From NCBI GenBank assembly GCA_963796685.1, contig CAWCMR010000008.1, positions 384,001-448,000 on the forward strand: DNA of 64,000 nt, read 5' to 3'. The notes below the pieces were generated by a model. The model saw only the letters and a program-made list of their open reading frames with translations. It was not told the DNA's origin and made no database searches. Each line of letters begins with the position of its first letter. Position 1 is the stretch's first letter. Made by a program: the position numbers and the translations under genes. Origin of the DNA: an uncultured delta proteobacterium. Lineage in GTDB: Bacteria > Myxococcota_A > Polyangia > Fen-1088. Below are positions 1-64,000 of the stretch, piece after piece.

Positions 1-272
1 CGAACGCGCGAGAAGGTTCGCAGCCCAAGCCCCACGTTCACCGTGGAAAGAACGAGCAGAAAGGCCATCCAGGTGCGGCTCATGTCGCTGTGTCGCTGGG
101 GTGACAGGGCGTAGGCCAGGGCGCCTACGAGAAAGATCGACCCCATCGCCGATTTCCCGATAGCCCAGCGAAGCGCACGCGCACGCAATTGGGCAGCACG
201 CACCTGGCGCAAGGACCGCGGATTCCCGGACGAGGGAGGACCTGTCGGCTTGTCGAAGAGATCCTGGCTCAT
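1..272 (-). CDS. Partial small membrane protein (runs off the window edge)
   Basis: Manual translation from ATG at 272: MSQDLFDKP...MGSIFLVGALAYAL...WMAFLLVLSTVNVGLGL; open to position 1; two hydrophobic segments. Confidence 0.5.
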   Translation of the reverse strand, partial: MSQDLFDKPTGPPSSGNPRSLRQVRAAQLRARALRWAIGKSAMGSIFLVGALAYALSPQRHSDMSRTWMAFLLVLSTVNVGLGLRTFSRV

Positions 273-337
273 GCGCCTTGCCAAACACTAGCCTTTGTTG
301 GCGCCACGTGCACGGACATACCGGTTTTCGCGCTAGA

Positions 338-1069
338 ATGCCCTCGCCCATGACCACCACGACGCACCTCGTGCTCGACATCGAAACCATACCCGACGCC
401 GACCTGTATGCGCCCGCGCAACCGAGCCCGGGAACCGAGCGAACATTCCCACCCATCTTCGCGTGCAAGCCGGTCGTCATCGGCGTGATGTGGCTGGACG
501 AGAACCTGGTTTGCAAGAAGACCGGCACCATCGGCGAAGGCAAGGACGAAGGCGGAATGCTGGCCGATTTCGCCGAGTTTATGGCCAAGTGGAAACCCAC
601 CATCGTGAGCTGGAACGGCCGCGGTTTCGACCTGCCCGTGCTCATGCTGCGCAGCCTGCGCTACGGCGTCTCGGCGCCCTGGTACTATCAAAATCGCGAC
701 TACCGCTACCGCTACAGCAACGAGGGCCACCTCGACCTGTGCGACGTGCTCGCCGATCACGGAGCTACCCGCATGACCTCCCTGCACGGCGCGGCACGGC
801 TGATCGGCTTGCCAGGCAAGGACGGCGTCGATGGCAGCCAAGTCGAAGCCATGTATCGCACCGGCCAGATCGAGGCCCTGCGCGGCTACTGCCTGTCCGA
901 CGTGGCACAAACCGCGTTCCTCTTCTTGCGCTACCGTCTGCTCTCCGGCCTGCTCGATCGGCCCGCCTACACCGTCGCCGCGACCAACTTGCTGGCCGCC
1001 GTTTCCGCGGATCCGCGCCTGGCCTCGCTGGTGGCACGGATCGAGCGAGACAGGCTATTGCTCGAGTAG
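338..1069 (+). CDS. PolB-related 3'-5' exonuclease (DEDD/RNase H-like)
   Basis: LVLDIETIPD (ExoI), VSWNGRGFDLPVL (ExoII), HLDLCD, YCLSDV (ExoIII); start at 338 or 350. Confidence 0.85.
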   Translation: MPSPMTTTTHLVLDIETIPDADLYAPAQPSPGTERTFPPIFACKPVVIGVMWLDENLVCKKTGTIGEGKDEGGMLADFAEFMAKWKPTIVSWNGRGFDLPVLMLRSLRYGVSAPWYYQNRDYRYRYSNEGHLDLCDVLADHGATRMTSLHGAARLIGLPGKDGVDGSQVEAMYRTGQIEALRGYCLSDVAQTAFLFLRYRLLSGLLDRPAYTVAATNLLAAVSADPRLASLVARIERDRLLLE

Positions 1070-1159
1070 GTGCGTGGGAATCCTCCCAGGGTTCCTCACA
1101 GGGTTCCCCTAGCATCCGGTGCGGCGTCCGTCGCGAAGGCGCGCTAGCATCCGCCTTCG

Positions 1160-3010
1160 ATGCGCGTCCTGCTCGTCACACCGCCCATGGTCCAATTCAA
1201 CACGGCCTACCCCGCCGTGCCGGCGCTCGTGGCGTTTCTGCGCGACAAGGGACACGAGGTCGCGCAGGAGGATCTGTCGCTGGCCCTGGCGCTGCGCCTG
1301 TTCTCTCCAACCGGCGTCTCGGCGATCGCGCGCGCCTTGCGCGGAAAATTCGCAGGCAAGCGCCGCCCTGCTTCGGTCCGGCATTTTCTGGCTCACACGG
1401 CTCGCATTCGCGCCGCCGTGGCGGATGCCGTGCTGCTCCTGCAGGGTCGCGCTCCGGATCTGGCGGCGCACCTGGCGTCCCCCGCGAGCCTGCCCGAGGG
1501 ACCGCGCTTCGCCGCTTTGCGCGGGCTCGTCGACGGCGAGGAGGTCGAGGTCGTCGCGCGTCACCGGGCCAGCATCTTTCTCGACGAGATCGCGGACGCC
1601 GTGCGCGAGGGCGTCGACGATCGCTTCGAGCTGGCCCGCTACGCCGAGCACCTGGCCGCCGACGCCGCCGGCTTCGATCCGCTGGCCCACGCGCTCGATC
1701 GACAGCCGACGCTTCTGGATCGCTGGATCGATGAGTTGGCCGAGCAAGCCTTCACGGCGCATCGACCCCGACTGGTGGGACTGACCGTGCCCTTCCCCGG
1801 CGCCTTCTACGGCGCATTCCGCATCGCCAGGCGCATGAAGGCGCTCGACCCCACCCTCGCGACCGTGCTCGGCGGCGGCTACGTCAACACCGAGCTGCGC
1901 GAGTTGGGCGAGCCGCGCGTGTTCGACACCTTCGACTACGTCACCTTCGACGACGGCGAGATCCCGCTCTCGAGAATCGTCGAATCGATCGCCGAGCCGA
2001 CGAGCCGAGCCGCGCTGGTGCGCACGCGGATTCGCCAACAAGGGCGCGTGGTCCTGTGTAACGACGCGACGGCTCCGCACTTGCGCCACCGCGAGCGCCC
2101 GGCCCCGGCCTTCTCCTCGCTGGCCACGGCAGGCTACATCGCCATGGCCGAGAGCCCCAATCCCATGCACCGCCTGTGGACCGAGCGACCGTGGATCAAG
2201 CTGACGCTCGCACACGGCTGCTATTGGCACCGCTGCGCCTTTTGCGACACCTCGCTCGACTACATTCGCAGCTACGATCCGGCGGACGCGGCGACCATCG
2301 TGGGTTGGATGGAGCGCACGATGGCGGACACCGGCCTTGCCGGGTTCCACTTCGTCGACGAGGCCGCGCCGCCGGCGCTGCTCGGTCATTTGTCGCGCCT
2401 GATCCTGGAGCGCGGCTTGCGCGTCGAGTGGTGGGCCAACATCCGCTTCGAAAGGAAGTTCGACCGCGAGCTCGCCGAGCTCATGGCACGCTCGGGCTGT
2501 CTGGCCATGAGCGGAGGTCTCGAGTGCGCGCACGATCGATTGCTGGAGCTCATGGACAAGGGCATCACCACGGCCCAGTCCGCGCAAGCCATGCATGCCC
2601 TCTCGGAGGCCGGTATCCTGGTTCACGCCTATCTCATGTATGGCTATCCCACGCAAACCGCACAGGAGACGGTGGACGCCCTCGATTTCGTGCGTGGCCT
2701 ATTCGCGCGAGGCAGTTTGCACTCGGCCTATTGGCATCGCTTCGCCTTGACCGCCCACAGCCCGGCATTCCGCGATCGAACCAAGCTGCGCCTGCGCATC
2801 CTCGATGCCCGCGAGGGTACGTTTTCCCGCAACGAGATCCCCTTCGACGAGCCAGGACGCCCCGATTCCGCGGCGTTCGGCGAGGGTCTGCGGCGCGCGA
2901 TCTACAACTTCATGCACGGGGTGGGGCTGGACAGCGACGTGCGGTCCTGGTTCGACTTTCCCGTTCCCCGCCCCAGCCGCCTTGGCAAGAGCCGCGCAAC
3001 GGGGGCCTAG
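1160..3010 (+). CDS. B12-binding-domain radical SAM protein
   Basis: GCYWHRCAFC CxxxCxxC motif; N-terminal LLVTPP..NTAYPA; FHFVDEAAPP, WWANIRFE. Confidence 0.85.
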   Translation: MRVLLVTPPMVQFNTAYPAVPALVAFLRDKGHEVAQEDLSLALALRLFSPTGVSAIARALRGKFAGKRRPASVRHFLAHTARIRAAVADAVLLLQGRAPDLAAHLASPASLPEGPRFAALRGLVDGEEVEVVARHRASIFLDEIADAVREGVDDRFELARYAEHLAADAAGFDPLAHALDRQPTLLDRWIDELAEQAFTAHRPRLVGLTVPFPGAFYGAFRIARRMKALDPTLATVLGGGYVNTELRELGEPRVFDTFDYVTFDDGEIPLSRIVESIAEPTSRAALVRTRIRQQGRVVLCNDATAPHLRHRERPAPAFSSLATAGYIAMAESPNPMHRLWTERPWIKLTLAHGCYWHRCAFCDTSLDYIRSYDPADAATIVGWMERTMADTGLAGFHFVDEAAPPALLGHLSRLILERGLRVEWWANIRFERKFDRELAELMARSGCLAMSGGLECAHDRLLELMDKGITTAQSAQAMHALSEAGILVHAYLMYGYPTQTAQETVDALDFVRGLFARGSLHSAYWHRFALTAHSPAFRDRTKLRLRILDAREGTFSRNEIPFDEPGRPDSAAFGEGLRRAIYNFMHGVGLDSDVRSWFDFPVPRPSRLGKSRATGA

Positions 3011-3168
3011 GAGACTGGTGTTAAATGGCGGACCGAGTCCTGGCGGAGCGAGGAGCCCCGGCCGCGAGGCGCGAGGAGGGCGAATACTGGACGTATTCAA
3101 CCGACGAGCAACGAAGCGGGCGGGGCCCGCAGCCCGCCAAGCGACGGGAGCCGTTTGACACCAGCCTC
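3011..3168 (+). mobile_element. MITE-like inverted-repeat element, copy 1
   Basis: Ends GAGACTGGTGTTAAATGGC / GCCGTTTGACACCAGCCTC form an imperfect inverted repeat, flanked by CTAG and CTGG; 54-nt core 3064-3117 matches 42229-42282 (reverse strand) at 47/54. Confidence 0.7.
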
Positions 3169-3237
3169 CTGGTCTCGTCGCTGACCGGCGGTACTAGCCG
3201 GCTCGCATGTTCCAGGGTAACGTTCGTCCTTCAAACC

Positions 3238-5856
3238 ATGCCAAGACCTTTCGTCGCTCCAGGCACCCTGTCCCATTTCGCCCCTGATTGTCCCGCTTCC
3301 GTCACGCACCTGCGGCTCGAATTGACGCCCGATCTTCAGGCGCGAACCCTGCGCGGGAGGGTGACGCTGACCTTGCAAAGCCGCAAGGACGGTCTTCAAG
3401 CGATGGAGCTGGATGCCGTGGACATGACCTTCGCCTCCGTTCGTGTCGACGAGGCTCCCGCCAAAGCTACCCACTACGACGGCAAACGCCTGCGCGTCGA
3501 GCTCGACAAGACGCGCCGCCGCGGCGACGCCTTCGCCATTACCATCGACTACCAGTGTGCGCCCACGCGCGGGCTCTACTTCGTGGGACCGGACGAGGCG
3601 CACCCGAACCGCCCGCGCGAGTGCTGGACGCAGGGACAGGACGAGGACTCGCGCTTCTACTTTCCCTGCGTCGATGCGCCCCTCCTCAAGTCCACCAGCG
3701 AGGTACTGTGCACGGCCCCTTCGGGTCTCTTCGTCCTGTCGAACGGGGACTTGCGCGAACGCCGCGAGCTCGACAACGGCCTGACCGAGTGGCACTACGC
3801 CTTGGATTTTCCCCATTCGCCCTACCTGGTAACCCTGGTCTGCGGGGAGTTCGCCGAGATCAAGGATCGCGCCAAGGAGACCGGCGTCGACGTGTACTAC
3901 TACGGACCCAAGGGCCGCGAGGCCGATATGCGGCGTAGCTTGGCCGCCACGCCGGACCTCATCGACTTTTTCTCGAAGACCATCGGCGTGCCCTATCCGT
4001 TCGGGCGCTACAGCCAGATCTTCGTCTCGGACTTCATCTTCGGCGGCATGGAGAACACGTCCGCCACCACGCTCACCGCCGAGGCCATGCTCGACGAGCG
4101 CGCCGCCCTCGATCAGGACATGGACTACCTGGTCGCGCACGAGCTGGCCCACCAGTGGTGGGGCGACCTCGTCACCTGCCGCGAGTGGCCCGAGGCCTGG
4201 CTGAACGAGGGCTTCGCCACCTATTTCGAGTACATCTGGCGCACCCATTCGCGTGGCCGCGACGAGGCCGACATCGATCTGCTAGGCGATCTCGACGGCT
4301 ACCTCGACGAGGCCGGCGAATACCAACGCCCCATCGTGTGCCGCCAGTTCGAAGAGCCCATCGACCTTTTCGACCGCCATCTCTACGAAAAGGGCGGTCG
4401 CGTCCTGCACATGCTCCGCCACGAGATCGGCGACGCGGATTTCTTTCGTACCCTGCGCCTGTACGCCGAACGCCATGCTCGCGGTTCGGTGGAGACCCGC
4501 GATCTGGCCCGCGCGGCCGAAGAGGCATCGGGGCGCAACCTCGATCGATTCTTCCATCAATGGATCGACCACGCCGGACATCCCGAGATCGAGTGCTCCT
4601 GGCAGTGGGACGCAGACAAGCAAGTCGGCTCGCTACATGTCGAACAGAAACAGGAGGGCGACAAGACCTACGACCTGCACACCTTGGTGCGGTTCGAGCT
4701 CGCCGGACACGAACGGGACGAAGCGATTCACCTCCACGAGCGTTCGCACACCTTCGAGCTCAAGCTCGACCACGCGCCCGACCAGATCGTCTTCGACCCC
4801 GGCGACGTCCTGCTCAAGACGGTCAAGTTCGACAAACCCCGTCCGCTGTGGGTGCGACAGCTCTCGAGCGCCAGCCTGGCCGTGGACCGCGTGCTCGCGG
4901 CTCGGGCTCTCGCGGACAAGCCCGACAGCACGACGGTGGTCGCGCTGCGCGCCGCCCTCGAGACCGACCCCTTTTGGGCCGTCCAAGCCGCCGCGGCCAC
5001 GGCCCTGGGCAAGACCCGACGCCAGGACGCCCTCGACGCCCTGCTGGCGGCGCGCGAGCACAAGCTGCCCAAGGTCAGGCGCGCGATCGCGGCGGCGCTG
5101 GGCGAGTTCCGCGTCGATTTCGATCCCGGCAACACCCGAGCCGCCGAAACCTTGGAGCGCTGGGTGCGTGAGGGAGATCCCAGCCTCTTCGTCGAGGCCA
5201 ATGCGGCCCTGGCTCTCGGACGGGTACGCTCGCCGCGCGCGGTGGAGATCCTGACGTCCGCGCTCGACCGGCGGGTCTACATGGACGCCATCCGCGCCCG
5301 CGCGCTGGAGGGTTTGGGCGCGACTTCGGACGAAGCGGCCTATCCGGTAGTCGAAGCGGCGATCACCCTCAAAGCCTCGTTTCAGTCGCGTCGGGCCGCG
5401 GTCACGGCCCTTGGCCGTCTGGCAGAAGGCACCGCCCATGCTCGCCGCGCCCGCGAGCGCCTGGAGGCTTGCCTCGCCGACCCGGACTTCCGCGTCCGCA
5501 TGGATGCCGGGCTCGCGCTCGCCGAAATCGGCGATGCGCGCTCCATCTCCGCCATCGAGCGCGCACGCAGCGCCGAGCTCGACGGTCGGGTCAAGCGCCG
5601 CTATCGCAACGCAATCGCGCAGCTGCGCGAAAAGGGATCGCCCGGAGACAAGCTTCGCAAGCTCGGCGAAGAGGTCGAGCGTCTGCGCGGCGAAGCCACG
5701 CAGTTGCGTGAGCGTGTCGAGAAGCTCGAAGCGCGTCCCGAGGTCGCCAAGCCGCCCACGCCGACGGGGCACGGCCCGACACCGGCCGCGGCCAAGCGCC
5801 CGCGCCCGGGCGGCCATCGCGCCGGCCGCAAGACCATCGCGCCGCGCCGGAGGTAG
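3238..5856 (+). CDS. pepN: M1 family aminopeptidase with C-terminal HEAT repeats and coiled coil
   Basis: GGMEN, HELAH...WLNEGFA zinc motif, YEKG; HEAT-like repeats (DPFWAVQAAAATALG); start set at ATG 3238 because the upstream ORF part is the MITE. Confidence 0.88.
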   Translation: MPRPFVAPGTLSHFAPDCPASVTHLRLELTPDLQARTLRGRVTLTLQSRKDGLQAMELDAVDMTFASVRVDEAPAKATHYDGKRLRVELDKTRRRGDAFAITIDYQCAPTRGLYFVGPDEAHPNRPRECWTQGQDEDSRFYFPCVDAPLLKSTSEVLCTAPSGLFVLSNGDLRERRELDNGLTEWHYALDFPHSPYLVTLVCGEFAEIKDRAKETGVDVYYYGPKGREADMRRSLAATPDLIDFFSKTIGVPYPFGRYSQIFVSDFIFGGMENTSATTLTAEAMLDERAALDQDMDYLVAHELAHQWWGDLVTCREWPEAWLNEGFATYFEYIWRTHSRGRDEADIDLLGDLDGYLDEAGEYQRPIVCRQFEEPIDLFDRHLYEKGGRVLHMLRHEIGDADFFRTLRLYAERHARGSVETRDLARAAEEASGRNLDRFFHQWIDHAGHPEIECSWQWDADKQVGSLHVEQKQEGDKTYDLHTLVRFELAGHERDEAIHLHERSHTFELKLDHAPDQIVFDPGDVLLKTVKFDKPRPLWVRQLSSASLAVDRVLAARALADKPDSTTVVALRAALETDPFWAVQAAAATALGKTRRQDALDALLAAREHKLPKVRRAIAAALGEFRVDFDPGNTRAAETLERWVREGDPSLFVEANAALALGRVRSPRAVEILTSALDRRVYMDAIRARALEGLGATSDEAAYPVVEAAITLKASFQSRRAAVTALGRLAEGTAHARRARERLEACLADPDFRVRMDAGLALAEIGDARSISAIERARSAELDGRVKRRYRNAIAQLREKGSPGDKLRKLGEEVERLRGEATQLRERVEKLEARPEVAKPPTPTGHGPTPAAAKRPRPGGHRAGRKTIAPRRR

Positions 5857-5878
5857 GGGCGGGTTTCAGATCCGCCCC
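5853..5878 (+). repeat. GTAG-type REP hairpin between convergent pepN and lon
   Basis: GTAG + GGGCGG-GTTTCAGAT-CCGCCC(C); GTAG contains the pepN stop codon. Confidence 0.6.
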
Positions 5879-5883
5879 ATGGG

Positions 5884-8301
<2,418 letters not shown>

Positions 8302-8392
8302 TGCACAAATCGTAGTACGCACCGAGCCCGGCTGCGACAAGTATTCGCAGCGAAAAAGTGACTATTCTCGGTGGAGGTCCGGTTCTGCCATT

Positions 8393-9583
<1,191 letters not shown>

Positions 9584-9596
9584 GTCTTCTCCTGCG

Positions 9597-11057
9597 TTAC
9601 ATGAAATATCGGCGGGCCATGTCGAGCGCGTGGTACGCAGCCGCCCTGCGAATGCGCTCGCGGTCGCCGGAAAAAAGCTTACTGGAGGACTTGGTTGGAC
9701 GCGGTCCCGCGATGGCAAAGCACACCGATCCCACCGGCTTGTCGCCGGCGGATCCGCCGGCCGGGACGCCAGGACGGCCGTCCATCTTGCTGCCGGCGAC
9801 GCCAGTGATGGACACCGCGATGGTGGCGCCCGTCAGATTCCGCGCCCCCTCCGCCATGGCACGTGCGCAAGGCTCGCTGACCGCCCCGTGCTCGCTGAGC
9901 ATCTCGGCAGGAACGCCGAGCACCTTGGTCTTGACGTCGTTGGCGTAGGCCATCACGCCTCCCAAGAAGAAATCGCTGGCCCCAGGTTCCGAGGTGAGGA
10001 GCTGGCCCGCGTAGCCTGCCGTGCACGACTCGGCCAGGGCCAAGGTGGCACCCGCCTCGCGCAGGGTCTTGCCCACCACCATGGGGAAGGTTTCCCCGTC
10101 GGTGCCATAGACCCCCTGGCCGATGCGCTTGCGCAGCTCGTGGTCGATTTGCTCCAGCACGGTCTGACTCTTGGCGAAGTCGCCCGAGCGCACCACGATC
10201 TTCACGTGGTTCTCGGGCGAGGCGGTGCGAAAGTGGACGGTCACGTCCGGGATGTTCCCGACCAGACCGACCAGACGGTGGTCGATGTGCGATTCGCCCA
10301 TCCCATAGACGTGAAAGGTCCGAACCGCGGCCCGCGGCACCCCGTGCTCGGTCATGCGCTGGACCAGGCGAGGCATGCACTGCGAGAGAAAGATGCTTTC
10401 CATCTCGCGCGGGATCCCCGGCAGAAAATACGCCTCGGCCTGTCCGACGCGGAGGCAGAAACCCGGCGCGATCCCGGCGGCGTTGGCAAAGGCAGTTGCC
10501 CCCTCGGGAACACGCACCTGGCGCATGTTGTTGGGGGTCAAGGCGAAGCCGTGGGCCGAGAACCGCTGCTTCATGGCATCGAGCGAAGGCGCGTGCTCGG
10601 TTGCTGCCACGCCAAGCAGGTCGGAAACCACATCCACCGTCCGATCGTCATCGGTCGGGCCAAGCCCGCCGGTGGCCACGATCACGGCGACCTCGCCGGC
10701 CAGACTCTCGATGGCGGCGCGGATGTCGGCCGGCGCGTCGGAAACCACGCGGTGAGCCCGAACGTCGTAACCGGCGTCGAACAGCCTATCGGACAGGAAT
10801 GCGGCGTTGGAATTCGCGATTTCCCCACGCAGCACCTCGTCACCGATGGCCAGAACCGCTGCCGTCCCGGGGGGCGGGGGCGCCTTGGTCGCCGTGACCT
10901 CGGGGTCTTTCAGCGCCGCGGGCTTGGCCCCGACCACACGCGCCTCGCTGACGGGCTTCGCCACCTTGCGGCTGGCGGCTCCCGCCTTGCGCGAGCCACC
11001 GGTGGCCGGCGCTCGTTTGACGGCTTGCTTGCTCGGTTTGCGCGCTTCGCTGGCCAT
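9597..11057 (-). CDS. cinA: Competence/damage-inducible protein CinA (MoCF-like + NMN deamidase)
   Basis: [44 protein letters not shown]; directly upstream of recA. Confidence 0.93.
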
Positions 11058-11070
11058 GCTCCGGCGGAAC

Positions 11071-11116
11071 TTAGACATTTGTTCAGTACCTTAGCGAGCG
11101 ACCTTGCGCCAGTCAA
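11071..11116 (-). promoter_or_regulatory. Sigma70 promoter with LexA (SOS) box for cinA-recA
   Basis: Minus strand TTGACT-17-TAAGGT, one base, then CTGAACAAATGTCTAA (imperfect CTGAAC-N4-GTTCAG palindrome). Confidence 0.65.
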
Positions 11117-11196
11117 CAACCACCGACAGAATCTCGGGAATCGTTCAACAAGGTTGACAAGGGGCCACCTCCGACGGTCAACTGTTGGGGCTCCCC

Positions 11197-11961
11197 ATGC
11201 GAATCCGCTACGCAGCCAAGACGGATCAAGGACTCAAGCGTAACCACAACGAGGATTACTTCTGCCTCATCGAGGAGGAGCAGCTTTTTCTCGTGGCGGA
11301 CGGCATGGGCGGACACGCCTGCGGCGAGGTCGCTTCCAAGATGGCCGCCGACGTGGTCCGCGAGTTCTTCGCTCGGACGCGCGACGAGGACGTCACCTGG
11401 CCGTACAAGATGGACCACACCTTGTCGGTGCTGGAAAATCGGCTGAACGTCGGCATCCGCCTGGCCAACAAGAAGATTCACGAGTCGGCGTCCAAGGACG
11501 TACGCCTGAGCGGGATGGGGACTACCGTCGTCATCGGCCAGATCGCCGACGACCGCTTCTACGTGGCGCACGTGGGGGATTCGCGCTGCTACCGTGTGCG
11601 CGAAGGACAGGTCAAACAGCTGACCCGCGACCACTCCCTGCTCGAAGACTACAAGGAAGCGCGCCCCGGCATGAGCGACGAGGAGCAGCGCAAATTCCCG
11701 CACAAGAACGTGATCACGCGCGCTCTCGGGATGCGCGACACCGTCCAAGTGGACATCACGTCCGAGGAGATCCAGGACGGCGACATCTTCCTGCTGTGCT
11801 CGGATGGACTGTCCGGCATGGTTCAGGATACGACCCTTCCCGAGCATCTGAAGGTGGGCGGAGATCTGGACGCAGCCGTGAACAAGCTGGTCGCGGCCGC
11901 CAATGCCGCGGGCGGCACCGATAACATCACGGTGCTGGTGCTGGAGTGCCGCCAGAGCTAG
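11197..11961 (+). CDS. PP2C-type Ser/Thr protein phosphatase (Stp1/Pph1-like)
   Basis: [46 protein letters not shown]. Confidence 0.95.
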
Positions 11962-12083
11962 CCAGCCAGCCCGCGTGATTCGTCAGGATCGGATCGCGGA
12001 GGGGCACGCCCCGACAGTCATCGACGGGCTCCGCAAATCGACTGGACGGCCAAGCGGTGTCGCGGCTCGCATTCGCGCGCAGC

Positions 12084-14645
12084 TCACTGCTGGCAAGACT
12101 TGACCTCGACGGCCTCGCTGCCGCGAGGGCCGAAGCGTTTGAGCACGCTCCAGTGGGCTTTGCCGCCGAGCTTTTGCACGAGCGGCAGCACGCTTTCCGC
12201 CAACACCTCGGGTTCGGCGCCGCGAATGACGATGTCCGGGCGGCCTTCGAAGACCTGCTCGAGCTCGACGCGTACGCGCCCCCCCATGGCCTGGGCAATG
12301 TCGTGCAATCCGGTCACCAGCGCTGCCTCGGCCACGTCGGCCGTCTGGCCGGCCCTTCCACAGTCGCGCAGGACCAGGCCGCGGTCGAGATAGGACGCCT
12401 CGTGGGGATGAATGCTCTCCCACGCGGGAAGTGCCGCGGGTGGATCAGGGGGACGCTGGAACCACCCCGGCGGAATGGTCAGGAAGATGGCACCACGGTC
12501 CTCGAGGCCGATCACCAGCCGGCCGTCCGGCGCCTCCGCCAGCGCGAGCACGCGCGTGTCGGCCAGCATGGGGATCGCCGGGTGCACCTGGTCCACGTGC
12601 TCCTTGTCGCGCAACACCCACAGGCCGCGCCCACCCAGCCACAGCCGCTTGGTGCCGTCGCGCATGAACAAGCTGACCTCGTCGTCGAGCCCTTCGGGCC
12701 TGAGCAGCTCGCAACTGCCCCACTTGATGTTGAAGACGCAGAGCCCGTGATCCGTGGCCAGCAGCAGCTCCTCTTTTTGGTTTCCCCAGAGGGTCAGGTC
12801 GCGGATGAGCAACCTGTGGCCATCGAGCTTGACCGGAACTTCATCGATGAGCGGCACACCGCCGGCTTCATTGCTGTCGAGCCGGACCAGCGCCCAGCTC
12901 GACTCCCCAGTGGGCAGGCCGTAGAACGGCGAGGTGTAGGCTTCGGCGAAGTGTAGCGGGTCGCCAATGGGGGTATTGGGGTGGCCGTGGCCGTGGCCTG
13001 CTGTCGCGACACGCGCGCCGGCTCCGCTCCCCGCATTCGCCGGTCCCGCGCGCATCACCATGCGCCAATGACCGCCCGCGAAGCTCCATAGACCTTGATC
13101 GTCCACATTCCAAAGCTGCCTGTCGGGCGTCGCGAAGGTGTCGTCGGGCTCGATGGGCAATTCCTCGCGGCCGAGCACGGTCAGGACCTTGCCATCCCAG
13201 CGCGCGGTCAGGAACACGTCGCGCAGGCCGTGAATATGGCCGACGTAGTTGCGGGGCGGCCCGGCCTTGGCGATGACGTAGCTGACCTCCCCCTCGATGG
13301 GGATCGTGGTCATGGCCGCCCACAGGCGCTCTTTCTCGCCGGGCCTGGGAAAGCCCATGAGCTCGGCCGGGGGCATGATGGGGTCCGGGAGGGGATGCCA
13401 GCCGCCGCCTTTGTAGAAGAGCGGCCCGCCCTCGCCGTAGAACGACATGCCGTTCGTCAAACGCACGATGGTAGAGGGTCTGGAAACGGAATCCTGCCCC
13501 TCGAGAAAATGACGGCGGGTGAGCTCGGACGTGAACTCCATGAAACCGCCACGCGCCAACGTGACCAAGACGCGGTGGCCGGCGAGATGGGCTTGGCCCA
13601 CGGCCACCACCGCGTCGTTTTCGCGATGTCCGGCGGCCAGGGCATCCAGCGGTTGCCAGCCGGAGAGGTTCGCGTCGCTGACGGAGACACCGTCGTGGGA
13701 GACCACGAGAACGCGCTCGGCATCGCGCTCTTCGAGCACCTGCGTGATCGGCGTCGAGGGCGCGGCCTGGGCTGCGCGCTTTCCGCCTGCCCCGTGCAGA
13801 AGAACCGGCTTCGTCCCGGGCAGCAGGCGAACCACGTAGCTCGGCGACTCGCCCGATCGATCCGAGCCGCCAAAGGCCCAGATTTGACCGTCGGACAGCT
13901 CGACGAAGCCGCGCAGCCCGGGCCAACCGGCCTTCCACGCCATATCCTTGCGGGCACCCGTCACGAGATCGAGAACATGCACGAGACCGCCGCTGGCGAA
14001 CCAAAGTCGATCCTCGCTGTCGAGAAATAGGCGAGAGCCGCTGCCCACGGAATAGGTGCGGCCCTGCCCATCGTCCTTGACCAGCAAACGTTCATCCGAC
14101 TCCGATCCGGCCGGCGGACGGTAGGCGATCACCAGCGCGCCGTCTTTCGCCCGCTTGCCAACCCACTGGGGCTGTCCTGGGACATCGGTGACCTCCTCGA
14201 TACCGAGGTCGCTCGCGGTCACGCGGACGATGGAGCCGTTGGCAATGCCGACGAGCACATGGGTCTTGTCGGCTGGGCCGAGGCAGGTGGCGCGGCGGCG
14301 CAAGACCTTCTCCTGGCGCAACTTGAACGTCTCGGCATCGAAGGTGACCAGGTTTCCCGACGCCGCCAGGCCGAAGATTTGTCCGTCGAGCAGGCGGCTG
14401 TCCACGATGGCGTTGCGATCGAAGTGATACTCGATACCCAGCTTGAGCTGCTCGGGCTTGTGCTTGACGTGGAATACGACCCGTCTTGGGCGCCCGCCTT
14501 CCCCTTCGTCGTCCAGCCCCGACGGCGGCGAAAAGACGAAGCTGACCGTGGCAATGACGACCGCGCCCGCAAGCGCGAGGATGAGCCAGCGTTTGCTTCG
14601 CCCACGAGTCTTGACAGGTTGGTCTGGTGGGGCGTCGTCACTCAT
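12084..14645 (-). CDS. Membrane-anchored extracytoplasmic beta-propeller-like hypothetical protein
   Basis: N-terminal TM (WLILALAGAVVIATVSFVF); blade-like repeats (LFLDSEDRLWF, FMRDGTKRLWLGG, ALAEAPDGRLVIG). Confidence 0.65.
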   Translation of the reverse strand: MSDDAPPDQPVKTRGRSKRWLILALAGAVVIATVSFVFSPPSGLDDEGEGGRPRRVVFHVKHKPEQLKLGIEYHFDRNAIVDSRLLDGQIFGLAASGNLVTFDAETFKLRQEKVLRRRATCLGPADKTHVLVGIANGSIVRVTASDLGIEEVTDVPGQPQWVGKRAKDGALVIAYRPPAGSESDERLLVKDDGQGRTYSVGSGSRLFLDSEDRLWFASGGLVHVLDLVTGARKDMAWKAGWPGLRGFVELSDGQIWAFGGSDRSGESPSYVVRLLPGTKPVLLHGAGGKRAAQAAPSTPITQVLEERDAERVLVVSHDGVSVSDANLSGWQPLDALAAGHRENDAVVAVGQAHLAGHRVLVTLARGGFMEFTSELTRRHFLEGQDSVSRPSTIVRLTNGMSFYGEGGPLFYKGGGWHPLPDPIMPPAELMGFPRPGEKERLWAAMTTIPIEGEVSYVIAKAGPPRNYVGHIHGLRDVFLTARWDGKVLTVLGREELPIEPDDTFATPDRQLWNVDDQGLWSFAGGHWRMVMRAGPANAGSGAGARVATAGHGHGHPNTPIGDPLHFAEAYTSPFYGLPTGESSWALVRLDSNEAGGVPLIDEVPVKLDGHRLLIRDLTLWGNQKEELLLATDHGLCVFNIKWGSCELLRPEGLDDEVSLFMRDGTKRLWLGGRGLWVLRDKEHVDQVHPAIPMLADTRVLALAEAPDGRLVIGLEDRGAIFLTIPPGWFQRPPDPPAALPAWESIHPHEASYLDRGLVLRDCGRAGQTADVAEAALVTGLHDIAQAMGGRVRVELEQVFEGRPDIVIRGAEPEVLAESVLPLVQKLGGKAHWSVLKRFGPRGSEAVEVKSCQQ

Positions 14646-14677
14646 GCGGAGGTCGGCCTAGGATACACGAGCCGCAA

Positions 14678-15235
14678 CTATAGGAAACGGGGGACGCGCG
14701 CCTGCTTTCGTGGCCTCAAGACTTTGAGAAATTCCTCCGATCCCCAGGCCAGGCAGTCGAGCGCGTTATCGTTGATCTCACCGTCCTCGCGCAAGACGCC
14801 GTGTTGGGCATGAACCTTCACGATTTCGGCGACGAAGAGATCGTGACTGCCGAGCGGCAAGGTATGCCGGACCTGGCACTCGAGGTTGATCGGGCACTCG
14901 GCGATGAGGGGCGCCGTGACGACCGAGGGGGGGTGCTTGGCCAACCCCAAGGCCGCAAATTTGTCGCTGTCCCGCCCGGAGGTCGTGCCACACAGCTCGA
15001 CCGCATGGATCTGTCTGGAAGTCGGGATATTCACGACGAACTCGTTGGTAGCGAGGATGGTGCCGTGGCTGTGGCGCGATTTGCGTAGCGACACGGTGAC
15101 CATGGGTGGCGTCGTGCACGCCACGCCGGCCCAGCTGATGGTCAAGATATTGTCTCTGCCTTGGTGGTCGCGCGTCGTCACCAGCAGCACCGGTCGAGGG
15201 AAGAACCAGGGTCGGGGAACGATCTTTTTCTTCAT
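14678..15235 (-). CDS. Flavin reductase family protein
   Basis: FPRPVLLVTT, NILTISW, EFVVNIP, CGTTSGRDSDKF, IAECPINLEC, GSHDLFVAEI. Confidence 0.9.
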   Translation of the reverse strand: MKKKIVPRPWFFPRPVLLVTTRDHQGRDNILTISWAGVACTTPPMVTVSLRKSRHSHGTILATNEFVVNIPTSRQIHAVELCGTTSGRDSDKFAALGLAKHPPSVVTAPLIAECPINLECQVRHTLPLGSHDLFVAEIVKVHAQHGVLREDGEINDNALDCLAWGSEEFLKVLRPRKQARVPRFL

Positions 15236-15366
15236 GAGATTGCAAGGCTCGGCAAGGTGAACGAGGTTACCAGTCGAAGCGATGAGATTCCAATGCTCAC
15301 GGCCGATCGTTGCACAGCCGAAACCCTCTCCCCAAGCCACGAAAACCGCGTCCTCGCGGATACCGG

Positions 15367-16653
15367 CTAAGGGGCCGAGGGCCGCGCCGTCCGTCCCTGC
15401 ACGACATAGGCGATGGCGCCAACACCCAGGGTTGCGAGCCCGATGAGTCCTTCGACGGGTCGCTGCACCACGGTGAAGATCGTCGCGCCCACGACGAAGG
15501 AAAGAAACAAGCCGGGCACCCATGGCCAGCCCGGTACGGGCAAGGCCCGCCCCTCCTTGAGACGCAGTCGGCACAACCCGATGATGGTGGCGACCGTGCT
15601 GATGCCCAGGGTGAAACCGACGTAGGTAAGAATGTGCTCGAAGGTTGCCGTCCATAGCGCCAGGAGGCCGAGCGCGAGCTGCGCGAGCAGTGCCAGGCGC
15701 GGCGGACGCCCGGCCGAGGCGGCGAAGACGCGGGGAAGCAGCCCGTCGCGCGCCATGCGCGCGGCCACCTGCGGACCGGTCATGGTCAGCGCGGACACGC
15801 AAAGGGCCAAGGCCAGCGCCACCAGGGCCGATACGGCAGCGGCCAGGCGCGGTCCCCCGACGGCGGCGGCCGCCACGTGCGCCACATCGATGCGACCCGC
15901 CAGCAACGACGGTGGTGCCGCAAACACGAAGAAGGCGTTCAGGGCCATGTATAGGATCGTGACGATCGAGGTGCCAAGGATGAGCGAGCGGGGCAGATTG
16001 CGTTTGGGATTCTTGACCTCGCCACCGATGTAGACGGCGGCGTTCCAGCCGAGGTAGCTGAAGGACACCAAGACCAAGGCCAGTCCCAACCTCCCGACAT
16101 GCCCCGTCTCCCCCGTGGCGTGGAAACCGTTCGGGTAGAGCCGCCCGAGACCGAAGGAGGCGAAGAGGGTAATGAGCACCACCTCGGCCACGACGATCGC
16201 GGCCTGGATGCGCGCGCCGAGGGACACCGAACCGAAGTGCAGGAGGGACGCCCCGATCATTAGGACTGTCGCGGCCAGACGTGGGCTCAGCCCGGCGGGC
16301 AGCCAGGGTCGCATGTACTCGGCGAAGGCGAAGGCCAGGGCGCCCAGCGGGACCGCGAAGCCGACGATGAGCGAAAGCCAGCCCGCCACATAGGCCACCG
16401 CCGGGTGCAGCGTGCGCGACAGGAAGACGTACTCGCCCCCCGATTCGGGAATTCGCTGGGCCAAGGCGCCGTAGCAAAGCGCCCCCAAGAGCGCGACGAC
16501 GCCTCCGAGCAGCCAAGTGACAAGCACCAGCCACGGCGAACCGAGGATATCCATCAGAATGCCGCTGGTGGTGAACACACCGGTTCCCACCATGTTGGCC
16601 ACCACCAGCGCGGTGGCGGCCCCTGGACCGAGTCGTCTCTCTCCGTCGCACAT
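15367..16653 (-). CDS. APC family amino acid permease
   Basis: VVANMVGTGVFTTSG, GALCYGALAQRIPESGGEY, FSYLGWNAAVYIGGEVKNP; many TM segments. Confidence 0.9.
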   Translation of the reverse strand: MCDGERRLGPGAATALVVANMVGTGVFTTSGILMDILGSPWLVLVTWLLGGVVALLGALCYGALAQRIPESGGEYVFLSRTLHPAVAYVAGWLSLIVGFAVPLGALAFAFAEYMRPWLPAGLSPRLAATVLMIGASLLHFGSVSLGARIQAAIVVAEVVLITLFASFGLGRLYPNGFHATGETGHVGRLGLALVLVSFSYLGWNAAVYIGGEVKNPKRNLPRSLILGTSIVTILYMALNAFFVFAAPPSLLAGRIDVAHVAAAAVGGPRLAAAVSALVALALALCVSALTMTGPQVAARMARDGLLPRVFAASAGRPPRLALLAQLALGLLALWTATFEHILTYVGFTLGISTVATIIGLCRLRLKEGRALPVPGWPWVPGLFLSFVVGATIFTVVQRPVEGLIGLATLGVGAIAYVVQGRTARPSAP

Positions 16654-16736
16654 GCGCTGCCAGTACAGCACAGCCGAGCACGCACGGCGACAACCTTCTA
16701 CGCGCGAGCGGGAGAGACGCGAGACGCGAAGCTGGC

Positions 16737-17381
16737 CTACTTGCGTTCCTGATGCTGAAGGCGCCCCACGAATGCCAGCCAGCGCGCCCGTTCGCTGTCG
16801 CCGGCATTCACGATTTCGACGCCCACGCCGAACTGGGCCTGCGTGTCGTCCGCGCTTTCCTGAACCCGGGTCACGCGCCCGTGCACCACCGCGCTCTCCG
16901 CGCCGGCTGAGACCGCCAGGCGCAAGACGTCGCCCACCGCCAGCAACAGCGACGTGGCGAGCAGCACCCCGTTCGCGCTCAGGTTCTCGGTCCATCCGGG
17001 CATGTCCTCTTGCCCAAGGGACAAGGTCACCGACGAGGTCACCACGCATACCGACACCGGCAACCGTGCCGCGATTCGGACGGGATTGCGCCTGGGATCC
17101 GCGCCGAGCGGCGACAGGCGCTTGAAGGTCACCGTGACCGGCGGGCCTGCGGCCACGCGCAGAACCTGGCCGACGGCGGTGAACTGTCCCGACGGGGTCC
17201 GGTAGCGCACGGTCGCCTGGGCCTCGGACTCCAGACCCTGGGGCGGCGCCAGCAAGTCGGGAAAGGTGAGCAGGACCTCGCTCGGGCGCATGCTCAGCAC
17301 GAATCCGCTCAGGAGGACCGGGTTTTGAAGGTCTTCCATCGAAACCTCCACCCACTGTCCTGCGGCGAGCTGACTCTCCAT
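16737..17381 (-). CDS. PilZ-domain (c-di-GMP binding) protein with YcgR-like N-domain
   Basis: RRNPVR (RxxxR) and NLSANG (D/NxSxxG); C-terminal GRVTRV...FGVGVEI. Confidence 0.8.
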   Translation of the reverse strand: MESQLAAGQWVEVSMEDLQNPVLLSGFVLSMRPSEVLLTFPDLLAPPQGLESEAQATVRYRTPSGQFTAVGQVLRVAAGPPVTVTFKRLSPLGADPRRNPVRIAARLPVSVCVVTSSVTLSLGQEDMPGWTENLSANGVLLATSLLLAVGDVLRLAVSAGAESAVVHGRVTRVQESADDTQAQFGVGVEIVNAGDSERARWLAFVGRLQHQERK

Positions 17382-17649
17382 ATTTCCTTTTCGATTCGGG
17401 TGGCCGTCCGCACGGCTGACGGCTGTCGCACCGTCGGCGATTCGCGCTCCCTTTGAGCATCGGCGTCCGGCTCGAAACCTTGACCCACAAATACGCGGAA
17501 TTCATGAGCAAGGCACACTGACGCATTGATTCCACGGGCATGGGTGGGGCCTATCACTGCCGAACCCGTGATTCCTCGCACTTGCTCTATTTTGCCAGGC
17601 AGTGCAGTTTACCGCCTTTGATTCATCCCCAGGCAAAGGAACCAAGCGC

Positions 17650-18309
17650 GTGCAAGCACTCATGGACCTGTTCCACCAAGTCTACAATGTTCGAGGAATC
17701 ATCGAATGGGGCGGCATGGCCGCGCTGGTCGCGGTCATCTTCTCCGAGACCGGCCTCTTGGTGGGCTTCTTTCTGCCGGGCGATTCCCTGTTGGTGACCG
17801 CGGGCGTGTTCTGCACCTCGGCCAACCCGACGGGAAAGCCGCTGCTCAACATCCTGTGGCTCAACCTCGCGGTGGGCATTGCCGCTGTCCTGGGCGATCA
17901 GGTGGGGTTCTATATCGGGCGAAAGACCGGGCCCAAGCTCTTCAAGAGGGAAAACTCCCTGCTCTTCAACAAGAAGCACCTCGTGCGCACGCACGAATTC
18001 TACGAGCGCCACGGTGGCAAAACCATCATCATCGCGCGTTTCATGCCCATCATCCGCACCTTCGCGCCCGTCGTCGCCGGCGTGGGCGACATGAACTACC
18101 GCCGCTTCGTCAGCTACAACGTCTTCGGCGGCATCGGCTGGGTGATGAGCATGACCGGGATCGGCTACGGACTGGCCTCGGTGTGGCCGGACGTGACCAA
18201 ACACATCGAGAAGCTTATCATCCTGGTCATCTTCCTATCGCTGCTGCCTGGTATGATCGCTTACCTGCGCAACCACTTGGCCAAACGGAATGAAAAACCG
18301 GCAACCTGA
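17650..18309 (+). CDS. dedA: DedA/VTT family membrane protein
   Basis: FSETGLLVGFFLPGDSLL, GDQVGF, IIIARFMPIIRTFAP; GTG start after AAAGGA. Confidence 0.93.
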   Translation: MQALMDLFHQVYNVRGIIEWGGMAALVAVIFSETGLLVGFFLPGDSLLVTAGVFCTSANPTGKPLLNILWLNLAVGIAAVLGDQVGFYIGRKTGPKLFKRENSLLFNKKHLVRTHEFYERHGGKTIIIARFMPIIRTFAPVVAGVGDMNYRRFVSYNVFGGIGWVMSMTGIGYGLASVWPDVTKHIEKLIILVIFLSLLPGMIAYLRNHLAKRNEKPAT

Positions 18310-18796
18310 AAAGAAACGCCACACCGCACCCGCCAGCACCAAGACGAGCCCACCGGTTGCCACGAAGCCGCCCAAGGTCGCCTTTCCCAAGAAGAACCAA
18401 CCGCCCACCGCTGCTGCCTTCGCGGCTCGCCTGCCGCTGACCCTCGGCAAGCGCTTCGAGATGGCGCGTTCCTTTCTCTTGCGGCAGGAAAAGGTACGCG
18501 AAGACGTCTATTTCTACGGCCCGAAGACTGGCTGGGCTTTGCGCTACCTCGTCGGCGAGAAGCCCCTGTGCTCGCTGCTCCTGCACGAAGACTCGCCCGT
18601 GGGGATCGTCGCGCTCTCGGCGTCCGCCACGGCGGCGGTGGACTGGAGAAGTCTGTCGCTGGTCGGCCAACTCGCGCGCAAGCACGCCCACGGCAGCCCA
18701 TCCATGCTGTGGCTGGACGTTCCCTTGGCGGGGCAAGGAGCCGCGGATTTCAAGTCCATCCTTCGCGTCAAGTTGGCGACACTGGCGAGCGACTAA
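18290..18796 (+). CDS. DUF3788-like protein
   Basis: YFYGPKTGWALRY...KPLCSL and C-terminal WLDVPL...DFKSILRVKL pattern. Confidence 0.6.
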   Translation: MKNRQPEKKRHTAPASTKTSPPVATKPPKVAFPKKNQPPTAAAFAARLPLTLGKRFEMARSFLLRQEKVREDVYFYGPKTGWALRYLVGEKPLCSLLLHEDSPVGIVALSASATAAVDWRSLSLVGQLARKHAHGSPSMLWLDVPLAGQGAADFKSILRVKLATLASD

Positions 18797-20367
18797 TTTC
18801 GTTCGTAGAGGACGATGAAGTTGTCGGCCACCGGCTGCCAATGCCATTCCCAATAGCGCTCGACGGGATGGTAGGAGGCCGCGAGCTCGGGTCGCGCGAT
18901 CAGCGCGGTTTCCCCCTGCCAATAGCCCGGATGGTACCAGACGCCCGCCGTGCCCGGCCGCGTGCGCGTGTTGAGAACCACGACCCGAGGTTTGCGGTCA
19001 AGGATGTAGGCCGCATCGAACTTCTGGTGGAGCCCGCCTTCGACCTCCTGGGCGATGTGCCGATCGCAAAGTCCGGTCATGTCGAGGGCGGGGTTGGGCA
19101 AGGCGTAGGGCAAGGCGCCGGCATGATTGACGGCCACCAACGCGTCCGCCGGATACCTGGCGGCGATGAACTTCGCGGCGCCAAGGGCCGCCTGAACCAT
19201 CGTTCCCTCCTGGTAGGCAATGGCCGGCAACCGTTTGCCCGCGAACGCATCTGCCAGAAGCGAGGCGGGTGGCAGGAAACCCGAGCCCGCGAGCGCGCAG
19301 GCCAGGCCCAGAGCCAAGCGGCGGTTGGCCCGCTCGCGCCCGACGGCCGTAGCGGCGAGCGCCACCAGGGACGGAACCACGGGCAAGAGCATGCGTCCGT
19401 GCCACATCCAATCCCCGCCCGCCCCGACCACGGCAACGAGGGCCAGGGTCAAGAAGGCCAGCACGCATCGGATCCTCCGACCCGCGATCCCCGCCAACCA
19501 GAGCGCCAGCGTGGTCGCCGCGAGCAATGCAAGCGCCGGCGAGGCATAGAGGATCCCTGATTCCAGCCTGAAGAGAAGCTGGCCCGTGGCCTTCGCATAG
19601 TACGTGTTGGGCAACCACGCGCCGTAGTAGGCGCGTCGAAACATGAACCAGGCCGCGGCCGGGCCGAGACCAAGGGTGAGGAAGCTCGGCCGAACCGCCG
19701 CCGGCCCGTGGGCCAGCCGGGCGAGCACGGCCAAGGCGCAGGCGAGGAGCGGCCCTTCCGGTCGCGCCAATCCCAAGAGTGCCGCCGCCAGCGACCACCG
19801 CCACGGCGAAGAAGCCACCAGGGTCCATGCCCCGAACGTGACGAGCGCGGCGAACAGAGCCGTTTCGAGGCCAGCCGGCGCCCAGAAGTAAAGCGGGTAC
19901 ACCAGCGAGGTCGCGGCGCAAGCGGCGGCGGCAACCACGCGGCTCTGCGCGCTCTCGAGGGCGAACCGATGCACCAGCACCAGGCACAGGGCCGAGCAGG
20001 CGACACCAAGAGCTCCCGCGAAGGTGGTCAGCTCGGCCCCGAACGCCTTCCCTAGCACCAGGAGCCCCAGCCACAGCGGCGAGGAATAGCCCTCGACGTG
20101 CTCGCCTCGATTCCACACCGGCCCGAGCCCGGCCACGAGGTTGTCGGCGTAGCGAAATGCGATGAACGCGTCGTCGCAAATTTGCTGCCAGTGCTGGCGG
20201 GTCAGCGCGACGAAGCACAGAATCGCCGCCCCGAGCAGGGCCCGCTCGGCCAGCCCCAAAACACCTCGCCCCGCGCAGCGGGGAGAGGTCGCCGAGCGCA
20301 GCGAGGCGGGTGAGGGGCTGTCCGAAGGATCCGGGCCTTCGGCCCGGCGGCGGGACCGGCGTGACAA
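18793..20367 (-). CDS. GT-C type integral membrane glycosyltransferase (AftB-like)
   Basis: DDAFIAFRYADNL..G.G.VWN.GEHVEGYSSPLW, GLETALF, RPEG, LPNTYYAK; start uncertain (TTG 20367 or TTG 20259). Confidence 0.75.
   Translation of the reverse strand: MSRRSRRRAEGPDPSDSPSPASLRSATSPRCAGRGVLGLAERALLGAAILCFVALTRQHWQQICDDAFIAFRYADNLVAGLGPVWNRGEHVEGYSSPLWLGLLVLGKAFGAELTTFAGALGVACSALCLVLVHRFALESAQSRVVAAAACAATSLVYPLYFWAPAGLETALFAALVTFGAWTLVASSPWRWSLAAALLGLARPEGPLLACALAVLARLAHGPAAVRPSFLTLGLGPAAAWFMFRRAYYGAWLPNTYYAKATGQLLFRLESGILYASPALALLAATTLALWLAGIAGRRIRCVLAFLTLALVAVVGAGGDWMWHGRMLLPVVPSLVALAATAVGRERANRRLALGLACALAGSGFLPPASLLADAFAGKRLPAIAYQEGTMVQAALGAAKFIAARYPADALVAVNHAGALPYALPNPALDMTGLCDRHIAQEVEGGLHQKFDAAYILDRKPRVVVLNTRTRPGTAGVWYHPGYWQGETALIARPELAASYHPVERYWEWHWQPVADNFIVLYERN
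20262..20317. repeat. REP-like GC-rich palindrome
   Basis: ACCTCGCCCCGC-GCA-GCGGGGAGAGGT hairpin followed by CGCCGAGCGCAGCGAGGCGGGTGAGGGG. Confidence 0.6.
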
Positions 20368-20371
20368 GGCA

Positions 20372-21397
20372 CTATTCCCTCGCCTCCTTCGTCTTGGCCT
20401 TGGGCAGCGGGCGGGTGCGCGGGTGGCGCACGCTGAACGCGGGCTTCTGGTTGGGGTCGCAATGGGGACCGAACCCATCCGCTTTGAAATCGTAGCCCAG
20501 TCGGCCGCGCATCCCCCCCTTGACGGCCTCGATCTCCACATTGTGCTGGCCGGCCCGCGCTGGCGAGCAGTACGAGAGCAGATAGTAGCGACGTGAATAG
20601 CCCTCGATGCGCGTGCCGATCTCGTCAAAGCCGCGCCGGATATCGGCCGGATTCTTCGAGGTGAAGGTTCCGTTGCGCCCGATGGCGCGGATCTCCTGTT
20701 CGTTGACCTCCGACCCCACCGCGATGGCGTAGACCTCGACATCGACGTCGTTCAGGGCCTCGTGCAGGGCGTCCCGCGAAACGCGGGCGGCGTGGTCGGT
20801 GCCATCGGTGAAAACCACCAGCGTGCCGAAGCGCAGGGGGACCGACGACTGGCTCATCTGGTGGTCGAGGGTCTTGATCGCCTCGATCACCGCGCCGTTG
20901 AGATTCGTCGAGGGATCCTTGGACTGGTAGCCCGCGAAGGCGCGCAAGGTGGCCTGCGGATCCCCGCCGCCGAAAGGAACGACCTGCGCGATGTGGGGAC
21001 TTCCGTCGAAGGCGTAAATGCCGAGCTTCTGGTACCGCCCGACCTGCTGCGCGAAGGAGGCCGCCCCCGCCACGACCTTGTCCAGATCCGGGGAGCCGAC
21101 CACGCTCCCGCTCATGTCAACGAGGAGCAAGGTGTAGTGCGCGGCAGCCACTTCAGGTTGCAAGATGGTTTGCTGGCTCTCGAAGATCGACACGGGTTGG
21201 CCGTCTTCGTAGATGTGGAAGTCGGCTGGCGTCAAATCCGGCACCGGAGCGCCCCGCGAGGTGTCCACGGTGAAGTAGACGGCGATGTTCGACGGCTTTT
21301 GCACGGAACGGTCGACCATCTGCAGCTTCAGGCTGGCACAGCCCGCGCCCGAGACAGCCGTGGCAAGCACAAAAACGTGAAGGAATTTCGCGTGCAT
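20372..21397 (-). CDS. VWA-domain lipoprotein
   Basis: Lipobox-like GAGC; DFHIYEDGQP; MIDAS DMSGS, STNLNGA, VVFTDG; YYLLSYCSP. Confidence 0.85.
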   Translation of the reverse strand: MHAKFLHVFVLATAVSGAGCASLKLQMVDRSVQKPSNIAVYFTVDTSRGAPVPDLTPADFHIYEDGQPVSIFESQQTILQPEVAAAHYTLLLVDMSGSVVGSPDLDKVVAGAASFAQQVGRYQKLGIYAFDGSPHIAQVVPFGGGDPQATLRAFAGYQSKDPSTNLNGAVIEAIKTLDHQMSQSSVPLRFGTLVVFTDGTDHAARVSRDALHEALNDVDVEVYAIAVGSEVNEQEIRAIGRNGTFTSKNPADIRRGFDEIGTRIEGYSRRYYLLSYCSPARAGQHNVEIEAVKGGMRGRLGYDFKADGFGPHCDPNQKPAFSVRHPRTRPLPKAKTKEARE

Positions 21398-21516
21398 GGC
21401 GCGAAGTATAGACCTGGCGCGGGCAGGAAAAACAAGGCATCTTTCGAGACGAAGTTCCTCCTGTCCGACATTCCTCGGATGAGGGCCTACCGAAAAATTC
21501 AAGCGTCGGAGCTGCC

Positions 21517-23691
21517 ATGGCTGCATTTGGAAACCTAACGCTTTTAGTCTCTTTTGTAGTTGCCGCACTGGCCGGTGTCACCTCGTTCGTGGGAATCCGC
21601 CGCGGCTCGGAGCGGCTCATGCGTGCCGGCCGCGCAGCGGTCTACCTACTCGCCACCACCCTCGCCATGTCCATCGCGGCCATGGCGCACGCCTTCACGT
21701 CGAGTGATTTCTCCATCAAGTACGTCCAGCACTACTCCGAGGCGGGGCAACCCTTCGCCTACAAGCTGACCGCGGTGTGGGGCGGCCTCGACGGGTCAAT
21801 CCTGTTTTGGGTGTTCTTGCTCGCCATTTGCTCGGCCATCGCGGTCAGGACGCTGTGGCGACGCGAGCCCGCCATCACCGCCTACGCCATCACCGTGCTG
21901 ATGGGCGCATGCGACTTCTTCATCTACCTCGTGGTCTACGAGAAGAACCCGTTCGACACCTTCCTGGTGTCCCAACCGGCCACCGGCCAGGGCATGAATC
22001 CCCTGTTGCAGAATCCCTACATGGTCGCGCACCCGCCGTCGCTCTACGCGGGCTTCGTCGGGCTGACCATTCCCTACGCCTTTGCCATGGGCGCGCTCAT
22101 GGCGGGCAAGTTCGGCAACGTGTGGTACCCGCTGATCAAGCGCTGGCTGCTCTCGGCCTGGTTCGTGCTGTCGCTGGGACTGACCCTCGGCATGATCTGG
22201 GCCTACGAGGTCTTGGGTTGGGGCGGTTTCTGGGCCTGGGATCCGGTCGAGAACGCCGGCCTTCTGCCCTGGCTCATGGCCACGGCCCTCATCCACTCGG
22301 CCAAGGTGCAAGAGCGCCGCGGGCTCTACGTACGCTGGAACTTCACGCTGGTCATCTTCGCCTTCTTCCTGACCATCGTCGGCACCTTCATGACCCGGTC
22401 GGGAATCGTGCAGTCGGTTCACGCCTTCGGCAAGGACATCCACCTGGCCTACGTCTTCGGCGCCTTCATGGCGGTCATCCTGATCTTCAGCTTCGGGTTG
22501 ATGTACTGGCGGCGGCGGGAGCTGCGCCCCTCGGAGGCCATCGGTTCGATCCTCTCGCGCGAATCCATGCTCGGCATCGGCAATTGGTGCTTCGTCCTTG
22601 CGACGGCCATCGTGCTGGTTGCCACCCTCTTCCCGACCATTTCCGAATCCATCATGCACGAACGCGTGAACGTGACGTCCGCCTTCTTCAATCGCACCAT
22701 GGTGCCGGTCGGCATCGTGTTGCTGCTTCTGACCGGCACCGGCTCGCTCTTTCCCTGGCGGGGCATGGAGAAGACCGTGGCCCGAAGGCGCGCCCTGCTG
22801 CCCGTCGGAGCCGGAGCGGTCATGCTGGTGGTGAGCGGCATCATGGGTGGACGTCAGTCTCCGGCCGCCGTGATCTGCTTCGCGGTTTGTGCCTTCGTCG
22901 CCACCGTCATCGTCCAGGAGCTCGTGCGCGGCGCGCGCAGTCGGCAAAAGACCAGCGGCGATTCCTTCCCCGTGGCCATGGGCGGCGTGATCTTCAAGGC
23001 TCGTCAGCCGTACGCCGGCTACATCGTGCACATGGGCCTGGTGCTGATGTTCGTGGGCTTCGCGGGCCAGGCCTTCCAACACGAAGAAACCGCGGTGATC
23101 GGGGTGGGCGAGAGCAAGGACTTCGGTTCCTACAAACTGCGTTTCGACGGCATGACCCAAGGACGCGACCTCATCAAGGAAAGCTATCGCGCCGACATCG
23201 CGGTCTCGTCCGACGGCAAGAGCCTGGGCCACCTGAAGCCGGGACGCGACTTCTACGATCAGCGCCCGAACGAGCCCGTCAGCCAGGTGGCCATCAGGCG
23301 CGGTGTCGCCGAGGATCTCTATATTACCCTCGGCAGCTACGATGAGGCCCGGCGCGCGGTGGCGCTCAAGCTGGTGCGCAATCCCCTGGTGGACTGGCTG
23401 TGGCTGGGATTCCTGGTCATGGCTTTCGGCGCCCTCCTCATCCTGGTACCCGCGCGCGCCCAGGAAGCCGAGGCCGGCCACCGCTCGCTGTGGGTCACCC
23501 TCGCCGCCGGGCTGGGCATGGCTGCACTCGCGGCCCTGGCGGGCAAGGCGATCCTGCACATGCCCGTCTCGGCCCAACTAGGAACCCTGGCCTTGTGCGG
23601 CCTCACGGTCGGACTGGCCGGGCTGGCCTGCTACAGCTTGCTGCAGTCGCTGATGGTGCCTGGCGAGGATTCGGGCACCAAGGCGCGGTAG
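21517..23691 (+). CDS. ccmF: Cytochrome c biogenesis heme lyase CcmF
   Basis: WGGLDGSILFW, GMNPLLQNPYM..HPP, WGGFWAWDPVEN, TRSG...SVHAF, NPLVDWLW. Confidence 0.95.
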   Translation: MAAFGNLTLLVSFVVAALAGVTSFVGIRRGSERLMRAGRAAVYLLATTLAMSIAAMAHAFTSSDFSIKYVQHYSEAGQPFAYKLTAVWGGLDGSILFWVFLLAICSAIAVRTLWRREPAITAYAITVLMGACDFFIYLVVYEKNPFDTFLVSQPATGQGMNPLLQNPYMVAHPPSLYAGFVGLTIPYAFAMGALMAGKFGNVWYPLIKRWLLSAWFVLSLGLTLGMIWAYEVLGWGGFWAWDPVENAGLLPWLMATALIHSAKVQERRGLYVRWNFTLVIFAFFLTIVGTFMTRSGIVQSVHAFGKDIHLAYVFGAFMAVILIFSFGLMYWRRRELRPSEAIGSILSRESMLGIGNWCFVLATAIVLVATLFPTISESIMHERVNVTSAFFNRTMVPVGIVLLLLTGTGSLFPWRGMEKTVARRRALLPVGAGAVMLVVSGIMGGRQSPAAVICFAVCAFVATVIVQELVRGARSRQKTSGDSFPVAMGGVIFKARQPYAGYIVHMGLVLMFVGFAGQAFQHEETAVIGVGESKDFGSYKLRFDGMTQGRDLIKESYRADIAVSSDGKSLGHLKPGRDFYDQRPNEPVSQVAIRRGVAEDLYITLGSYDEARRAVALKLVRNPLVDWLWLGFLVMAFGALLILVPARAQEAEAGHRSLWVTLAAGLGMAALAALAGKAILHMPVSAQLGTLALCGLTVGLAGLACYSLLQSLMVPGEDSGTKAR

Positions 23692-23722
23692 GGCTGGCGA
23701 GCCTCTGGCGAGGCCGTCCAAC
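23688..23722 (+). repeat. GTAG-type REP-like hairpin at the ccmF stop codon
   Basis: GTAGGGCTGGCGA-GCCTC-TGGC-GAGGC-CGTCCAAC. Confidence 0.4.
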
Positions 23723-23758
23723 CGTTCAGCGACGTCAAGAAGCTGCTAGACTTGCGCC

Positions 23759-24343
23759 ATGCCTTCGGCCACGGCGAAGTCTCGACCCGCCACCTACGAG
23801 GACATCCTGCGTCTTCCTGACCACGTCGTCGGCGAGATCATCGACGGCGACTTGATCGTCTCACCCCGCCCAGCCGCCCGTCACGCGCGCGCCAGCTCCT
23901 CGCTTGGCATCGAGATCGGAGGGCCGTTCGATCATGGCCGCGGCGCGCCTGGCGGGTGGATCATCCTTGACGAACCCGAGCTGCATCTCGGCAAGCAAGT
24001 GCTGGTGCCCGACCTGGCGGGTTGGCGGCGCGAGCGTATGCCCGCCTGTCCCGACGTCGCCTGGTTCTCGCTTGCGCCCGACTGGGCGTGCGAGGTGATC
24101 TCCCCCTCCACCGCCCTGCTCGACCGGACCCGCAAGCAGGACATCTACCGCGAGCACGGCGTGGCTAGGTTGTGGTTTGTCGATCCGGCCACACGCACCA
24201 TCGAGGTTGTCCGTGCCGGCGAGCCAGGCTGGCTGGTCAGCGGCACCTTCGGCGAGGCCGGCGAGGCTCGCATTCCACCCTTCGATGCGGTGGCACTGAA
24301 CCTCGGTGCGCTATGGGACATCGGACCCGCCCCAACGCCGTGA
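23759..24343 (+). CDS. Uma2 family endonuclease
   Basis: EIIDGDLIVSPRP, GGWIILDEPELHL, VPDLAGWRRER, PDWACEVISPST. Confidence 0.93.
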   Translation: MPSATAKSRPATYEDILRLPDHVVGEIIDGDLIVSPRPAARHARASSSLGIEIGGPFDHGRGAPGGWIILDEPELHLGKQVLVPDLAGWRRERMPACPDVAWFSLAPDWACEVISPSTALLDRTRKQDIYREHGVARLWFVDPATRTIEVVRAGEPGWLVSGTFGEAGEARIPPFDAVALNLGALWDIGPAPTP

Positions 24344-24935
24344 TGTGCAATAACTACGCTCCGCACAATCAAGGCTGGTGTCGACACAAAAGTAGCCTTG
24401 CCAAGAGTCACATTTTATCTCAGGATTCGCCGCTATGAGCCATAGTGCTAGCTCCATATTCCGCCGCAATAAAGTCCTTCAAGCAGTCGTTGCCAGCACC
24501 CTCTGGCTGTGCGCGGCCACGCCGGTCCTTGCTGCGAGCAAGCAGGCACGGGAACGCACCGCGAGAACGGCATGCCTTAACGGCAACTACACGACGGGCG
24601 TGTCCATCCTTTCGGACCTATTCGTCGACACCAAAGATGCAACCTACATCTTCAACCAAGGCCGTTGCTTTGAACAGAACCAGCGGTACGAAGATGCGAT
24701 TGGCCGTTTCGAGGAGTATATGCGGGCAGCCGAAGCATCGCGCTCCGGCCTCGCTCCGGAGGACAAAGCCGCCGCCGACAAACACATCGCGAAGTGCAAA
24801 GAGCTGCTCGCCGAGCAACTCGGCAAGTCGGCCACGCCAACAGCACCACAGACTTTCTCGCCGCCAGCGCCTGCGCCCGCCGCGGCACCCGCACCGGCAC
24901 CGCGACCAGAAGCAACGCCAGTACCGCTCATTTCC

Positions 24936-26259
24936 GGCTCCTCGCTATTTGGAATGGATTGAATTGGGAAATGCACAGGGAAGTCTGAAGTCCAGTTTTG
25001 ACAGCAGCAGATAAATCACAGTCTTCATTTTGCGCGCGGAGCGAAAGCCACGCGCCCGCGCCTTGGCCGCCTGGATGAGGCTGTTGAGTCCTTCCAAGAG
25101 ACCATTCGTCAGGCCTGACATGAACCATCTCATCACGCCTGCCTGGTGCGCCTTGAGGGTCTTGGCGGCCCTGATGACGGGTTCCAATCGGCTATGGGTG
25201 GCCCAGAAATACCAGCGCTGAAACCACGCCTCCGCTTCATCCGCACTCAGGCTATACAACTCCTGTAGCATGAGCTTGATGTGGTAGGCCCGCGCAGTGG
25301 CCAATTTGGAGGAGCGCAAGACCGCGAAGTGCTCCCTGTTCTCGGATTTGATGTTGGCCTCGTTCCTCAGCCAGTCGTGGCGCGTGCCCTTCAACTCCGG
25401 AGAGGACTTCTGCTCCTGCCTTCGCACCTCATCGATTGCGTCGTTCATGAGTTGGATGACATGGAACCTGTCGAAGGTTAGGTGCGCCGCCGGAAACGTC
25501 TCCAAGATGCCCTTGATGAATGCCTGCGACATGTCGAGACTGAAGTCCGTCACCTTCTTCACGTCTCCACCGTGAGCGAGCAGATCGTCCTTGAAACAAG
25601 CCACCGTGCCGTGATCTTTCCCCTCCGTGACGAACAAGACTTTCGCCGCAACCATGTCGGCAAAGACCGTGACATAGACGTGGTTCTTCTGCCGCGAAGT
25701 CTCGTCGACGCCAACCTCGGCGACCTGGCTGTAGTCGGCTCGCTCACGGGCCTCGTCCACGTAGTGTTCCAGGATGCGCCACAGGAGCGTGTCATGCTCG
25801 CCGACGATGCGACCGACCGCCGCCACCGTGAGGCCGTTGCGTGCCAGTTCCACCACCATCGCCTCGAAGAGAAGGGTGAAGTTCGACCCGCCACGAGCCC
25901 ATGGCACATCGACCGTCAAGACGCCGTGCTTGTCACACTTGGTTCGAGGTTGTCTTGCCTCGACATAGGTGAGGTACTGGAAGAAGTTCAGGTGTCGCCA
26001 TGTCTGCGGCGAGGCATCGTGTACCTTGCAAGCATCGCCACACGTAGGGCAAGGGAAGGTGCTCCCCGGCTTGAAGTCGACTTTGATGTCGAGGCGCTTC
26101 TTCTCGGCGTCAAGGTTCAGCTCTACGACCTCCCATGGATTGACCATGCCGAGAGCCACTGTAAAAAGCGCATTGACGTCAAGACCAGAACTTGGATTTT
26201 GCACCACGGAAGATTAGCGGAACAACCAACCTCGCGTCCATTTTAGACAGCGAGGAGCC
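24936..26259 (-). mobile_element. Complete ISL3 family insertion sequence (1324 bp)
   Basis: Terminal inverted repeats GGCTCCTCGCTATTTGGAATGGA / GGCTCCTCGCTGTCTAAAATGGA (19/23); 8-bp target duplication TCATTTCC at 24928-24935 and 26260-26267. Confidence 0.95.
24945..26207 (-). CDS. ISL3 family transposase
   Basis: CPTCG zinc finger, WRHLNFFQY, VGVDETS, SLDMS, FDRFHV, TNGLLEGLNSLIQ..K.RARGFRS. Confidence 0.96.
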   Translation of the reverse strand: MVQNPSSGLDVNALFTVALGMVNPWEVVELNLDAEKKRLDIKVDFKPGSTFPCPTCGDACKVHDASPQTWRHLNFFQYLTYVEARQPRTKCDKHGVLTVDVPWARGGSNFTLLFEAMVVELARNGLTVAAVGRIVGEHDTLLWRILEHYVDEARERADYSQVAEVGVDETSRQKNHVYVTVFADMVAAKVLFVTEGKDHGTVACFKDDLLAHGGDVKKVTDFSLDMSQAFIKGILETFPAAHLTFDRFHVIQLMNDAIDEVRRQEQKSSPELKGTRHDWLRNEANIKSENREHFAVLRSSKLATARAYHIKLMLQELYSLSADEAEAWFQRWYFWATHSRLEPVIRAAKTLKAHQAGVMRWFMSGLTNGLLEGLNSLIQAAKARARGFRSARKMKTVIYLLLSKLDFRLPCAFPNSIHSK

Positions 26260-26632
26260 TCATTTCCGCGCCGCCCGAGTCGCATCCGTCATCCGCCGGC
26301 ACCGGCTCGGGACTGCGAACGGCCGGCGTCATCACAGCCTCTGTCGGTGTCGCAGCCGTGGTCGTTGGGATCGTTTTCAATGTGAAGTCGAACAGCATCA
26401 TCAGCAACTTTGAAACGAAGCCCGGCAGCTACACGCCCAGCCAGGACTCTAGCCGTAAGACTTACCAAAGCCTCGCCTGGGTGAGCTACGGCGTAGGAGC
26501 GGCGTGCGTCGCGACTGGCGCGGTGCTCTTCGGGATCGGATTCAACGCGGGCAGGACCTCCTCGACAAGCGTGGCTCTGTTTCCCACAGTAGGAGACGGC
26601 CAGGCTGGCGTCTTGCTGACTGGAGGTTTCTG

Positions 26633-28699
26633 ATGAAAACGCGTCGCCGTACCCCAGCGTTCTGGGCCGTCTCCCTGGCTTGCCTCAATTCTCTAGCCTG
26701 CTTTAGCAGTTTCGACCCTTCGAAGATCGAGTGCGTGAGCGACCCAACCTGCCCGAGCGGCTACGTCTGCTCCCGGACGCCTGGCCAAGACCATGGCACC
26801 TGCGTTTCCAAAGGGCAAAACGGAGGCACGAGCGACGGTCCCCTCGCATCGCCGGTCGACGGCAGCAGCGCCCCAGACCGAGCTACGTACGACAGTAGCC
26901 AGGGTGACAGCGGATGGTTTGTCGACGGCCCGATTGGCGCCGAAGGGACCGCTGAGACTGGAACCTCGACTCCTCCGAAGGACGGACCCAGTGCTGACGC
27001 GGCAGATGTGCCGACCAACGCCGGCCCTGAAGCCGGCACATCGACTGACGCGACGGACGCGCCCGCTGGCTCCGGTCCTGAGGTTTCTAGTAGCGACGTC
27101 TCGACGACCCTTCCAAACGGCTCAGCTTGCACAGTCGACCTGCAATGTACAAACGCCCATTGTGTCGACGGCATCTGCTGCAACACCCAGTGTGATGGCC
27201 AGTGTGAGTCGTGTGCCGAAAGTGGCTCCACAGGAACTTGCAAGGTCCGCACGGGAGCCCCAATCGCTACGCGCACTGCCTGCAGCGGCTCAGGAACGTG
27301 CAAGGGTCAGTGCGACGGCAGCACCAAGTCGTGCGTCTACGCTGGGAGCTCCACAGTTTGCACGCAGGCAAGTTGTGTAAATGGCAGTGCTTCGCCAGCG
27401 TCGAACTGCGATGGCGCGGGCAACTGCCCAGCGGTAACGGCGAGTCAATGCGCAGGCGATTTGTGCGCAAGCGATGGCAGCGGCAAATGCGCCGCAAGTT
27501 GTACGGCAACATCCTGTTCGGCGGGCACCTACTGCAGTGCGGCGGGTGCATGCGCTCCCAAGAAGACCCCGGGGACGGCTTGCTCGTCGACAGCCGAATG
27601 TACGACCGGGATCTGCGTGGACGGAGTGTGTTGCAACACGGCCTGCACCGGTCAGTGCCAGGTATGTAACACCACTGGCACTTGCGTTAACAACTCCTCG
27701 GGGGCGCCCGTCGGCGGTCGCGGTGCCTGCACGGGTGCGGGTACCGCCTGTGGCGGAACCTGCGATGGCACCACGGACGGATGTGTCTACCCAGGTGTGA
27801 GCAAGAGCTGCGGAACCGCTACCTGCTCTTCCGACTTGACGATGTTCAATTGGACGGCATGCAACGGGCTAGGTGCCTGCTCATCGCCGCAGACGACAAG
27901 CTGCGGCACAGCAGACTACTGCAGTGGCGGTGCGTGTACGACCAAGCTAACCTCCGGGGCTTGCCAAAGCAACACCCAATGCCAAAGCGGAAACTGCTCG
28001 ATTTACTCGGTTACGGGCACGAGCATTTGTTGCCAGTCCGGCTACTCAAACTGCGGGAGTTGCTCATACCTACAAACTGACCCTGCCAACTGCGGATCGT
28101 GCGGGAACAAGTGCGGGCCGAATCGTACGTGCTCGAACGGATCCTGCTCCTGCGCGGGCTATGCCTTCACCTGCGGAGGTTGTGGAAGCTGGAACTTCGA
28201 ATCGGGCACGACGGAAAGTTGGGCGATCGGCTATGATGCCTGGGCTACGGATAATTACATGCACAACGGGGTCGTGAACGCCCTGCCGACCAGCAGCGTA
28301 GTCCATGGCGGAAGCAGCCATGCGCTGGCGGCCACGCTTAGCATGGATGGCACAAGTATCATCTGGGCCGCAATTGCGGTTCCACTTTGTCAGACCAACG
28401 GGGTGAACTTGGCCGGCTTCACGCTGTCTTTTTATGTATACTTTGCTGGCCCAGCGTTTAGCGCCCCAATGGCAAATAGTATCAGCGCCGACGCCTGGAA
28501 CGCCTCTCAGAATTCAGTTGACACTTCAACTGGTGTGAATGGTCTGTACCAAACTGCAACCAATACGTGGGTGCCAATACTGCTTAATTTCCCCACTGTC
28601 ATGACCCAGCCGATGGATCACTTGGACATCCGTTTCGCGTCAGGAGTGCCATGGAACGGCACGATGTACCTTGATGACATCCAACTGTCGCCGCCGTAG
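26633..28699 (+). CDS. Cys-rich surface lipoprotein with C-terminal CBM-like domain
   Basis: ATG overlaps the upstream TGA; lipobox SLAC; two CVDG.CCNT.C.GQC modules; TDPANCGSCGNKC; C-terminal WNFESG...GTMYLDDIQL. Confidence 0.8.
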   Translation: MKTRRRTPAFWAVSLACLNSLACFSSFDPSKIECVSDPTCPSGYVCSRTPGQDHGTCVSKGQNGGTSDGPLASPVDGSSAPDRATYDSSQGDSGWFVDGPIGAEGTAETGTSTPPKDGPSADAADVPTNAGPEAGTSTDATDAPAGSGPEVSSSDVSTTLPNGSACTVDLQCTNAHCVDGICCNTQCDGQCESCAESGSTGTCKVRTGAPIATRTACSGSGTCKGQCDGSTKSCVYAGSSTVCTQASCVNGSASPASNCDGAGNCPAVTASQCAGDLCASDGSGKCAASCTATSCSAGTYCSAAGACAPKKTPGTACSSTAECTTGICVDGVCCNTACTGQCQVCNTTGTCVNNSSGAPVGGRGACTGAGTACGGTCDGTTDGCVYPGVSKSCGTATCSSDLTMFNWTACNGLGACSSPQTTSCGTADYCSGGACTTKLTSGACQSNTQCQSGNCSIYSVTGTSICCQSGYSNCGSCSYLQTDPANCGSCGNKCGPNRTCSNGSCSCAGYAFTCGGCGSWNFESGTTESWAIGYDAWATDNYMHNGVVNALPTSSVVHGGSSHALAATLSMDGTSIIWAAIAVPLCQTNGVNLAGFTLSFYVYFAGPAFSAPMANSISADAWNASQNSVDTSTGVNGLYQTATNTWVPILLNFPTVMTQPMDHLDIRFASGVPWNGTMYLDDIQLSPP

Positions 28700-28910
28700 A
28701 GTTCATATGCGGACATGCCGCGCAATCCAGCTCCGATTTGCTCTGTCCCGCATATCAGCTTTCACGAAGATATCCCCCATACCCAGACAATCCAAAGACG
28801 GTCGCGAAAACAGTAGCTCGACGGATCTTCTGTGGTAGGAATTTACACAGTCAGGGTGAGCGAGCCGTTATCAATTTCCACCAGGGCCCGGTGCAACGCA
28901 GGCAGGTGCG

Positions 28911-29729
28911 ATGTCTAGCGGCTCGGGCAAGTGGGCGAGCAGCAGCCTTCGGCTACTGAAGGAACCCACGGTTCACTTCTTCATCATCGGGGCCTTGCTC
29001 TTCCTTGCCCACCGGATGATCGTGGGCGACCCGAGAGTCATCGTCGTCAGCCCTGGTCTCAAGGCCGAATTGAAGCGGCGATTCGCCGACGAGTATGGTC
29101 GTCAGCCTAGCCCCGCGGATTTCGAGGCGGCCCTCGATAAGTGGAAGGGGGACGAGGCCCTCTATCGTGAAGCGCTCCGGGAAAGGCTTGACCGGAACGA
29201 CGCGACGGTTCGGACCGTCTTGGTCGACAAGGTACGTCTGCGCGCCGTGCAAGAAATGCCGAAACGAAAGCCGACCGACGCAGATCTCAATGACTGGCTG
29301 GCCTCACACCGCGACGCCTACGAGATCCCGGTGAAATACGACTTCGAGTCCGTGGCCTTTCCGAAAGCCGACGCGTCGGCGGAAAAGCTCCGCTCGAGCT
29401 ACGCGGGCGCGCTCGCGGAAGGAGCGAATCAGGCAAAATTGGGGCGTCCGATTCTGAGCGGCAACCTGACGCGCGATCAGCTGAAGGAGAAATTCGGTCC
29501 CATCCTTTCGGCAAGCATATGCGCTCTGCCCGTCGGAAAATGGCAGGCGCTCGAAAGCGACGAAAGCCTGCTGCTCGTTCGCCTGAACGGCACCAGCGGT
29601 GGGCTTCCAAGCCGGGACGTTCTCAGGCCGCGCTTGACCTACGATTGGCTCGCCTCGAAACAGCAGCAAGCTGTCGCGCGTGCGATTAAGGAAATCAGCG
29701 GTCGTTATCGCTTCGAGGAGTCTCGGTGA
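28911..29729 (+). CDS. Rotamase_2/PpiC-like membrane-anchored protein
   Basis: LLKEPTVHFFIIGALLF, DEALYREALRERLDRND, FGP..LPVGKWQ. Confidence 0.8.
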   Translation: MSSGSGKWASSSLRLLKEPTVHFFIIGALLFLAHRMIVGDPRVIVVSPGLKAELKRRFADEYGRQPSPADFEAALDKWKGDEALYREALRERLDRNDATVRTVLVDKVRLRAVQEMPKRKPTDADLNDWLASHRDAYEIPVKYDFESVAFPKADASAEKLRSSYAGALAEGANQAKLGRPILSGNLTRDQLKEKFGPILSASICALPVGKWQALESDESLLLVRLNGTSGGLPSRDVLRPRLTYDWLASKQQQAVARAIKEISGRYRFEESR

Positions 29730-30706
29730 CTCGGGGCCAGGCGATCAAGCTTGCTTTCCTGGGCGCCGCTGCCGGCCTGTTTGGCGCCACGGGCGAGGCC
29801 CATGGACACGATCTCAATTCTGCCTCGCTTTCCCTGACCGAGGTGAGCGACGGCCGCTTTCTGATGCGCTGGCAGGCGAGCTCCTTCGCACTCGAGAGGG
29901 AATTCTCAACCCCGGCCATATTTCCAACGCCATGTCGAGTGCAGTTGCCATACGTCGACTGCGGCGCTTTCGGCCTGGTCGGCGCCCTGGAATTCCCCTG
30001 GCTCAAGGGAACCGAAACCAACTTGATGGTCGACATCGAATGGCGCAGCGGCGCTAGGCTCCTTCGCGTGCTGACCGCCAGCTCGCCGCGCATGCCGGTC
30101 TACGGCATCCCCGCTTCCGCCGGCCTTCGCTTCTTGAAGCCGATCGCGCTCGACTATACGCGACTGGGAATCGAGCACATCTTGACCGGTTTCGATCATC
30201 TGCTGTTCGTTATCGCCCTCACGCTTCTCGTGCGCAGAAGAAAGATGCTACTTGCCAGCATCACGGCCTTCACGGTTGCCCACAGCCTGACGTTGGCTTG
30301 TGCCGTGCTCGGGTTGCTGAGACTGCCCTCTCCACCCGTCGAGGCCTCGATAGCACTTTCCATCGTCCTCGTGTGCGGAGAGTGCTTACGGCCCGCGGAC
30401 TCGCTTGCTCACCAAGCGCCCTGGGCGGTGACCTTCGCGTTCGGCCTGTTACACGGTCTCGGCTTTGCATCCGCGCTGCTCGCGGTCGGTCTGCCCGAAG
30501 AGCACGTACCTGCGGCGCTCTTCTTCTTCAATGTTGGCGTCGAGATCGGGCAGCTCGGGGTGATCGCCTTGGTGCTCGCGCTGCGCTGGCTCATGTCCCG
30601 CCTTCGCTTGCAAAGGCCCGCCCTTGGGCGTGGCCTGGTCTATGTGCTGGGGTCCACCGCCGCCTATTGGTCCGTCGAACGGGTCCTTGCTGTCTTCACA
30701 GGTTAG
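29726..30706 (+). CDS. HupE/UreJ family membrane protein
   Basis: LGIEHILTGFDHLLF, TAFTVAHSLTL, FGLLHGLGFA, FNVGVEIGQL. Confidence 0.92.
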   Translation: MTRGQAIKLAFLGAAAGLFGATGEAHGHDLNSASLSLTEVSDGRFLMRWQASSFALEREFSTPAIFPTPCRVQLPYVDCGAFGLVGALEFPWLKGTETNLMVDIEWRSGARLLRVLTASSPRMPVYGIPASAGLRFLKPIALDYTRLGIEHILTGFDHLLFVIALTLLVRRRKMLLASITAFTVAHSLTLACAVLGLLRLPSPPVEASIALSIVLVCGECLRPADSLAHQAPWAVTFAFGLLHGLGFASALLAVGLPEEHVPAALFFFNVGVEIGQLGVIALVLALRWLMSRLRLQRPALGRGLVYVLGSTAAYWSVERVLAVFTG

Positions 30707-30834
30707 CCTGACGGACCTTATCACCCCATGCTGCCCCGGCGGACACTCCGGAGGTGGACCAGCATCTGGATAGGAAGTCAGAGGGCGATCCTAAGCATGT
30801 TGGCTGGGAACGCCGCGTGGACACGATGAGGCTG

Positions 30835-33133
30835 CTACTTCGCCAGGCGCATGATCTGGCTCACGCCGGTGCCGGTAATTGATTCCACGCGGCCCCAGTA
30901 GAGAGCGGTGTCGTCCTGGTACAACGTGGATACTATGGATTCGCCCTGTGACTGCGTGGGTTGATCCGTGGCGAGAAGGGTCCTGGATGCGGCACAGTTG
31001 GCCGGGCTGCAGCGATAGAGTGAATACGAGCTGTCGATGAAGTACATACCGTTCGCGTCCTCTACGGCATTGAATGTTCCGACACTCATGGCGAACTGAG
31101 CTCGACTGGTCGAGCTCAAGGCCGGAAGAGGGATTCGATAGACATCACCAGGCCCCGTGGCGATCAGTACGGATCGCAGGTTGACGTCGATGATGTTGCC
31201 GACATCCGCCAAGGCGCTGGCTATCTGAATGGGCGTGGTATTGGAGACGCTCGCCGTGAAGACATCCGTTTCCAGCGGATTGTTTGCTGAGTCCGAGAGA
31301 CCTCGTAGCCAGTAGACGGAGTCACCGCCTGCATACGCTGATGTATAGAAACTCGGAGAATCGCCCGATGGTACACCTGCCGTCTCGCTTTGCGAGGCGC
31401 GGATGATGAGGCCGTTGCTGAGATTGAACCAGCTAACGCTGAATGTCGAGGCGCTTGCGTCGTCACTGGTTTCGGCGTAGTAGCGAGGCGCGACACTGCT
31501 CCAGAGAACCGGCCAGCTCGTAACATTGGGATTCGCGATGGCGGCGGGCGTGAAGCCCCCACCACTCCCAACGGTCTTAAACGCAAAACTTCCGCCCAGA
31601 CCACGCTCGAAAATCGTCGAGCCGATGACGCCAGCGAAACCAGAGAAGGAATCGCTCGTAGCCACCAATGAGCCATCTTGGCCTACCGCCGACTTCGCGA
31701 CCCTGTATGCATCGGCCGCAAGGCTGGTGGACGCGCTCGGGACCTGGTAGTAGACATACTGACTGTCCACGCCGATGACTGACGGCCCAGAAGACAGGAC
31801 GCCGGTCACCGCCACGGGCTGGCAGGCCCCCGAGGAGCAAGTACCCCCCAGACAGCTATGACCACAGGTCCCGCAGTTGTTGCCATCGGTCAGGAGGTTC
31901 GAACACGAAGTCGTGCAATTGCTGAAGCCGGCACCCGTGCAGGTGCACGAGCCACCCGAGCAGGTGAAGCCGTTCGTGCATACGCTCTGCGGCTGGTTGA
32001 CTCCGTTTGCATCGCACAAAAGGGGCACGCCATCGGCTCTACAACTGGGCGTCCCAGGCGTGCAGCTGCCGGTGCACCCCTCCTTTCGCCAGCACGCAGG
32101 CATAGGTGCATGGCTCCGGGGCCGGCATGTTGCATGTACCCGAACTGCAGGTCCCCGCGGCCTGATAGGCACCGGACGAGGAACAGGATATTGTTCCGCA
32201 GCTTGTTGTTGCGGGAGGGTATGTGCAGCTCGGACTAGTGCCATTGCAGTAGCCCACGCACACGTCGGTGCCGGAGCAGGCCGGGTGATTCAGGTGAGGG
32301 GAAGCGCCGTTGCCCAAGGGGGTGCAAGTCCCCTGCTTACCACTGACGTCGCACGCATGGCAGGATCCAGTGCAGGCATTATCACAGCAGTAGCCATCGG
32401 CACAGGTTCCGTTCGCACAATCAGTCCCGGCCGTGCAGGGCTGGCCCTGGGCGGCCTTACACGCGCCCGTGGGGTCGCAGGTTCCCGTGCAGTGGAGGGA
32501 TGGATCGGATTGGTTTCTTACCGGGGCACAGGCATGGTTGGCACCACAAGTCATGCACGACGTCTTGCAGTCGGTGGCCACGCAGCACGAGGTGGAAGGA
32601 TCGATACAGTCGCCGTTGCAGAGGACCTTCGGGGCGGTGCAGGTCACGTTGCCGTCAGGCACGACTTGGGGAGCATCGGTCGGAGCATCGCCTTCGCCCG
32701 CGCCGCCCACGTCAGTCTGCACACCGCCAGCCCCACCTCCGCCACCACCGCTGCCGGCAATCGAGCTGTCGAAGAATTCCGTTCCACCGTCCTTGCTTCC
32801 CCCGGTGCCACCGGCTCCGCTGCTGTCGATCGCACTGCCCGTCCCCAAGTCCAACCTCCCGTCGACACCACTCATGTCCGAGGTCCCCGCCTCGGAAACA
32901 GTGCCCGGAGTGGTGTCTGGCTTACCATCAATGACGCTGGCATCCATGCTGGTGCCGACCGAGACGCACTTGGGGGCGACGCACACGTAGCCGGACGGGC
33001 AGTCGTCGAGCTGCATGCACACGATGTTGCTCACGTCGACCTTGGTCTTGGAAAAGCACCCGGCGAAAAACACGCTCAGCGAAAGCCGCAGAAAAACCGA
33101 CGAACCAGCTCGCACCTTATTGCGCTTTGCCAT
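30835..33133 (-). pseudogene. Cys-rich surface lipoprotein with C-terminal propeller-like domain, +1 frameshift (765 aa if corrected)
   Basis: Lipobox FAGC; CADGYCCDNACTGSC module; TDGNNCGTCGHSC; removing one base of the C run 32077-32080 joins the two ORFs (CVLAKGG|CTGSCTPG); may be a sequence error. Confidence 0.75.
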
Positions 33134-33954
33134 TAGAATTCCCCTCGCAGAAGACAACCGGCTCCGCTCGCGTCAAGGACCGGCAATAGTGACACAGTCG
33201 CTTGGGCACTGTCGTTGGAGCGCCGGCCGAACAACCACATCGCTCCTCCCGCCAAGACGGCGGCGGCACCGGCGCCATAGCCCACCCAAGACCAGGTTTC
33301 ATAGGTGCCGATGTCGGACTCTCTGCCCCGGCTGAACTTCTGGGTGTTCTGTTCGTTGACGAGGCTTTCGTGCTTGATGTTGAGCACGATTCCCGTCACC
33401 AGTGCCGCAACCCCGACCCCTGCGGTCACCATGCCTGCTACACGTAGCCCGGCGCCCGACGACGCTGCGGCCGATGTCGGGGTCGCAACGGTTTGCGCGG
33501 GCCCCTGCGGCACAGGGTAGACCAGTTGAGGAAGCGGATGGAGCGTGGGCACGACAGCAGGCGCGACGGCTGGCTTGGGCATCAAGCTCTCGCAGTCCGC
33601 AATGTGCTTCTCAACACCCGTACGGTCTTCGTCCGGCAGGTTCTCTGCCTTGCGTAGGAACTCGCGGAAGCGCTCGACGGCCTGTTCGTAGCGGCTGTTC
33701 TGCTCGTAGCAGCGACCCTGATTGTAGACGTAGTTGGGATCGTTGCTGTCCACGTACAGGTCGGCCAGGATGTCGATGCCCTTCTTGTAGTCGCCAGTTG
33801 CACAGGCCTTTTTGGCTGCCTTCTCCTGCGTTTGTCGGTTGAGAGCGGCCTCCTGGCCCAGATGGCTCGATGCCTTGCCCGCAGCCCACGCGCTGGAGCC
33901 GCTGAACGATGTGACCAGGGTTAGCACTAAAAAGGTACGCATGGAGGTACGCAT
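33133..33954 (-). CDS. Secreted TPR-like protein with hydrophobic C-terminal region ending in Phe
   Basis: Signal peptide (SAWA), YNQGRCYEQNSRYEQAVERFREFL, Pro-rich linker, GLRVAG hydrophobic hairpin, LLRGEF. Confidence 0.8.
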   Translation of the reverse strand: MRTSMRTFLVLTLVTSFSGSSAWAAGKASSHLGQEAALNRQTQEKAAKKACATGDYKKGIDILADLYVDSNDPNYVYNQGRCYEQNSRYEQAVERFREFLRKAENLPDEDRTGVEKHIADCESLMPKPAVAPAVVPTLHPLPQLVYPVPQGPAQTVATPTSAAASSGAGLRVAGMVTAGVGVAALVTGIVLNIKHESLVNEQNTQKFSRGRESDIGTYETWSWVGYGAGAAAVLAGGAMWLFGRRSNDSAQATVSLLPVLDASGAGCLLRGEF

Positions 33955-34196
33955 AGGTTGTTTCCACCTTGCCGGGAAAATCAGTCCGGATGCCCGATAT
34001 GATGCATGGTACCCATCGTATCTTCAACCAGTTTATGCGCGCCGCGGTGACCGTGCTTTCCGGCTGCGCCGGCCTGCGAAAAGCGAGAGTGGCGAGGCCG
34101 GATTCAGGGCCGAACGGACACGCCGTGTCTGGTGGTTTCTCGAGACCCAAGCACGGCGTTCTCGCCGAGTGCGCCCATTCCGCATTCAGCTTGCCG

Positions 34197-35762
34197 CTAG
34201 CGTCGCCGACGCAGGAGGAGCGCGGTCAGGCCGAGCAACAAGGCCGTGAACGAGACGGAGTTCAATCGCCGTGAAGGGCCGCCAAGCACACAGCCGCATC
34301 CGGTCGACCCGCCTCCACCGCCGGTGCTCGAGCCACCACTGCCGGCGTTCCCTCCGCTTCCGCCCGATCTCGACGAGCCGCCCGAGCCACTGCCGGCGCT
34401 GCCGCCCTTGGCCGAGCTGCCGCCGCTGCCAACCACGCCGCCACTTCCTGACGCGCCACCGGTCCCGCCTCCGCCTTTGCCCTGAACGCCACCACTGCCG
34501 TTCGCATCGCCGGCGCCGCTCCCGCCACCACTGCTATTCGCACCACCACTGCTATTCGCGCCACCACTGCCGTTCGCGCCGCCGGTACCGCCCCCGCCGT
34601 CGCTGCCGACGCTTCCGCCACTTGCGACTGCCCCGCCACTTCCGGTTCCACCAGCGCCGCTGCCGGCATCCTTGTTGCCGGCCGCACCGCCGATTGGACC
34701 GCCATCCTTGTTGCCTCCCACCCCTCCCGAGCCTGCGCTGCCGCCCGTACCACTTGCGCCACCGGTCCCACCAATGGGCGCGCCAGCGTCGCCACATGCA
34801 TTCACGCCAGGATCGATATCGCTGCTCTTGTCCAGGCCGAAGAAGCTGATCACTGAGCTCGCGTCAATCGGCGTGGTATGCCCGCCACCTTGTTGCTCAT
34901 GCGCTTCAAGAACCGTGAACCCGCATGAATTCTGCCACTTCAAGATAGTGAACCCGGATACTGAGGTCTTATCCGTCGAGCTCGGCGTTGCGCTCAAGCC
35001 GAGGAGGTCGGTCCATTGCTTGATGGCTTCCGTCTCGTTGTTGTAGTTGATGGTGGCGTCCGCAGTCCCGTGCCAGAGCTGCATGCGGGGGTAAGACCCC
35101 GTATAGCCAGAATACATCTTACGAGCGAGATCCCCCCATGCTTGGGCGGTCATCGTATCCTGGCCATTGGCGCACGTGCCCCCCCAATTGCTCGCGGCGG
35201 ACCACCCATCAGACCAACATCCAGCAGGAACACCTGAGAATTCGGCACCCGCCTTAAAAACATCGGGGTAGACCGCACACATGGCTTCGGTCAGCATCGC
35301 TCCGGAGGAGGCCCCCATGATATACACGCGGTTTGCGTTCGCATTGCGTTTGCTAACCTCGTACTTAACCATTTGGGCAATGGCTTGAGTGTCACCCCCT
35401 CCATCGTGTGTAAGGGACTTGGCCGACCCGACATCCCAACAGGCCGAGGAAGAAGCGGGGTTCGTCGTTTGTGGAAAGATCATGATGAAGCCATACTTGT
35501 CGGCCGCCGCCTCGACGGCAGGCATGCCAGTAAAACCGAAGAAGGCAGAGGCACTTCCACCGCAATAGTGAGCGGCCACCACGATAGGCGGTGATGCGGC
35601 CAGAGTTGCCGGCACGTACTCGTACATCGAGATGTACGAGGGCACGCCACTAGCCCCCCAGTTACTGACCTGCTGTAGTGACGCGGCTTGCGCCGGCGTG
35701 ACGACAAGCAAACCAAGCGCAGAGGTCAACATTGCACAAACACTGCTTGGACTTCGATTCAT
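34197..35762 (-). CDS. PHB-depolymerase-family (CE1-like acetylxylan/feruloyl) esterase with Gly-rich linker and MYXO-CTERM tail
   Basis: VVAAHYCGG, CWDV, GASSG nucleophile, YPDVF, MQLWHGTAD; ends GCGCVLGG..ALLLGLTALLLRRRR. Confidence 0.88.
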   Translation of the reverse strand: MNRSPSSVCAMLTSALGLLVVTPAQAASLQQVSNWGASGVPSYISMYEYVPATLAASPPIVVAAHYCGGSASAFFGFTGMPAVEAAADKYGFIMIFPQTTNPASSSACWDVGSAKSLTHDGGGDTQAIAQMVKYEVSKRNANANRVYIMGASSGAMLTEAMCAVYPDVFKAGAEFSGVPAGCWSDGWSAASNWGGTCANGQDTMTAQAWGDLARKMYSGYTGSYPRMQLWHGTADATINYNNETEAIKQWTDLLGLSATPSSTDKTSVSGFTILKWQNSCGFTVLEAHEQQGGGHTTPIDASSVISFFGLDKSSDIDPGVNACGDAGAPIGGTGGASGTGGSAGSGGVGGNKDGGPIGGAAGNKDAGSGAGGTGSGGAVASGGSVGSDGGGGTGGANGSGGANSSGGANSSGGGSGAGDANGSGGVQGKGGGGTGGASGSGGVVGSGGSSAKGGSAGSGSGGSSRSGGSGGNAGSGGSSTGGGGGSTGCGCVLGGPSRRLNSVSFTALLLGLTALLLRRRR

Positions 35763-35795
35763 GATTGGAAGACCTCCGCTCGATTCGATTGTGAG

Positions 35796-37241
35796 CTATT
35801 GCGCCGACAGTGTCAGCGTTCCGGCGTCCAGGGAGACCTCGTAGTAGCCGTGGTCGTCCCATTGCAGGACCGTGCTGCCCTGCTTAAGGGTTCCGCCATT
35901 GGTCGTCACACGCAGGTACTTGCCCGTCGGGAAGGGTGTGGCGAAGTCGGAGGTCTTCCATGTCCAGGTGGTGTCGGTGCCTGATTTCGTTGCCGTGAGA
36001 GCTGAGAATTTGTACCCGCCAATCCAATACGCGGAGATGCTACCAACCGTATCGATCCAGATGTTCCCCTGGGTCTTGGCCCAGCTTACGGCGCCGGTGA
36101 ACTGAGCGATGTCAACAGGTTGATAGGCACCGTCATTCCCGCCGGTAAATCCGTGGACCAAGAATATGTTCCATTTTCCGCCGCTTATTCCCGAGCTGAT
36201 GGAGCTCGTCATGGCGCTCGTCTGGGCACCGGTATTCGGAATGATGCATGGAAGTGAGTACTGCTTGGAGCTGGGGTTGTCCGTCATGGAAATTCCGCCG
36301 CTGTTTCCAGCCGTGCGATTGGTCGTGAGTATCTTCATTGGCGGGACCGCAGTTTGATACGAGGCATCGCCGTTCGGCGCGGCGAACGAGAACGCCGTCA
36401 CGCCAAACTTGCTCTTGATCGTATCTTCCGCAGTCTGGATGTCGGACGCGTTCGCATTCGATTGATGGCTGTTGGTGTGGTTGCCCAGCTCGTGTCCGTC
36501 CTTCACGGCCTGCGGCCAAACACTGCTGCCCATCTCGGTGCTCTTGTTGGTCCACAGGTAGAAGGTGTAGTGAACTTTCTCAGCCTCCAGCTCACTGTAA
36601 TGCGAGATCTGTGAGGAATTGGTGTCGTCGAACGTGAAGGACAGGGCGCTCTTGAATCCGGCCCAAGGAAGCACGGTGACCGTCGTCCCGGCTCCCGTGG
36701 GAGCGGCCTGGCCGCTCGCACCCGCGGCTGGATAGCCGGAGGCACTAACAGTCACACTCGTTCCACCGCCCGCGCCACTCGACCCGCCCGTGCCATTCGA
36801 TCCACCGGAGCCTTTCGCATCCGACATACCCCCGTCGGCGCCTCCCTTGGCCGTGTTTCCGCCCGTGGCCATCACACCGCCGCTTCCAGAAGCACCGCCG
36901 CTTGCACCGCCCGCCCCCGAGCCGCCCGCGGCCGATGTTCCCCCCGAACCCGTGGTGCCACCGCTGGCCGTGCCACCCGTCCCGTTCTTGCCGCCCGTGC
37001 TGCTGGCTCCTCCCGATCCACTGCCGCCCGAGCTTGAGCTGCCGCCCGAGCCGGAAGCTCCGCCCTTGCTGGATGTCCCACCCGTGTTGGTCACGCCACC
37101 CGAGCCAGATGTGCCGCCAGCGTGCGACTGACCGCCGCTGCCTGAGCCGCCAGTCTGTTCAGGCTGGGAAGTGCCACCGTTCGAACAACCGGTCAGGGCC
37201 AGCACCGTGGTGAGAAATAGCGAGGAGAGCTTCATCTTCAT
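35796..37241 (-). CDS. Polysaccharide deacetylase (NodB/CE4) lipoprotein
   Basis: Lipobox LTGC, Gly/Ser linker, SFTFDD, GHELGNHTNSH, FAAPNG, IFLVHG; RBS AAGGAG. Confidence 0.85.
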   Translation of the reverse strand: MKMKLSSLFLTTVLALTGCSNGGTSQPEQTGGSGSGGQSHAGGTSGSGGVTNTGGTSSKGGASGSGGSSSSGGSGSGGASSTGGKNGTGGTASGGTTGSGGTSAAGGSGAGGASGGASGSGGVMATGGNTAKGGADGGMSDAKGSGGSNGTGGSSGAGGGTSVTVSASGYPAAGASGQAAPTGAGTTVTVLPWAGFKSALSFTFDDTNSSQISHYSELEAEKVHYTFYLWTNKSTEMGSSVWPQAVKDGHELGNHTNSHQSNANASDIQTAEDTIKSKFGVTAFSFAAPNGDASYQTAVPPMKILTTNRTAGNSGGISMTDNPSSKQYSLPCIIPNTGAQTSAMTSSISSGISGGKWNIFLVHGFTGGNDGAYQPVDIAQFTGAVSWAKTQGNIWIDTVGSISAYWIGGYKFSALTATKSGTDTTWTWKTSDFATPFPTGKYLRVTTNGGTLKQGSTVLQWDDHGYYEVSLDAGTLTLSAQ

Positions 37242-37296
37242 CGGATCAACTCCTTGGCAGCTCGAACAGCCGTTCTTATAGATTGCCTAGAGGGAC

Positions 37297-37325
37297 AGTG
37301 TCCTTCTAAGGCCAGAACCGGCTCA
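37297..37325 (-). promoter_or_regulatory. Putative ECF promoter TGAGCCG-N17-ACACT for the deacetylase/esterase operon
   Basis: TGAGCCGgttctggccttagaaggACACT, 55 nt before the ATG. Confidence 0.7.
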
Positions 37326-37466
37326 CGCCGGATTGCGCCTAAAACGAGAATTTACGTACTCTTCCAAATCGAGTCGCGAATATCTTCGCATCCCTGGACG
37401 CGAACTCTCATTTCTGACCCAAGGGCGCTTGTTGTGCTTGGCAGTTGGGGATAACCTCGGGCGCGT

Positions 37467-38384
37467 ATGCCCCGAAGACGACGCATCGACTGGTCCGTGA
37501 TCCTGCACAAGGACGATCCCATCCCGGTCTGGGGAGGAAACGAGGCACCGTCGGATACGATCGATCTGCTGCTGGCATGCGGCGACCTCTTGACCCTGAA
37601 CGATCGAGATGCCTTGCTCAAGCGGTCGGTCGAGATCGTGCTGCACACGGTGGGATTGGTCCGGGCCGGTGCCTACCTGCTCGACGAGGAGCTCGATTTG
37701 ATGCTGGGCTCGTGGGGCACCGATATGCGCAGAAAGGTCGTGGACGAGCACCACGCCATGTTCAAGCTCGGCGAGCCAGGCCGTCGCGTGTTCAACCGCG
37801 CGCTATCGGGTGAAGCCCATTGGACCATCGTGGAGAATGTCCCGATCATCATCAACGATGTGAATGAAACGAAGATCATCGGTCATGGGTGGGCCGTGTG
37901 TACCCCCATCCGCTCGGCCCGCACCCCCATCGGCATGCTGTACAACGATGCGGCGCTGACCGGCGAACCGGTGGATCCCCGAAAACAGGAGCGCGGCGCC
38001 ATCGTGTGCACCTTGCTCGGGCTTCGTCTCGAAGCGTTGCGGGGCTCTGCCAAAGCCACCTTCGGTCCCTCGGGGAGACACCCCGCGGTCGCCACGGCAC
38101 TGCGCATGCTCACGAGCGACCCGACCCTGGGTGGCAATGTGATTGCCAAGAAGCTCGGCGTCAGCCTCAGCCGCTTTGCCCGGGTGTTCAAGTCGGACAT
38201 GGGGATCTCCCTGGTGGACTACCGCAATCAGCTGCGTCTCGACCGCTTTCTCGGCCTCGTCGACAAGGGTGGCTCGAACCTGCTCGAAGCCGCGCTGGCC
38301 GCCGGCTTCGGCAGCTATTCCCAGTTCCACCGCGTGTTCCGCGCGCTGCGCGGCACAACCCCGCGGACGTACTTTTCGGGCTAG
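37467..38384 (+). CDS. AraC family regulator with GAF-like N-terminal domain
   Basis: IAKKLGVSLSRFARVFK, AALAAGFGSYSQFHRVF; AVCTPIRSARTPIGMLYND. Confidence 0.88.
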   Translation: MPRRRRIDWSVILHKDDPIPVWGGNEAPSDTIDLLLACGDLLTLNDRDALLKRSVEIVLHTVGLVRAGAYLLDEELDLMLGSWGTDMRRKVVDEHHAMFKLGEPGRRVFNRALSGEAHWTIVENVPIIINDVNETKIIGHGWAVCTPIRSARTPIGMLYNDAALTGEPVDPRKQERGAIVCTLLGLRLEALRGSAKATFGPSGRHPAVATALRMLTSDPTLGGNVIAKKLGVSLSRFARVFKSDMGISLVDYRNQLRLDRFLGLVDKGGSNLLEAALAAGFGSYSQFHRVFRALRGTTPRTYFSG

Positions 38385-38471
38385 CCACCCGGACAACTTG
38401 GGCCAGGAGCATCCGCCAGGGACCTTCGCCAGGCTTGCTGAGTTGACCCTGGCATGGTACGGCAGGCACAC

Positions 38472-40061
38472 ATGGAAATTCGTTTGGAGCAGATCGACCC
38501 CGATGCCTTGCGGGTCGTGCAGCGCTTGCTTCGCTACCAACACAAGGCTTACCTGGTCGGCGGCTGCGTGCGGGACCTTCTCCTCGGTCGCAAACCCAAG
38601 GATTTCGACGTTGCCACGTCGGCGACCCCGAATGAGATTCGACGCTGTTTCCGCAACTGCCGCATCATCGGCCGGCGGTTCAGGCTGGCCCACGTCTTTT
38701 TCGGCCGCAAGATCATCGAAACCGCGACGTTTCGCGCCAATCCGCGGGCCGTGGAAGACGAGCCCAACGAGGTGCCTGCCGAAGACAAGGCCGAAGACAG
38801 AAGCGAAGACAGGAGCGAAGACAGGGCTGAGGCTGAAGGCCGGCCGGAGGACAGGCCTGAAGACAAGCCCGATCGCAAGCCTGATGACAAGCCGAACGAC
38901 CTGCTCATACGCCACGACAACGTCTTTGGCACGGAAGAGGAGGACGCCCGTCGGCGCGATTTCACCATCAACGGGCTGTTCTTCGACGTACAGAGCGCCC
39001 AGGTCATCGACCATGTGGCCGGCCTGCCGGATCTCGAGGGCCGCCTGGTGCGCACCATCGGCGATCCCGATATTCGATTTCGCGAAGATCCCGTGCGCAT
39101 CCTGCGCGCGGTGAAGTTCGCCGCACGCTGCGACCTGACCATCGAAGCCGAGACCTACCGCCGCATGATGGAGCACAAGGCCGAGCTGGCCAAGTGCGCG
39201 CAGGCCCGGGTAACCGAGGAATTCTATCGCCTCCTGCGCGCAGGCGCCGCCCGACGATCGTTCGAGCTGCTGTTCGAAACCGGCTTGCTCGAATTCCTGC
39301 TGCCCGAGATGGCGCAGGCTTGGAAGGCCGGCGACGACGATCCCGAGATCAAGCAGCGCATCGAGCGCTTCTGGGCCTATCTGCGTGCCCTCGACGAATC
39401 GATCGCCACGCACGACCAGCCTCCGTCCGATGCCATGATCCTCGCCACCCTGCTTCTGCCACCCCTGCGCGACGCACTCTCCCCCGACGCCGCGCAGATG
39501 CCGAACATGGCGAAGATCGTGTCCGACTCCGTGCAACCGGTCCTCGATCGCCTGAAGGCCTCGCGCCGCGACTCCGAGCTGTGTCGGCAAATTCTGCTGA
39601 CCCTGCGCTACCTTCTTCCCTCGAACCGTCCCGCGCGTCAGCGCGCTCGGCTCGCCAACCGGCCTTTCTACCAGGATGCCGCGTGGCTTGCCGCCATCGT
39701 CGCCCGCGCGGAAGGACTGGAACCTGCCTCTGCCCTCGATGCAGCGGCGAGCGAGGCGCCGGCAGACGGACCCGCCCCCGAGGAAGAGCTTCCGCCCGAG
39801 CTGCTGGTGGACGTGGACAGCGCATCCGGTCGCGGCCGGCGCGACAGACAGCGAGGGCGTCGGACCGAGACGCCTCCGGCGACGGGAATACCATCCCCCG
39901 TGCGCGAGACGCGCGTCGAAATCGCGGCGTCCTGGCAGGCCGGCCCTCGCGTACGCACGCCCATTCCCAACTTGGAAGACCTGGGTTTCCTGCCCTTGCC
40001 GGGACCGGCCTTTCTCGGCCGAGGCAATTTCGGCAGCCGTTGGGCCGCCCGCTCGGATTAG
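38472..40061 (+). CDS. pcnB: Poly(A) polymerase I
   Basis: LVGGCVRDLLLG..PKDFDV, PAP signature IIGRRFRLAHV, RRDFTINGL, REDPVRILRA. Confidence 0.92.
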   Translation: MEIRLEQIDPDALRVVQRLLRYQHKAYLVGGCVRDLLLGRKPKDFDVATSATPNEIRRCFRNCRIIGRRFRLAHVFFGRKIIETATFRANPRAVEDEPNEVPAEDKAEDRSEDRSEDRAEAEGRPEDRPEDKPDRKPDDKPNDLLIRHDNVFGTEEEDARRRDFTINGLFFDVQSAQVIDHVAGLPDLEGRLVRTIGDPDIRFREDPVRILRAVKFAARCDLTIEAETYRRMMEHKAELAKCAQARVTEEFYRLLRAGAARRSFELLFETGLLEFLLPEMAQAWKAGDDDPEIKQRIERFWAYLRALDESIATHDQPPSDAMILATLLLPPLRDALSPDAAQMPNMAKIVSDSVQPVLDRLKASRRDSELCRQILLTLRYLLPSNRPARQRARLANRPFYQDAAWLAAIVARAEGLEPASALDAAASEAPADGPAPEEELPPELLVDVDSASGRGRRDRQRGRRTETPPATGIPSPVRETRVEIAASWQAGPRVRTPIPNLEDLGFLPLPGPAFLGRGNFGSRWAARSD

Positions 40062-40067
40062 CCGAGA

Positions 40068-40748
40068 CTACCGCCGGTAGCGCGTCGGATCTCGCTGACC
40101 CGCCCGTTCGAAGCCCTGGCGCCGCAAGATGCAGGCATCGCACGCCCCACACGCCTCTCCCTCGCCCGACGGGTCGTAGCACGAAAGCGTGAGCGCGTAG
40201 TCCACGCCAAGCGCGGTTCCGGCGCGGATGATGTCCGCTTTGCTCATGGCCAAGAGGGGAGCCACCAGCTTCACCGGCTGTCCGGAGACCCCAACGTGGG
40301 TGCCCAGGCGCGCGACCTCCTGCATGGCGGAAAGCCACTCGGGACGGCAATCGGGATAGCCAGAATAGTCGAGAGCATTGATTCCGAGCGCGATCTCTTC
40401 CGCGCCCATGGTTTCGGCCAAGGCCAGTGCATGGGCCACGAAAAGCGTGTTGCGGGCCGGAACGTAGGTCACCGGAATCCCCTGTCCGATGGCTTCTTGG
40501 CTGCGTCCCTTGGGCACTTCACCCCGCCCCGTCAGCGCCGAGCCGGCCAGGCACTGGACATCGATGGCACAAATGCGGTGCGAGGCGGCTCCCAGTTTGC
40601 CGGCGATGCTCGCGGCTGCCTCCAGCTCGACTGCGTGCCTTTGCCCGTAGCGAAAGCTGAGGGCGTGACATTGCCTGCCCTGCGCCAGGCACATGGCGAG
40701 CACGGTCGCCGAATCGAGCCCGCCGGAAAGCAACACGATGGTCTGCAT
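40068..40748 (-). CDS. queC: 7-cyano-7-deazaguanine synthase
   Basis: LLSGGLDS, YGQRH, TYVPARN, DYSGYPDCRP, SCY...CGACDAC. Confidence 0.96.
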   Translation of the reverse strand: MQTIVLLSGGLDSATVLAMCLAQGRQCHALSFRYGQRHAVELEAAASIAGKLGAASHRICAIDVQCLAGSALTGRGEVPKGRSQEAIGQGIPVTYVPARNTLFVAHALALAETMGAEEIALGINALDYSGYPDCRPEWLSAMQEVARLGTHVGVSGQPVKLVAPLLAMSKADIIRAGTALGVDYALTLSCYDPSGEGEACGACDACILRRQGFERAGQRDPTRYRR

Positions 40749-40776
40749 GACCCAAGGTTATTGCATACTCGAGCGC

Positions 40777-41619
40777 ATGACGAAGGGCCGCGATCGATTC
40801 TCGCGCAAGGACGCGGAGGCAGGCTGCCGTGAGCCCTTCCTCGACGCCGAGCTTTACGACTACGAGTACCGCCGGCGCCGGGCCGATATCCATTTCTACC
40901 GGCGGCTGGCGCGCAACCGTCTGGAGTTCGCGGCCGGGCCGGTTCTCGATCTGGCTTGCGGCAGCGGCCGCCTGCTGCTGCCCCTAGTGCGCGACGGGCA
41001 CAGCGTGGTGGGCATCGATCGCTCCTCGGAGATGTTGAGCGCGGCGGCGGAACGAATCCGACGCCTGTCCGCGAGCCGCAGGCAACGGTGCACGCTGGTG
41101 CGCGCCGATTTGCGCACGTACCACCTTGTCGCCAAAGCCGGTTTGGCGATCTCCGCCTTCCACAGCGTGCAACACCTCTTGTCCGACGAGGATATCTTGG
41201 CCTTCCTGCGCACCACGCGGGCCAGCCTCGTGCGCGGCGGTTGGCTGGCTTTCGACGTGCTGCCACCGGATCCAGGCTGGCTCGCCCGCGATCCGAGTCG
41301 TCGCTGGGGCCGAACCACCTTCCGCCACCCGCTGACCGGAGAGCGGCTGGTCTACACCGCCAACCACGTCTTCGACCCGACCTCGCGCCTGCTGCACATG
41401 CGACTCTACTACCAACCGGTCGATGACAAGGGACGCCCGTCGAGCCCGGAACGCACCGTCCGCCTTTGCCATCGCCAGCTCTGGCCAGGCGAGATCAGGC
41501 GCCTGTTGGCGGCGTCGGGTTTTCGACCGATCGAAGCCTTCGCGAGCTTCGACGGCACCCTCCTCGTCGACGATTCCCAAGCGGCCGACGAGCACATCTA
41601 CGTGGCCGTGGCGGTGTGA
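40777..41619 (+). CDS. Class I SAM-dependent methyltransferase
   Basis: DIHFY, VLDLACGSGR, VVGIDRS, LVRGGWLAFD. Confidence 0.88.
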   Translation: MTKGRDRFSRKDAEAGCREPFLDAELYDYEYRRRRADIHFYRRLARNRLEFAAGPVLDLACGSGRLLLPLVRDGHSVVGIDRSSEMLSAAAERIRRLSASRRQRCTLVRADLRTYHLVAKAGLAISAFHSVQHLLSDEDILAFLRTTRASLVRGGWLAFDVLPPDPGWLARDPSRRWGRTTFRHPLTGERLVYTANHVFDPTSRLLHMRLYYQPVDDKGRPSSPERTVRLCHRQLWPGEIRRLLAASGFRPIEAFASFDGTLLVDDSQAADEHIYVAVAV

Positions 41620-41644
41620 ACCACGAACCTCCGACGGAAACAGC

Positions 41645-41672
41645 TTGACAGCACTGGGGCCGCAGTTACCAT
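41645..41672 (+). promoter_or_regulatory. Sigma70-like promoter
   Basis: TTGACA-16-TACCAT upstream of 41718; GGAG RBS. Confidence 0.5.
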
Positions 41673-41717
41673 GCGAATGATCTCATTTTCGCCACAACTC
41701 AGACGGAGGGCGGAGTA

Positions 41718-42056
41718 ATGGCCGAGAAAGTCAAGAAGCTAGGGATAACTCGCGACAAGGACTTCATGCTGTATGTGAAAGACGGGGATGTTTGGAGGGT
41801 CCGTCGCAAGCAGCCAGGGGTGTCCAAGGGCAAACCCGAAAAGGTGGCCGACGGCGGGTTCGAGATGGACAACAACTACATCTACTTCGTCGACAGGGAT
41901 GGCGACGTGTCGCGCGCCAAGCGGGCCGTGGGCGGACAGAAGCGCAAGAAGGCCACCAAGAAGAAGGTCGCCAGAAAGCCGGCCAAGAAGAAGGCCGCCA
42001 AGAAGCCGGCCAAGAAGAAGGCCGTCAAGAAGCCGGCCAAGAAGAAGCGACGCTAG
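41718..42056 (+). CDS. Small basic nucleoid protein: CC1-like duplicated domain + histone H1-like KKPAKK tail
   Basis: Internal repeat EKVKKLGITRDKDFMLYV.DGDV / EKVADGGFEMDNNYIYFVDRDGDV; Lys/Ala/Pro tail. Confidence 0.75.
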   Translation: MAEKVKKLGITRDKDFMLYVKDGDVWRVRRKQPGVSKGKPEKVADGGFEMDNNYIYFVDRDGDVSRAKRAVGGQKRKKATKKKVARKPAKKKAAKKPAKKKAVKKPAKKKRR

Positions 42057-42085
42057 TCCGCTGCTGCCGTTCGTGGCCACATCGA

Positions 42086-42130
42086 GTCCCTGACGTTCCC
42101 GCACCCGGATGGGTGCGGGGATCCAGGGAC
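42086..42130. terminator. Strong hairpin downstream of the nucleoid protein gene
   Basis: GTCCCTG..TTCCCGCACCC-GGAT-GGGTGCGGGGA..CAGGGAC; no clear U-tract. Confidence 0.45.
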
Positions 42131-42172
42131 GAAACTACGAAGGCGGCAGACCGCGATTGGAGCGACAGGGGC

Positions 42173-42337
42173 CTAAGGGCTCGTCAGAGAATATCTGCAA
42201 CGATTTGGACGCCGATCCATCCCGGCTGGCTTCGTTGCTCGTCGTCGCAATACGTCGAGTATTCCTCCTCCTCGCGCCTCGCCAGCCGGGCGCCTCGTCG
42301 CCCAACTCGTAGCATCTATTCTCTGACGAGCCCTTAG
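42173..42337 (-). mobile_element. MITE-like inverted-repeat element, copy 2
   Basis: Perfect 21-bp inverted ends CTAAGGGCTCGTCAGAGAATA / TATTCTCTGACGAGCCCTTAG; core shared with 3064-3117; contains the stop codon of 42334..44700. Confidence 0.75.
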
Positions 42338-44700
42338 CGGCGCCGTCGGCGCTTACCGCCGTGCATGCGGCGTTCGAGGCGCTCGCGCCAGATCGGCTGT
42401 GCGGAGGTCCCGTCCTCCGTCGAGTCTTCCTCTGCGGCGACGACCAGCTCTTTCACCTTCTTTGGCTTGACCTCGTCAGTGGCTTTGCCCGTGACCTGGG
42501 TCTTGGCCGGAGCCAGGACTGCTTGCCGGGCGGCCATCATGTCCCAGGCAATCATGACGAACCCGAAGAGCGTCGCCAGGGCCATCCAGGTGTACTGTTC
42601 GTCGAGGCCCGTGGGCATGCCGAAGTTCTTCAGCCCGGCCGCGTTCCGTATCGACGACGGAAGAATCTTCGCCAGCCAATCCGGCATGCCCTGGATGGGC
42701 GCCCAGCCTATGAACTGGGTGAACGCCGTCACCCCCATCAGCCATCTGCCCGCCACCTCGTATCTGGCGTAGAGCAGAGCCACCACGATGAGGAAGGCAT
42801 AGTAGTAGCATGTCAGCTCGGCCCCGAACGCGATCAGGGTCGCGGACAAGGCTGTCGCCACCCACGGATCCTCCCCGCGTACGGCCAAGCCGATGAGCAC
42901 GAGGTAGCAGATGATGATTCCGACGTAGAGGGGCCGCGCTTCGCGGAAGCTCTTCAGGCGGGCCTCCTTCCATCGGCTCCACGGATCCACGAGCTGATCG
43001 TTGCGCATGAGACGTCCGACTTCGGAAGGTCGGTAGTCCAGCACGGTTCGCAAGCCCATGTAGTTGGTCAGCGGGGTTTCCGCGTGCTTGATGGTATTAC
43101 GAAAGAACGCCGGATAGGCTTGCGGTCCGCCCGCGGTCACCACGCTGATGGGCATGAGAATCGCCACCGCCACCGCGGCGCCAATGAAAAAGCGCATGAA
43201 ACGCTTCTCGAGCTCGCGATGCTTGACGTAGTGGTAGCCCGCGGCGAGGAGCGGCGCCACGAACATGAAAACCGGAAAAATGCGCAGCAGGGTCGAGTAC
43301 GCCAGACACATGCCCGCGTAGAAGAAACGCTCCTTCTTGAGCAGGCAGACCGCCGCCACCATCCAGAACAGCCAGTCCCAGCGCAGGAGCGAACCGCCGG
43401 TCCAGTACCAGCGCGAAGGGAAATTGGTGGAAAATACGATGAGCGCCACGGTGAGCGTGCGCCAACCGAAGGCCCACCAGATCATCAACGACAGCAAGAC
43501 GATCAAGATGCAATCGATGCTGTCCAGGATGAGCACCTGGGTTCGACTGGCGGGCCCTAAATTGGTGAGGATGGTGCCCAAGATGTTCCACACCGGCGTA
43601 CCGTTGTACCCGTGGTCGGTCTGGGCGTCATCCCAGCGCCGCGCATTCTCCAGGGTGCGGAAGTAGCGCAGATCGTGTTTGAGGGCTTCCCAGCGCGCGG
43701 GGGTGAAGTGCGATTTGCAACGCTCGGGATGGGCCAAGATGTCGGCGGTGGTTTCAACCACGTTGTTGCGCAAGTTGGTCATCTTGCGCAACTCGACCCG
43801 GCGGCGCAGGTTGGGCTCTTCGCTGTCGGCAACGGCCACGCATTCGTACAAGCGCTCGTAGCTCAGCTCTTTGAAGTACTTCGAGCCGATGTAGTAGTGA
43901 AAGGTGTCCCAGCCGTGGATGAAGTTGGGAAAGTGGAAGGAACCGAAGTTGAAGTAGGTCAAGAAGGCCAGCACCCCCATGACCCCGACGAGCGCGTTGC
44001 GCACGCGCCTTCTCGCCGCCAACCGACCCGCATCGCTCAGCTTGCGCTCCCACCACAGGAACGCAATCCCCAGCATGGCCAGGATGAGCTCCCAGCGCGC
44101 ACTGGCATCGTTGTCCCAGTAGTCGAGCAGTTTCTTGGGCGGTACCGCTGCTACAGGCGCGTCCACGACCTTCATCGCGGCCGGGAATGGCGTCGGCACC
44201 TGGCAGTAGGCCGCAACCTCCGAAATCGAGTAGAAGCTGTCGCCGACGCCCTCGCCCACGCGGATGAAACGCGCCGGCATGCCGCCCACGTTGAGCACCC
44301 GGGTCCGCAAGCCGTGGTTGGGCACGGGATCGATTTGCCCGAACACCTTGTAGTCCTTGCCGTCGAGCGAGCCCCAGACGGTGTAGGTGTCGTTGGCATC
44401 GGCCTGGATGGCGAAAGAGCGCAGGTTGGTGACTTGGCCCAGATCCCAGGTCACGGTCGAGGCGCCGGTGTCCAGGATGACCGCGGGCGCGGAATCCCAC
44501 ATCGAGCCTTCAGGCGTTACTTGCTCGTCGGTGAGCAGGCTCAGCTCGCGTCGCACATCCAGCCACTGGACGGGCAGCTTGTGGGCCAGAAGGTTGCCCT
44601 CGGGACAGGCCGGAACCTGGGAAAGATTTTGAGCGCTCGCCGGTGATGGCGAGGTCAGGAGCAGAAACAGGGGCAAAAGGCCCAGAGCAAGGCGTCGCAT
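42334..44700 (-). CDS. Membrane protein: discoidin (F5/8C)-like domain + GT-C/GT87-like polytopic domain
   Basis: Signal peptide; VTWDLG...GSLDGKDY...ARFIRV...YSISEV; HYYIGSKYF, DHGYNGTPVW, LLRIFP; many TMs. Confidence 0.7.
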   Translation of the reverse strand: MRRLALGLLPLFLLLTSPSPASAQNLSQVPACPEGNLLAHKLPVQWLDVRRELSLLTDEQVTPEGSMWDSAPAVILDTGASTVTWDLGQVTNLRSFAIQADANDTYTVWGSLDGKDYKVFGQIDPVPNHGLRTRVLNVGGMPARFIRVGEGVGDSFYSISEVAAYCQVPTPFPAAMKVVDAPVAAVPPKKLLDYWDNDASARWELILAMLGIAFLWWERKLSDAGRLAARRRVRNALVGVMGVLAFLTYFNFGSFHFPNFIHGWDTFHYYIGSKYFKELSYERLYECVAVADSEEPNLRRRVELRKMTNLRNNVVETTADILAHPERCKSHFTPARWEALKHDLRYFRTLENARRWDDAQTDHGYNGTPVWNILGTILTNLGPASRTQVLILDSIDCILIVLLSLMIWWAFGWRTLTVALIVFSTNFPSRWYWTGGSLLRWDWLFWMVAAVCLLKKERFFYAGMCLAYSTLLRIFPVFMFVAPLLAAGYHYVKHRELEKRFMRFFIGAAVAVAILMPISVVTAGGPQAYPAFFRNTIKHAETPLTNYMGLRTVLDYRPSEVGRLMRNDQLVDPWSRWKEARLKSFREARPLYVGIIICYLVLIGLAVRGEDPWVATALSATLIAFGAELTCYYYAFLIVVALLYARYEVAGRWLMGVTAFTQFIGWAPIQGMPDWLAKILPSSIRNAAGLKNFGMPTGLDEQYTWMALATLFGFVMIAWDMMAARQAVLAPAKTQVTGKATDEVKPKKVKELVVAAEEDSTEDGTSAQPIWRERLERRMHGGKRRRRR

Positions 44701-44706
44701 GACCGC

Positions 44707-45291
44707 TCAGTCTATCCTGCTCGTGGCCTCGGCGTAACCTGCCGAGAACACCTTCGTGTAACCCAGCGCACTGTAGTATCCGGCGGCGATTCCCAACCCT
44801 ACCGCCAGGCGCCCTAAATGCCCGAGGTAAGGCTCGGCCGCCGGCACGAGCGCGCTGATGGATAGATAGGTAGGAAAGAAACCCCACATGATGAGGTTGG
44901 TCTTCACCTTGCCGGCCAGGCTGCTCGGAATGTTCATGCGCGCCCCGGCCATGAATCGGCGCAGGCACGTGACCCAGAACTCCCGGAACAGGTACAGGAA
45001 GATGATGTACGGGGGAAAGAAGCCTTGCAAGGTCGCGATGATGAGGATGAACGCCTCGAAGCAGAGGTCGCAGAACTGGTCCAGGATCTCACCCAGCCGG
45101 GTGACCTGCTTGGTGCGGCGGGCGATGTACCCGTCGAGGTAGTCGGTCACGCCGGCCAGAATCGCGAGCGCGATGCCGACGCCGTGCGACACGTAGAAGT
45201 ACACCAACACACCCAGCCAAAGAAGCACGATTCGCGACAACGTAATGATGTTCGGTAAGGTCCGAAGGTCATCCCTGATGGTCGAGCCCAT
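44707..45291 (-). CDS. pgsA: CDP-alcohol phosphatidyltransferase (PgsA-like)
   Basis: LPNIITLSRI, DYLDGYIARRTKQVTRLGEILDQFCD signature, GKVKT. Confidence 0.88.
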   Translation of the reverse strand: MGSTIRDDLRTLPNIITLSRIVLLWLGVLVYFYVSHGVGIALAILAGVTDYLDGYIARRTKQVTRLGEILDQFCDLCFEAFILIIATLQGFFPPYIIFLYLFREFWVTCLRRFMAGARMNIPSSLAGKVKTNLIMWGFFPTYLSISALVPAAEPYLGHLGRLAVGLGIAAGYYSALGYTKVFSAGYAEATSRID

Positions 45292-45358
45292 GGCCCTTTG
45301 ATACCACGAACGGGCCCCGGATTGGCCGAACTGGTCCTCCTGCCTGTACTCTTAGGGG

Positions 45359-46684
45359 ATGTTGAACCCGAGCACGGCTCTACTCCTGGCCGCCCTGATG
45401 GTCATGGCCAACGCCTTCTTCGTGGCCTCCGAGTTCGCCATCGTGAAGATCCGACCCACCCGGGTCAAAGAACTGGCATCGGGCGGCGGGCGACGCGCCC
45501 GGATCTTGTCGAGCGTGACCCGCCGCCTCGACCGGTATCTCTCGGCCAACCAACTCGGCGTTACCCTCGCCTCGCTGGCCTTGGGATGGGTCGGTGAGCC
45601 TGCCTTCGCCTACCTCATCCACCCCTACATGACCTGGCTTGGCCGCCTGACTGGCGCCGCCACGCATTCTCTGGCCCTCGGGTGCAGCTTCGTCGTCATC
45701 ACCTTCTTGCACGCCGTGCTGGGCGAGCTTGTTCCCAAGGCCATCGCCCTGCAGAAGGCCGAGCTGGTGGCGCTGTGGGCCGTGCTTCCCCTGCGCGTCT
45801 TCGCCATCGTGGCATTCCCCTTCATCTGGGCCTTGACCGCGACGGCCAATCTCTTCTTGCGCATGCTTCGGCTTCACCCCGCCTCGGGCGCCGAGATGTT
45901 GCACTCGTCGGACGAGCTGCGCCTGGTGCTTCAACACGTCGAGCTGGATCCCGGCGCCCGCCGCCTGATCGACCGCGTGTTCGACTACACCCACCGGGTC
46001 GCCCGCCACGTGATGACCCTGCGGCGCGATGTCTCGGTCCTGGAGGAAGGCAGGCCCTGGCGCGAAAACATCGAGATCGCCCTGGCCAACCAGTACACGC
46101 GCTACCCGCTGGTCGAGCCCGGCACCGATAGGGTGCTCGGCTACATCCACATGAAGGACATGATGGCGGCGTTGGCCTCGGGGAACGAGCCCAAGCGCAT
46201 GCGCGAGCTGGCGCGCGAGCCCATCTACTGCTCCGAGGAGACCCCGAGCGAGTGGCTGCGCCGCGAGTTCCAGCGCCGGCGCGTGCACATGTCCATCGTG
46301 CTCGGGGCCGGCAACACCTTCGTCGGCGTCGTGACCCTGGAGGATCTGCTCGAGGAATTCGTGGGCGAGATCCAAGACGAGCAAGACGTGGGCGAGATCC
46401 AGCCCATCGTGCGCGGCACCGAGGGGCGCTTCGAGGTGGACGGCCGACTGACCCTGGACGTTGCCGAGCGCGAGCTTGGCGTCGTGTTGCCGGAGATGCC
46501 ACCCGAGATCGACACCCTGGGCGCCTACGTACAGTCCCACCTGGCCCCGCCCCTGCGCCCGGGTCGCGGCGTGGAGATCGCGGGGTTCCGCTTCACCACC
46601 ATCGAGATCCGCGATGGCCGCATCCGCCGCTTGCGCGGCGAGCCCCTTCCGCGCGAGGTCGGCGAGGACTCAGGAGAAGGTTGA
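45359..46684 (+). CDS. Hemolysin/CNNM family protein (DUF21 + CBS pair + CorC)
   Basis: NAFFVASEFA, QLGVTLASLALGWVGEP, GELVPK, YTRYP, VTLEDLLEEFVGEIQDE. Confidence 0.93.
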   Translation: MLNPSTALLLAALMVMANAFFVASEFAIVKIRPTRVKELASGGGRRARILSSVTRRLDRYLSANQLGVTLASLALGWVGEPAFAYLIHPYMTWLGRLTGAATHSLALGCSFVVITFLHAVLGELVPKAIALQKAELVALWAVLPLRVFAIVAFPFIWALTATANLFLRMLRLHPASGAEMLHSSDELRLVLQHVELDPGARRLIDRVFDYTHRVARHVMTLRRDVSVLEEGRPWRENIEIALANQYTRYPLVEPGTDRVLGYIHMKDMMAALASGNEPKRMRELAREPIYCSEETPSEWLRREFQRRRVHMSIVLGAGNTFVGVVTLEDLLEEFVGEIQDEQDVGEIQPIVRGTEGRFEVDGRLTLDVAERELGVVLPEMPPEIDTLGAYVQSHLAPPLRPGRGVEIAGFRFTTIEIRDGRIRRLRGEPLPREVGEDSGEG

Positions 46685-46707
46685 GCCCGTCTTCGCCCAC
46701 GCTTCCG

Positions 46708-47608
46708 CTATAGACCGTCGGCCTTGAACCGCCTCGGCGTCACCCCGAAGCTCTTGCGAAACACCTTGCCGAAGTAGTTCGGGCTGCTGAAGCCGCATCG
46801 ATACGCCATGTCCTTGAGCGAGTACCCGCCGGTCCGGATCAGGTTCGTCGCGTGCTCCAAACGCAAGCGAAGGAGATAGCGGGCCGGGGACGTTCCCCAG
46901 ACCTTGCGAAACTTGCGCGAGAAATGGAACTTGCTCAATTTCGCGACCTGCGCCATCTCGCCGACCCCGATGGGGCGTGCGAGATTCTGACGGCAATAGG
47001 CCTCGACTTCGCCGACGAACGGAGGCGCAGCCCGCGATGGACGCGCCGGAGCATCCGCATGCGACCTACTCTCGTTCAAGAGCTCCATGAGAACGGCATA
47101 GGCAAGCCTCGAGCCGTGGTAAGGCGACTCGATCTTGTGCTCCAGGCCGTCCGCACACGCTTCGGCCGCGCGTGCCAGCGTCGGCGAGTCGGCCGGCAAT
47201 TCCACGATTGGGCCCACCTTGTCGGCAATTCCTCGAATGCACCTGATCACCTCCCTGCCGGCAAGGGTGAGGTAGAAGAACTCCCATTGCTCGCCCTCCT
47301 CGATCCAGCACTGCTCTTCGTGCGGGAAGTAGAGCAACATGGCCTGTCCTGGCTCGACCGACACCTGCCGCTCGAAGAAAGCGCACGTGCCCGCGCCCGC
47401 TCACGGTGTATTGAATGGCGGCCAGTCCGCCGCTGCTCCCCTGCAGACCGCTCCACTTCTGGCTGGGTCCCTTCCCGACCTGGAACCCCACGCTGTGAAT
47501 CTGCGCCGGCAGCGACGCCACCAAGTCCGGAAACACCATGGATTCCTGGTGCCCAAGCTTCTGGAGCCGCGCGATGCCTGGCACACCTGAAACATCACAC
47601 CTGGACAT
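46708..47608 (-). pseudogene. AraC family regulator, +1 frameshift near 47375-47380 (299 aa if corrected)
   Basis: RBS GGAGGAG + ATG 47608; QYTVSGRGHVRF|ERQVSVEPGQAMLL cupin split across frames; C-terminal HTH GFSSPNYFGKVF. Confidence 0.75.
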
Positions 47609-47702
47609 GGCGCTCCTCCAAGAATGTCCTGAGAACGAACAGACGGATCTTCATGGAAACCTCCTCGGGATCGGAACTGTCGCGGACCTGAAACAAGCAC
47701 AT

Positions 47703-47731
47703 AGTGTCCACGTGGGGCACATTTCGGCTCA
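47703..47731 (-). promoter_or_regulatory. Putative ECF promoter TGAGCCG-N17-ACACT for the AraC gene
   Basis: TGAGCCGaaatgtgccccacgtggACACT. Confidence 0.7.
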
Positions 47732-47817
47732 TGCGGATCCGGTTTCGAATCCGATTTCATGGGATGGGGGACGTGACCGAGCGCAATCGCGGAACGGCCC
47801 GCTGCCGAGGTGAGTCG

Positions 47818-49513
47818 CTATTTCGTGAACAGCGTCAAGTCGACCGTCTCGCCCATCTTCTGATAGCCAGCAGGCCCCGGGTGAAGTCCATCTGTTGACC
47901 CTGCTGGATTCCCCGGGGTCCAAGCGGCGTAGGTCGACTGCAACGCCGGAGGACTCTTGCCATCCGTGAGCGCGGCATCGAAATCGATGACGCCGTCGAA
48001 CACCCCGCTCTTGATATATGTGTTGACCTGTTGGCGGACGCTCTCATGACCCGAGCTGTAGTAGCTGTTCCCGTAAAATGGAGTAATGGTTGCTCCGAAG
48101 ATGAGCACACCCTTTGCGTGTGCCTGGCTGATTAGCTGGTCGTAGGCAGCTTTCAGGGAATCGAATGTGGCGTTATTGCTACAGATGTCGTTGACTCCAT
48201 CGAAAACGACCGCGTACTTCACGCCGCTTTGCCCGAGCACGTCGCGCGCGAAGCGACCTTCAGCTCCGGTGCCGTTCCCAATCAGATTGGTCGCGCCGAT
48301 CCCCTGATTCATGGTCGCGACGTTCGCGGTGGCGGCGTTCGCCTGTAGCCGTGCGGCCATGAAGTCCGTCCACCGGTTGTTCTTGTCGTTGTCCGTTCCC
48401 CTGCCGTCGGTGATGGAATCGCCAATCGCGACGACGCCCTTGGCGGAGGCATCGGCCATGACGTCGATGCCCGAGATGTAGTACCAGTGCTGGAACGTCG
48501 TCGCGGATGTCATGCTGGCCGCGTTGAGAGCGGTGCTGCCGCCTGCCAGGTAGGACGTGGTCCTCGAGCCCGAGTGGCCGACGACCTGGCTCGGCACGCT
48601 CCCGAAGGACGTGGTGATGGTAATGTTCCCTTGATTGGGGACGATGAAGTCAATCGGGTCGGACCAGACTTCCTTGTTCTGTGCGATGGTCACCGAGGCG
48701 GTTCCCGAGAAGGCAAGGGCCTTGTCGGTCGAGGTATCGATGGTGCTGTCCACGGTCGGAGTGGCCTTGCAAAGCGCGATATGGGCCGAATTGATGGTGA
48801 CCGATCCATTGCCTCCCAGGTTGGAAAATTGCACGCGAAGCTGGCTGCCACCCAGTGAGACGTGCGTGACCTGACGAAGCACGCTATTCGCCAGCGACGA
48901 CGGAGGCTGGTTGCCCGAATCGTAGTACGGCGAGGCGGTCCAAGTGCCCACCCAGTGCTGCGTTCCCGTGCCGCCGCCCGTCCCGGAGCTACCACCCGAG
49001 CCACCTCCGTCCGCACCGCCCGTTGCCCCGCCAGCGCCACTGGCGCCGCCGGTTGATTTGGTTCCGCCGCTGCCCGCGCCGCCGGACCCGGTCGTGCCAC
49101 CCAATCCTGATGCTCCGCCGCTGCCGCTCGAATCCAGCCATGCCGCCCGCGCCCGAACCACCGTTTCCACCGCCCGCGCCGCCGGCCTTCGAGTTTCCGC
49201 CCTGCCCGCCACCCCCCGTGCCTCCGCCCCCGGCGCTGCCACCTGTTGCACTCCCGCCCTGCCCTGAGGCCCCGGCCGAGGCCTGACCGCCCGAACCCGT
49301 CGTGCCGCCAGCCGAGACACCGCCCGAACCGGAGACACCCCCTGTCGTGCTGCCACCGTGGCCGGATCCACCGTGGCTGCTGGACGCACCAGCCCCTCCA
49401 CCGCTGCCACCGCCCTTCCCGCCTTCGCCGCCGGAGCCGCCACCGTTTGAAGAGCAGCCGACCAGCAACGCGGCGGTAGCAAGGACACGCAACACACTTC
49501 GACTGCTGCTCAT
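47818..49513 (-). pseudogene. SGNH/GDSL hydrolase lipoprotein with Gly-rich linker, +1 frameshift near 49131 (564 aa if corrected)
   Basis: RBS AGGAGG; lipobox LVGC and Gly linker in one frame; HWVGTW, GDSITDG, GVND, DGLHP in the other; GGMAG|SSGSGG joins on removing one base. Confidence 0.8.
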
Positions 49514-49575
49514 CAGACGGATCCTCCTGGGCTTGGGCGAAATCGAGCCATGGCGACCGCAGATTATTCTCGGCC

Positions 49576-49604
49576 AGTGTCCGCGAGTAGCACTTTCCGG
49601 CTCA
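49576..49604 (-). promoter_or_regulatory. Putative ECF promoter TGAGCCG-N17-ACACT for the SGNH gene
   Basis: TGAGCCGgaaagtgctactcgcggACACT. Confidence 0.7.
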
Positions 49605-49657
49605 TGCGATGTCCAGCCGCAAGGGTGTACGCCGCGCAACGACGGCGCGCCGACCGC

Positions 49658-50365
49658 TCAAGGCTCGAAGCGCAAGTCGTCGATCCAGATGTCGAACTGC
49701 TGGCGTGGGTAGATGATGAAGCCGACCAGCTGATCGCGTCGCATGGGGACCAGGGGGTTGCCGAAACCGCTTTGCGCCATCTGATTGAAGCGAATCACGA
49801 AACGCTGCCAGCTGTGAGAAAGCGGAACCTTCGCGGCATAGAAATCCATGCACACCGTGCATCCGCCGCTGTTCCAGGCGTTATCCATGGTCGTCAGCCC
49901 CATGGGCACCGCGAATTCGGGGCCATTGTCGCTGCCAAAGGCGGCCCAGAATGAAATACCGCTCCACTTGCTTCCGTCGTAGGGCAACGCGGTGGAGCTG
50001 CTGCTACGAAAAACAGCGGTCCAGTTGTTGCCCCAGCTCGTGAAGCCCCTGGCCGCAAAGTGGCCGGAGAACTTTCCGCGAGCCACACACTGCGGCGAAA
50101 CCTCGTCGATGAGCTTGCCCGAAGAGCCATCCGAGCCGAGAATCCATGAGCCGTCCCTCCCTGAAACCTGGGCGAGGCGATAGTCCCCGGATTCGAAGTC
50201 GTCGATGAGGCGATCGGCGGGTTCGGCTGCGTAGCTTTCAGGTCCACGCAACGGCTGATCCGGACAGACGGGGTCGACTTCGATCGGCTCCACTGAAGGG
50301 CCGCATCCGAGGCAGATCTGTACTGCGACGAGCACGAAAACGCACGTAGCACCCCAACGTACCAT
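49658..50365 (-). CDS. CBM11/galactose-binding-like lipoprotein
   Basis: Lipobox CLGC; LIDDFESGD, YDGSKWSGISFWA, WQRFVIRF..M.Q.GFG, DIWIDDLRF. Confidence 0.75.
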   Translation of the reverse strand: MVRWGATCVFVLVAVQICLGCGPSVEPIEVDPVCPDQPLRGPESYAAEPADRLIDDFESGDYRLAQVSGRDGSWILGSDGSSGKLIDEVSPQCVARGKFSGHFAARGFTSWGNNWTAVFRSSSSTALPYDGSKWSGISFWAAFGSDNGPEFAVPMGLTTMDNAWNSGGCTVCMDFYAAKVPLSHSWQRFVIRFNQMAQSGFGNPLVPMRRDQLVGFIIYPRQQFDIWIDDLRFEP

Positions 50366-50443
50366 TGTGGACTGAGCCGATCAGGCTTGACGTTGAGACT
50401 ACACAGGATGTCGCGGAAGCGGTAGGGAGAATGGATGCGAGCG

Positions 50444-50472
50444 TGAGCCGGTTTCATCTCCTGGGGAACACT
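50444..50472 (+). promoter_or_regulatory. Putative ECF autoregulatory promoter for sigma 1
   Basis: TGAGCCGgtttcatctcctggggaACACT. Confidence 0.7.
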
Positions 50473-50521
50473 GCCGAATGAATCGAAAGAAGATTACCGG
50501 ACCCAAGAAGACTGCCGGAAG

Positions 50522-51133
50522 ATGCTTACGCCCTTAACCTTCGTCGGTGACGAGCACGCGCTGTTGCAGGCGCTGCGCGCCGGACACCCCGGTGCCGCCG
50601 CGACGTTCTATGACCAGCACGCCGCACACGTGAGCCGAACCCTGCGTTCGGCGCTCGGGGCCGACGAGGAAATTCCGGACCTGCTGCAGGAAGTCTTCAT
50701 TCGGGCCATCGACGGCATCGGCAAGTTGCGCGAGGTCGACCGCGTTGGCGGTTGGCTGACCACCATCGCGATCTTCGTGGCGCGCGCCCAGATACGACGA
50801 CGCGCGCGCCGCAGTTGGCTTCGCGCGTTTTCGCCCGAGCACGCCGGCCCGCAACATCAAGAACAGCCCTCATCGGAAGCGCGCGCCGCACTCCGCGAGG
50901 TCTACGCCGTTCTGGGACAGATCCCCCTCGACGAACGCATGGCATTCACCCTGCGGTACATCGAAGGAATGACCCTACCGGACGCGGCAGAGGCCTGTGA
51001 GACCTCGCTGGCCACATTCAAGCGCAGGCTATCACGCGCCGAAAAACGATTCCTTGAAGCGGCCAGCAAGCGGCCGGTCCTGGAACAATGGCTGAAGGAA
51101 GGGACGCGATGGAACGTCCAGAAAAAGAGCTAG
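50522..51133 (+). CDS. ECF sigma factor 1
   Basis: Region 2 DLLQEVFIRA...GWLTTIA; region 4 LPDAAEACETSLATFKRRLSRA. Confidence 0.92.
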   Translation: MLTPLTFVGDEHALLQALRAGHPGAAATFYDQHAAHVSRTLRSALGADEEIPDLLQEVFIRAIDGIGKLREVDRVGGWLTTIAIFVARAQIRRRARRSWLRAFSPEHAGPQHQEQPSSEARAALREVYAVLGQIPLDERMAFTLRYIEGMTLPDAAEACETSLATFKRRLSRAEKRFLEAASKRPVLEQWLKEGTRWNVQKKS

Positions 51134-52335
51134 CCGAATTCGGATCAGCGGTACGCGAGGCGCTCACGGGCGAGGCCTCGACGAGCGAAGAGATCCGGCA
51201 AGCGCGCGCCGGATTCCTTCAGCATTTCGCCGCGGGCGGCAAAGCAGACGCCGGGTGGGGACGCCGAACCGAGGGGCGCCGCTGGCGCTTTTGGGCGCTT
51301 GCCGGAGCGACGATCGCAGGGGCCGTGGCGCTATGGGCATGGACCACCCGCCCCATCACCTTCCAGGTCGGGGCGTCGGGCACCCCCGGCCAGACCGGCG
51401 ACCTCGTGCGCGGCGCCTCCGAAGGACTGGTCCCGATACGCTTCTCCGAGGGAAGCTCGGTCATTCTGCATGAGGGCACCCGCCTGCGAGTGCTGGCCAC
51501 TGACAACCGCGGCGCACGCATGCTGATCGAGGATGGCACGGTGGATGCGAGCATCGCCAGCGCGACCATCGGCAAGAAGCACTGGAGCTTCGAAGCGGGA
51601 CCCTTCAAGGTCCAGGTGACCGGTACCCGGTTCACGCTGACCTACCGGGCGCATGACCAGTCTTTCGGTCTCGCGACCCACGAGGGGCGGGTCATCGTCT
51701 CGGGCCCTTGCCTAATCGCACCGACGCCCGTGGCGGCGGGTAGCCGACTGGATCTGTCGTGCCTGGCCCGGCGACCGATGGCCCTCCAAACGGCGAGCCT
51801 GTCGCCGCTCCCGTCGGCCGGAACCGAGCACACGGATATCCCCGCGTCGTCGGACAAGGCCGTGCGCACCCCCCAAAGCTGGCGCGAGCTGCTGGCAACC
51901 GGACACCTGCTGGACGCGGTGCGCGCCGCCGAGCGAGCCGATTTCAATCGCGTGTGCCAGACCGCGAGCGCGAAGGATCTGCTGGCTTTGGCCGACGCTG
52001 CCCGGCTTTTCGCGCGCACGGCGAGAGCGGTCACTGCCCTAAGCGCGTTGCGTCGTCGCTTTCCTGCCTCGTCCGAGGCTTCCACCGCGGCCTTCGCGCT
52101 CGGACGCATCGCCTTCGAGCAGAAGCGCGACTACCCGGAGGCCGTCGATTGGTTCACGACCTACCTGCACGAACAGCCTGGCGGGCCGCTACACGGTGAC
52201 TGCGTTGGACGCCTGATGGAGGCCAAGCTTCGTGCAGGCGACCAAGGCGGGGCGCATGCGGATGCGGAACATTACTTGCGCCGATTCCCGGAAGGGCCCT
52301 ACGCTTCGGAAGCGCGAGGCATTCTGGCGAAGTGA
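51109..52335 (+). CDS. FecR-domain transmembrane anti-sigma with C-terminal TPR (copy 1)
   Basis: TM WALAGATIAGAVALWAW; FSEGSSV, AGPFKVQVTGTRF, EGRVIV; AAFALGR...YLRRFPEGPYA. Confidence 0.85.
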   Translation: MERPEKELAEFGSAVREALTGEASTSEEIRQARAGFLQHFAAGGKADAGWGRRTEGRRWRFWALAGATIAGAVALWAWTTRPITFQVGASGTPGQTGDLVRGASEGLVPIRFSEGSSVILHEGTRLRVLATDNRGARMLIEDGTVDASIASATIGKKHWSFEAGPFKVQVTGTRFTLTYRAHDQSFGLATHEGRVIVSGPCLIAPTPVAAGSRLDLSCLARRPMALQTASLSPLPSAGTEHTDIPASSDKAVRTPQSWRELLATGHLLDAVRAAERADFNRVCQTASAKDLLALADAARLFARTARAVTALSALRRRFPASSEASTAAFALGRIAFEQKRDYPEAVDWFTTYLHEQPGGPLHGDCVGRLMEAKLRAGDQGGAHADAEHYLRRFPEGPYASEARGILAK

Positions 52336-53381
52336 GACGCGATCGCTCCAAACCACCGTGGCGTGGATTCGTCGGGGCCAGGTCTGTCCTGGTCCTGGCG
52401 GCGGCGTTGTCCATCGCCAGCGCGATCCCGGTCGCGGCGCGCGCCGAGGAACCTCAGGCGCTGCGTGTTCTGCTGATCATCGACCGACCCAACGACCCCC
52501 TGATGGCTCGCATCCAGGCCGAGATCGTCGCGCTTGGGCTCACGGTGGTGAGCAGCAGCGCAAGCGGTCCCCTCGAAATCAGCGCACGCGAGCAACGCGC
52601 GGTCGCGGCGGTACGTGAGTTGCCTTCGCACAAGGGTGTCGAGTTATGGATGGCGGATGTGACGACCGGCCGCACGCTCACGCGGCAGCTCATCGTGGAC
52701 GAGCAGCCGGAGGGACCGGATCAAACCCTCGTGGCCATGCAGACCGCAGAGGTCCTGCGCACCGGGCTCTTCCCCAAAGCGAACAAAGCCGTGTCAGGGT
52801 CTGCAAGCGCGCCCGCGACGCCGTCGCCCCCCATCACGACGCCGGCCGCCCCGGCACCAACCGAGGAGACCCGGGTCCGGGCCGGCATCGGCGGCCTGTA
52901 CAGCCTCGGCGGTGCGGACACCGCGCTGCAGGCCTGGCTCTCGCTGCAGCGACGCTGGCGGCACCGTCTCCACATCGCCCTCACCTTGAGCGGGCCGATT
53001 GTCCGTGGCTCGATTTCTGGACCAGAGGGGCGCTCTTTAGTTGGGGCCTACCTGGCCGGCGCCGAGCTTCGTTTCAGCTTTCTCAAAGACGATCCGCACT
53101 GGTTGCTGACCGGTGGCTTGGGTGGCGGCGTCGCCGACCTCCGCACCGAGGGACGCAGCAACCAGCCCCTCGAACAGGCAACGTCGAGCGCTTTCACGGG
53201 CGTGGGCTACGCCCTGGTCGAGCTGGGCTTGAAGCTCTCGACCTCGGCGCGGCTTGGCATTGCGGGGACCGCGGGCACCACCTTCGCGCCCGTGACCATT
53301 CGCTTCGCAGGCAACCACGCAGGCACCTGGGGTAGCCTGCTGCTGGCGATGTTCATGCAGCTCGGCATGGACTGGGAATAG
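52332..53381 (+). CDS. Secreted protein: periplasmic domain + Pro linker + putative small OM beta-barrel (copy 1)
   Basis: Signal peptide (AARA), Pro-rich linker, alternating hydrophobic strands, ends QLGMDWE. Confidence 0.7.
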   Translation: MRRDRSKPPWRGFVGARSVLVLAAALSIASAIPVAARAEEPQALRVLLIIDRPNDPLMARIQAEIVALGLTVVSSSASGPLEISAREQRAVAAVRELPSHKGVELWMADVTTGRTLTRQLIVDEQPEGPDQTLVAMQTAEVLRTGLFPKANKAVSGSASAPATPSPPITTPAAPAPTEETRVRAGIGGLYSLGGADTALQAWLSLQRRWRHRLHIALTLSGPIVRGSISGPEGRSLVGAYLAGAELRFSFLKDDPHWLLTGGLGGGVADLRTEGRSNQPLEQATSSAFTGVGYALVELGLKLSTSARLGIAGTAGTTFAPVTIRFAGNHAGTWGSLLLAMFMQLGMDWE

Positions 53382-53408
53382 AAACACCTTGCAGAAGGAA
53401 TGAGACCT

Positions 53409-53437
53409 TGAGCCGTTTTGCCGCGCTTGCGGACACT
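53409..53437 (+). promoter_or_regulatory. Putative ECF autoregulatory promoter for sigma 2
   Basis: TGAGCCGttttgccgcgcttgcggACACT. Confidence 0.7.
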
Positions 53438-53480
53438 TCCAAGGGGGGGCCAAGGGGCCTCTTCCCTGGTCCGGTGAAGG

Positions 53481-54140
53481 ATGCCGACGAAGCGTATGAC
53501 GACGCGTATGGTTCATTACGAGCAAGCGATGGTCACTCCCCTGACATTCGTCGGAGACCAACGGGCGCTGGTGCAGGCGCTCCGATCAGGCCATCCCGGC
53601 GCCGCCGCGGCTTTCTACGACCAACACAGTTCCCACGTGTACAAGATTCTGCGTTCCGCCCTGGAGACCGAAAGCGACGTACCGGATCTTCTGCAAGAGG
53701 TTTTCATTCGCGCGCTCGATTGCATCGACGATCTGGCGGATCCGGACCTGCTCCAGGGCTGGCTCACCTCTATCGCGGTCTTCACCGCCCGCGCCCACAT
53801 CCGGCGGGCGACCCGACGGGCTTCGTTGGGCGTGTTCTCCCCCGAGAGGACTAGGCCCCAGGAGATCGAACCGCCATCCTCCGATGCACGCTTTGCCTTG
53901 CGCGAGATCTACCAAGTGCTGAACACGATGCCGGTAGACGAGCGCATGGCCTTGGTGCTCCGGATCATCGATGGCATGACCCTGCCGGATGCCGCGCAGG
54001 CATGTCGGACATCGCTGGCCACCTTCAAGCGACGGCTGTCTCGCGCGGAAAAGAAGTTCCTGGTGGCGGTCGCGAAGCGGCCGGCGCTCATACAATGTCT
54101 GGAGGACGGGACGAGATGGAAGCTCCCGAGTCAGGGCTAG
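53481..54140 (+). CDS. ECF sigma factor 2
   Basis: Paralog of 50522 (TPLTFVGD..AL.QALR.GHPGAAA.FYDQH, DLLQEVFIRA, SLATFKRRLSRAEK); exact start uncertain. Confidence 0.92.
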   Translation: MPTKRMTTRMVHYEQAMVTPLTFVGDQRALVQALRSGHPGAAAAFYDQHSSHVYKILRSALETESDVPDLLQEVFIRALDCIDDLADPDLLQGWLTSIAVFTARAHIRRATRRASLGVFSPERTRPQEIEPPSSDARFALREIYQVLNTMPVDERMALVLRIIDGMTLPDAAQACRTSLATFKRRLSRAEKKFLVAVAKRPALIQCLEDGTRWKLPSQG

Positions 54141-55375
54141 ATCCCGTCGGCAAGGTCGTCGAGGAGGCGCTCAAGGTCTGCTCGAACCCGGCCGACGTTA
54201 TCCGCCAGGCACGGGCGGGATTTCTCGAAAAGGTGGCGGCCCGAAACGCGTCCAAAGACGCTTGGTCGCGGCGATCCCGGTTTCGGCGCTGGGGGTTTGC
54301 GCTGGCGGCAGCGGCAGCTGCCGCGCTGGTGGTCGGCGTCGAGCTCTGGTCGACTCGTCCCATCACCTTCCGGGTCGGCGCCGGCGCGACCACCGGCCGG
54401 CCGGACGATCTCATCGAGGCGCCGACCGGCAAACCGGTCTCCGTTCACTTCTCCGAGGGAAGCTCCTTCCTGCTCCATGGCGGTGGCCGTGCGCGCGTGT
54501 TGGCCACGGAGGTGCGCGGTGCCCGCGTGCTCATCGACAGCGGCGACATGGAGGTGGCCATCACCCATCCCAACTTCCGGCCCGGGCGGTGGAACTTCGA
54601 GGCCGGCCCCTTCCGCGTCCAGGTCACCGGAACGCGCTTCCATCTGGCCTGGCATCCGGCAACCCAGCGCTTCGTCCTGGCTACGACGGAGGGCCGCGTG
54701 ATCGTGTCGGCCTCGTGCATGCCGGCGGTGCGCGCCGTGGCGGCGGGCGAGAGCGTCGACCTTTCCTGCGCACCCGGGGCTTTCCCCGCAGGCCCGGCCA
54801 CGGGGCCGGCCGAAGCCAAGCCCGAAGCCAAGCCCGACGTGACGCCATCCGAAGCACCGACAGCGCCGACGGCAACGGAGATTTCTGCGCCCAAGCCTTT
54901 GCCCAGGATCCCGGCGTGGCGCGAGCGCATCGCCGCCGGACAAGTCACCGACGGCCTGCGTGCGGCCGAGCAGGCAGGTTTTGCTCGCGTGTGCCAAGAG
55001 GCGAGCCTCAAAGAGCTGGTCACGCTGGCCGACGCCGCCCGTCTCACCGGCCACGGCAGGCACGCCACCCTAGCGCTGCACGCGCTGCGCCAGCGTTTCC
55101 CTCGCACAAAGGAGTCCTCCACGGCGGCCTTCACCTTGGGCCGCATCGCCTTCGAGCAGCGCGGTGCCTACCAGGAAGCCGCACAGTGGTTCGGCACCTA
55201 CTTGGTCGAGCAGCCGAGCGGTCCCCTCATGGGGGACTCGGTGGGCCGCCTGATGGAAGCCCGGCAGCGAGCAGGAGACATGGCTGGCGCCCGACAGGAC
55301 GCCGAGCGATACTTGCGGCGGTTCCCCGAAGGCCCTTACGCCTCGGAGGCCAGGGCCATCTTGCAGAATCGATGA
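54116..55375 (+). CDS. FecR-domain transmembrane anti-sigma with C-terminal TPR (copy 2)
   Basis: TM, RPITF, FSEGSS, AGPFRVQVTGTRF, YLRRFPEGPYASEAR. Confidence 0.85.
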   Translation: MEAPESGLDPVGKVVEEALKVCSNPADVIRQARAGFLEKVAARNASKDAWSRRSRFRRWGFALAAAAAAALVVGVELWSTRPITFRVGAGATTGRPDDLIEAPTGKPVSVHFSEGSSFLLHGGGRARVLATEVRGARVLIDSGDMEVAITHPNFRPGRWNFEAGPFRVQVTGTRFHLAWHPATQRFVLATTEGRVIVSASCMPAVRAVAAGESVDLSCAPGAFPAGPATGPAEAKPEAKPDVTPSEAPTAPTATEISAPKPLPRIPAWRERIAAGQVTDGLRAAEQAGFARVCQEASLKELVTLADAARLTGHGRHATLALHALRQRFPRTKESSTAAFTLGRIAFEQRGAYQEAAQWFGTYLVEQPSGPLMGDSVGRLMEARQRAGDMAGARQDAERYLRRFPEGPYASEARAILQNR

Positions 55376-56466
55376 ACCGCTCGAGCTCTCACCACGACGC
55401 TCGCCGTCGCTTGTCGGGAATTTGTCTGTCCGCCGCACTGGGCGCGGCCCTGCTGACGCTACCATCGGCCGTCGCGGCCTCGGCCACAACCGCCGTCGAG
55501 GAGCGGCCCGCTCGGCGCGTGCTGCTCCTCGCGGATAAGCCCGGCGATCTGTTCGTCGAGCGAATCAAGGCCGAGATCGAGGGACTGGGACTGACCGTCG
55601 TCGTCCGTGCCCCGTCGGGGCCACTGGAGGAGGATGCTCGCAGCCAACAGGCCATCGCCGCCATCCGACCGCTGCCGGCCCGCAACGGGGTCGAGGTGTG
55701 GATGGCGGACGAGACCTCGGGGCGATCGCTGTTGCGCCAGGTGATCATCGACGAAAGCCCCGACGGCCCGGATCAGAGCTTGATCGCCTTGCAGACCGCA
55801 GAGCTCTTGCGCACCAGTCTCTTTCCCAAGACGCCGGAAACGCACACCCAGAATCCACCCGCCAGTCCACCGTCGCCAGCGGCCGAAAGCCCGACGGCCG
55901 CGCCTGCCGGCCCCAGGGCGACCTCGGCGACGGCCGAGACGGCGCGCACTGCCGAGATGGGCGCCCAGGCAGGAGTAGGGACGCTGCTGAGCCCTGGCGG
56001 CCCTGGCCCCGAGTTGCATATCTGGCTTTCCCTGCATCGGTTCTTCGGTCGCCGCTTCGGCCTGGCCGCCGACATCGCCTTGCCCGTCGTCCGCTCCACG
56101 CTCGACGGCCCCGAAGGCAGGGCCAAGATTGGCACCGCCATGGCCGGGCTGGCGTTTCTGTCGCGTCTGCGTCTCCCCCCGACATCGTGGTTCCTGAACG
56201 CCGGCCTGGGGGCGGCCATTCTGCATGTGGGCGTCGACGGCGAGGCCGTGCAGACCTTGATGTCGTCCTCGACCGGCGTGCTCACCGGCGCGGGCTACGC
56301 TCGCGTCGACGGCGGCTACGCTCCGGCCGATTGGCTGCGCCTTGGCCTGCACGTGCTGGGGGGCGTCTCCCTCGACCGCGTGCATTTCCAATTCGCCGGA
56401 AACGACGCCGGAGTCTGGGGCCGTGCCTTCGCTGCCGCAGCCCTCTTCGCGGAGCTGGACTGGTAG
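55372..56466 (+). CDS. Secreted protein with putative small OM beta-barrel (copy 2)
   Basis: Paralog of 52332 (RVLL, GVEVWMAD, GPDQ, QTAE.LRT.LFPK, FAGN.AG.WG); ends FAELDW. Confidence 0.7.
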   Translation: MNRSSSHHDARRRLSGICLSAALGAALLTLPSAVAASATTAVEERPARRVLLLADKPGDLFVERIKAEIEGLGLTVVVRAPSGPLEEDARSQQAIAAIRPLPARNGVEVWMADETSGRSLLRQVIIDESPDGPDQSLIALQTAELLRTSLFPKTPETHTQNPPASPPSPAAESPTAAPAGPRATSATAETARTAEMGAQAGVGTLLSPGGPGPELHIWLSLHRFFGRRFGLAADIALPVVRSTLDGPEGRAKIGTAMAGLAFLSRLRLPPTSWFLNAGLGAAILHVGVDGEAVQTLMSSSTGVLTGAGYARVDGGYAPADWLRLGLHVLGGVSLDRVHFQFAGNDAGVWGRAFAAAALFAELDW

Positions 56467-56571
56467 TCAAGCCCCGCGGACTGCCCAGCCCGGTGGCCCG
56501 ATACCGCGGGCTGCGATTTGTGTTACGGTTTCGCCCGGCCCCCGCGGCCGTCCTATTACGAGGGAGAAATC

Positions 56572-57465
56572 ATGCCAGAAGCCGATACCGCGTCGAAAGC
56601 GGAAAAAGAATTTCACGTCAAGCTGCCGCAGGAGAGCCACGCCTTCTTTCTCAAGGGCTCGAATTGCCACGACTGGGGCATGAACAACCGGCTGGCCCGC
56701 ATCTTCAATCCGCAGTCGGGCAAGGCCGTGATGCTGGCCTTCGATCACGGCTATTTCCAGGGGCCGACCACGGGGCTGGAACGCGTGGACATCTCGATCC
56801 TGCCCTTGGCGCCGTTCGCCGACGCCCTGATGCTCACCCGCGGGATCCTGCGCAGCGTGATCCCGCCCGAGTCGCGCAATGCCATCGTCATGCGCGCCAG
56901 CGGTGGCCCCAGCATCCTCAAGGAGCTGTCCAACGAGCAGATCGCGGTCAGCATGGAGGACGCGGTCCGCATGAACGTGTCGGCAGTGGCCGTCCAGGTG
57001 TTCATTGGCGGCGAATTCGAGACCCAGTCGGTGGCCAACATGACCCGCCTGGTGGACGAGGGCAATCGCGTCGGCATCCCGGTGCTGGCGGTGACGGCGG
57101 TCGGCAAAGAGCTCGTCCGCGACGCGAAATACATGCGCCTGGCCTGCCGCATCTGTGCCGAGCTCGGCGCGGCCTTCGTCAAGACCTACTACGTGCCCGA
57201 GGACTTCGAGACCGTGTCGGCTTCGTGTCCGGTGCCGCTGGTCATCGCGGGCGGCAAGAAGCTGCCCGAGCTGGAGGCGTTGCACATGGCCCACGCGGCG
57301 ATTTCGCAGGGTGCATCCGGCGTGGACATGGGCCGCAACATCTTCCAGGCCGAGTCGCCCGTTGCCATGATCCAGGCCGTGCGCAAGGTCGTCCACGAGG
57401 GCGCGAGCCCCGCGCAAGCGTTCGATTTCTATAAGGCCGCCAAGAGCGAAGCCCGAAAGCGCTAG
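56572..57465 (+). CDS. lsrF: LsrF-type class I aldolase/thiolase
   Basis: [61 protein letters not shown]. Confidence 0.9.
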
Positions 57466-57468
57466 CGG

Positions 57469-59562
57469 ATGCAAAACCGGTGGTCCGAATCCGAAGCCGC
57501 GCGGCTCGGCGGCGCCGAACCGGGTAGGCAAGACCTCGCGTTGCTTGCCTACGCCACGCACCTCATCGGCGCCAATCCCGACCTCGCCATGCACGGCGGC
57601 GGCAACACGTCGTGCAAAGGCTCGCTCACCAACGCATTCGGTGAAGCGCAACCCGCGCTTTTCATCAAGCCCTCGGGCATGGCGCTCGCCGACGTAGGGG
57701 CCGACGATTTCGTCGCGCTCGATCTTCGTCACCTGCAACGGCTCGTCGAGCTTCCCGCCATGTCCGACGCGATGATGGCCGGCGAGTTCGCTTGCCACAC
57801 CCTACGCCCATCCACGCGCCGAGCTTCCGTCGAGACCTTGGCCCACGCGGTTCTGCCCCAGCCCTTCGTCTTGCATACGCACCCGAGCGCCATCCTGGCG
57901 CTCTCCAATCGTGACGATGGCGCCGCGGCGGTGGCGGCGGCGCTCGGAAACGCGACCGCGACGGTCCCCTATGCTCCCGCCGGCCTGGCGTTGGCCCGCG
58001 CCATCCGCGACACCCTGGCTCGCTTTCCGGCGGCGACGGCGCTGGTGCTCATGCACCACGGCCTGGTGACGTGGGGAAGGAGCGCTCGCGACGCCTACGA
58101 CGCAACCCTGGCGCTGGTCAACCTCGCCGAGGGCTTCCTGGCCCGAGGCCGCGTGCGTGAGCTGCGCCCGTCGCTTGCGCCCGCCGCCGCGGAGCGGACA
58201 CGACGCTACCTCACCCTGGCGCCTGTCATCCGCTCCGTGCTCGGCCCACGTCACCCGGACGCCATCGCGGAGCGCATCGTGCTCGACACCGAGCTGGGCG
58301 GAGAGATGGTGCGCGTGATCGAGTCGCCCGAAGGCAAGCGCCTGGCCCTATCGCCGCCGATTTCACCCGACTACCTCATCCGGGCAGGACGGCTACCCTT
58401 GTGGCTCGACCAGCCCGCGCTCGACGACGCCAAGGCATTTCGCGAGCAACTCGGGAAAGCGGTTGCCGCCTACCAAGACGACTACCGCGCCTACGTGCGG
58501 GCCCATGCGGCGGGCAGTGGGTTCGACCAGGGCGATTTTCTTCCTCGCGCCCTCATGATTCCGGGTCTGGGCGTGGTGTGCGCCGGCAGGGACGCGGCCA
58601 GCGCGGCCATGATCCGGGACATCATGTTGCAGGGGCTAGTCGTGAAGGCCGCCATCTGGGAAGGTGGCGCGGACTACCTGCCCCTTGGCGAGGACCACTT
58701 GTGCGACATGGAATTCCGCGCCTACCAGCAGGCCAAGAATGCGACCGTCGCAAGCCATGCCCTGCGCGGCAGTGTGGCGCTGGTGACCGGTGCCGCTGGC
58801 GCCATCGGTTCGGGGATCTGCGAAGCCCTGCTGGCCCAGGGGTGCCACGTCGCCGCTGCCGATCTGCCCGGCGCCGCCCTGGATGTGCTCGTCGAGGCTC
58901 TGGGCCGGCGCCACCCCGCGCGGGTCGTGGCCGCCGCCATGGACGTGACCGACGAGGCCTCCGTGTCGGCGGGCTTCGCGCGCGTCATTCGCGCCTGGGG
59001 CGGGATCGACGCCGTGATCGTCAACGCCGGAATCGCGCACGTGGCCCCGCTGGCGGAGCTTACCCTCGGGGCCTTTCGCAAGCTCGAAGCCGTCAACGTG
59101 GAGGGGACGCTGCTTACCCTCGCCGAGGCCGGGCGGCACTTCGCGCTGCAAGGCACAGGCGGGGACGTGGTGCTGATCTCGACGAAGAACGTGTTCGCGC
59201 CCGGTGCGGGCTTCGGCGCCTACAGCGCCACCAAGGCCGCCAGCCACCAGCTCGCTCGCATCGCCAGCCTGGAATTCGCGCCGCTCGGCGTGCGCGTGAA
59301 CATGGTCGCGCCGGACGCCGTTTTCTCCCACGGCGACAAGCGCTCGGGTCTGTGGGCCGCGGTCGGCCCGAACCGCATGAAGGCGCGTGGCCTGGATGAA
59401 CGCGGCTTGGAGGAATACTACCGTTCGCGCAACCTGCTCAAGGCCGAGGTCACCTCCGAGCACGTGGCGCACGCCGTGCTCTTCTTCCTGACCCACCAGA
59501 CCCCCACGACCGGAGCCACCATCCCCGTCGACGGCGGCCTGCCCGAAGCGACACCTAGGTAG
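57469..59562 (+). CDS. Bifunctional class II aldolase / short-chain dehydrogenase
   Basis: HGGGNTSCK, SVET..H, HTH, HHGLVTWG; TGAAGAIG, NAG, YSATK, VDGG. Confidence 0.9.
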   Translation: MQNRWSESEAARLGGAEPGRQDLALLAYATHLIGANPDLAMHGGGNTSCKGSLTNAFGEAQPALFIKPSGMALADVGADDFVALDLRHLQRLVELPAMSDAMMAGEFACHTLRPSTRRASVETLAHAVLPQPFVLHTHPSAILALSNRDDGAAAVAAALGNATATVPYAPAGLALARAIRDTLARFPAATALVLMHHGLVTWGRSARDAYDATLALVNLAEGFLARGRVRELRPSLAPAAAERTRRYLTLAPVIRSVLGPRHPDAIAERIVLDTELGGEMVRVIESPEGKRLALSPPISPDYLIRAGRLPLWLDQPALDDAKAFREQLGKAVAAYQDDYRAYVRAHAAGSGFDQGDFLPRALMIPGLGVVCAGRDAASAAMIRDIMLQGLVVKAAIWEGGADYLPLGEDHLCDMEFRAYQQAKNATVASHALRGSVALVTGAAGAIGSGICEALLAQGCHVAAADLPGAALDVLVEALGRRHPARVVAAAMDVTDEASVSAGFARVIRAWGGIDAVIVNAGIAHVAPLAELTLGAFRKLEAVNVEGTLLTLAEAGRHFALQGTGGDVVLISTKNVFAPGAGFGAYSATKAASHQLARIASLEFAPLGVRVNMVAPDAVFSHGDKRSGLWAAVGPNRMKARGLDERGLEEYYRSRNLLKAEVTSEHVAHAVLFFLTHQTPTTGATIPVDGGLPEATPR

Positions 59563-59666
59563 GGGGATGCCGGTCGCGCATATTGGACAGGTTTCGAACG
59601 AATGCCTCGCCAGTGCCTCATCGTCCTTGAAGTCGGCGCATCGGGGGATCTAGTCTCTGTTGCTTC

Positions 59667-60384
59667 ATGTCGCGCGGCAGCTTCATGGTTGTCCTCTTCA
59701 CCGCTGCGGTTTGGCCAGCCAGCGGCTGCGACAGCACCCTCATCCCGATCCAGGTCCTACCCGGCTGTCCGGATCGGCCGTTGCGCGACCCCGAGCACTG
59801 GGCTGCTTCAGCGCCTGCCACGCAGCTCATCGACGATTTCGAGTCGGCTGACGGCAGGTTGGCGCGGGAGGAAAACCGCAACGGCCAGTGGGTGCTGATC
59901 ACCGACTCCGCCTCCGGGGCGTCCATGGCCGGGACCTCCTCGCTGTGCGTAGCTCGCGGGGCCTACGCAGGTCACTTCGTGCCCGTCGCGTCCGCCGATT
60001 GGGGAGCCATGTGGAACGCCGATTTCCTCGCTCCCCTGGCCGGTGGAGCCCAGCCGTACGACGGTAGCAAGTACGGCGGCCTGTCCTTTTGGGCTGGGTT
60101 CGACGCCGCCAATGGCCCCCCCTTCTCCATTCGTGTGGGGCTGGTGACCGTGGACACCGCCTGGAATGGCGGCGTGTGCAGCACCTACTGCATGGACTTC
60201 CACGGCATCGATGTGACGCCCGGCACGGCCTGGCAACGCTTCGAGATCCGCTTCGACGATCTGAGGCAGCAGGGGTGGGGCGACGTGCAAGCTCCGTTGC
60301 GGCGCGATCGAGCTGGTCGGATTCGTGGTGTGGCCCGATCGGAAGGCCGATCTCTGGCTCGACGACCTCCGCTTCGAGCTTTAG
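59667..60384 (+). pseudogene. CBM-like lipoprotein paralog of 49658..50365, +1 frameshift at ~60310 (238 aa if corrected)
   Basis: Lipobox ASGC; LIDDFESAD, YDGSKYGGLSFWA; removing G60310 restores RRDQLVGFVVW...LWLDDLRFEL*, matching the paralog. Confidence 0.8.
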
Positions 60385-60404
60385 AGGGCGTCTGAAAAGT
60401 GCGT

Positions 60405-61736
60405 CTATCTGGCAGCGAGATCCAGGGTCCCGCTGTTGTCCGGCGGCGGCAGGTCGGTCCAGATGCTCTGCAACATCGTCCCGGAGAGCTGCATGACCCC
60501 GTCGCTTGACGACTTCAGGGTCTGGGCCTCGGCCTGGGCGTCCGCGGGCATGACCTCGTCCCCGGCGTAGTGGGCGACCAAGCCGTCGCCGAGCCACGGG
60601 GCAAGCTGGCCGGCGTCGGTCGGGGCCACCGCGTACGGCGGCTGCTCGATCAGCGTCGTGATGAGGCTTTCGAGTCCCTTGCGCAAGCTGTCCTTGGCGT
60701 AGGTCTGAAAATCGGGCGCGCCACCGAGGTCGTACGCGATGCTGGTGATGTGCTGGGTGGCGATGGCCAAGGTGTCGTCGCTGACGTCGACGATTCGGTA
60801 CGGGCACGGGTAGGTCACGGCCGAGCCGGTTTCCACGTCGTAGATCGACTTGGTGGCCGCGCTCGGGGTTCCACGGGTGATGTCGTTGGCGTGGAAGTGG
60901 CCGGTGAAGACCACCCCCACGCCCCCGTTCGACAGCAGGCTGCCGACGGCGTCCCGGTTGCCGACGACGAACTCGGGGAAGATCAGTGCCTGACCGGCAA
61001 AGTGCTCCAGAACCCCGTGGTGCATCATGGCCATCACGCGAACGCCGCGCTGCTTCGCCTCGTCGAGCCGGGCCTGGATCCATGTCATGGTCGCGTCGAG
61101 AAAACGCCCGGAAGACTGCATCGGGCCACGGGTGTCTGCGTAGATGCACGAATCCAGGGCCAGCAGCCACAGCCCGGGCACGATCTCGGCCACGTAACTG
61201 AGCGAATTGCTATCGCGGGCAATGGCGTCGCCGAACCCGAAGTCCTTGTAGATATCGGCGAAGTCGCCGGCCGAGATGGCGGGAACAGGCGTCGCAACGT
61301 CCCCGGCGTAGCTGGAGGCGCCGCCGTTTTCGATATCGTGATTGCCCGGCACGACGAACACCCGGCGCCCGCCTGTCTTCATCTGGGCGAGATAGGCGGC
61401 CATGGTGTGATGCGAGAGCATCTCGCCGTCCTTGGTGAGGTCGCCCGAGATGAGCACGACCTCGGGGTTGACGGCCGCGACCTCGGCCACCATCGCCCGC
61501 ATGATGGCGTCGCTCTCGGCGATGAGCTTGCGGTCGCTGGCCAGGTAGGCCTCGAAGGCCGCGCCGCTCGTGCCGAGCGAGGGATCGAAGTAGTGCGGAT
61601 CGGAGAAGACCAGCATCTTGACAGCGGGATGGTAGACCGGCGCGGGGCCCGTGTCGGAGCAGGACGGCGCGGACGCCACCAAGCAGACGAGGCAGACGCG
61701 GTGAAGCCAGAAGCGAAACCGAGAGATTTCAAACAT
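60405..61736 (-). CDS. Secreted metallophosphoesterase (calcineurin-like)
   Basis: FSDPH, SGDLTKDGE, PGNHD, MHH, TGHFH. Confidence 0.9.
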   Translation of the reverse strand: MFEISRFRFWLHRVCLVCLVASAPSCSDTGPAPVYHPAVKMLVFSDPHYFDPSLGTSGAAFEAYLASDRKLIAESDAIMRAMVAEVAAVNPEVVLISGDLTKDGEMLSHHTMAAYLAQMKTGGRRVFVVPGNHDIENGGASSYAGDVATPVPAISAGDFADIYKDFGFGDAIARDSNSLSYVAEIVPGLWLLALDSCIYADTRGPMQSSGRFLDATMTWIQARLDEAKQRGVRVMAMMHHGVLEHFAGQALIFPEFVVGNRDAVGSLLSNGGVGVVFTGHFHANDITRGTPSAATKSIYDVETGSAVTYPCPYRIVDVSDDTLAIATQHITSIAYDLGGAPDFQTYAKDSLRKGLESLITTLIEQPPYAVAPTDAGQLAPWLGDGLVAHYAGDEVMPADAQAEAQTLKSSSDGVMQLSGTMLQSIWTDLPPPDNSGTLDLAAR

Positions 61737-61781
61737 GGGAACTCCTGCGCCGCCAACTCTACGAACGAGATGGCCCGGGCG

Positions 61782-62780
61782 CTATCCGGAACTGCTCCAG
61801 GGCGAGGACTCGGCAACCACCTCGGCGACCAGCGGGGCGGCACCGTGCTGAACCTGAACCGGGGCGCCGATCGGAACCGCGCTGGCGAGGATGGCCAGCG
61901 CCACCGGGCGCTCGTCGGGAAGGCAGCCCACGCTGGTGAGCTGGCCTGCGATGGGCAGCTCCGCGGTGGCGATCTTGTCGCCTGGCACCGGCATTGCCCC
62001 CGCGGCCAGCCGCAACAGCACCAGCCGCTTGCGAATGATCCCGCGGTCGCGCATGCGCACGATGGTTTCCTGACCGACGTAGCAGCCCTTGCCATGATCG
62101 ATGGCGAGGCCAAGGCCAACCTCGACGGGAAATCGGTCGGGGGCGATTTCGTTGCCGGGTTTGGGCTCGAGTGCCGAGATGCGCAGCGCCTCGGCGATCT
62201 CGGGTTCGAGCCGGGGCGTGCCCTGGGCGAGTAAGGCCGCCAGCAAGGCCTCGCGCGCCGGCCGGCTCGAGACCACGCACAGGCCCTCGGCGCCGGAGGC
62301 GTGGCCGTGCGCGATCCAAAGCGGACCGAACGTCTCGCTGGCCACGTCGACGTGGTCGTAGAGCGGTGACTCCAGCAAGGATGGCAGCCCCGTCACCCCC
62401 ACCGCCGCCAACGCGGCCTCGGCCCGCGGTCCGAGAATCGCCAGGGTCGCGAGCTCCGGCTCTGGAACAATCTGGAAATCATCCATGACCGCAAACTTGG
62501 ACAGGCCCGCCACCACATCGGCCCCTTGACCCGCCGCAGCGATCAGACGGATGCTCTTGGCACGCACGAAGGCGAGCAGGCTGGCGAGCACCCGGCCGCG
62601 CACGTCGAGCAGCAAGGTGCGGCTGCCCTGCCCCGGCGATTTCCCGGCGATGGTTCCCGAGGTGATCCGGTGCAGAAAGGCGGCTCGATCGTTGCCCGTG
62701 GCGCGAAGGACATCGTGGCCCGCGCCAGGGGCCACGACCGCGGATTCGCGGAGAGCCCGCAAGCTTGTCACGTCAGCCAT
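61782..62780 (-). CDS. ygfZ: Folate-binding protein YgfZ/GcvT family
   Basis: GNDRAAFLH, KGCYVGQE motif. Confidence 0.88.
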   Translation of the reverse strand: MADVTSLRALRESAVVAPGAGHDVLRATGNDRAAFLHRITSGTIAGKSPGQGSRTLLLDVRGRVLASLLAFVRAKSIRLIAAAGQGADVVAGLSKFAVMDDFQIVPEPELATLAILGPRAEAALAAVGVTGLPSLLESPLYDHVDVASETFGPLWIAHGHASGAEGLCVVSSRPAREALLAALLAQGTPRLEPEIAEALRISALEPKPGNEIAPDRFPVEVGLGLAIDHGKGCYVGQETIVRMRDRGIIRKRLVLLRLAAGAMPVPGDKIATAELPIAGQLTSVGCLPDERPVALAILASAVPIGAPVQVQHGAAPLVAEVVAESSPWSSSG

Positions 62781-63312
62781 CGCTCTTTCTCTCCCTTGTT
62801 CTCTTGGTTGGATGCGCCGGACGGCGCGCGAGATGCGCGCGTTCGCGCAGGCGTTCGGCTCGCCGCTTGGCGGCCTGGCGGAAACGACGGCGCTCGGAGG
62901 CGGTTTCAGTGACGAGCGTCGGAACCGGCCGCGGCTGGCCGTTCTCGTCGATGGCGACGAAGGTGAGGAAGGCATGCGTGGTGATGGCACGCTCGCCGGT
63001 CCACGGGTTTTCGGTCAGGACTTCCACCTCGACCTCCATCGAGGTGTGGGCCGCGTAGCTGACCTCGGCGCGCACGATGACGAATTCCTCCACACGCGCG
63101 GGACGCAGAAAGTGCAGCCGGTCCATGGACGCCGTCACCACCGGTCCTCGGGCATGGCGAGCGGCCGCGATGGCCGCCGCGACATCGATCCACTGCATCA
63201 CGATGCCCCCGAAGAGCGTCCCCATGGCATTGGTGTGTCCCGGCAACACCGCCTGGGCCGTTTCGACGCGGGTTGCAGCCACGGTATGCCTCTTCTCGAC
63301 CTGCCTTTTCAT
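62773..63312 (-). CDS. Acyl-CoA thioesterase (hotdog fold)
   Basis: VLPGHTNAMGTLFGG..MQWID, VVTASMD, TSMEV, TFVAID..G.P. Confidence 0.92.
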   Translation of the reverse strand: MKRQVEKRHTVAATRVETAQAVLPGHTNAMGTLFGGIVMQWIDVAAAIAAARHARGPVVTASMDRLHFLRPARVEEFVIVRAEVSYAAHTSMEVEVEVLTENPWTGERAITTHAFLTFVAIDENGQPRPVPTLVTETASERRRFRQAAKRRAERLRERAHLARRPAHPTKRTRERKSDG

Positions 63313-63374
63313 TCGTGGATTGCGGTATCATGCGCTTCCTCGCGGGTCAAACCAGAAAGGCCCCGCCACGCACC

Positions 63375-64000
63375 ATGATCAAAACCAAGCGGTACCCGAT
63401 TTTCATCGTTGTTCTGTTGCTTCCCACCGTGGCCAGTGCCAGAGCGTACAAGCTCGACGAAATCCTCGATCTGGCGAGAAAGGGCAATCCCGGCCTGGCG
63501 GCCGGCGAACAGGCCACCGCGGGCATCGAAGCCCAGCTCCTCGAAGCCAAGCGCAGCTGGATGCCCACGGGCGAGCTCAACTCGCTCTTGTCCCAGGCGC
63601 CACGCATCAGCTGCACTGGCGTACAGGGGGCGACAGGTACCGACGGAAAACCGTTCACAAGTGGCGAACAGAACTGCGTGGAAACGCAATCCATCGGGAC
63701 CAACTCATCGGGGTTCCTCAACGCCATTACGCCAGCGGGTGTCTTCACTCGCACCGAGCTCAAGGTCGTGCAACCCATCTATACCTTCGGCAAGCTCTCC
63801 GCCGGCGTGGCGGCCGCCGAATCGGGCGTGAAGGCTTCCCAGAGCCGGCAGTTCGGGCTGGTGGCGGATCTCGACCTCAACGTGCGCAGGGCCTATTGGG
63901 GGGCCAAGCTGGCCACGGAGATCCTTGCCACGCTCAAGGAAGCCAGCGGGTATCTCGACAAGGCCCAGAAGAAGGTGGAGGACGACCTCGCCGAGGGGAC
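63375..64000 (+). CDS. TolC family outer membrane protein (partial, runs off the window)
   Basis: Manual translation: signal peptide MIKTKRYPIFIVVLLLPTVASA, LDEILDLARKGNP, QPIYTFGKL, VRRAYWG. Confidence 0.8.
   Translation, partial: MIKTKRYPIFIVVLLLPTVASARAYKLDEILDLARKGNPGLAAGEQATAGIEAQLLEAKRSWMPTGELNSLLSQAPRISCTGVQGATGTDGKPFTSGEQNCVETQSIGTNSSGFLNAITPAGVFTRTELKVVQPIYTFGKLSAGVAAAESGVKASQSRQFGLVADLDLNVRRAYWGAKLATEILATLKEASGYLDKAQKKVEDDLAEG

Follow-up and report, generated by a model that had tools for sequence, protein, structure and literature searches.

A predicted ECF sigma factor promoter and a small putative regulon of secreted carbohydrate-active enzymes in an uncultured member of the Polyangia

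Introduction

The closest published group to the sigma factors considered here is ECF267, to which the part of the ECF classification that we draw on assigns no conserved promoter (Casas-Pastor et al., 2021; PMC7826278). Its description there matches our locus in the Polyangia-type myxobacterial ECF sigma factor, in the FecR-like anti-sigma factor fused to TPR and encoded at position +1, and in the absence of a TonB-dependent receptor nearby (here, no such Pfam family in the ORFs scanned, from 26.5 to 63.4 kb of the window, the whole 64,000-nt stretch of DNA analysed). The two differ in the promoter, which is not conserved in ECF267 and strongly conserved here, and in the neighbouring genes: one to three protein kinases lie near ECF267 sigma factors, whereas none was found among the window ORFs scanned, and here, unlike in ECF267, a barrel gene follows the anti-sigma gene (same part of PMC7826278). 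Kinase-like ORFs, judged by eye, lie near some homologous loci (L084, L112). Compared by description, our sigma family resembles ECF267, and we do not assign it as a member.

In FecA/FecR/FecI and FoxA/FoxR/FoxI, according to the sections of PMC11637429 used here, an outer-membrane protein with an N-terminal periplasmic domain is combined with a single-pass FecR anti-sigma factor and an ECF sigma factor, as at our locus, and the periplasmic domain contacts the C-terminus of the anti-sigma factor, as it does in our models. The Fec/Fox transducers, however, are TonB-dependent transporters with an STN-STN contact, whereas the contact modelled here is to TPR. Unlike the Fec type, the 349-aa protein here forms, in its model, a small OmpA/OmpW-like barrel lacking a plug, and, in contrast to the Fec/Fox systems as covered by those sections, the output consists of CAZymes.

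Such an output recalls Sigma-I/RsgI of Clostridium thermocellum, where, in the portion of PMC6056542 consulted, paralogous autoregulated sigma factors serve polysaccharide-degrading genes and promoters share a core but differ in another part, whose variation restricts cross-talk. That system is Gram-positive and uses another sigma family and a promoter of A-tract plus CGAA, with specificity upstream of the A-tract; the variable part here is instead spacer length and a T-tract. The sensor module sits on the anti-sigma factor in Sigma-I/RsgI, whereas here it would be a separate lipoprotein beyond the outer membrane (same portion of PMC6056542). Finally, DdvS/DdvA of Myxococcus xanthus, as excerpted from PMC11506125, is likewise a myxobacterial ECF sigma factor with a single-pass anti-sigma factor carrying periplasmic TPRs. 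Unlike the proteins here, DdvA, which controls a defence island, carries a CHAT domain as well as a zinc-bound cytoplasmic one; Pfam and NCBIfam matched no CHAT domain in the cassette proteins scanned.

How cellulolytic and soil myxobacteria match their many secreted CAZymes to substrate is little described, and no paper on it was among those listed by our literature searches; the part of a myxobacterial CAZyme survey that we consulted holds no passage on sigma factors. Taken together, these comparisons suggest a variant form of cell-surface signalling whose promoter can be read from the sequence.

Results

A sequence-only reading of the window had proposed that five exact TGAGCCG-N17-ACACT sites outline an ECF regulon. 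Each site lies where that reading placed it, intergenic and in sense orientation, and five such sites compare with 0.01 expected by chance (mean of 100 dinucleotide shuffles; largest 1). Predicted ECF promoters with the 17-nt (N17) spacer precede the CE4-CE1 genes (37297..37325, minus strand), the AraC gene (47703..47731, minus) and the SGNH lipoprotein gene (49576..49604, minus), and predicted autoregulatory promoters precede sigma 1 (50444..50472, plus) and sigma 2 (53409..53437, plus), the latter being the top site of the genome under a matrix trained on other genomes. At the first three, the sister genome G002 has the same boxes with three, four and four spacer changes, respectively. The spacers of the five sites are unrelated in sequence; boxes stay constant while spacers and flanks vary. 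From the last motif base to the start codon there are 55 nt for CE4, 94 for AraC, 49 for sigma 1, 43 for sigma 2 (91 if counted to the ATG aligned with the sigma 1 start) and 62 for SGNH, counted to the ATG at 49513, a start with which the protein has a lipoprotein signal peptide. The distances proposed were about 45-95 nt. As also proposed, four of the five sites read GGACACT and an A or T run follows the first box in all five; at the SGNH site it is an A-run, and the site scores below 19 with the T-tract matrix.

The same reading listed a degenerate copy, and the sequence is indeed present (N16-AGACT; 50373..50400, plus), but it is doubtful as a promoter copy. It may be an accident of overlap, because its second box is the reverse complement of the -10-like TAGTCT box upstream of the divergent lipoprotein gene and G001 retains TAGTCT without the first box.

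Pfam backed the gene labels. Downstream of the first site are a CE4-type polysaccharide deacetylase lipoprotein (35796..37241, minus; Polysacc_deac_1) and a secreted esterase of PHB-depolymerase/CE1 type (34197..35762, minus; Esterase_PHB), which exceeds the NCBIfam cut-off for extracellular PHA depolymerase and may be one. The other targets are an SGNH/GDSL hydrolase lipoprotein with a Gly-rich linker (47818..49513, minus; Lipase_GDSL_2) and an AraC-family regulator (46708..47608, minus; HTH_18/AraC). Frameshifts in this assembly interrupt the AraC gene (a single open frame in G002), the SGNH gene (in the linker) and the second lipoprotein gene described below.

Sigma 1 (203 aa; 50522..51133, plus) and sigma 2 (53481..54140, plus) both match Sigma70_r2 and r4_2, are 66% identical and have the same region 4.2 helix; for sigma 1, among the NCBIfam matches listed, the ECF superfamily model alone passes its cut-off. 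Features of ECF group 4 are present: regions 2 and 4 alone in about 200 aa, and a conserved bipartite motif with 16-18 nt spacing upstream of the sigma factor's own gene. Each sigma gene heads a cassette whose further genes encode a FecR-TPR anti-sigma factor, a periplasmic domain joined to an OmpA/OmpW-like barrel, and a lipoprotein of CBM11 fold. In anti-sigma 1 (51109..52335, plus), a short N-terminal stretch is followed by a single TM helix (about residues 61-79), a FecR domain and TPR; the protein is 52% identical to anti-sigma 2 (54116..55375, plus). A FecR-TPR gene directly follows 71 of 72 homologous sigma genes, and the single exception also lacks the motif. The sequence-only reading was silent on the barrel and CBM11-like genes, which supply the likely input.

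Outer-membrane protein 1 (52332..53381, plus; model pLDDT 88) consists of a signal peptide, a periplasmic alpha/beta domain (43-148), a Pro linker and an OmpA/OmpW-like barrel (180-348), and is 40% identical to outer-membrane protein 2 (55372..56466, plus). The barrel model aligns with NspA and OmpW (Z 17.7 and 17.6, rmsd 2.8 and 2.6 Å over 152 and 169 residues), and the periplasmic domain is similar in structure to the anticodon-binding fold of His-tRNA synthetase (Z about 10 over 87 residues, rmsd 2.6 Å). By sequence, protein 1 matched no Pfam or NCBIfam family, and no meaningful match came from searching the PDB with the alignments of barrel and lipoprotein; the barrel family comprises 2030 clusters at 50% identity (E up to 1e-10) without a family name, and ten of its homologues carry the database name hypothetical or none. 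A complex model that places the periplasmic domain in the anti-sigma TPR scored 0.62 (best of three controls, 0.00), a score that 116 of 157 solved complexes attained, as did 2 of 215 mismatched pairs. At least 53% of contacts agreed between runs, with partner pLDDT of at least 77. Among the closest modelled pairs were D296-R60 and R368-E140; D296 and R368 are kept in 13/13 anti-sigma factors, and R60 and E140 in 128 and 141 of 142 barrel proteins, respectively. As a set, interface residues are scarcely more conserved than the remaining domain (0.57 vs 0.52).

Lipoprotein 1 (49658..50365, minus; model pLDDT 85), a candidate glycan sensor, has no motif upstream. Its model has the beta-sandwich fold of CtCBM11, and the best Foldseek matches were C. 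thermocellum CBM11 (E 7.5e-8, 15% identity); a modelled CBM11 fold at 15% identity shows no ligand. By sequence, the protein has no Pfam match, and 2 of the 120 homologues listed are named family 11 by their source. Lipoprotein 2 (59667..60395, plus; frameshifted near its 3' end) is probably the fourth gene of cassette 2, relocated by inversion. It is preceded by a sigma-70-like promoter (TTGAAG-N18-TAGTCT; 59627..59656, plus), a pattern found upstream of 8/14 lipoprotein homologues vs 85/5692 called genes, having been derived from these same sequences. The TGAGCCG/ACACT motif was not upstream of the lipoprotein gene in 14 loci (best score 9.5). Lipoprotein homologues (E 1e-40) occur in 11/12 genomes with the sigma clade and in 0/49 others, a co-occurrence that may reflect linkage alone. 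A sigma-70 consensus scan of 46000-57000 returned no site (0.9 expected), and Rfam had no match in 30000-62000.

Across this genome (G000), exact boxes occur six times with N17, four times with N15, twice with N16 and once with N18, the remaining spacer lengths between 5 and 35 contributing a single match in total. The spacer is therefore invariably 17 nt, as had been claimed, in the five window sites but not genome-wide. With a matrix trained exclusively on sigma promoters of other genomes, nine N17 matches scored at least 20, of which eight were intergenic and in sense vs 4/19 at control spacers (8-14 and 19-29). The predicted regulon is small, with about nine N17 sites genome-wide and CE4, CE1, SGNH, CE15 and AraC genes as its targets. 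The two blocks of the window do share the motif, as the sequence-only reading held, but the regulon extends past the window. Secreted genes with a Gly linker are enriched for an upstream site (7/152 vs 13/5540 other genes; the antisense control is not clean, because divergent genes have common upstream DNA, and our simple gene caller misplaces the starts of Gly-rich proteins). Since just 7/152 carry a site, the motif is not a general CAZyme switch. Some N17 matches face unrelated genes, such as a phosphate-binding-like protein (judged from sequence) and a GAPDH-like protein, and some fall in coding DNA or adjoin integrase genes.

In related genomes, the motif lies directly upstream of the orthologous sigma gene in 10/12, and it precedes the sigma gene in five genera and across the class. 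The sigma 1 promoter motif was found upstream of 19/21 sigma loci at ≥53% identity. A score of at least 13 was reached upstream of 47/72 homologous sigma loci in sense, 6/72 in antisense and 9/600 random genes, with a spacer-blind matrix trained on these same loci; the other 25/72 score below 13. In 47 sigma promoters, an in-frame start triplet lies 5-10 nt past the motif in 12, with other distances from 0 to 155. Exact N17 sites occur in 11/12 genomes with the sigma clade vs 8/49 without, counts in which the genomes are not independent, and neither G004 (99% complete) nor G012 (95%), of the same genus and both without the sigma factor, has one. A looser pattern (TGAGCC-N16-19-CACT) exceeded its reversed control in only a minority of 31 genomes and does not count as support here.

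The targets point the same way. In G001, N17 sites or variants are carried by the CE4-CE1 pair, which is on another contig than the sigma gene, and by a block of AraC, CE15 and SGNH genes that lies some 650 kb away from that gene; by comparison of these genomes, targets retain the motif when unlinked from the sigma gene. Nine of 12 non-sigma sites examined in clade genomes face a secreted protein, a CAZyme or an AraC gene, and targets assigned to a family are mostly CAZymes, with some targets lacking a CAZyme domain. The proposal that the motif is the bipartite promoter of these ECF sigma factors is supported by phylogenetic footprinting, by the motif's occurrence alongside the sigma clade and by its retention at targets not linked to the sigma gene. 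Both sigma genes were said to be tied to the regulon, and both are preceded by the motif; sigma 2 is nevertheless dispensable in G002, which has one such sigma factor and seven sites. The AraC gene has a predicted promoter, but its place in the regulon is limited to one genus: N17 variants lie upstream of 2/3 AraC homologues in G001 and 1/2 in G009, and close homologues occur in 5/61 genomes.

Discussion

We consider it very likely that TGAGCCG(nTTT)/(GG)ACACT is the promoter of this sigma clade and that the clade has a small regulon. TGAGCCG(nTTT) would be the -35 and (GG)ACACT the -10 element, read by the sigma 1 clade including sigma 2, and sigma would drive its own operon together with a small regulon, scattered over the genome, that comprises an AraC regulator and secreted carbohydrate esterases and hydrolases, most of them lipid-anchored. 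Upstream of this, the CBM11-like lipoprotein, expressed from a sigma-70-like promoter of its own, would bind glucan or a breakdown product; the barrel would relay that signal through a changed contact between its periplasmic domain and the TPR, a contact taken from the model; and the anti-sigma factor would be cleaved or released, by analogy with FecR-type systems, freeing sigma. We give the full relay from glycan through lipoprotein, barrel and anti-sigma to sigma about an even chance. Taken as a whole, promoter, regulon and relay are likely to be the best explanation of the locus.

How specific the promoter is bears most directly on the regulon. If the whole paralogue family reads the motif and spacer length confers no real specificity, the five sites would not form a regulon specific to sigma 1 or sigma 2. 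Distant paralogues across the class do have the same two boxes, usually separated by 16 nt and lacking the T-tract; N15-N17 versions occur at several G000 paralogues, and at least five further G000 cassettes could recognise these boxes. Region 4.2 is nearly alike in N16 and N17 sigma factors; in either group the sigma2-sigma4 distance is mostly 60 residues, and linker length does not differ. Spacers of 16-18 nt are in common use when ECF promoters are scored (in the excerpt of PMC7776599 available to us). Against this, N17 is found in 19/21 rows of one sigma branch (SH-aLRT 84, from a quick tree); exact N17:N16 counts are 29:13 in the 12 clade genomes vs 10:67 in the 49 others; and T occupies positions 9-11 in 86-95% of 21 N17 promoters vs 17-26% of 23 N16 promoters. 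On balance, a promoter shared without specificity seems rather unlikely. We hold it unlikely, to a slightly greater degree, that promoter and regulon are right while the system responds to envelope stress, or to contact with prey or a surface, instead of a glycan, the barrel-TPR contact being structural. Small outer-membrane barrels are often structural, the closest solved structure to the anti-sigma TPR is CpoB (E 5.7e-5), and the targets without a CAZyme domain fit such a signal; the predominance of CAZymes among targets with a family and the CBM11 fold of the fourth cassette gene argue for a glycan.

The remaining readings concern the sites themselves. They might bind another regulator, such as the neighbouring AraC, with their position upstream of the sigma genes incidental: two AraC genes adjoin window sites, and AraC homologues recur beside sites in the genus. 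We rejected this as very improbable, because the motif, reaching five genera and the whole class, is far more widespread than the close AraC homologues found, with their single genus, and because the sites are asymmetric, in sense and spaced like promoters, several ending 7-12 nt upstream of a start codon. An origin as insertion-sequence ends or relics of local duplication has next to no chance of being right. A few matches elsewhere adjoin integrase-core genes in identical copies (two in G001, and a variant in C25 of G000), and these we presume to resemble insertion-sequence ends; for the five sites, that origin is largely refuted by their unrelated spacers, by the lack of an inward-facing pair or of any site in the 25 longest inverted repeats, by the lack of a transposase among the ORFs scanned from 26.5 to 63.4 kb, and by boxes that remain fixed while spacers and flanks change.

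A wider reading, which we put forward tentatively and rate somewhat below an even chance, is that a large family of TonB-independent cell-surface signalling cassettes controls polysaccharide degradation in the Polyangia. A lectin-like lipoprotein and a small barrel would sense the glycan, the periplasmic domain would hold the anti-sigma factor by its TPR, and paralogous sigma factors with common boxes would be kept apart by a one-base difference in spacer and by the T-tract, N17 serving esterases and glucanases and N16 mostly pectate lyases (10/34 genes scanned). With a readable promoter, regulons become predictable for uncultured genomes, and the question of how secreted CAZymes are matched to substrate can be put to the test in a heterologous host. 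If the proposal is true, it would fill two gaps in ECF267, as described in the part of its classification cited above, namely the promoter and the outer-membrane partner, and a transducer other than a transporter would broaden what is known of how cell-surface signalling is built.

Motif occurrence in the window and its genome

All five exact copies of TGAGCCG-N17-ACACT in the sequence-only reading are present, where shuffled sequences predict 0.01. They precede genes for a CE4-type deacetylase lipoprotein (37297-37325(-); a secreted esterase gene lies behind it), an AraC regulator (47703-47731(-)), an SGNH lipoprotein (49576-49604(-)) and two ECF sigma factors that are 66% alike (50444-50472(+) and 53409-53437(+)). 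The degenerate sixth copy (N16-AGACT) likewise starts at 50373; its second box is the reverse complement of the -10-like box of lipoprotein 1, and the copy occurs in the related genome G002 with one change and is absent from another relative, G001. The 17-nt spacer proved invariant for the five window sites but not genome-wide. In the source genome (7.3 Mb, 65% GC; the window belongs to contig C8), exact boxes occur six times at N17, four at N15, twice at N16, once at N18 and once across all remaining spacers from 5 to 35; the window holds all but one of the N17 sites.

On contig C21 of this genome (L104, 594-683), N15 sites are paired back to back, the (+) site before an SGNH gene, with which a GH43 gene is convergent, and the (-) site facing the contig end. 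Another exact N15 site (L100, 232-258; C5:362631), upstream of an ORF that encodes HD and Cas3 C-terminal domains, may be a chance match. At loci L099, L189, L166 and L167, the start codon lies 7 nt downstream of ACACT, which would fit leaderless transcripts. The window also holds an inverted repeat between convergent genes (42173-42337; 43-nt arms, 86% complementary, 79 nt apart).

Cassette architecture

Both window sigmas head a three-gene run. The second gene encodes an anti-sigma with a single TM helix, a FecR domain and TPRs; the third encodes a protein with no family match in Pfam or NCBIfam, modeled (pLDDT 88, 142 sequences) as a periplasmic α/β domain, a Pro linker and a barrel closest to NspA and OmpW. 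A fourth, divergent gene (49658-50365) encodes lipoprotein 1, whose structure model best matches Clostridium thermocellum CBM11; its paralogue, lipoprotein 2, is encoded from 59667. In relatives, the lipoprotein gene is adjacent to the cassette and usually convergent with the barrel gene. Between barrel 2 and lipoprotein 2 lies a block of aldolase and aldolase/short-chain dehydrogenase genes (56513-59586). Because G002 has this block inverted and lacks both cassette 2 and lipoprotein 2, lipoprotein 2 is probably a member of cassette 2.

Including the two in the window, the source genome has seven sigma/anti-sigma/barrel runs in that order. Locus L108 (C25:140000-160000) holds two paralogous cassettes with N16 sites amid GH9-CBM3, GH10, α-fucosidase and AraC genes; their fourth genes encode esterase-like or fucosidase lipoproteins, unlike CBM11. 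Elsewhere in the window are a second AraC gene divergent from the CE4 promoter (37467-38384(+)), an arrangement also found in G001 and G002; an ISL3-family transposase (24945-26207(-)); a TPR protein with membrane segments, then Cys-rich lipoprotein-like genes (30835-33954(-)); and a similar large ORF (26504-28699(+)). Frames in the last two regions look broken in the assembly.

The motif tracks one sigma clade

Among 61 genomes of the family, 12 encode a sigma of at least 53% identity. Of these clade genomes, 11 have exact N17 sites, vs. 8 of the remaining 49, counts whose significance is overstated because related genomes are not independent. The site lies directly upstream of the sigma in 10 of the 12, from five genera, and the other two have one-step variants. 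The 10 exact N17 matches outside the clade do not exceed a reversed-pattern control (18), and both the clade sigma and exact N17 sites are absent from two genomes of the same genus, G004 (99% complete) and G012 (95%). Class-wide, the site is in sense at 47 of 72 sigma loci and antisense at 6, compared with 9 of 600 random genes, while 25 of the 72 fall under the score threshold. A FecR-TPR gene follows the sigma at 71 of 72 loci, and the single exception also lacks the site. A 60%-identical sigma on a long branch (L033, in G008) has neither anti-sigma nor motif and is possibly decaying.

The sites might instead be bound by AraC, but this is unlikely because close AraC homologues occur in 5 of the 61 genomes. 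Ends of insertion sequences could explain a few matches elsewhere but not the five window sites. Motif-like element ends lie beside integrase-core genes at L058 2638 and source-genome C25:11790, with two identical copies in G001. The boxes may also be read across paralogous sigmas, and the signal may be something other than a glycan. Overall, sequence comparison supports and extends the initial proposal that the sites are promoters of an ECF regulon.

Predicted targets

Four G002 sites are syntenic with those of the window, with no box changes and 3, 4, 4 and 0 spacer changes; this genome carries seven exact sites in total and a single such sigma. In G001, the site is still present before the CE4-CE1 pair, which lies on a different contig from the sigma. 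Four N17 variants are found ~650 kb from the sigma in a block that comprises two AraC genes, a gene for an arylsulfotransferase-like lipoprotein, a CE15 esterase gene and, behind it, the SGNH gene. Clade genomes contain 13 non-sigma sites, one an identical copy. Of the 12 fetched, 9 face secreted proteins, CAZymes (CE4, CE15, GH5, GH12, GH28) or AraC; of the other three, one is inside coding DNA, one adjoins an integrase and one has no called gene.

A matrix trained exclusively on sigma promoters of other genomes gave nine N17 matches in the source genome at a score of at least 20, eight of them intergenic and in sense. These comprise four window sites (the SGNH site is under the cut-off because of its A-run) and sites before four other genes, which encode a CE15 esterase, a β-helix protein, a lipoprotein containing an FGE-sulfatase-like domain and what is probably a phosphate-binding protein; the match at this last gene may be due to chance. 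With so few targets, the predicted regulon is small. Genes with a Gly linker carry a site in 7 of 152 cases, other genes in 13 of 5540.

Spacer classes

The 21 loci of at least 53% identity form one branch (support 84, quick tree); the best site is N17 at 19, one of which could alternatively be read as N15, N16 at one, and absent at one. Below 53%, N16 is found in 22 of 27 scoring loci. Exact N16 sites number 80 across 36 of 61 genomes (control, 13). The ratio of exact N17 to N16 sites is 29:13 within the clade and 10:67 in the other genomes. At positions 9-11, N17 promoters carry a T-tract that N16 promoters lack. Fifty of the 80 exact N16 sites were examined. In 43 cases the site is intergenic and the next called gene runs in sense, and in no case does it run antisense; six more sites fall within coding DNA and one has no gene. 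A scan of 34 of the 43 genes gave 10 pectate lyases and 12 without a family. Sigma linker length showed no difference accounting for the two classes, so we offer as a hypothesis that spacer length may set promoter specificity.

A possible route for the signal

The modeled complex of the barrel's periplasmic domain with the anti-sigma TPR scored 0.62 (best control, 0.00). Scores this high were attained by 116 of the 157 solved pairs and by 2 of the 215 mismatched ones, a calibration that is approximate here because we used our own alignments. Contact agreement was at least 53% and partner pLDDT at least 77. The model thus supports binding between the two domains. Two of the closest modeled contacts, D296-R60 and R368-E140, join residues that hardly vary in either partner; the interface overall is barely above the remainder in conservation.

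All but one of the 12 clade genomes encode the lipoprotein, and none of the other 49 does. No ECF motif precedes its gene, and a σ70-like pattern, derived from the same sequences, is found at 8 of 14 lipoprotein loci vs. 85 of 5692 genes; this fits a sensor made before induction. Such a lipoprotein would be exposed at the surface, bind the ligand and touch the barrel, and proteolysis would be a further step.

Our search of open-access literature found no paper with a TGAGCCG-N17-ACACT promoter, and the sections consulted of PMC7776599, PMC8999054, PMC12093494 and PMC9249621 contain nothing on this sigma family. The closest group, ECF267, shares the FecR-TPR anti-sigma and the lack of a TonB-dependent receptor; in the portion of its description consulted (PMC7826278), it has an unconserved promoter and nearby kinases; here the promoter is conserved, and the window ORFs scanned include no kinase. 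On this comparison by description, the window family is ECF267-like rather than ECF267. The TPR is the sole feature that the anti-sigma shares with DdvA as partly described in PMC11506125. By analogy with the parts consulted of PMC11637429 and PMC6056542, the family may work similarly to Fec-type cell-surface signaling, albeit without a TonB-dependent transducer, and may play the same role as sigma-I/RsgI.
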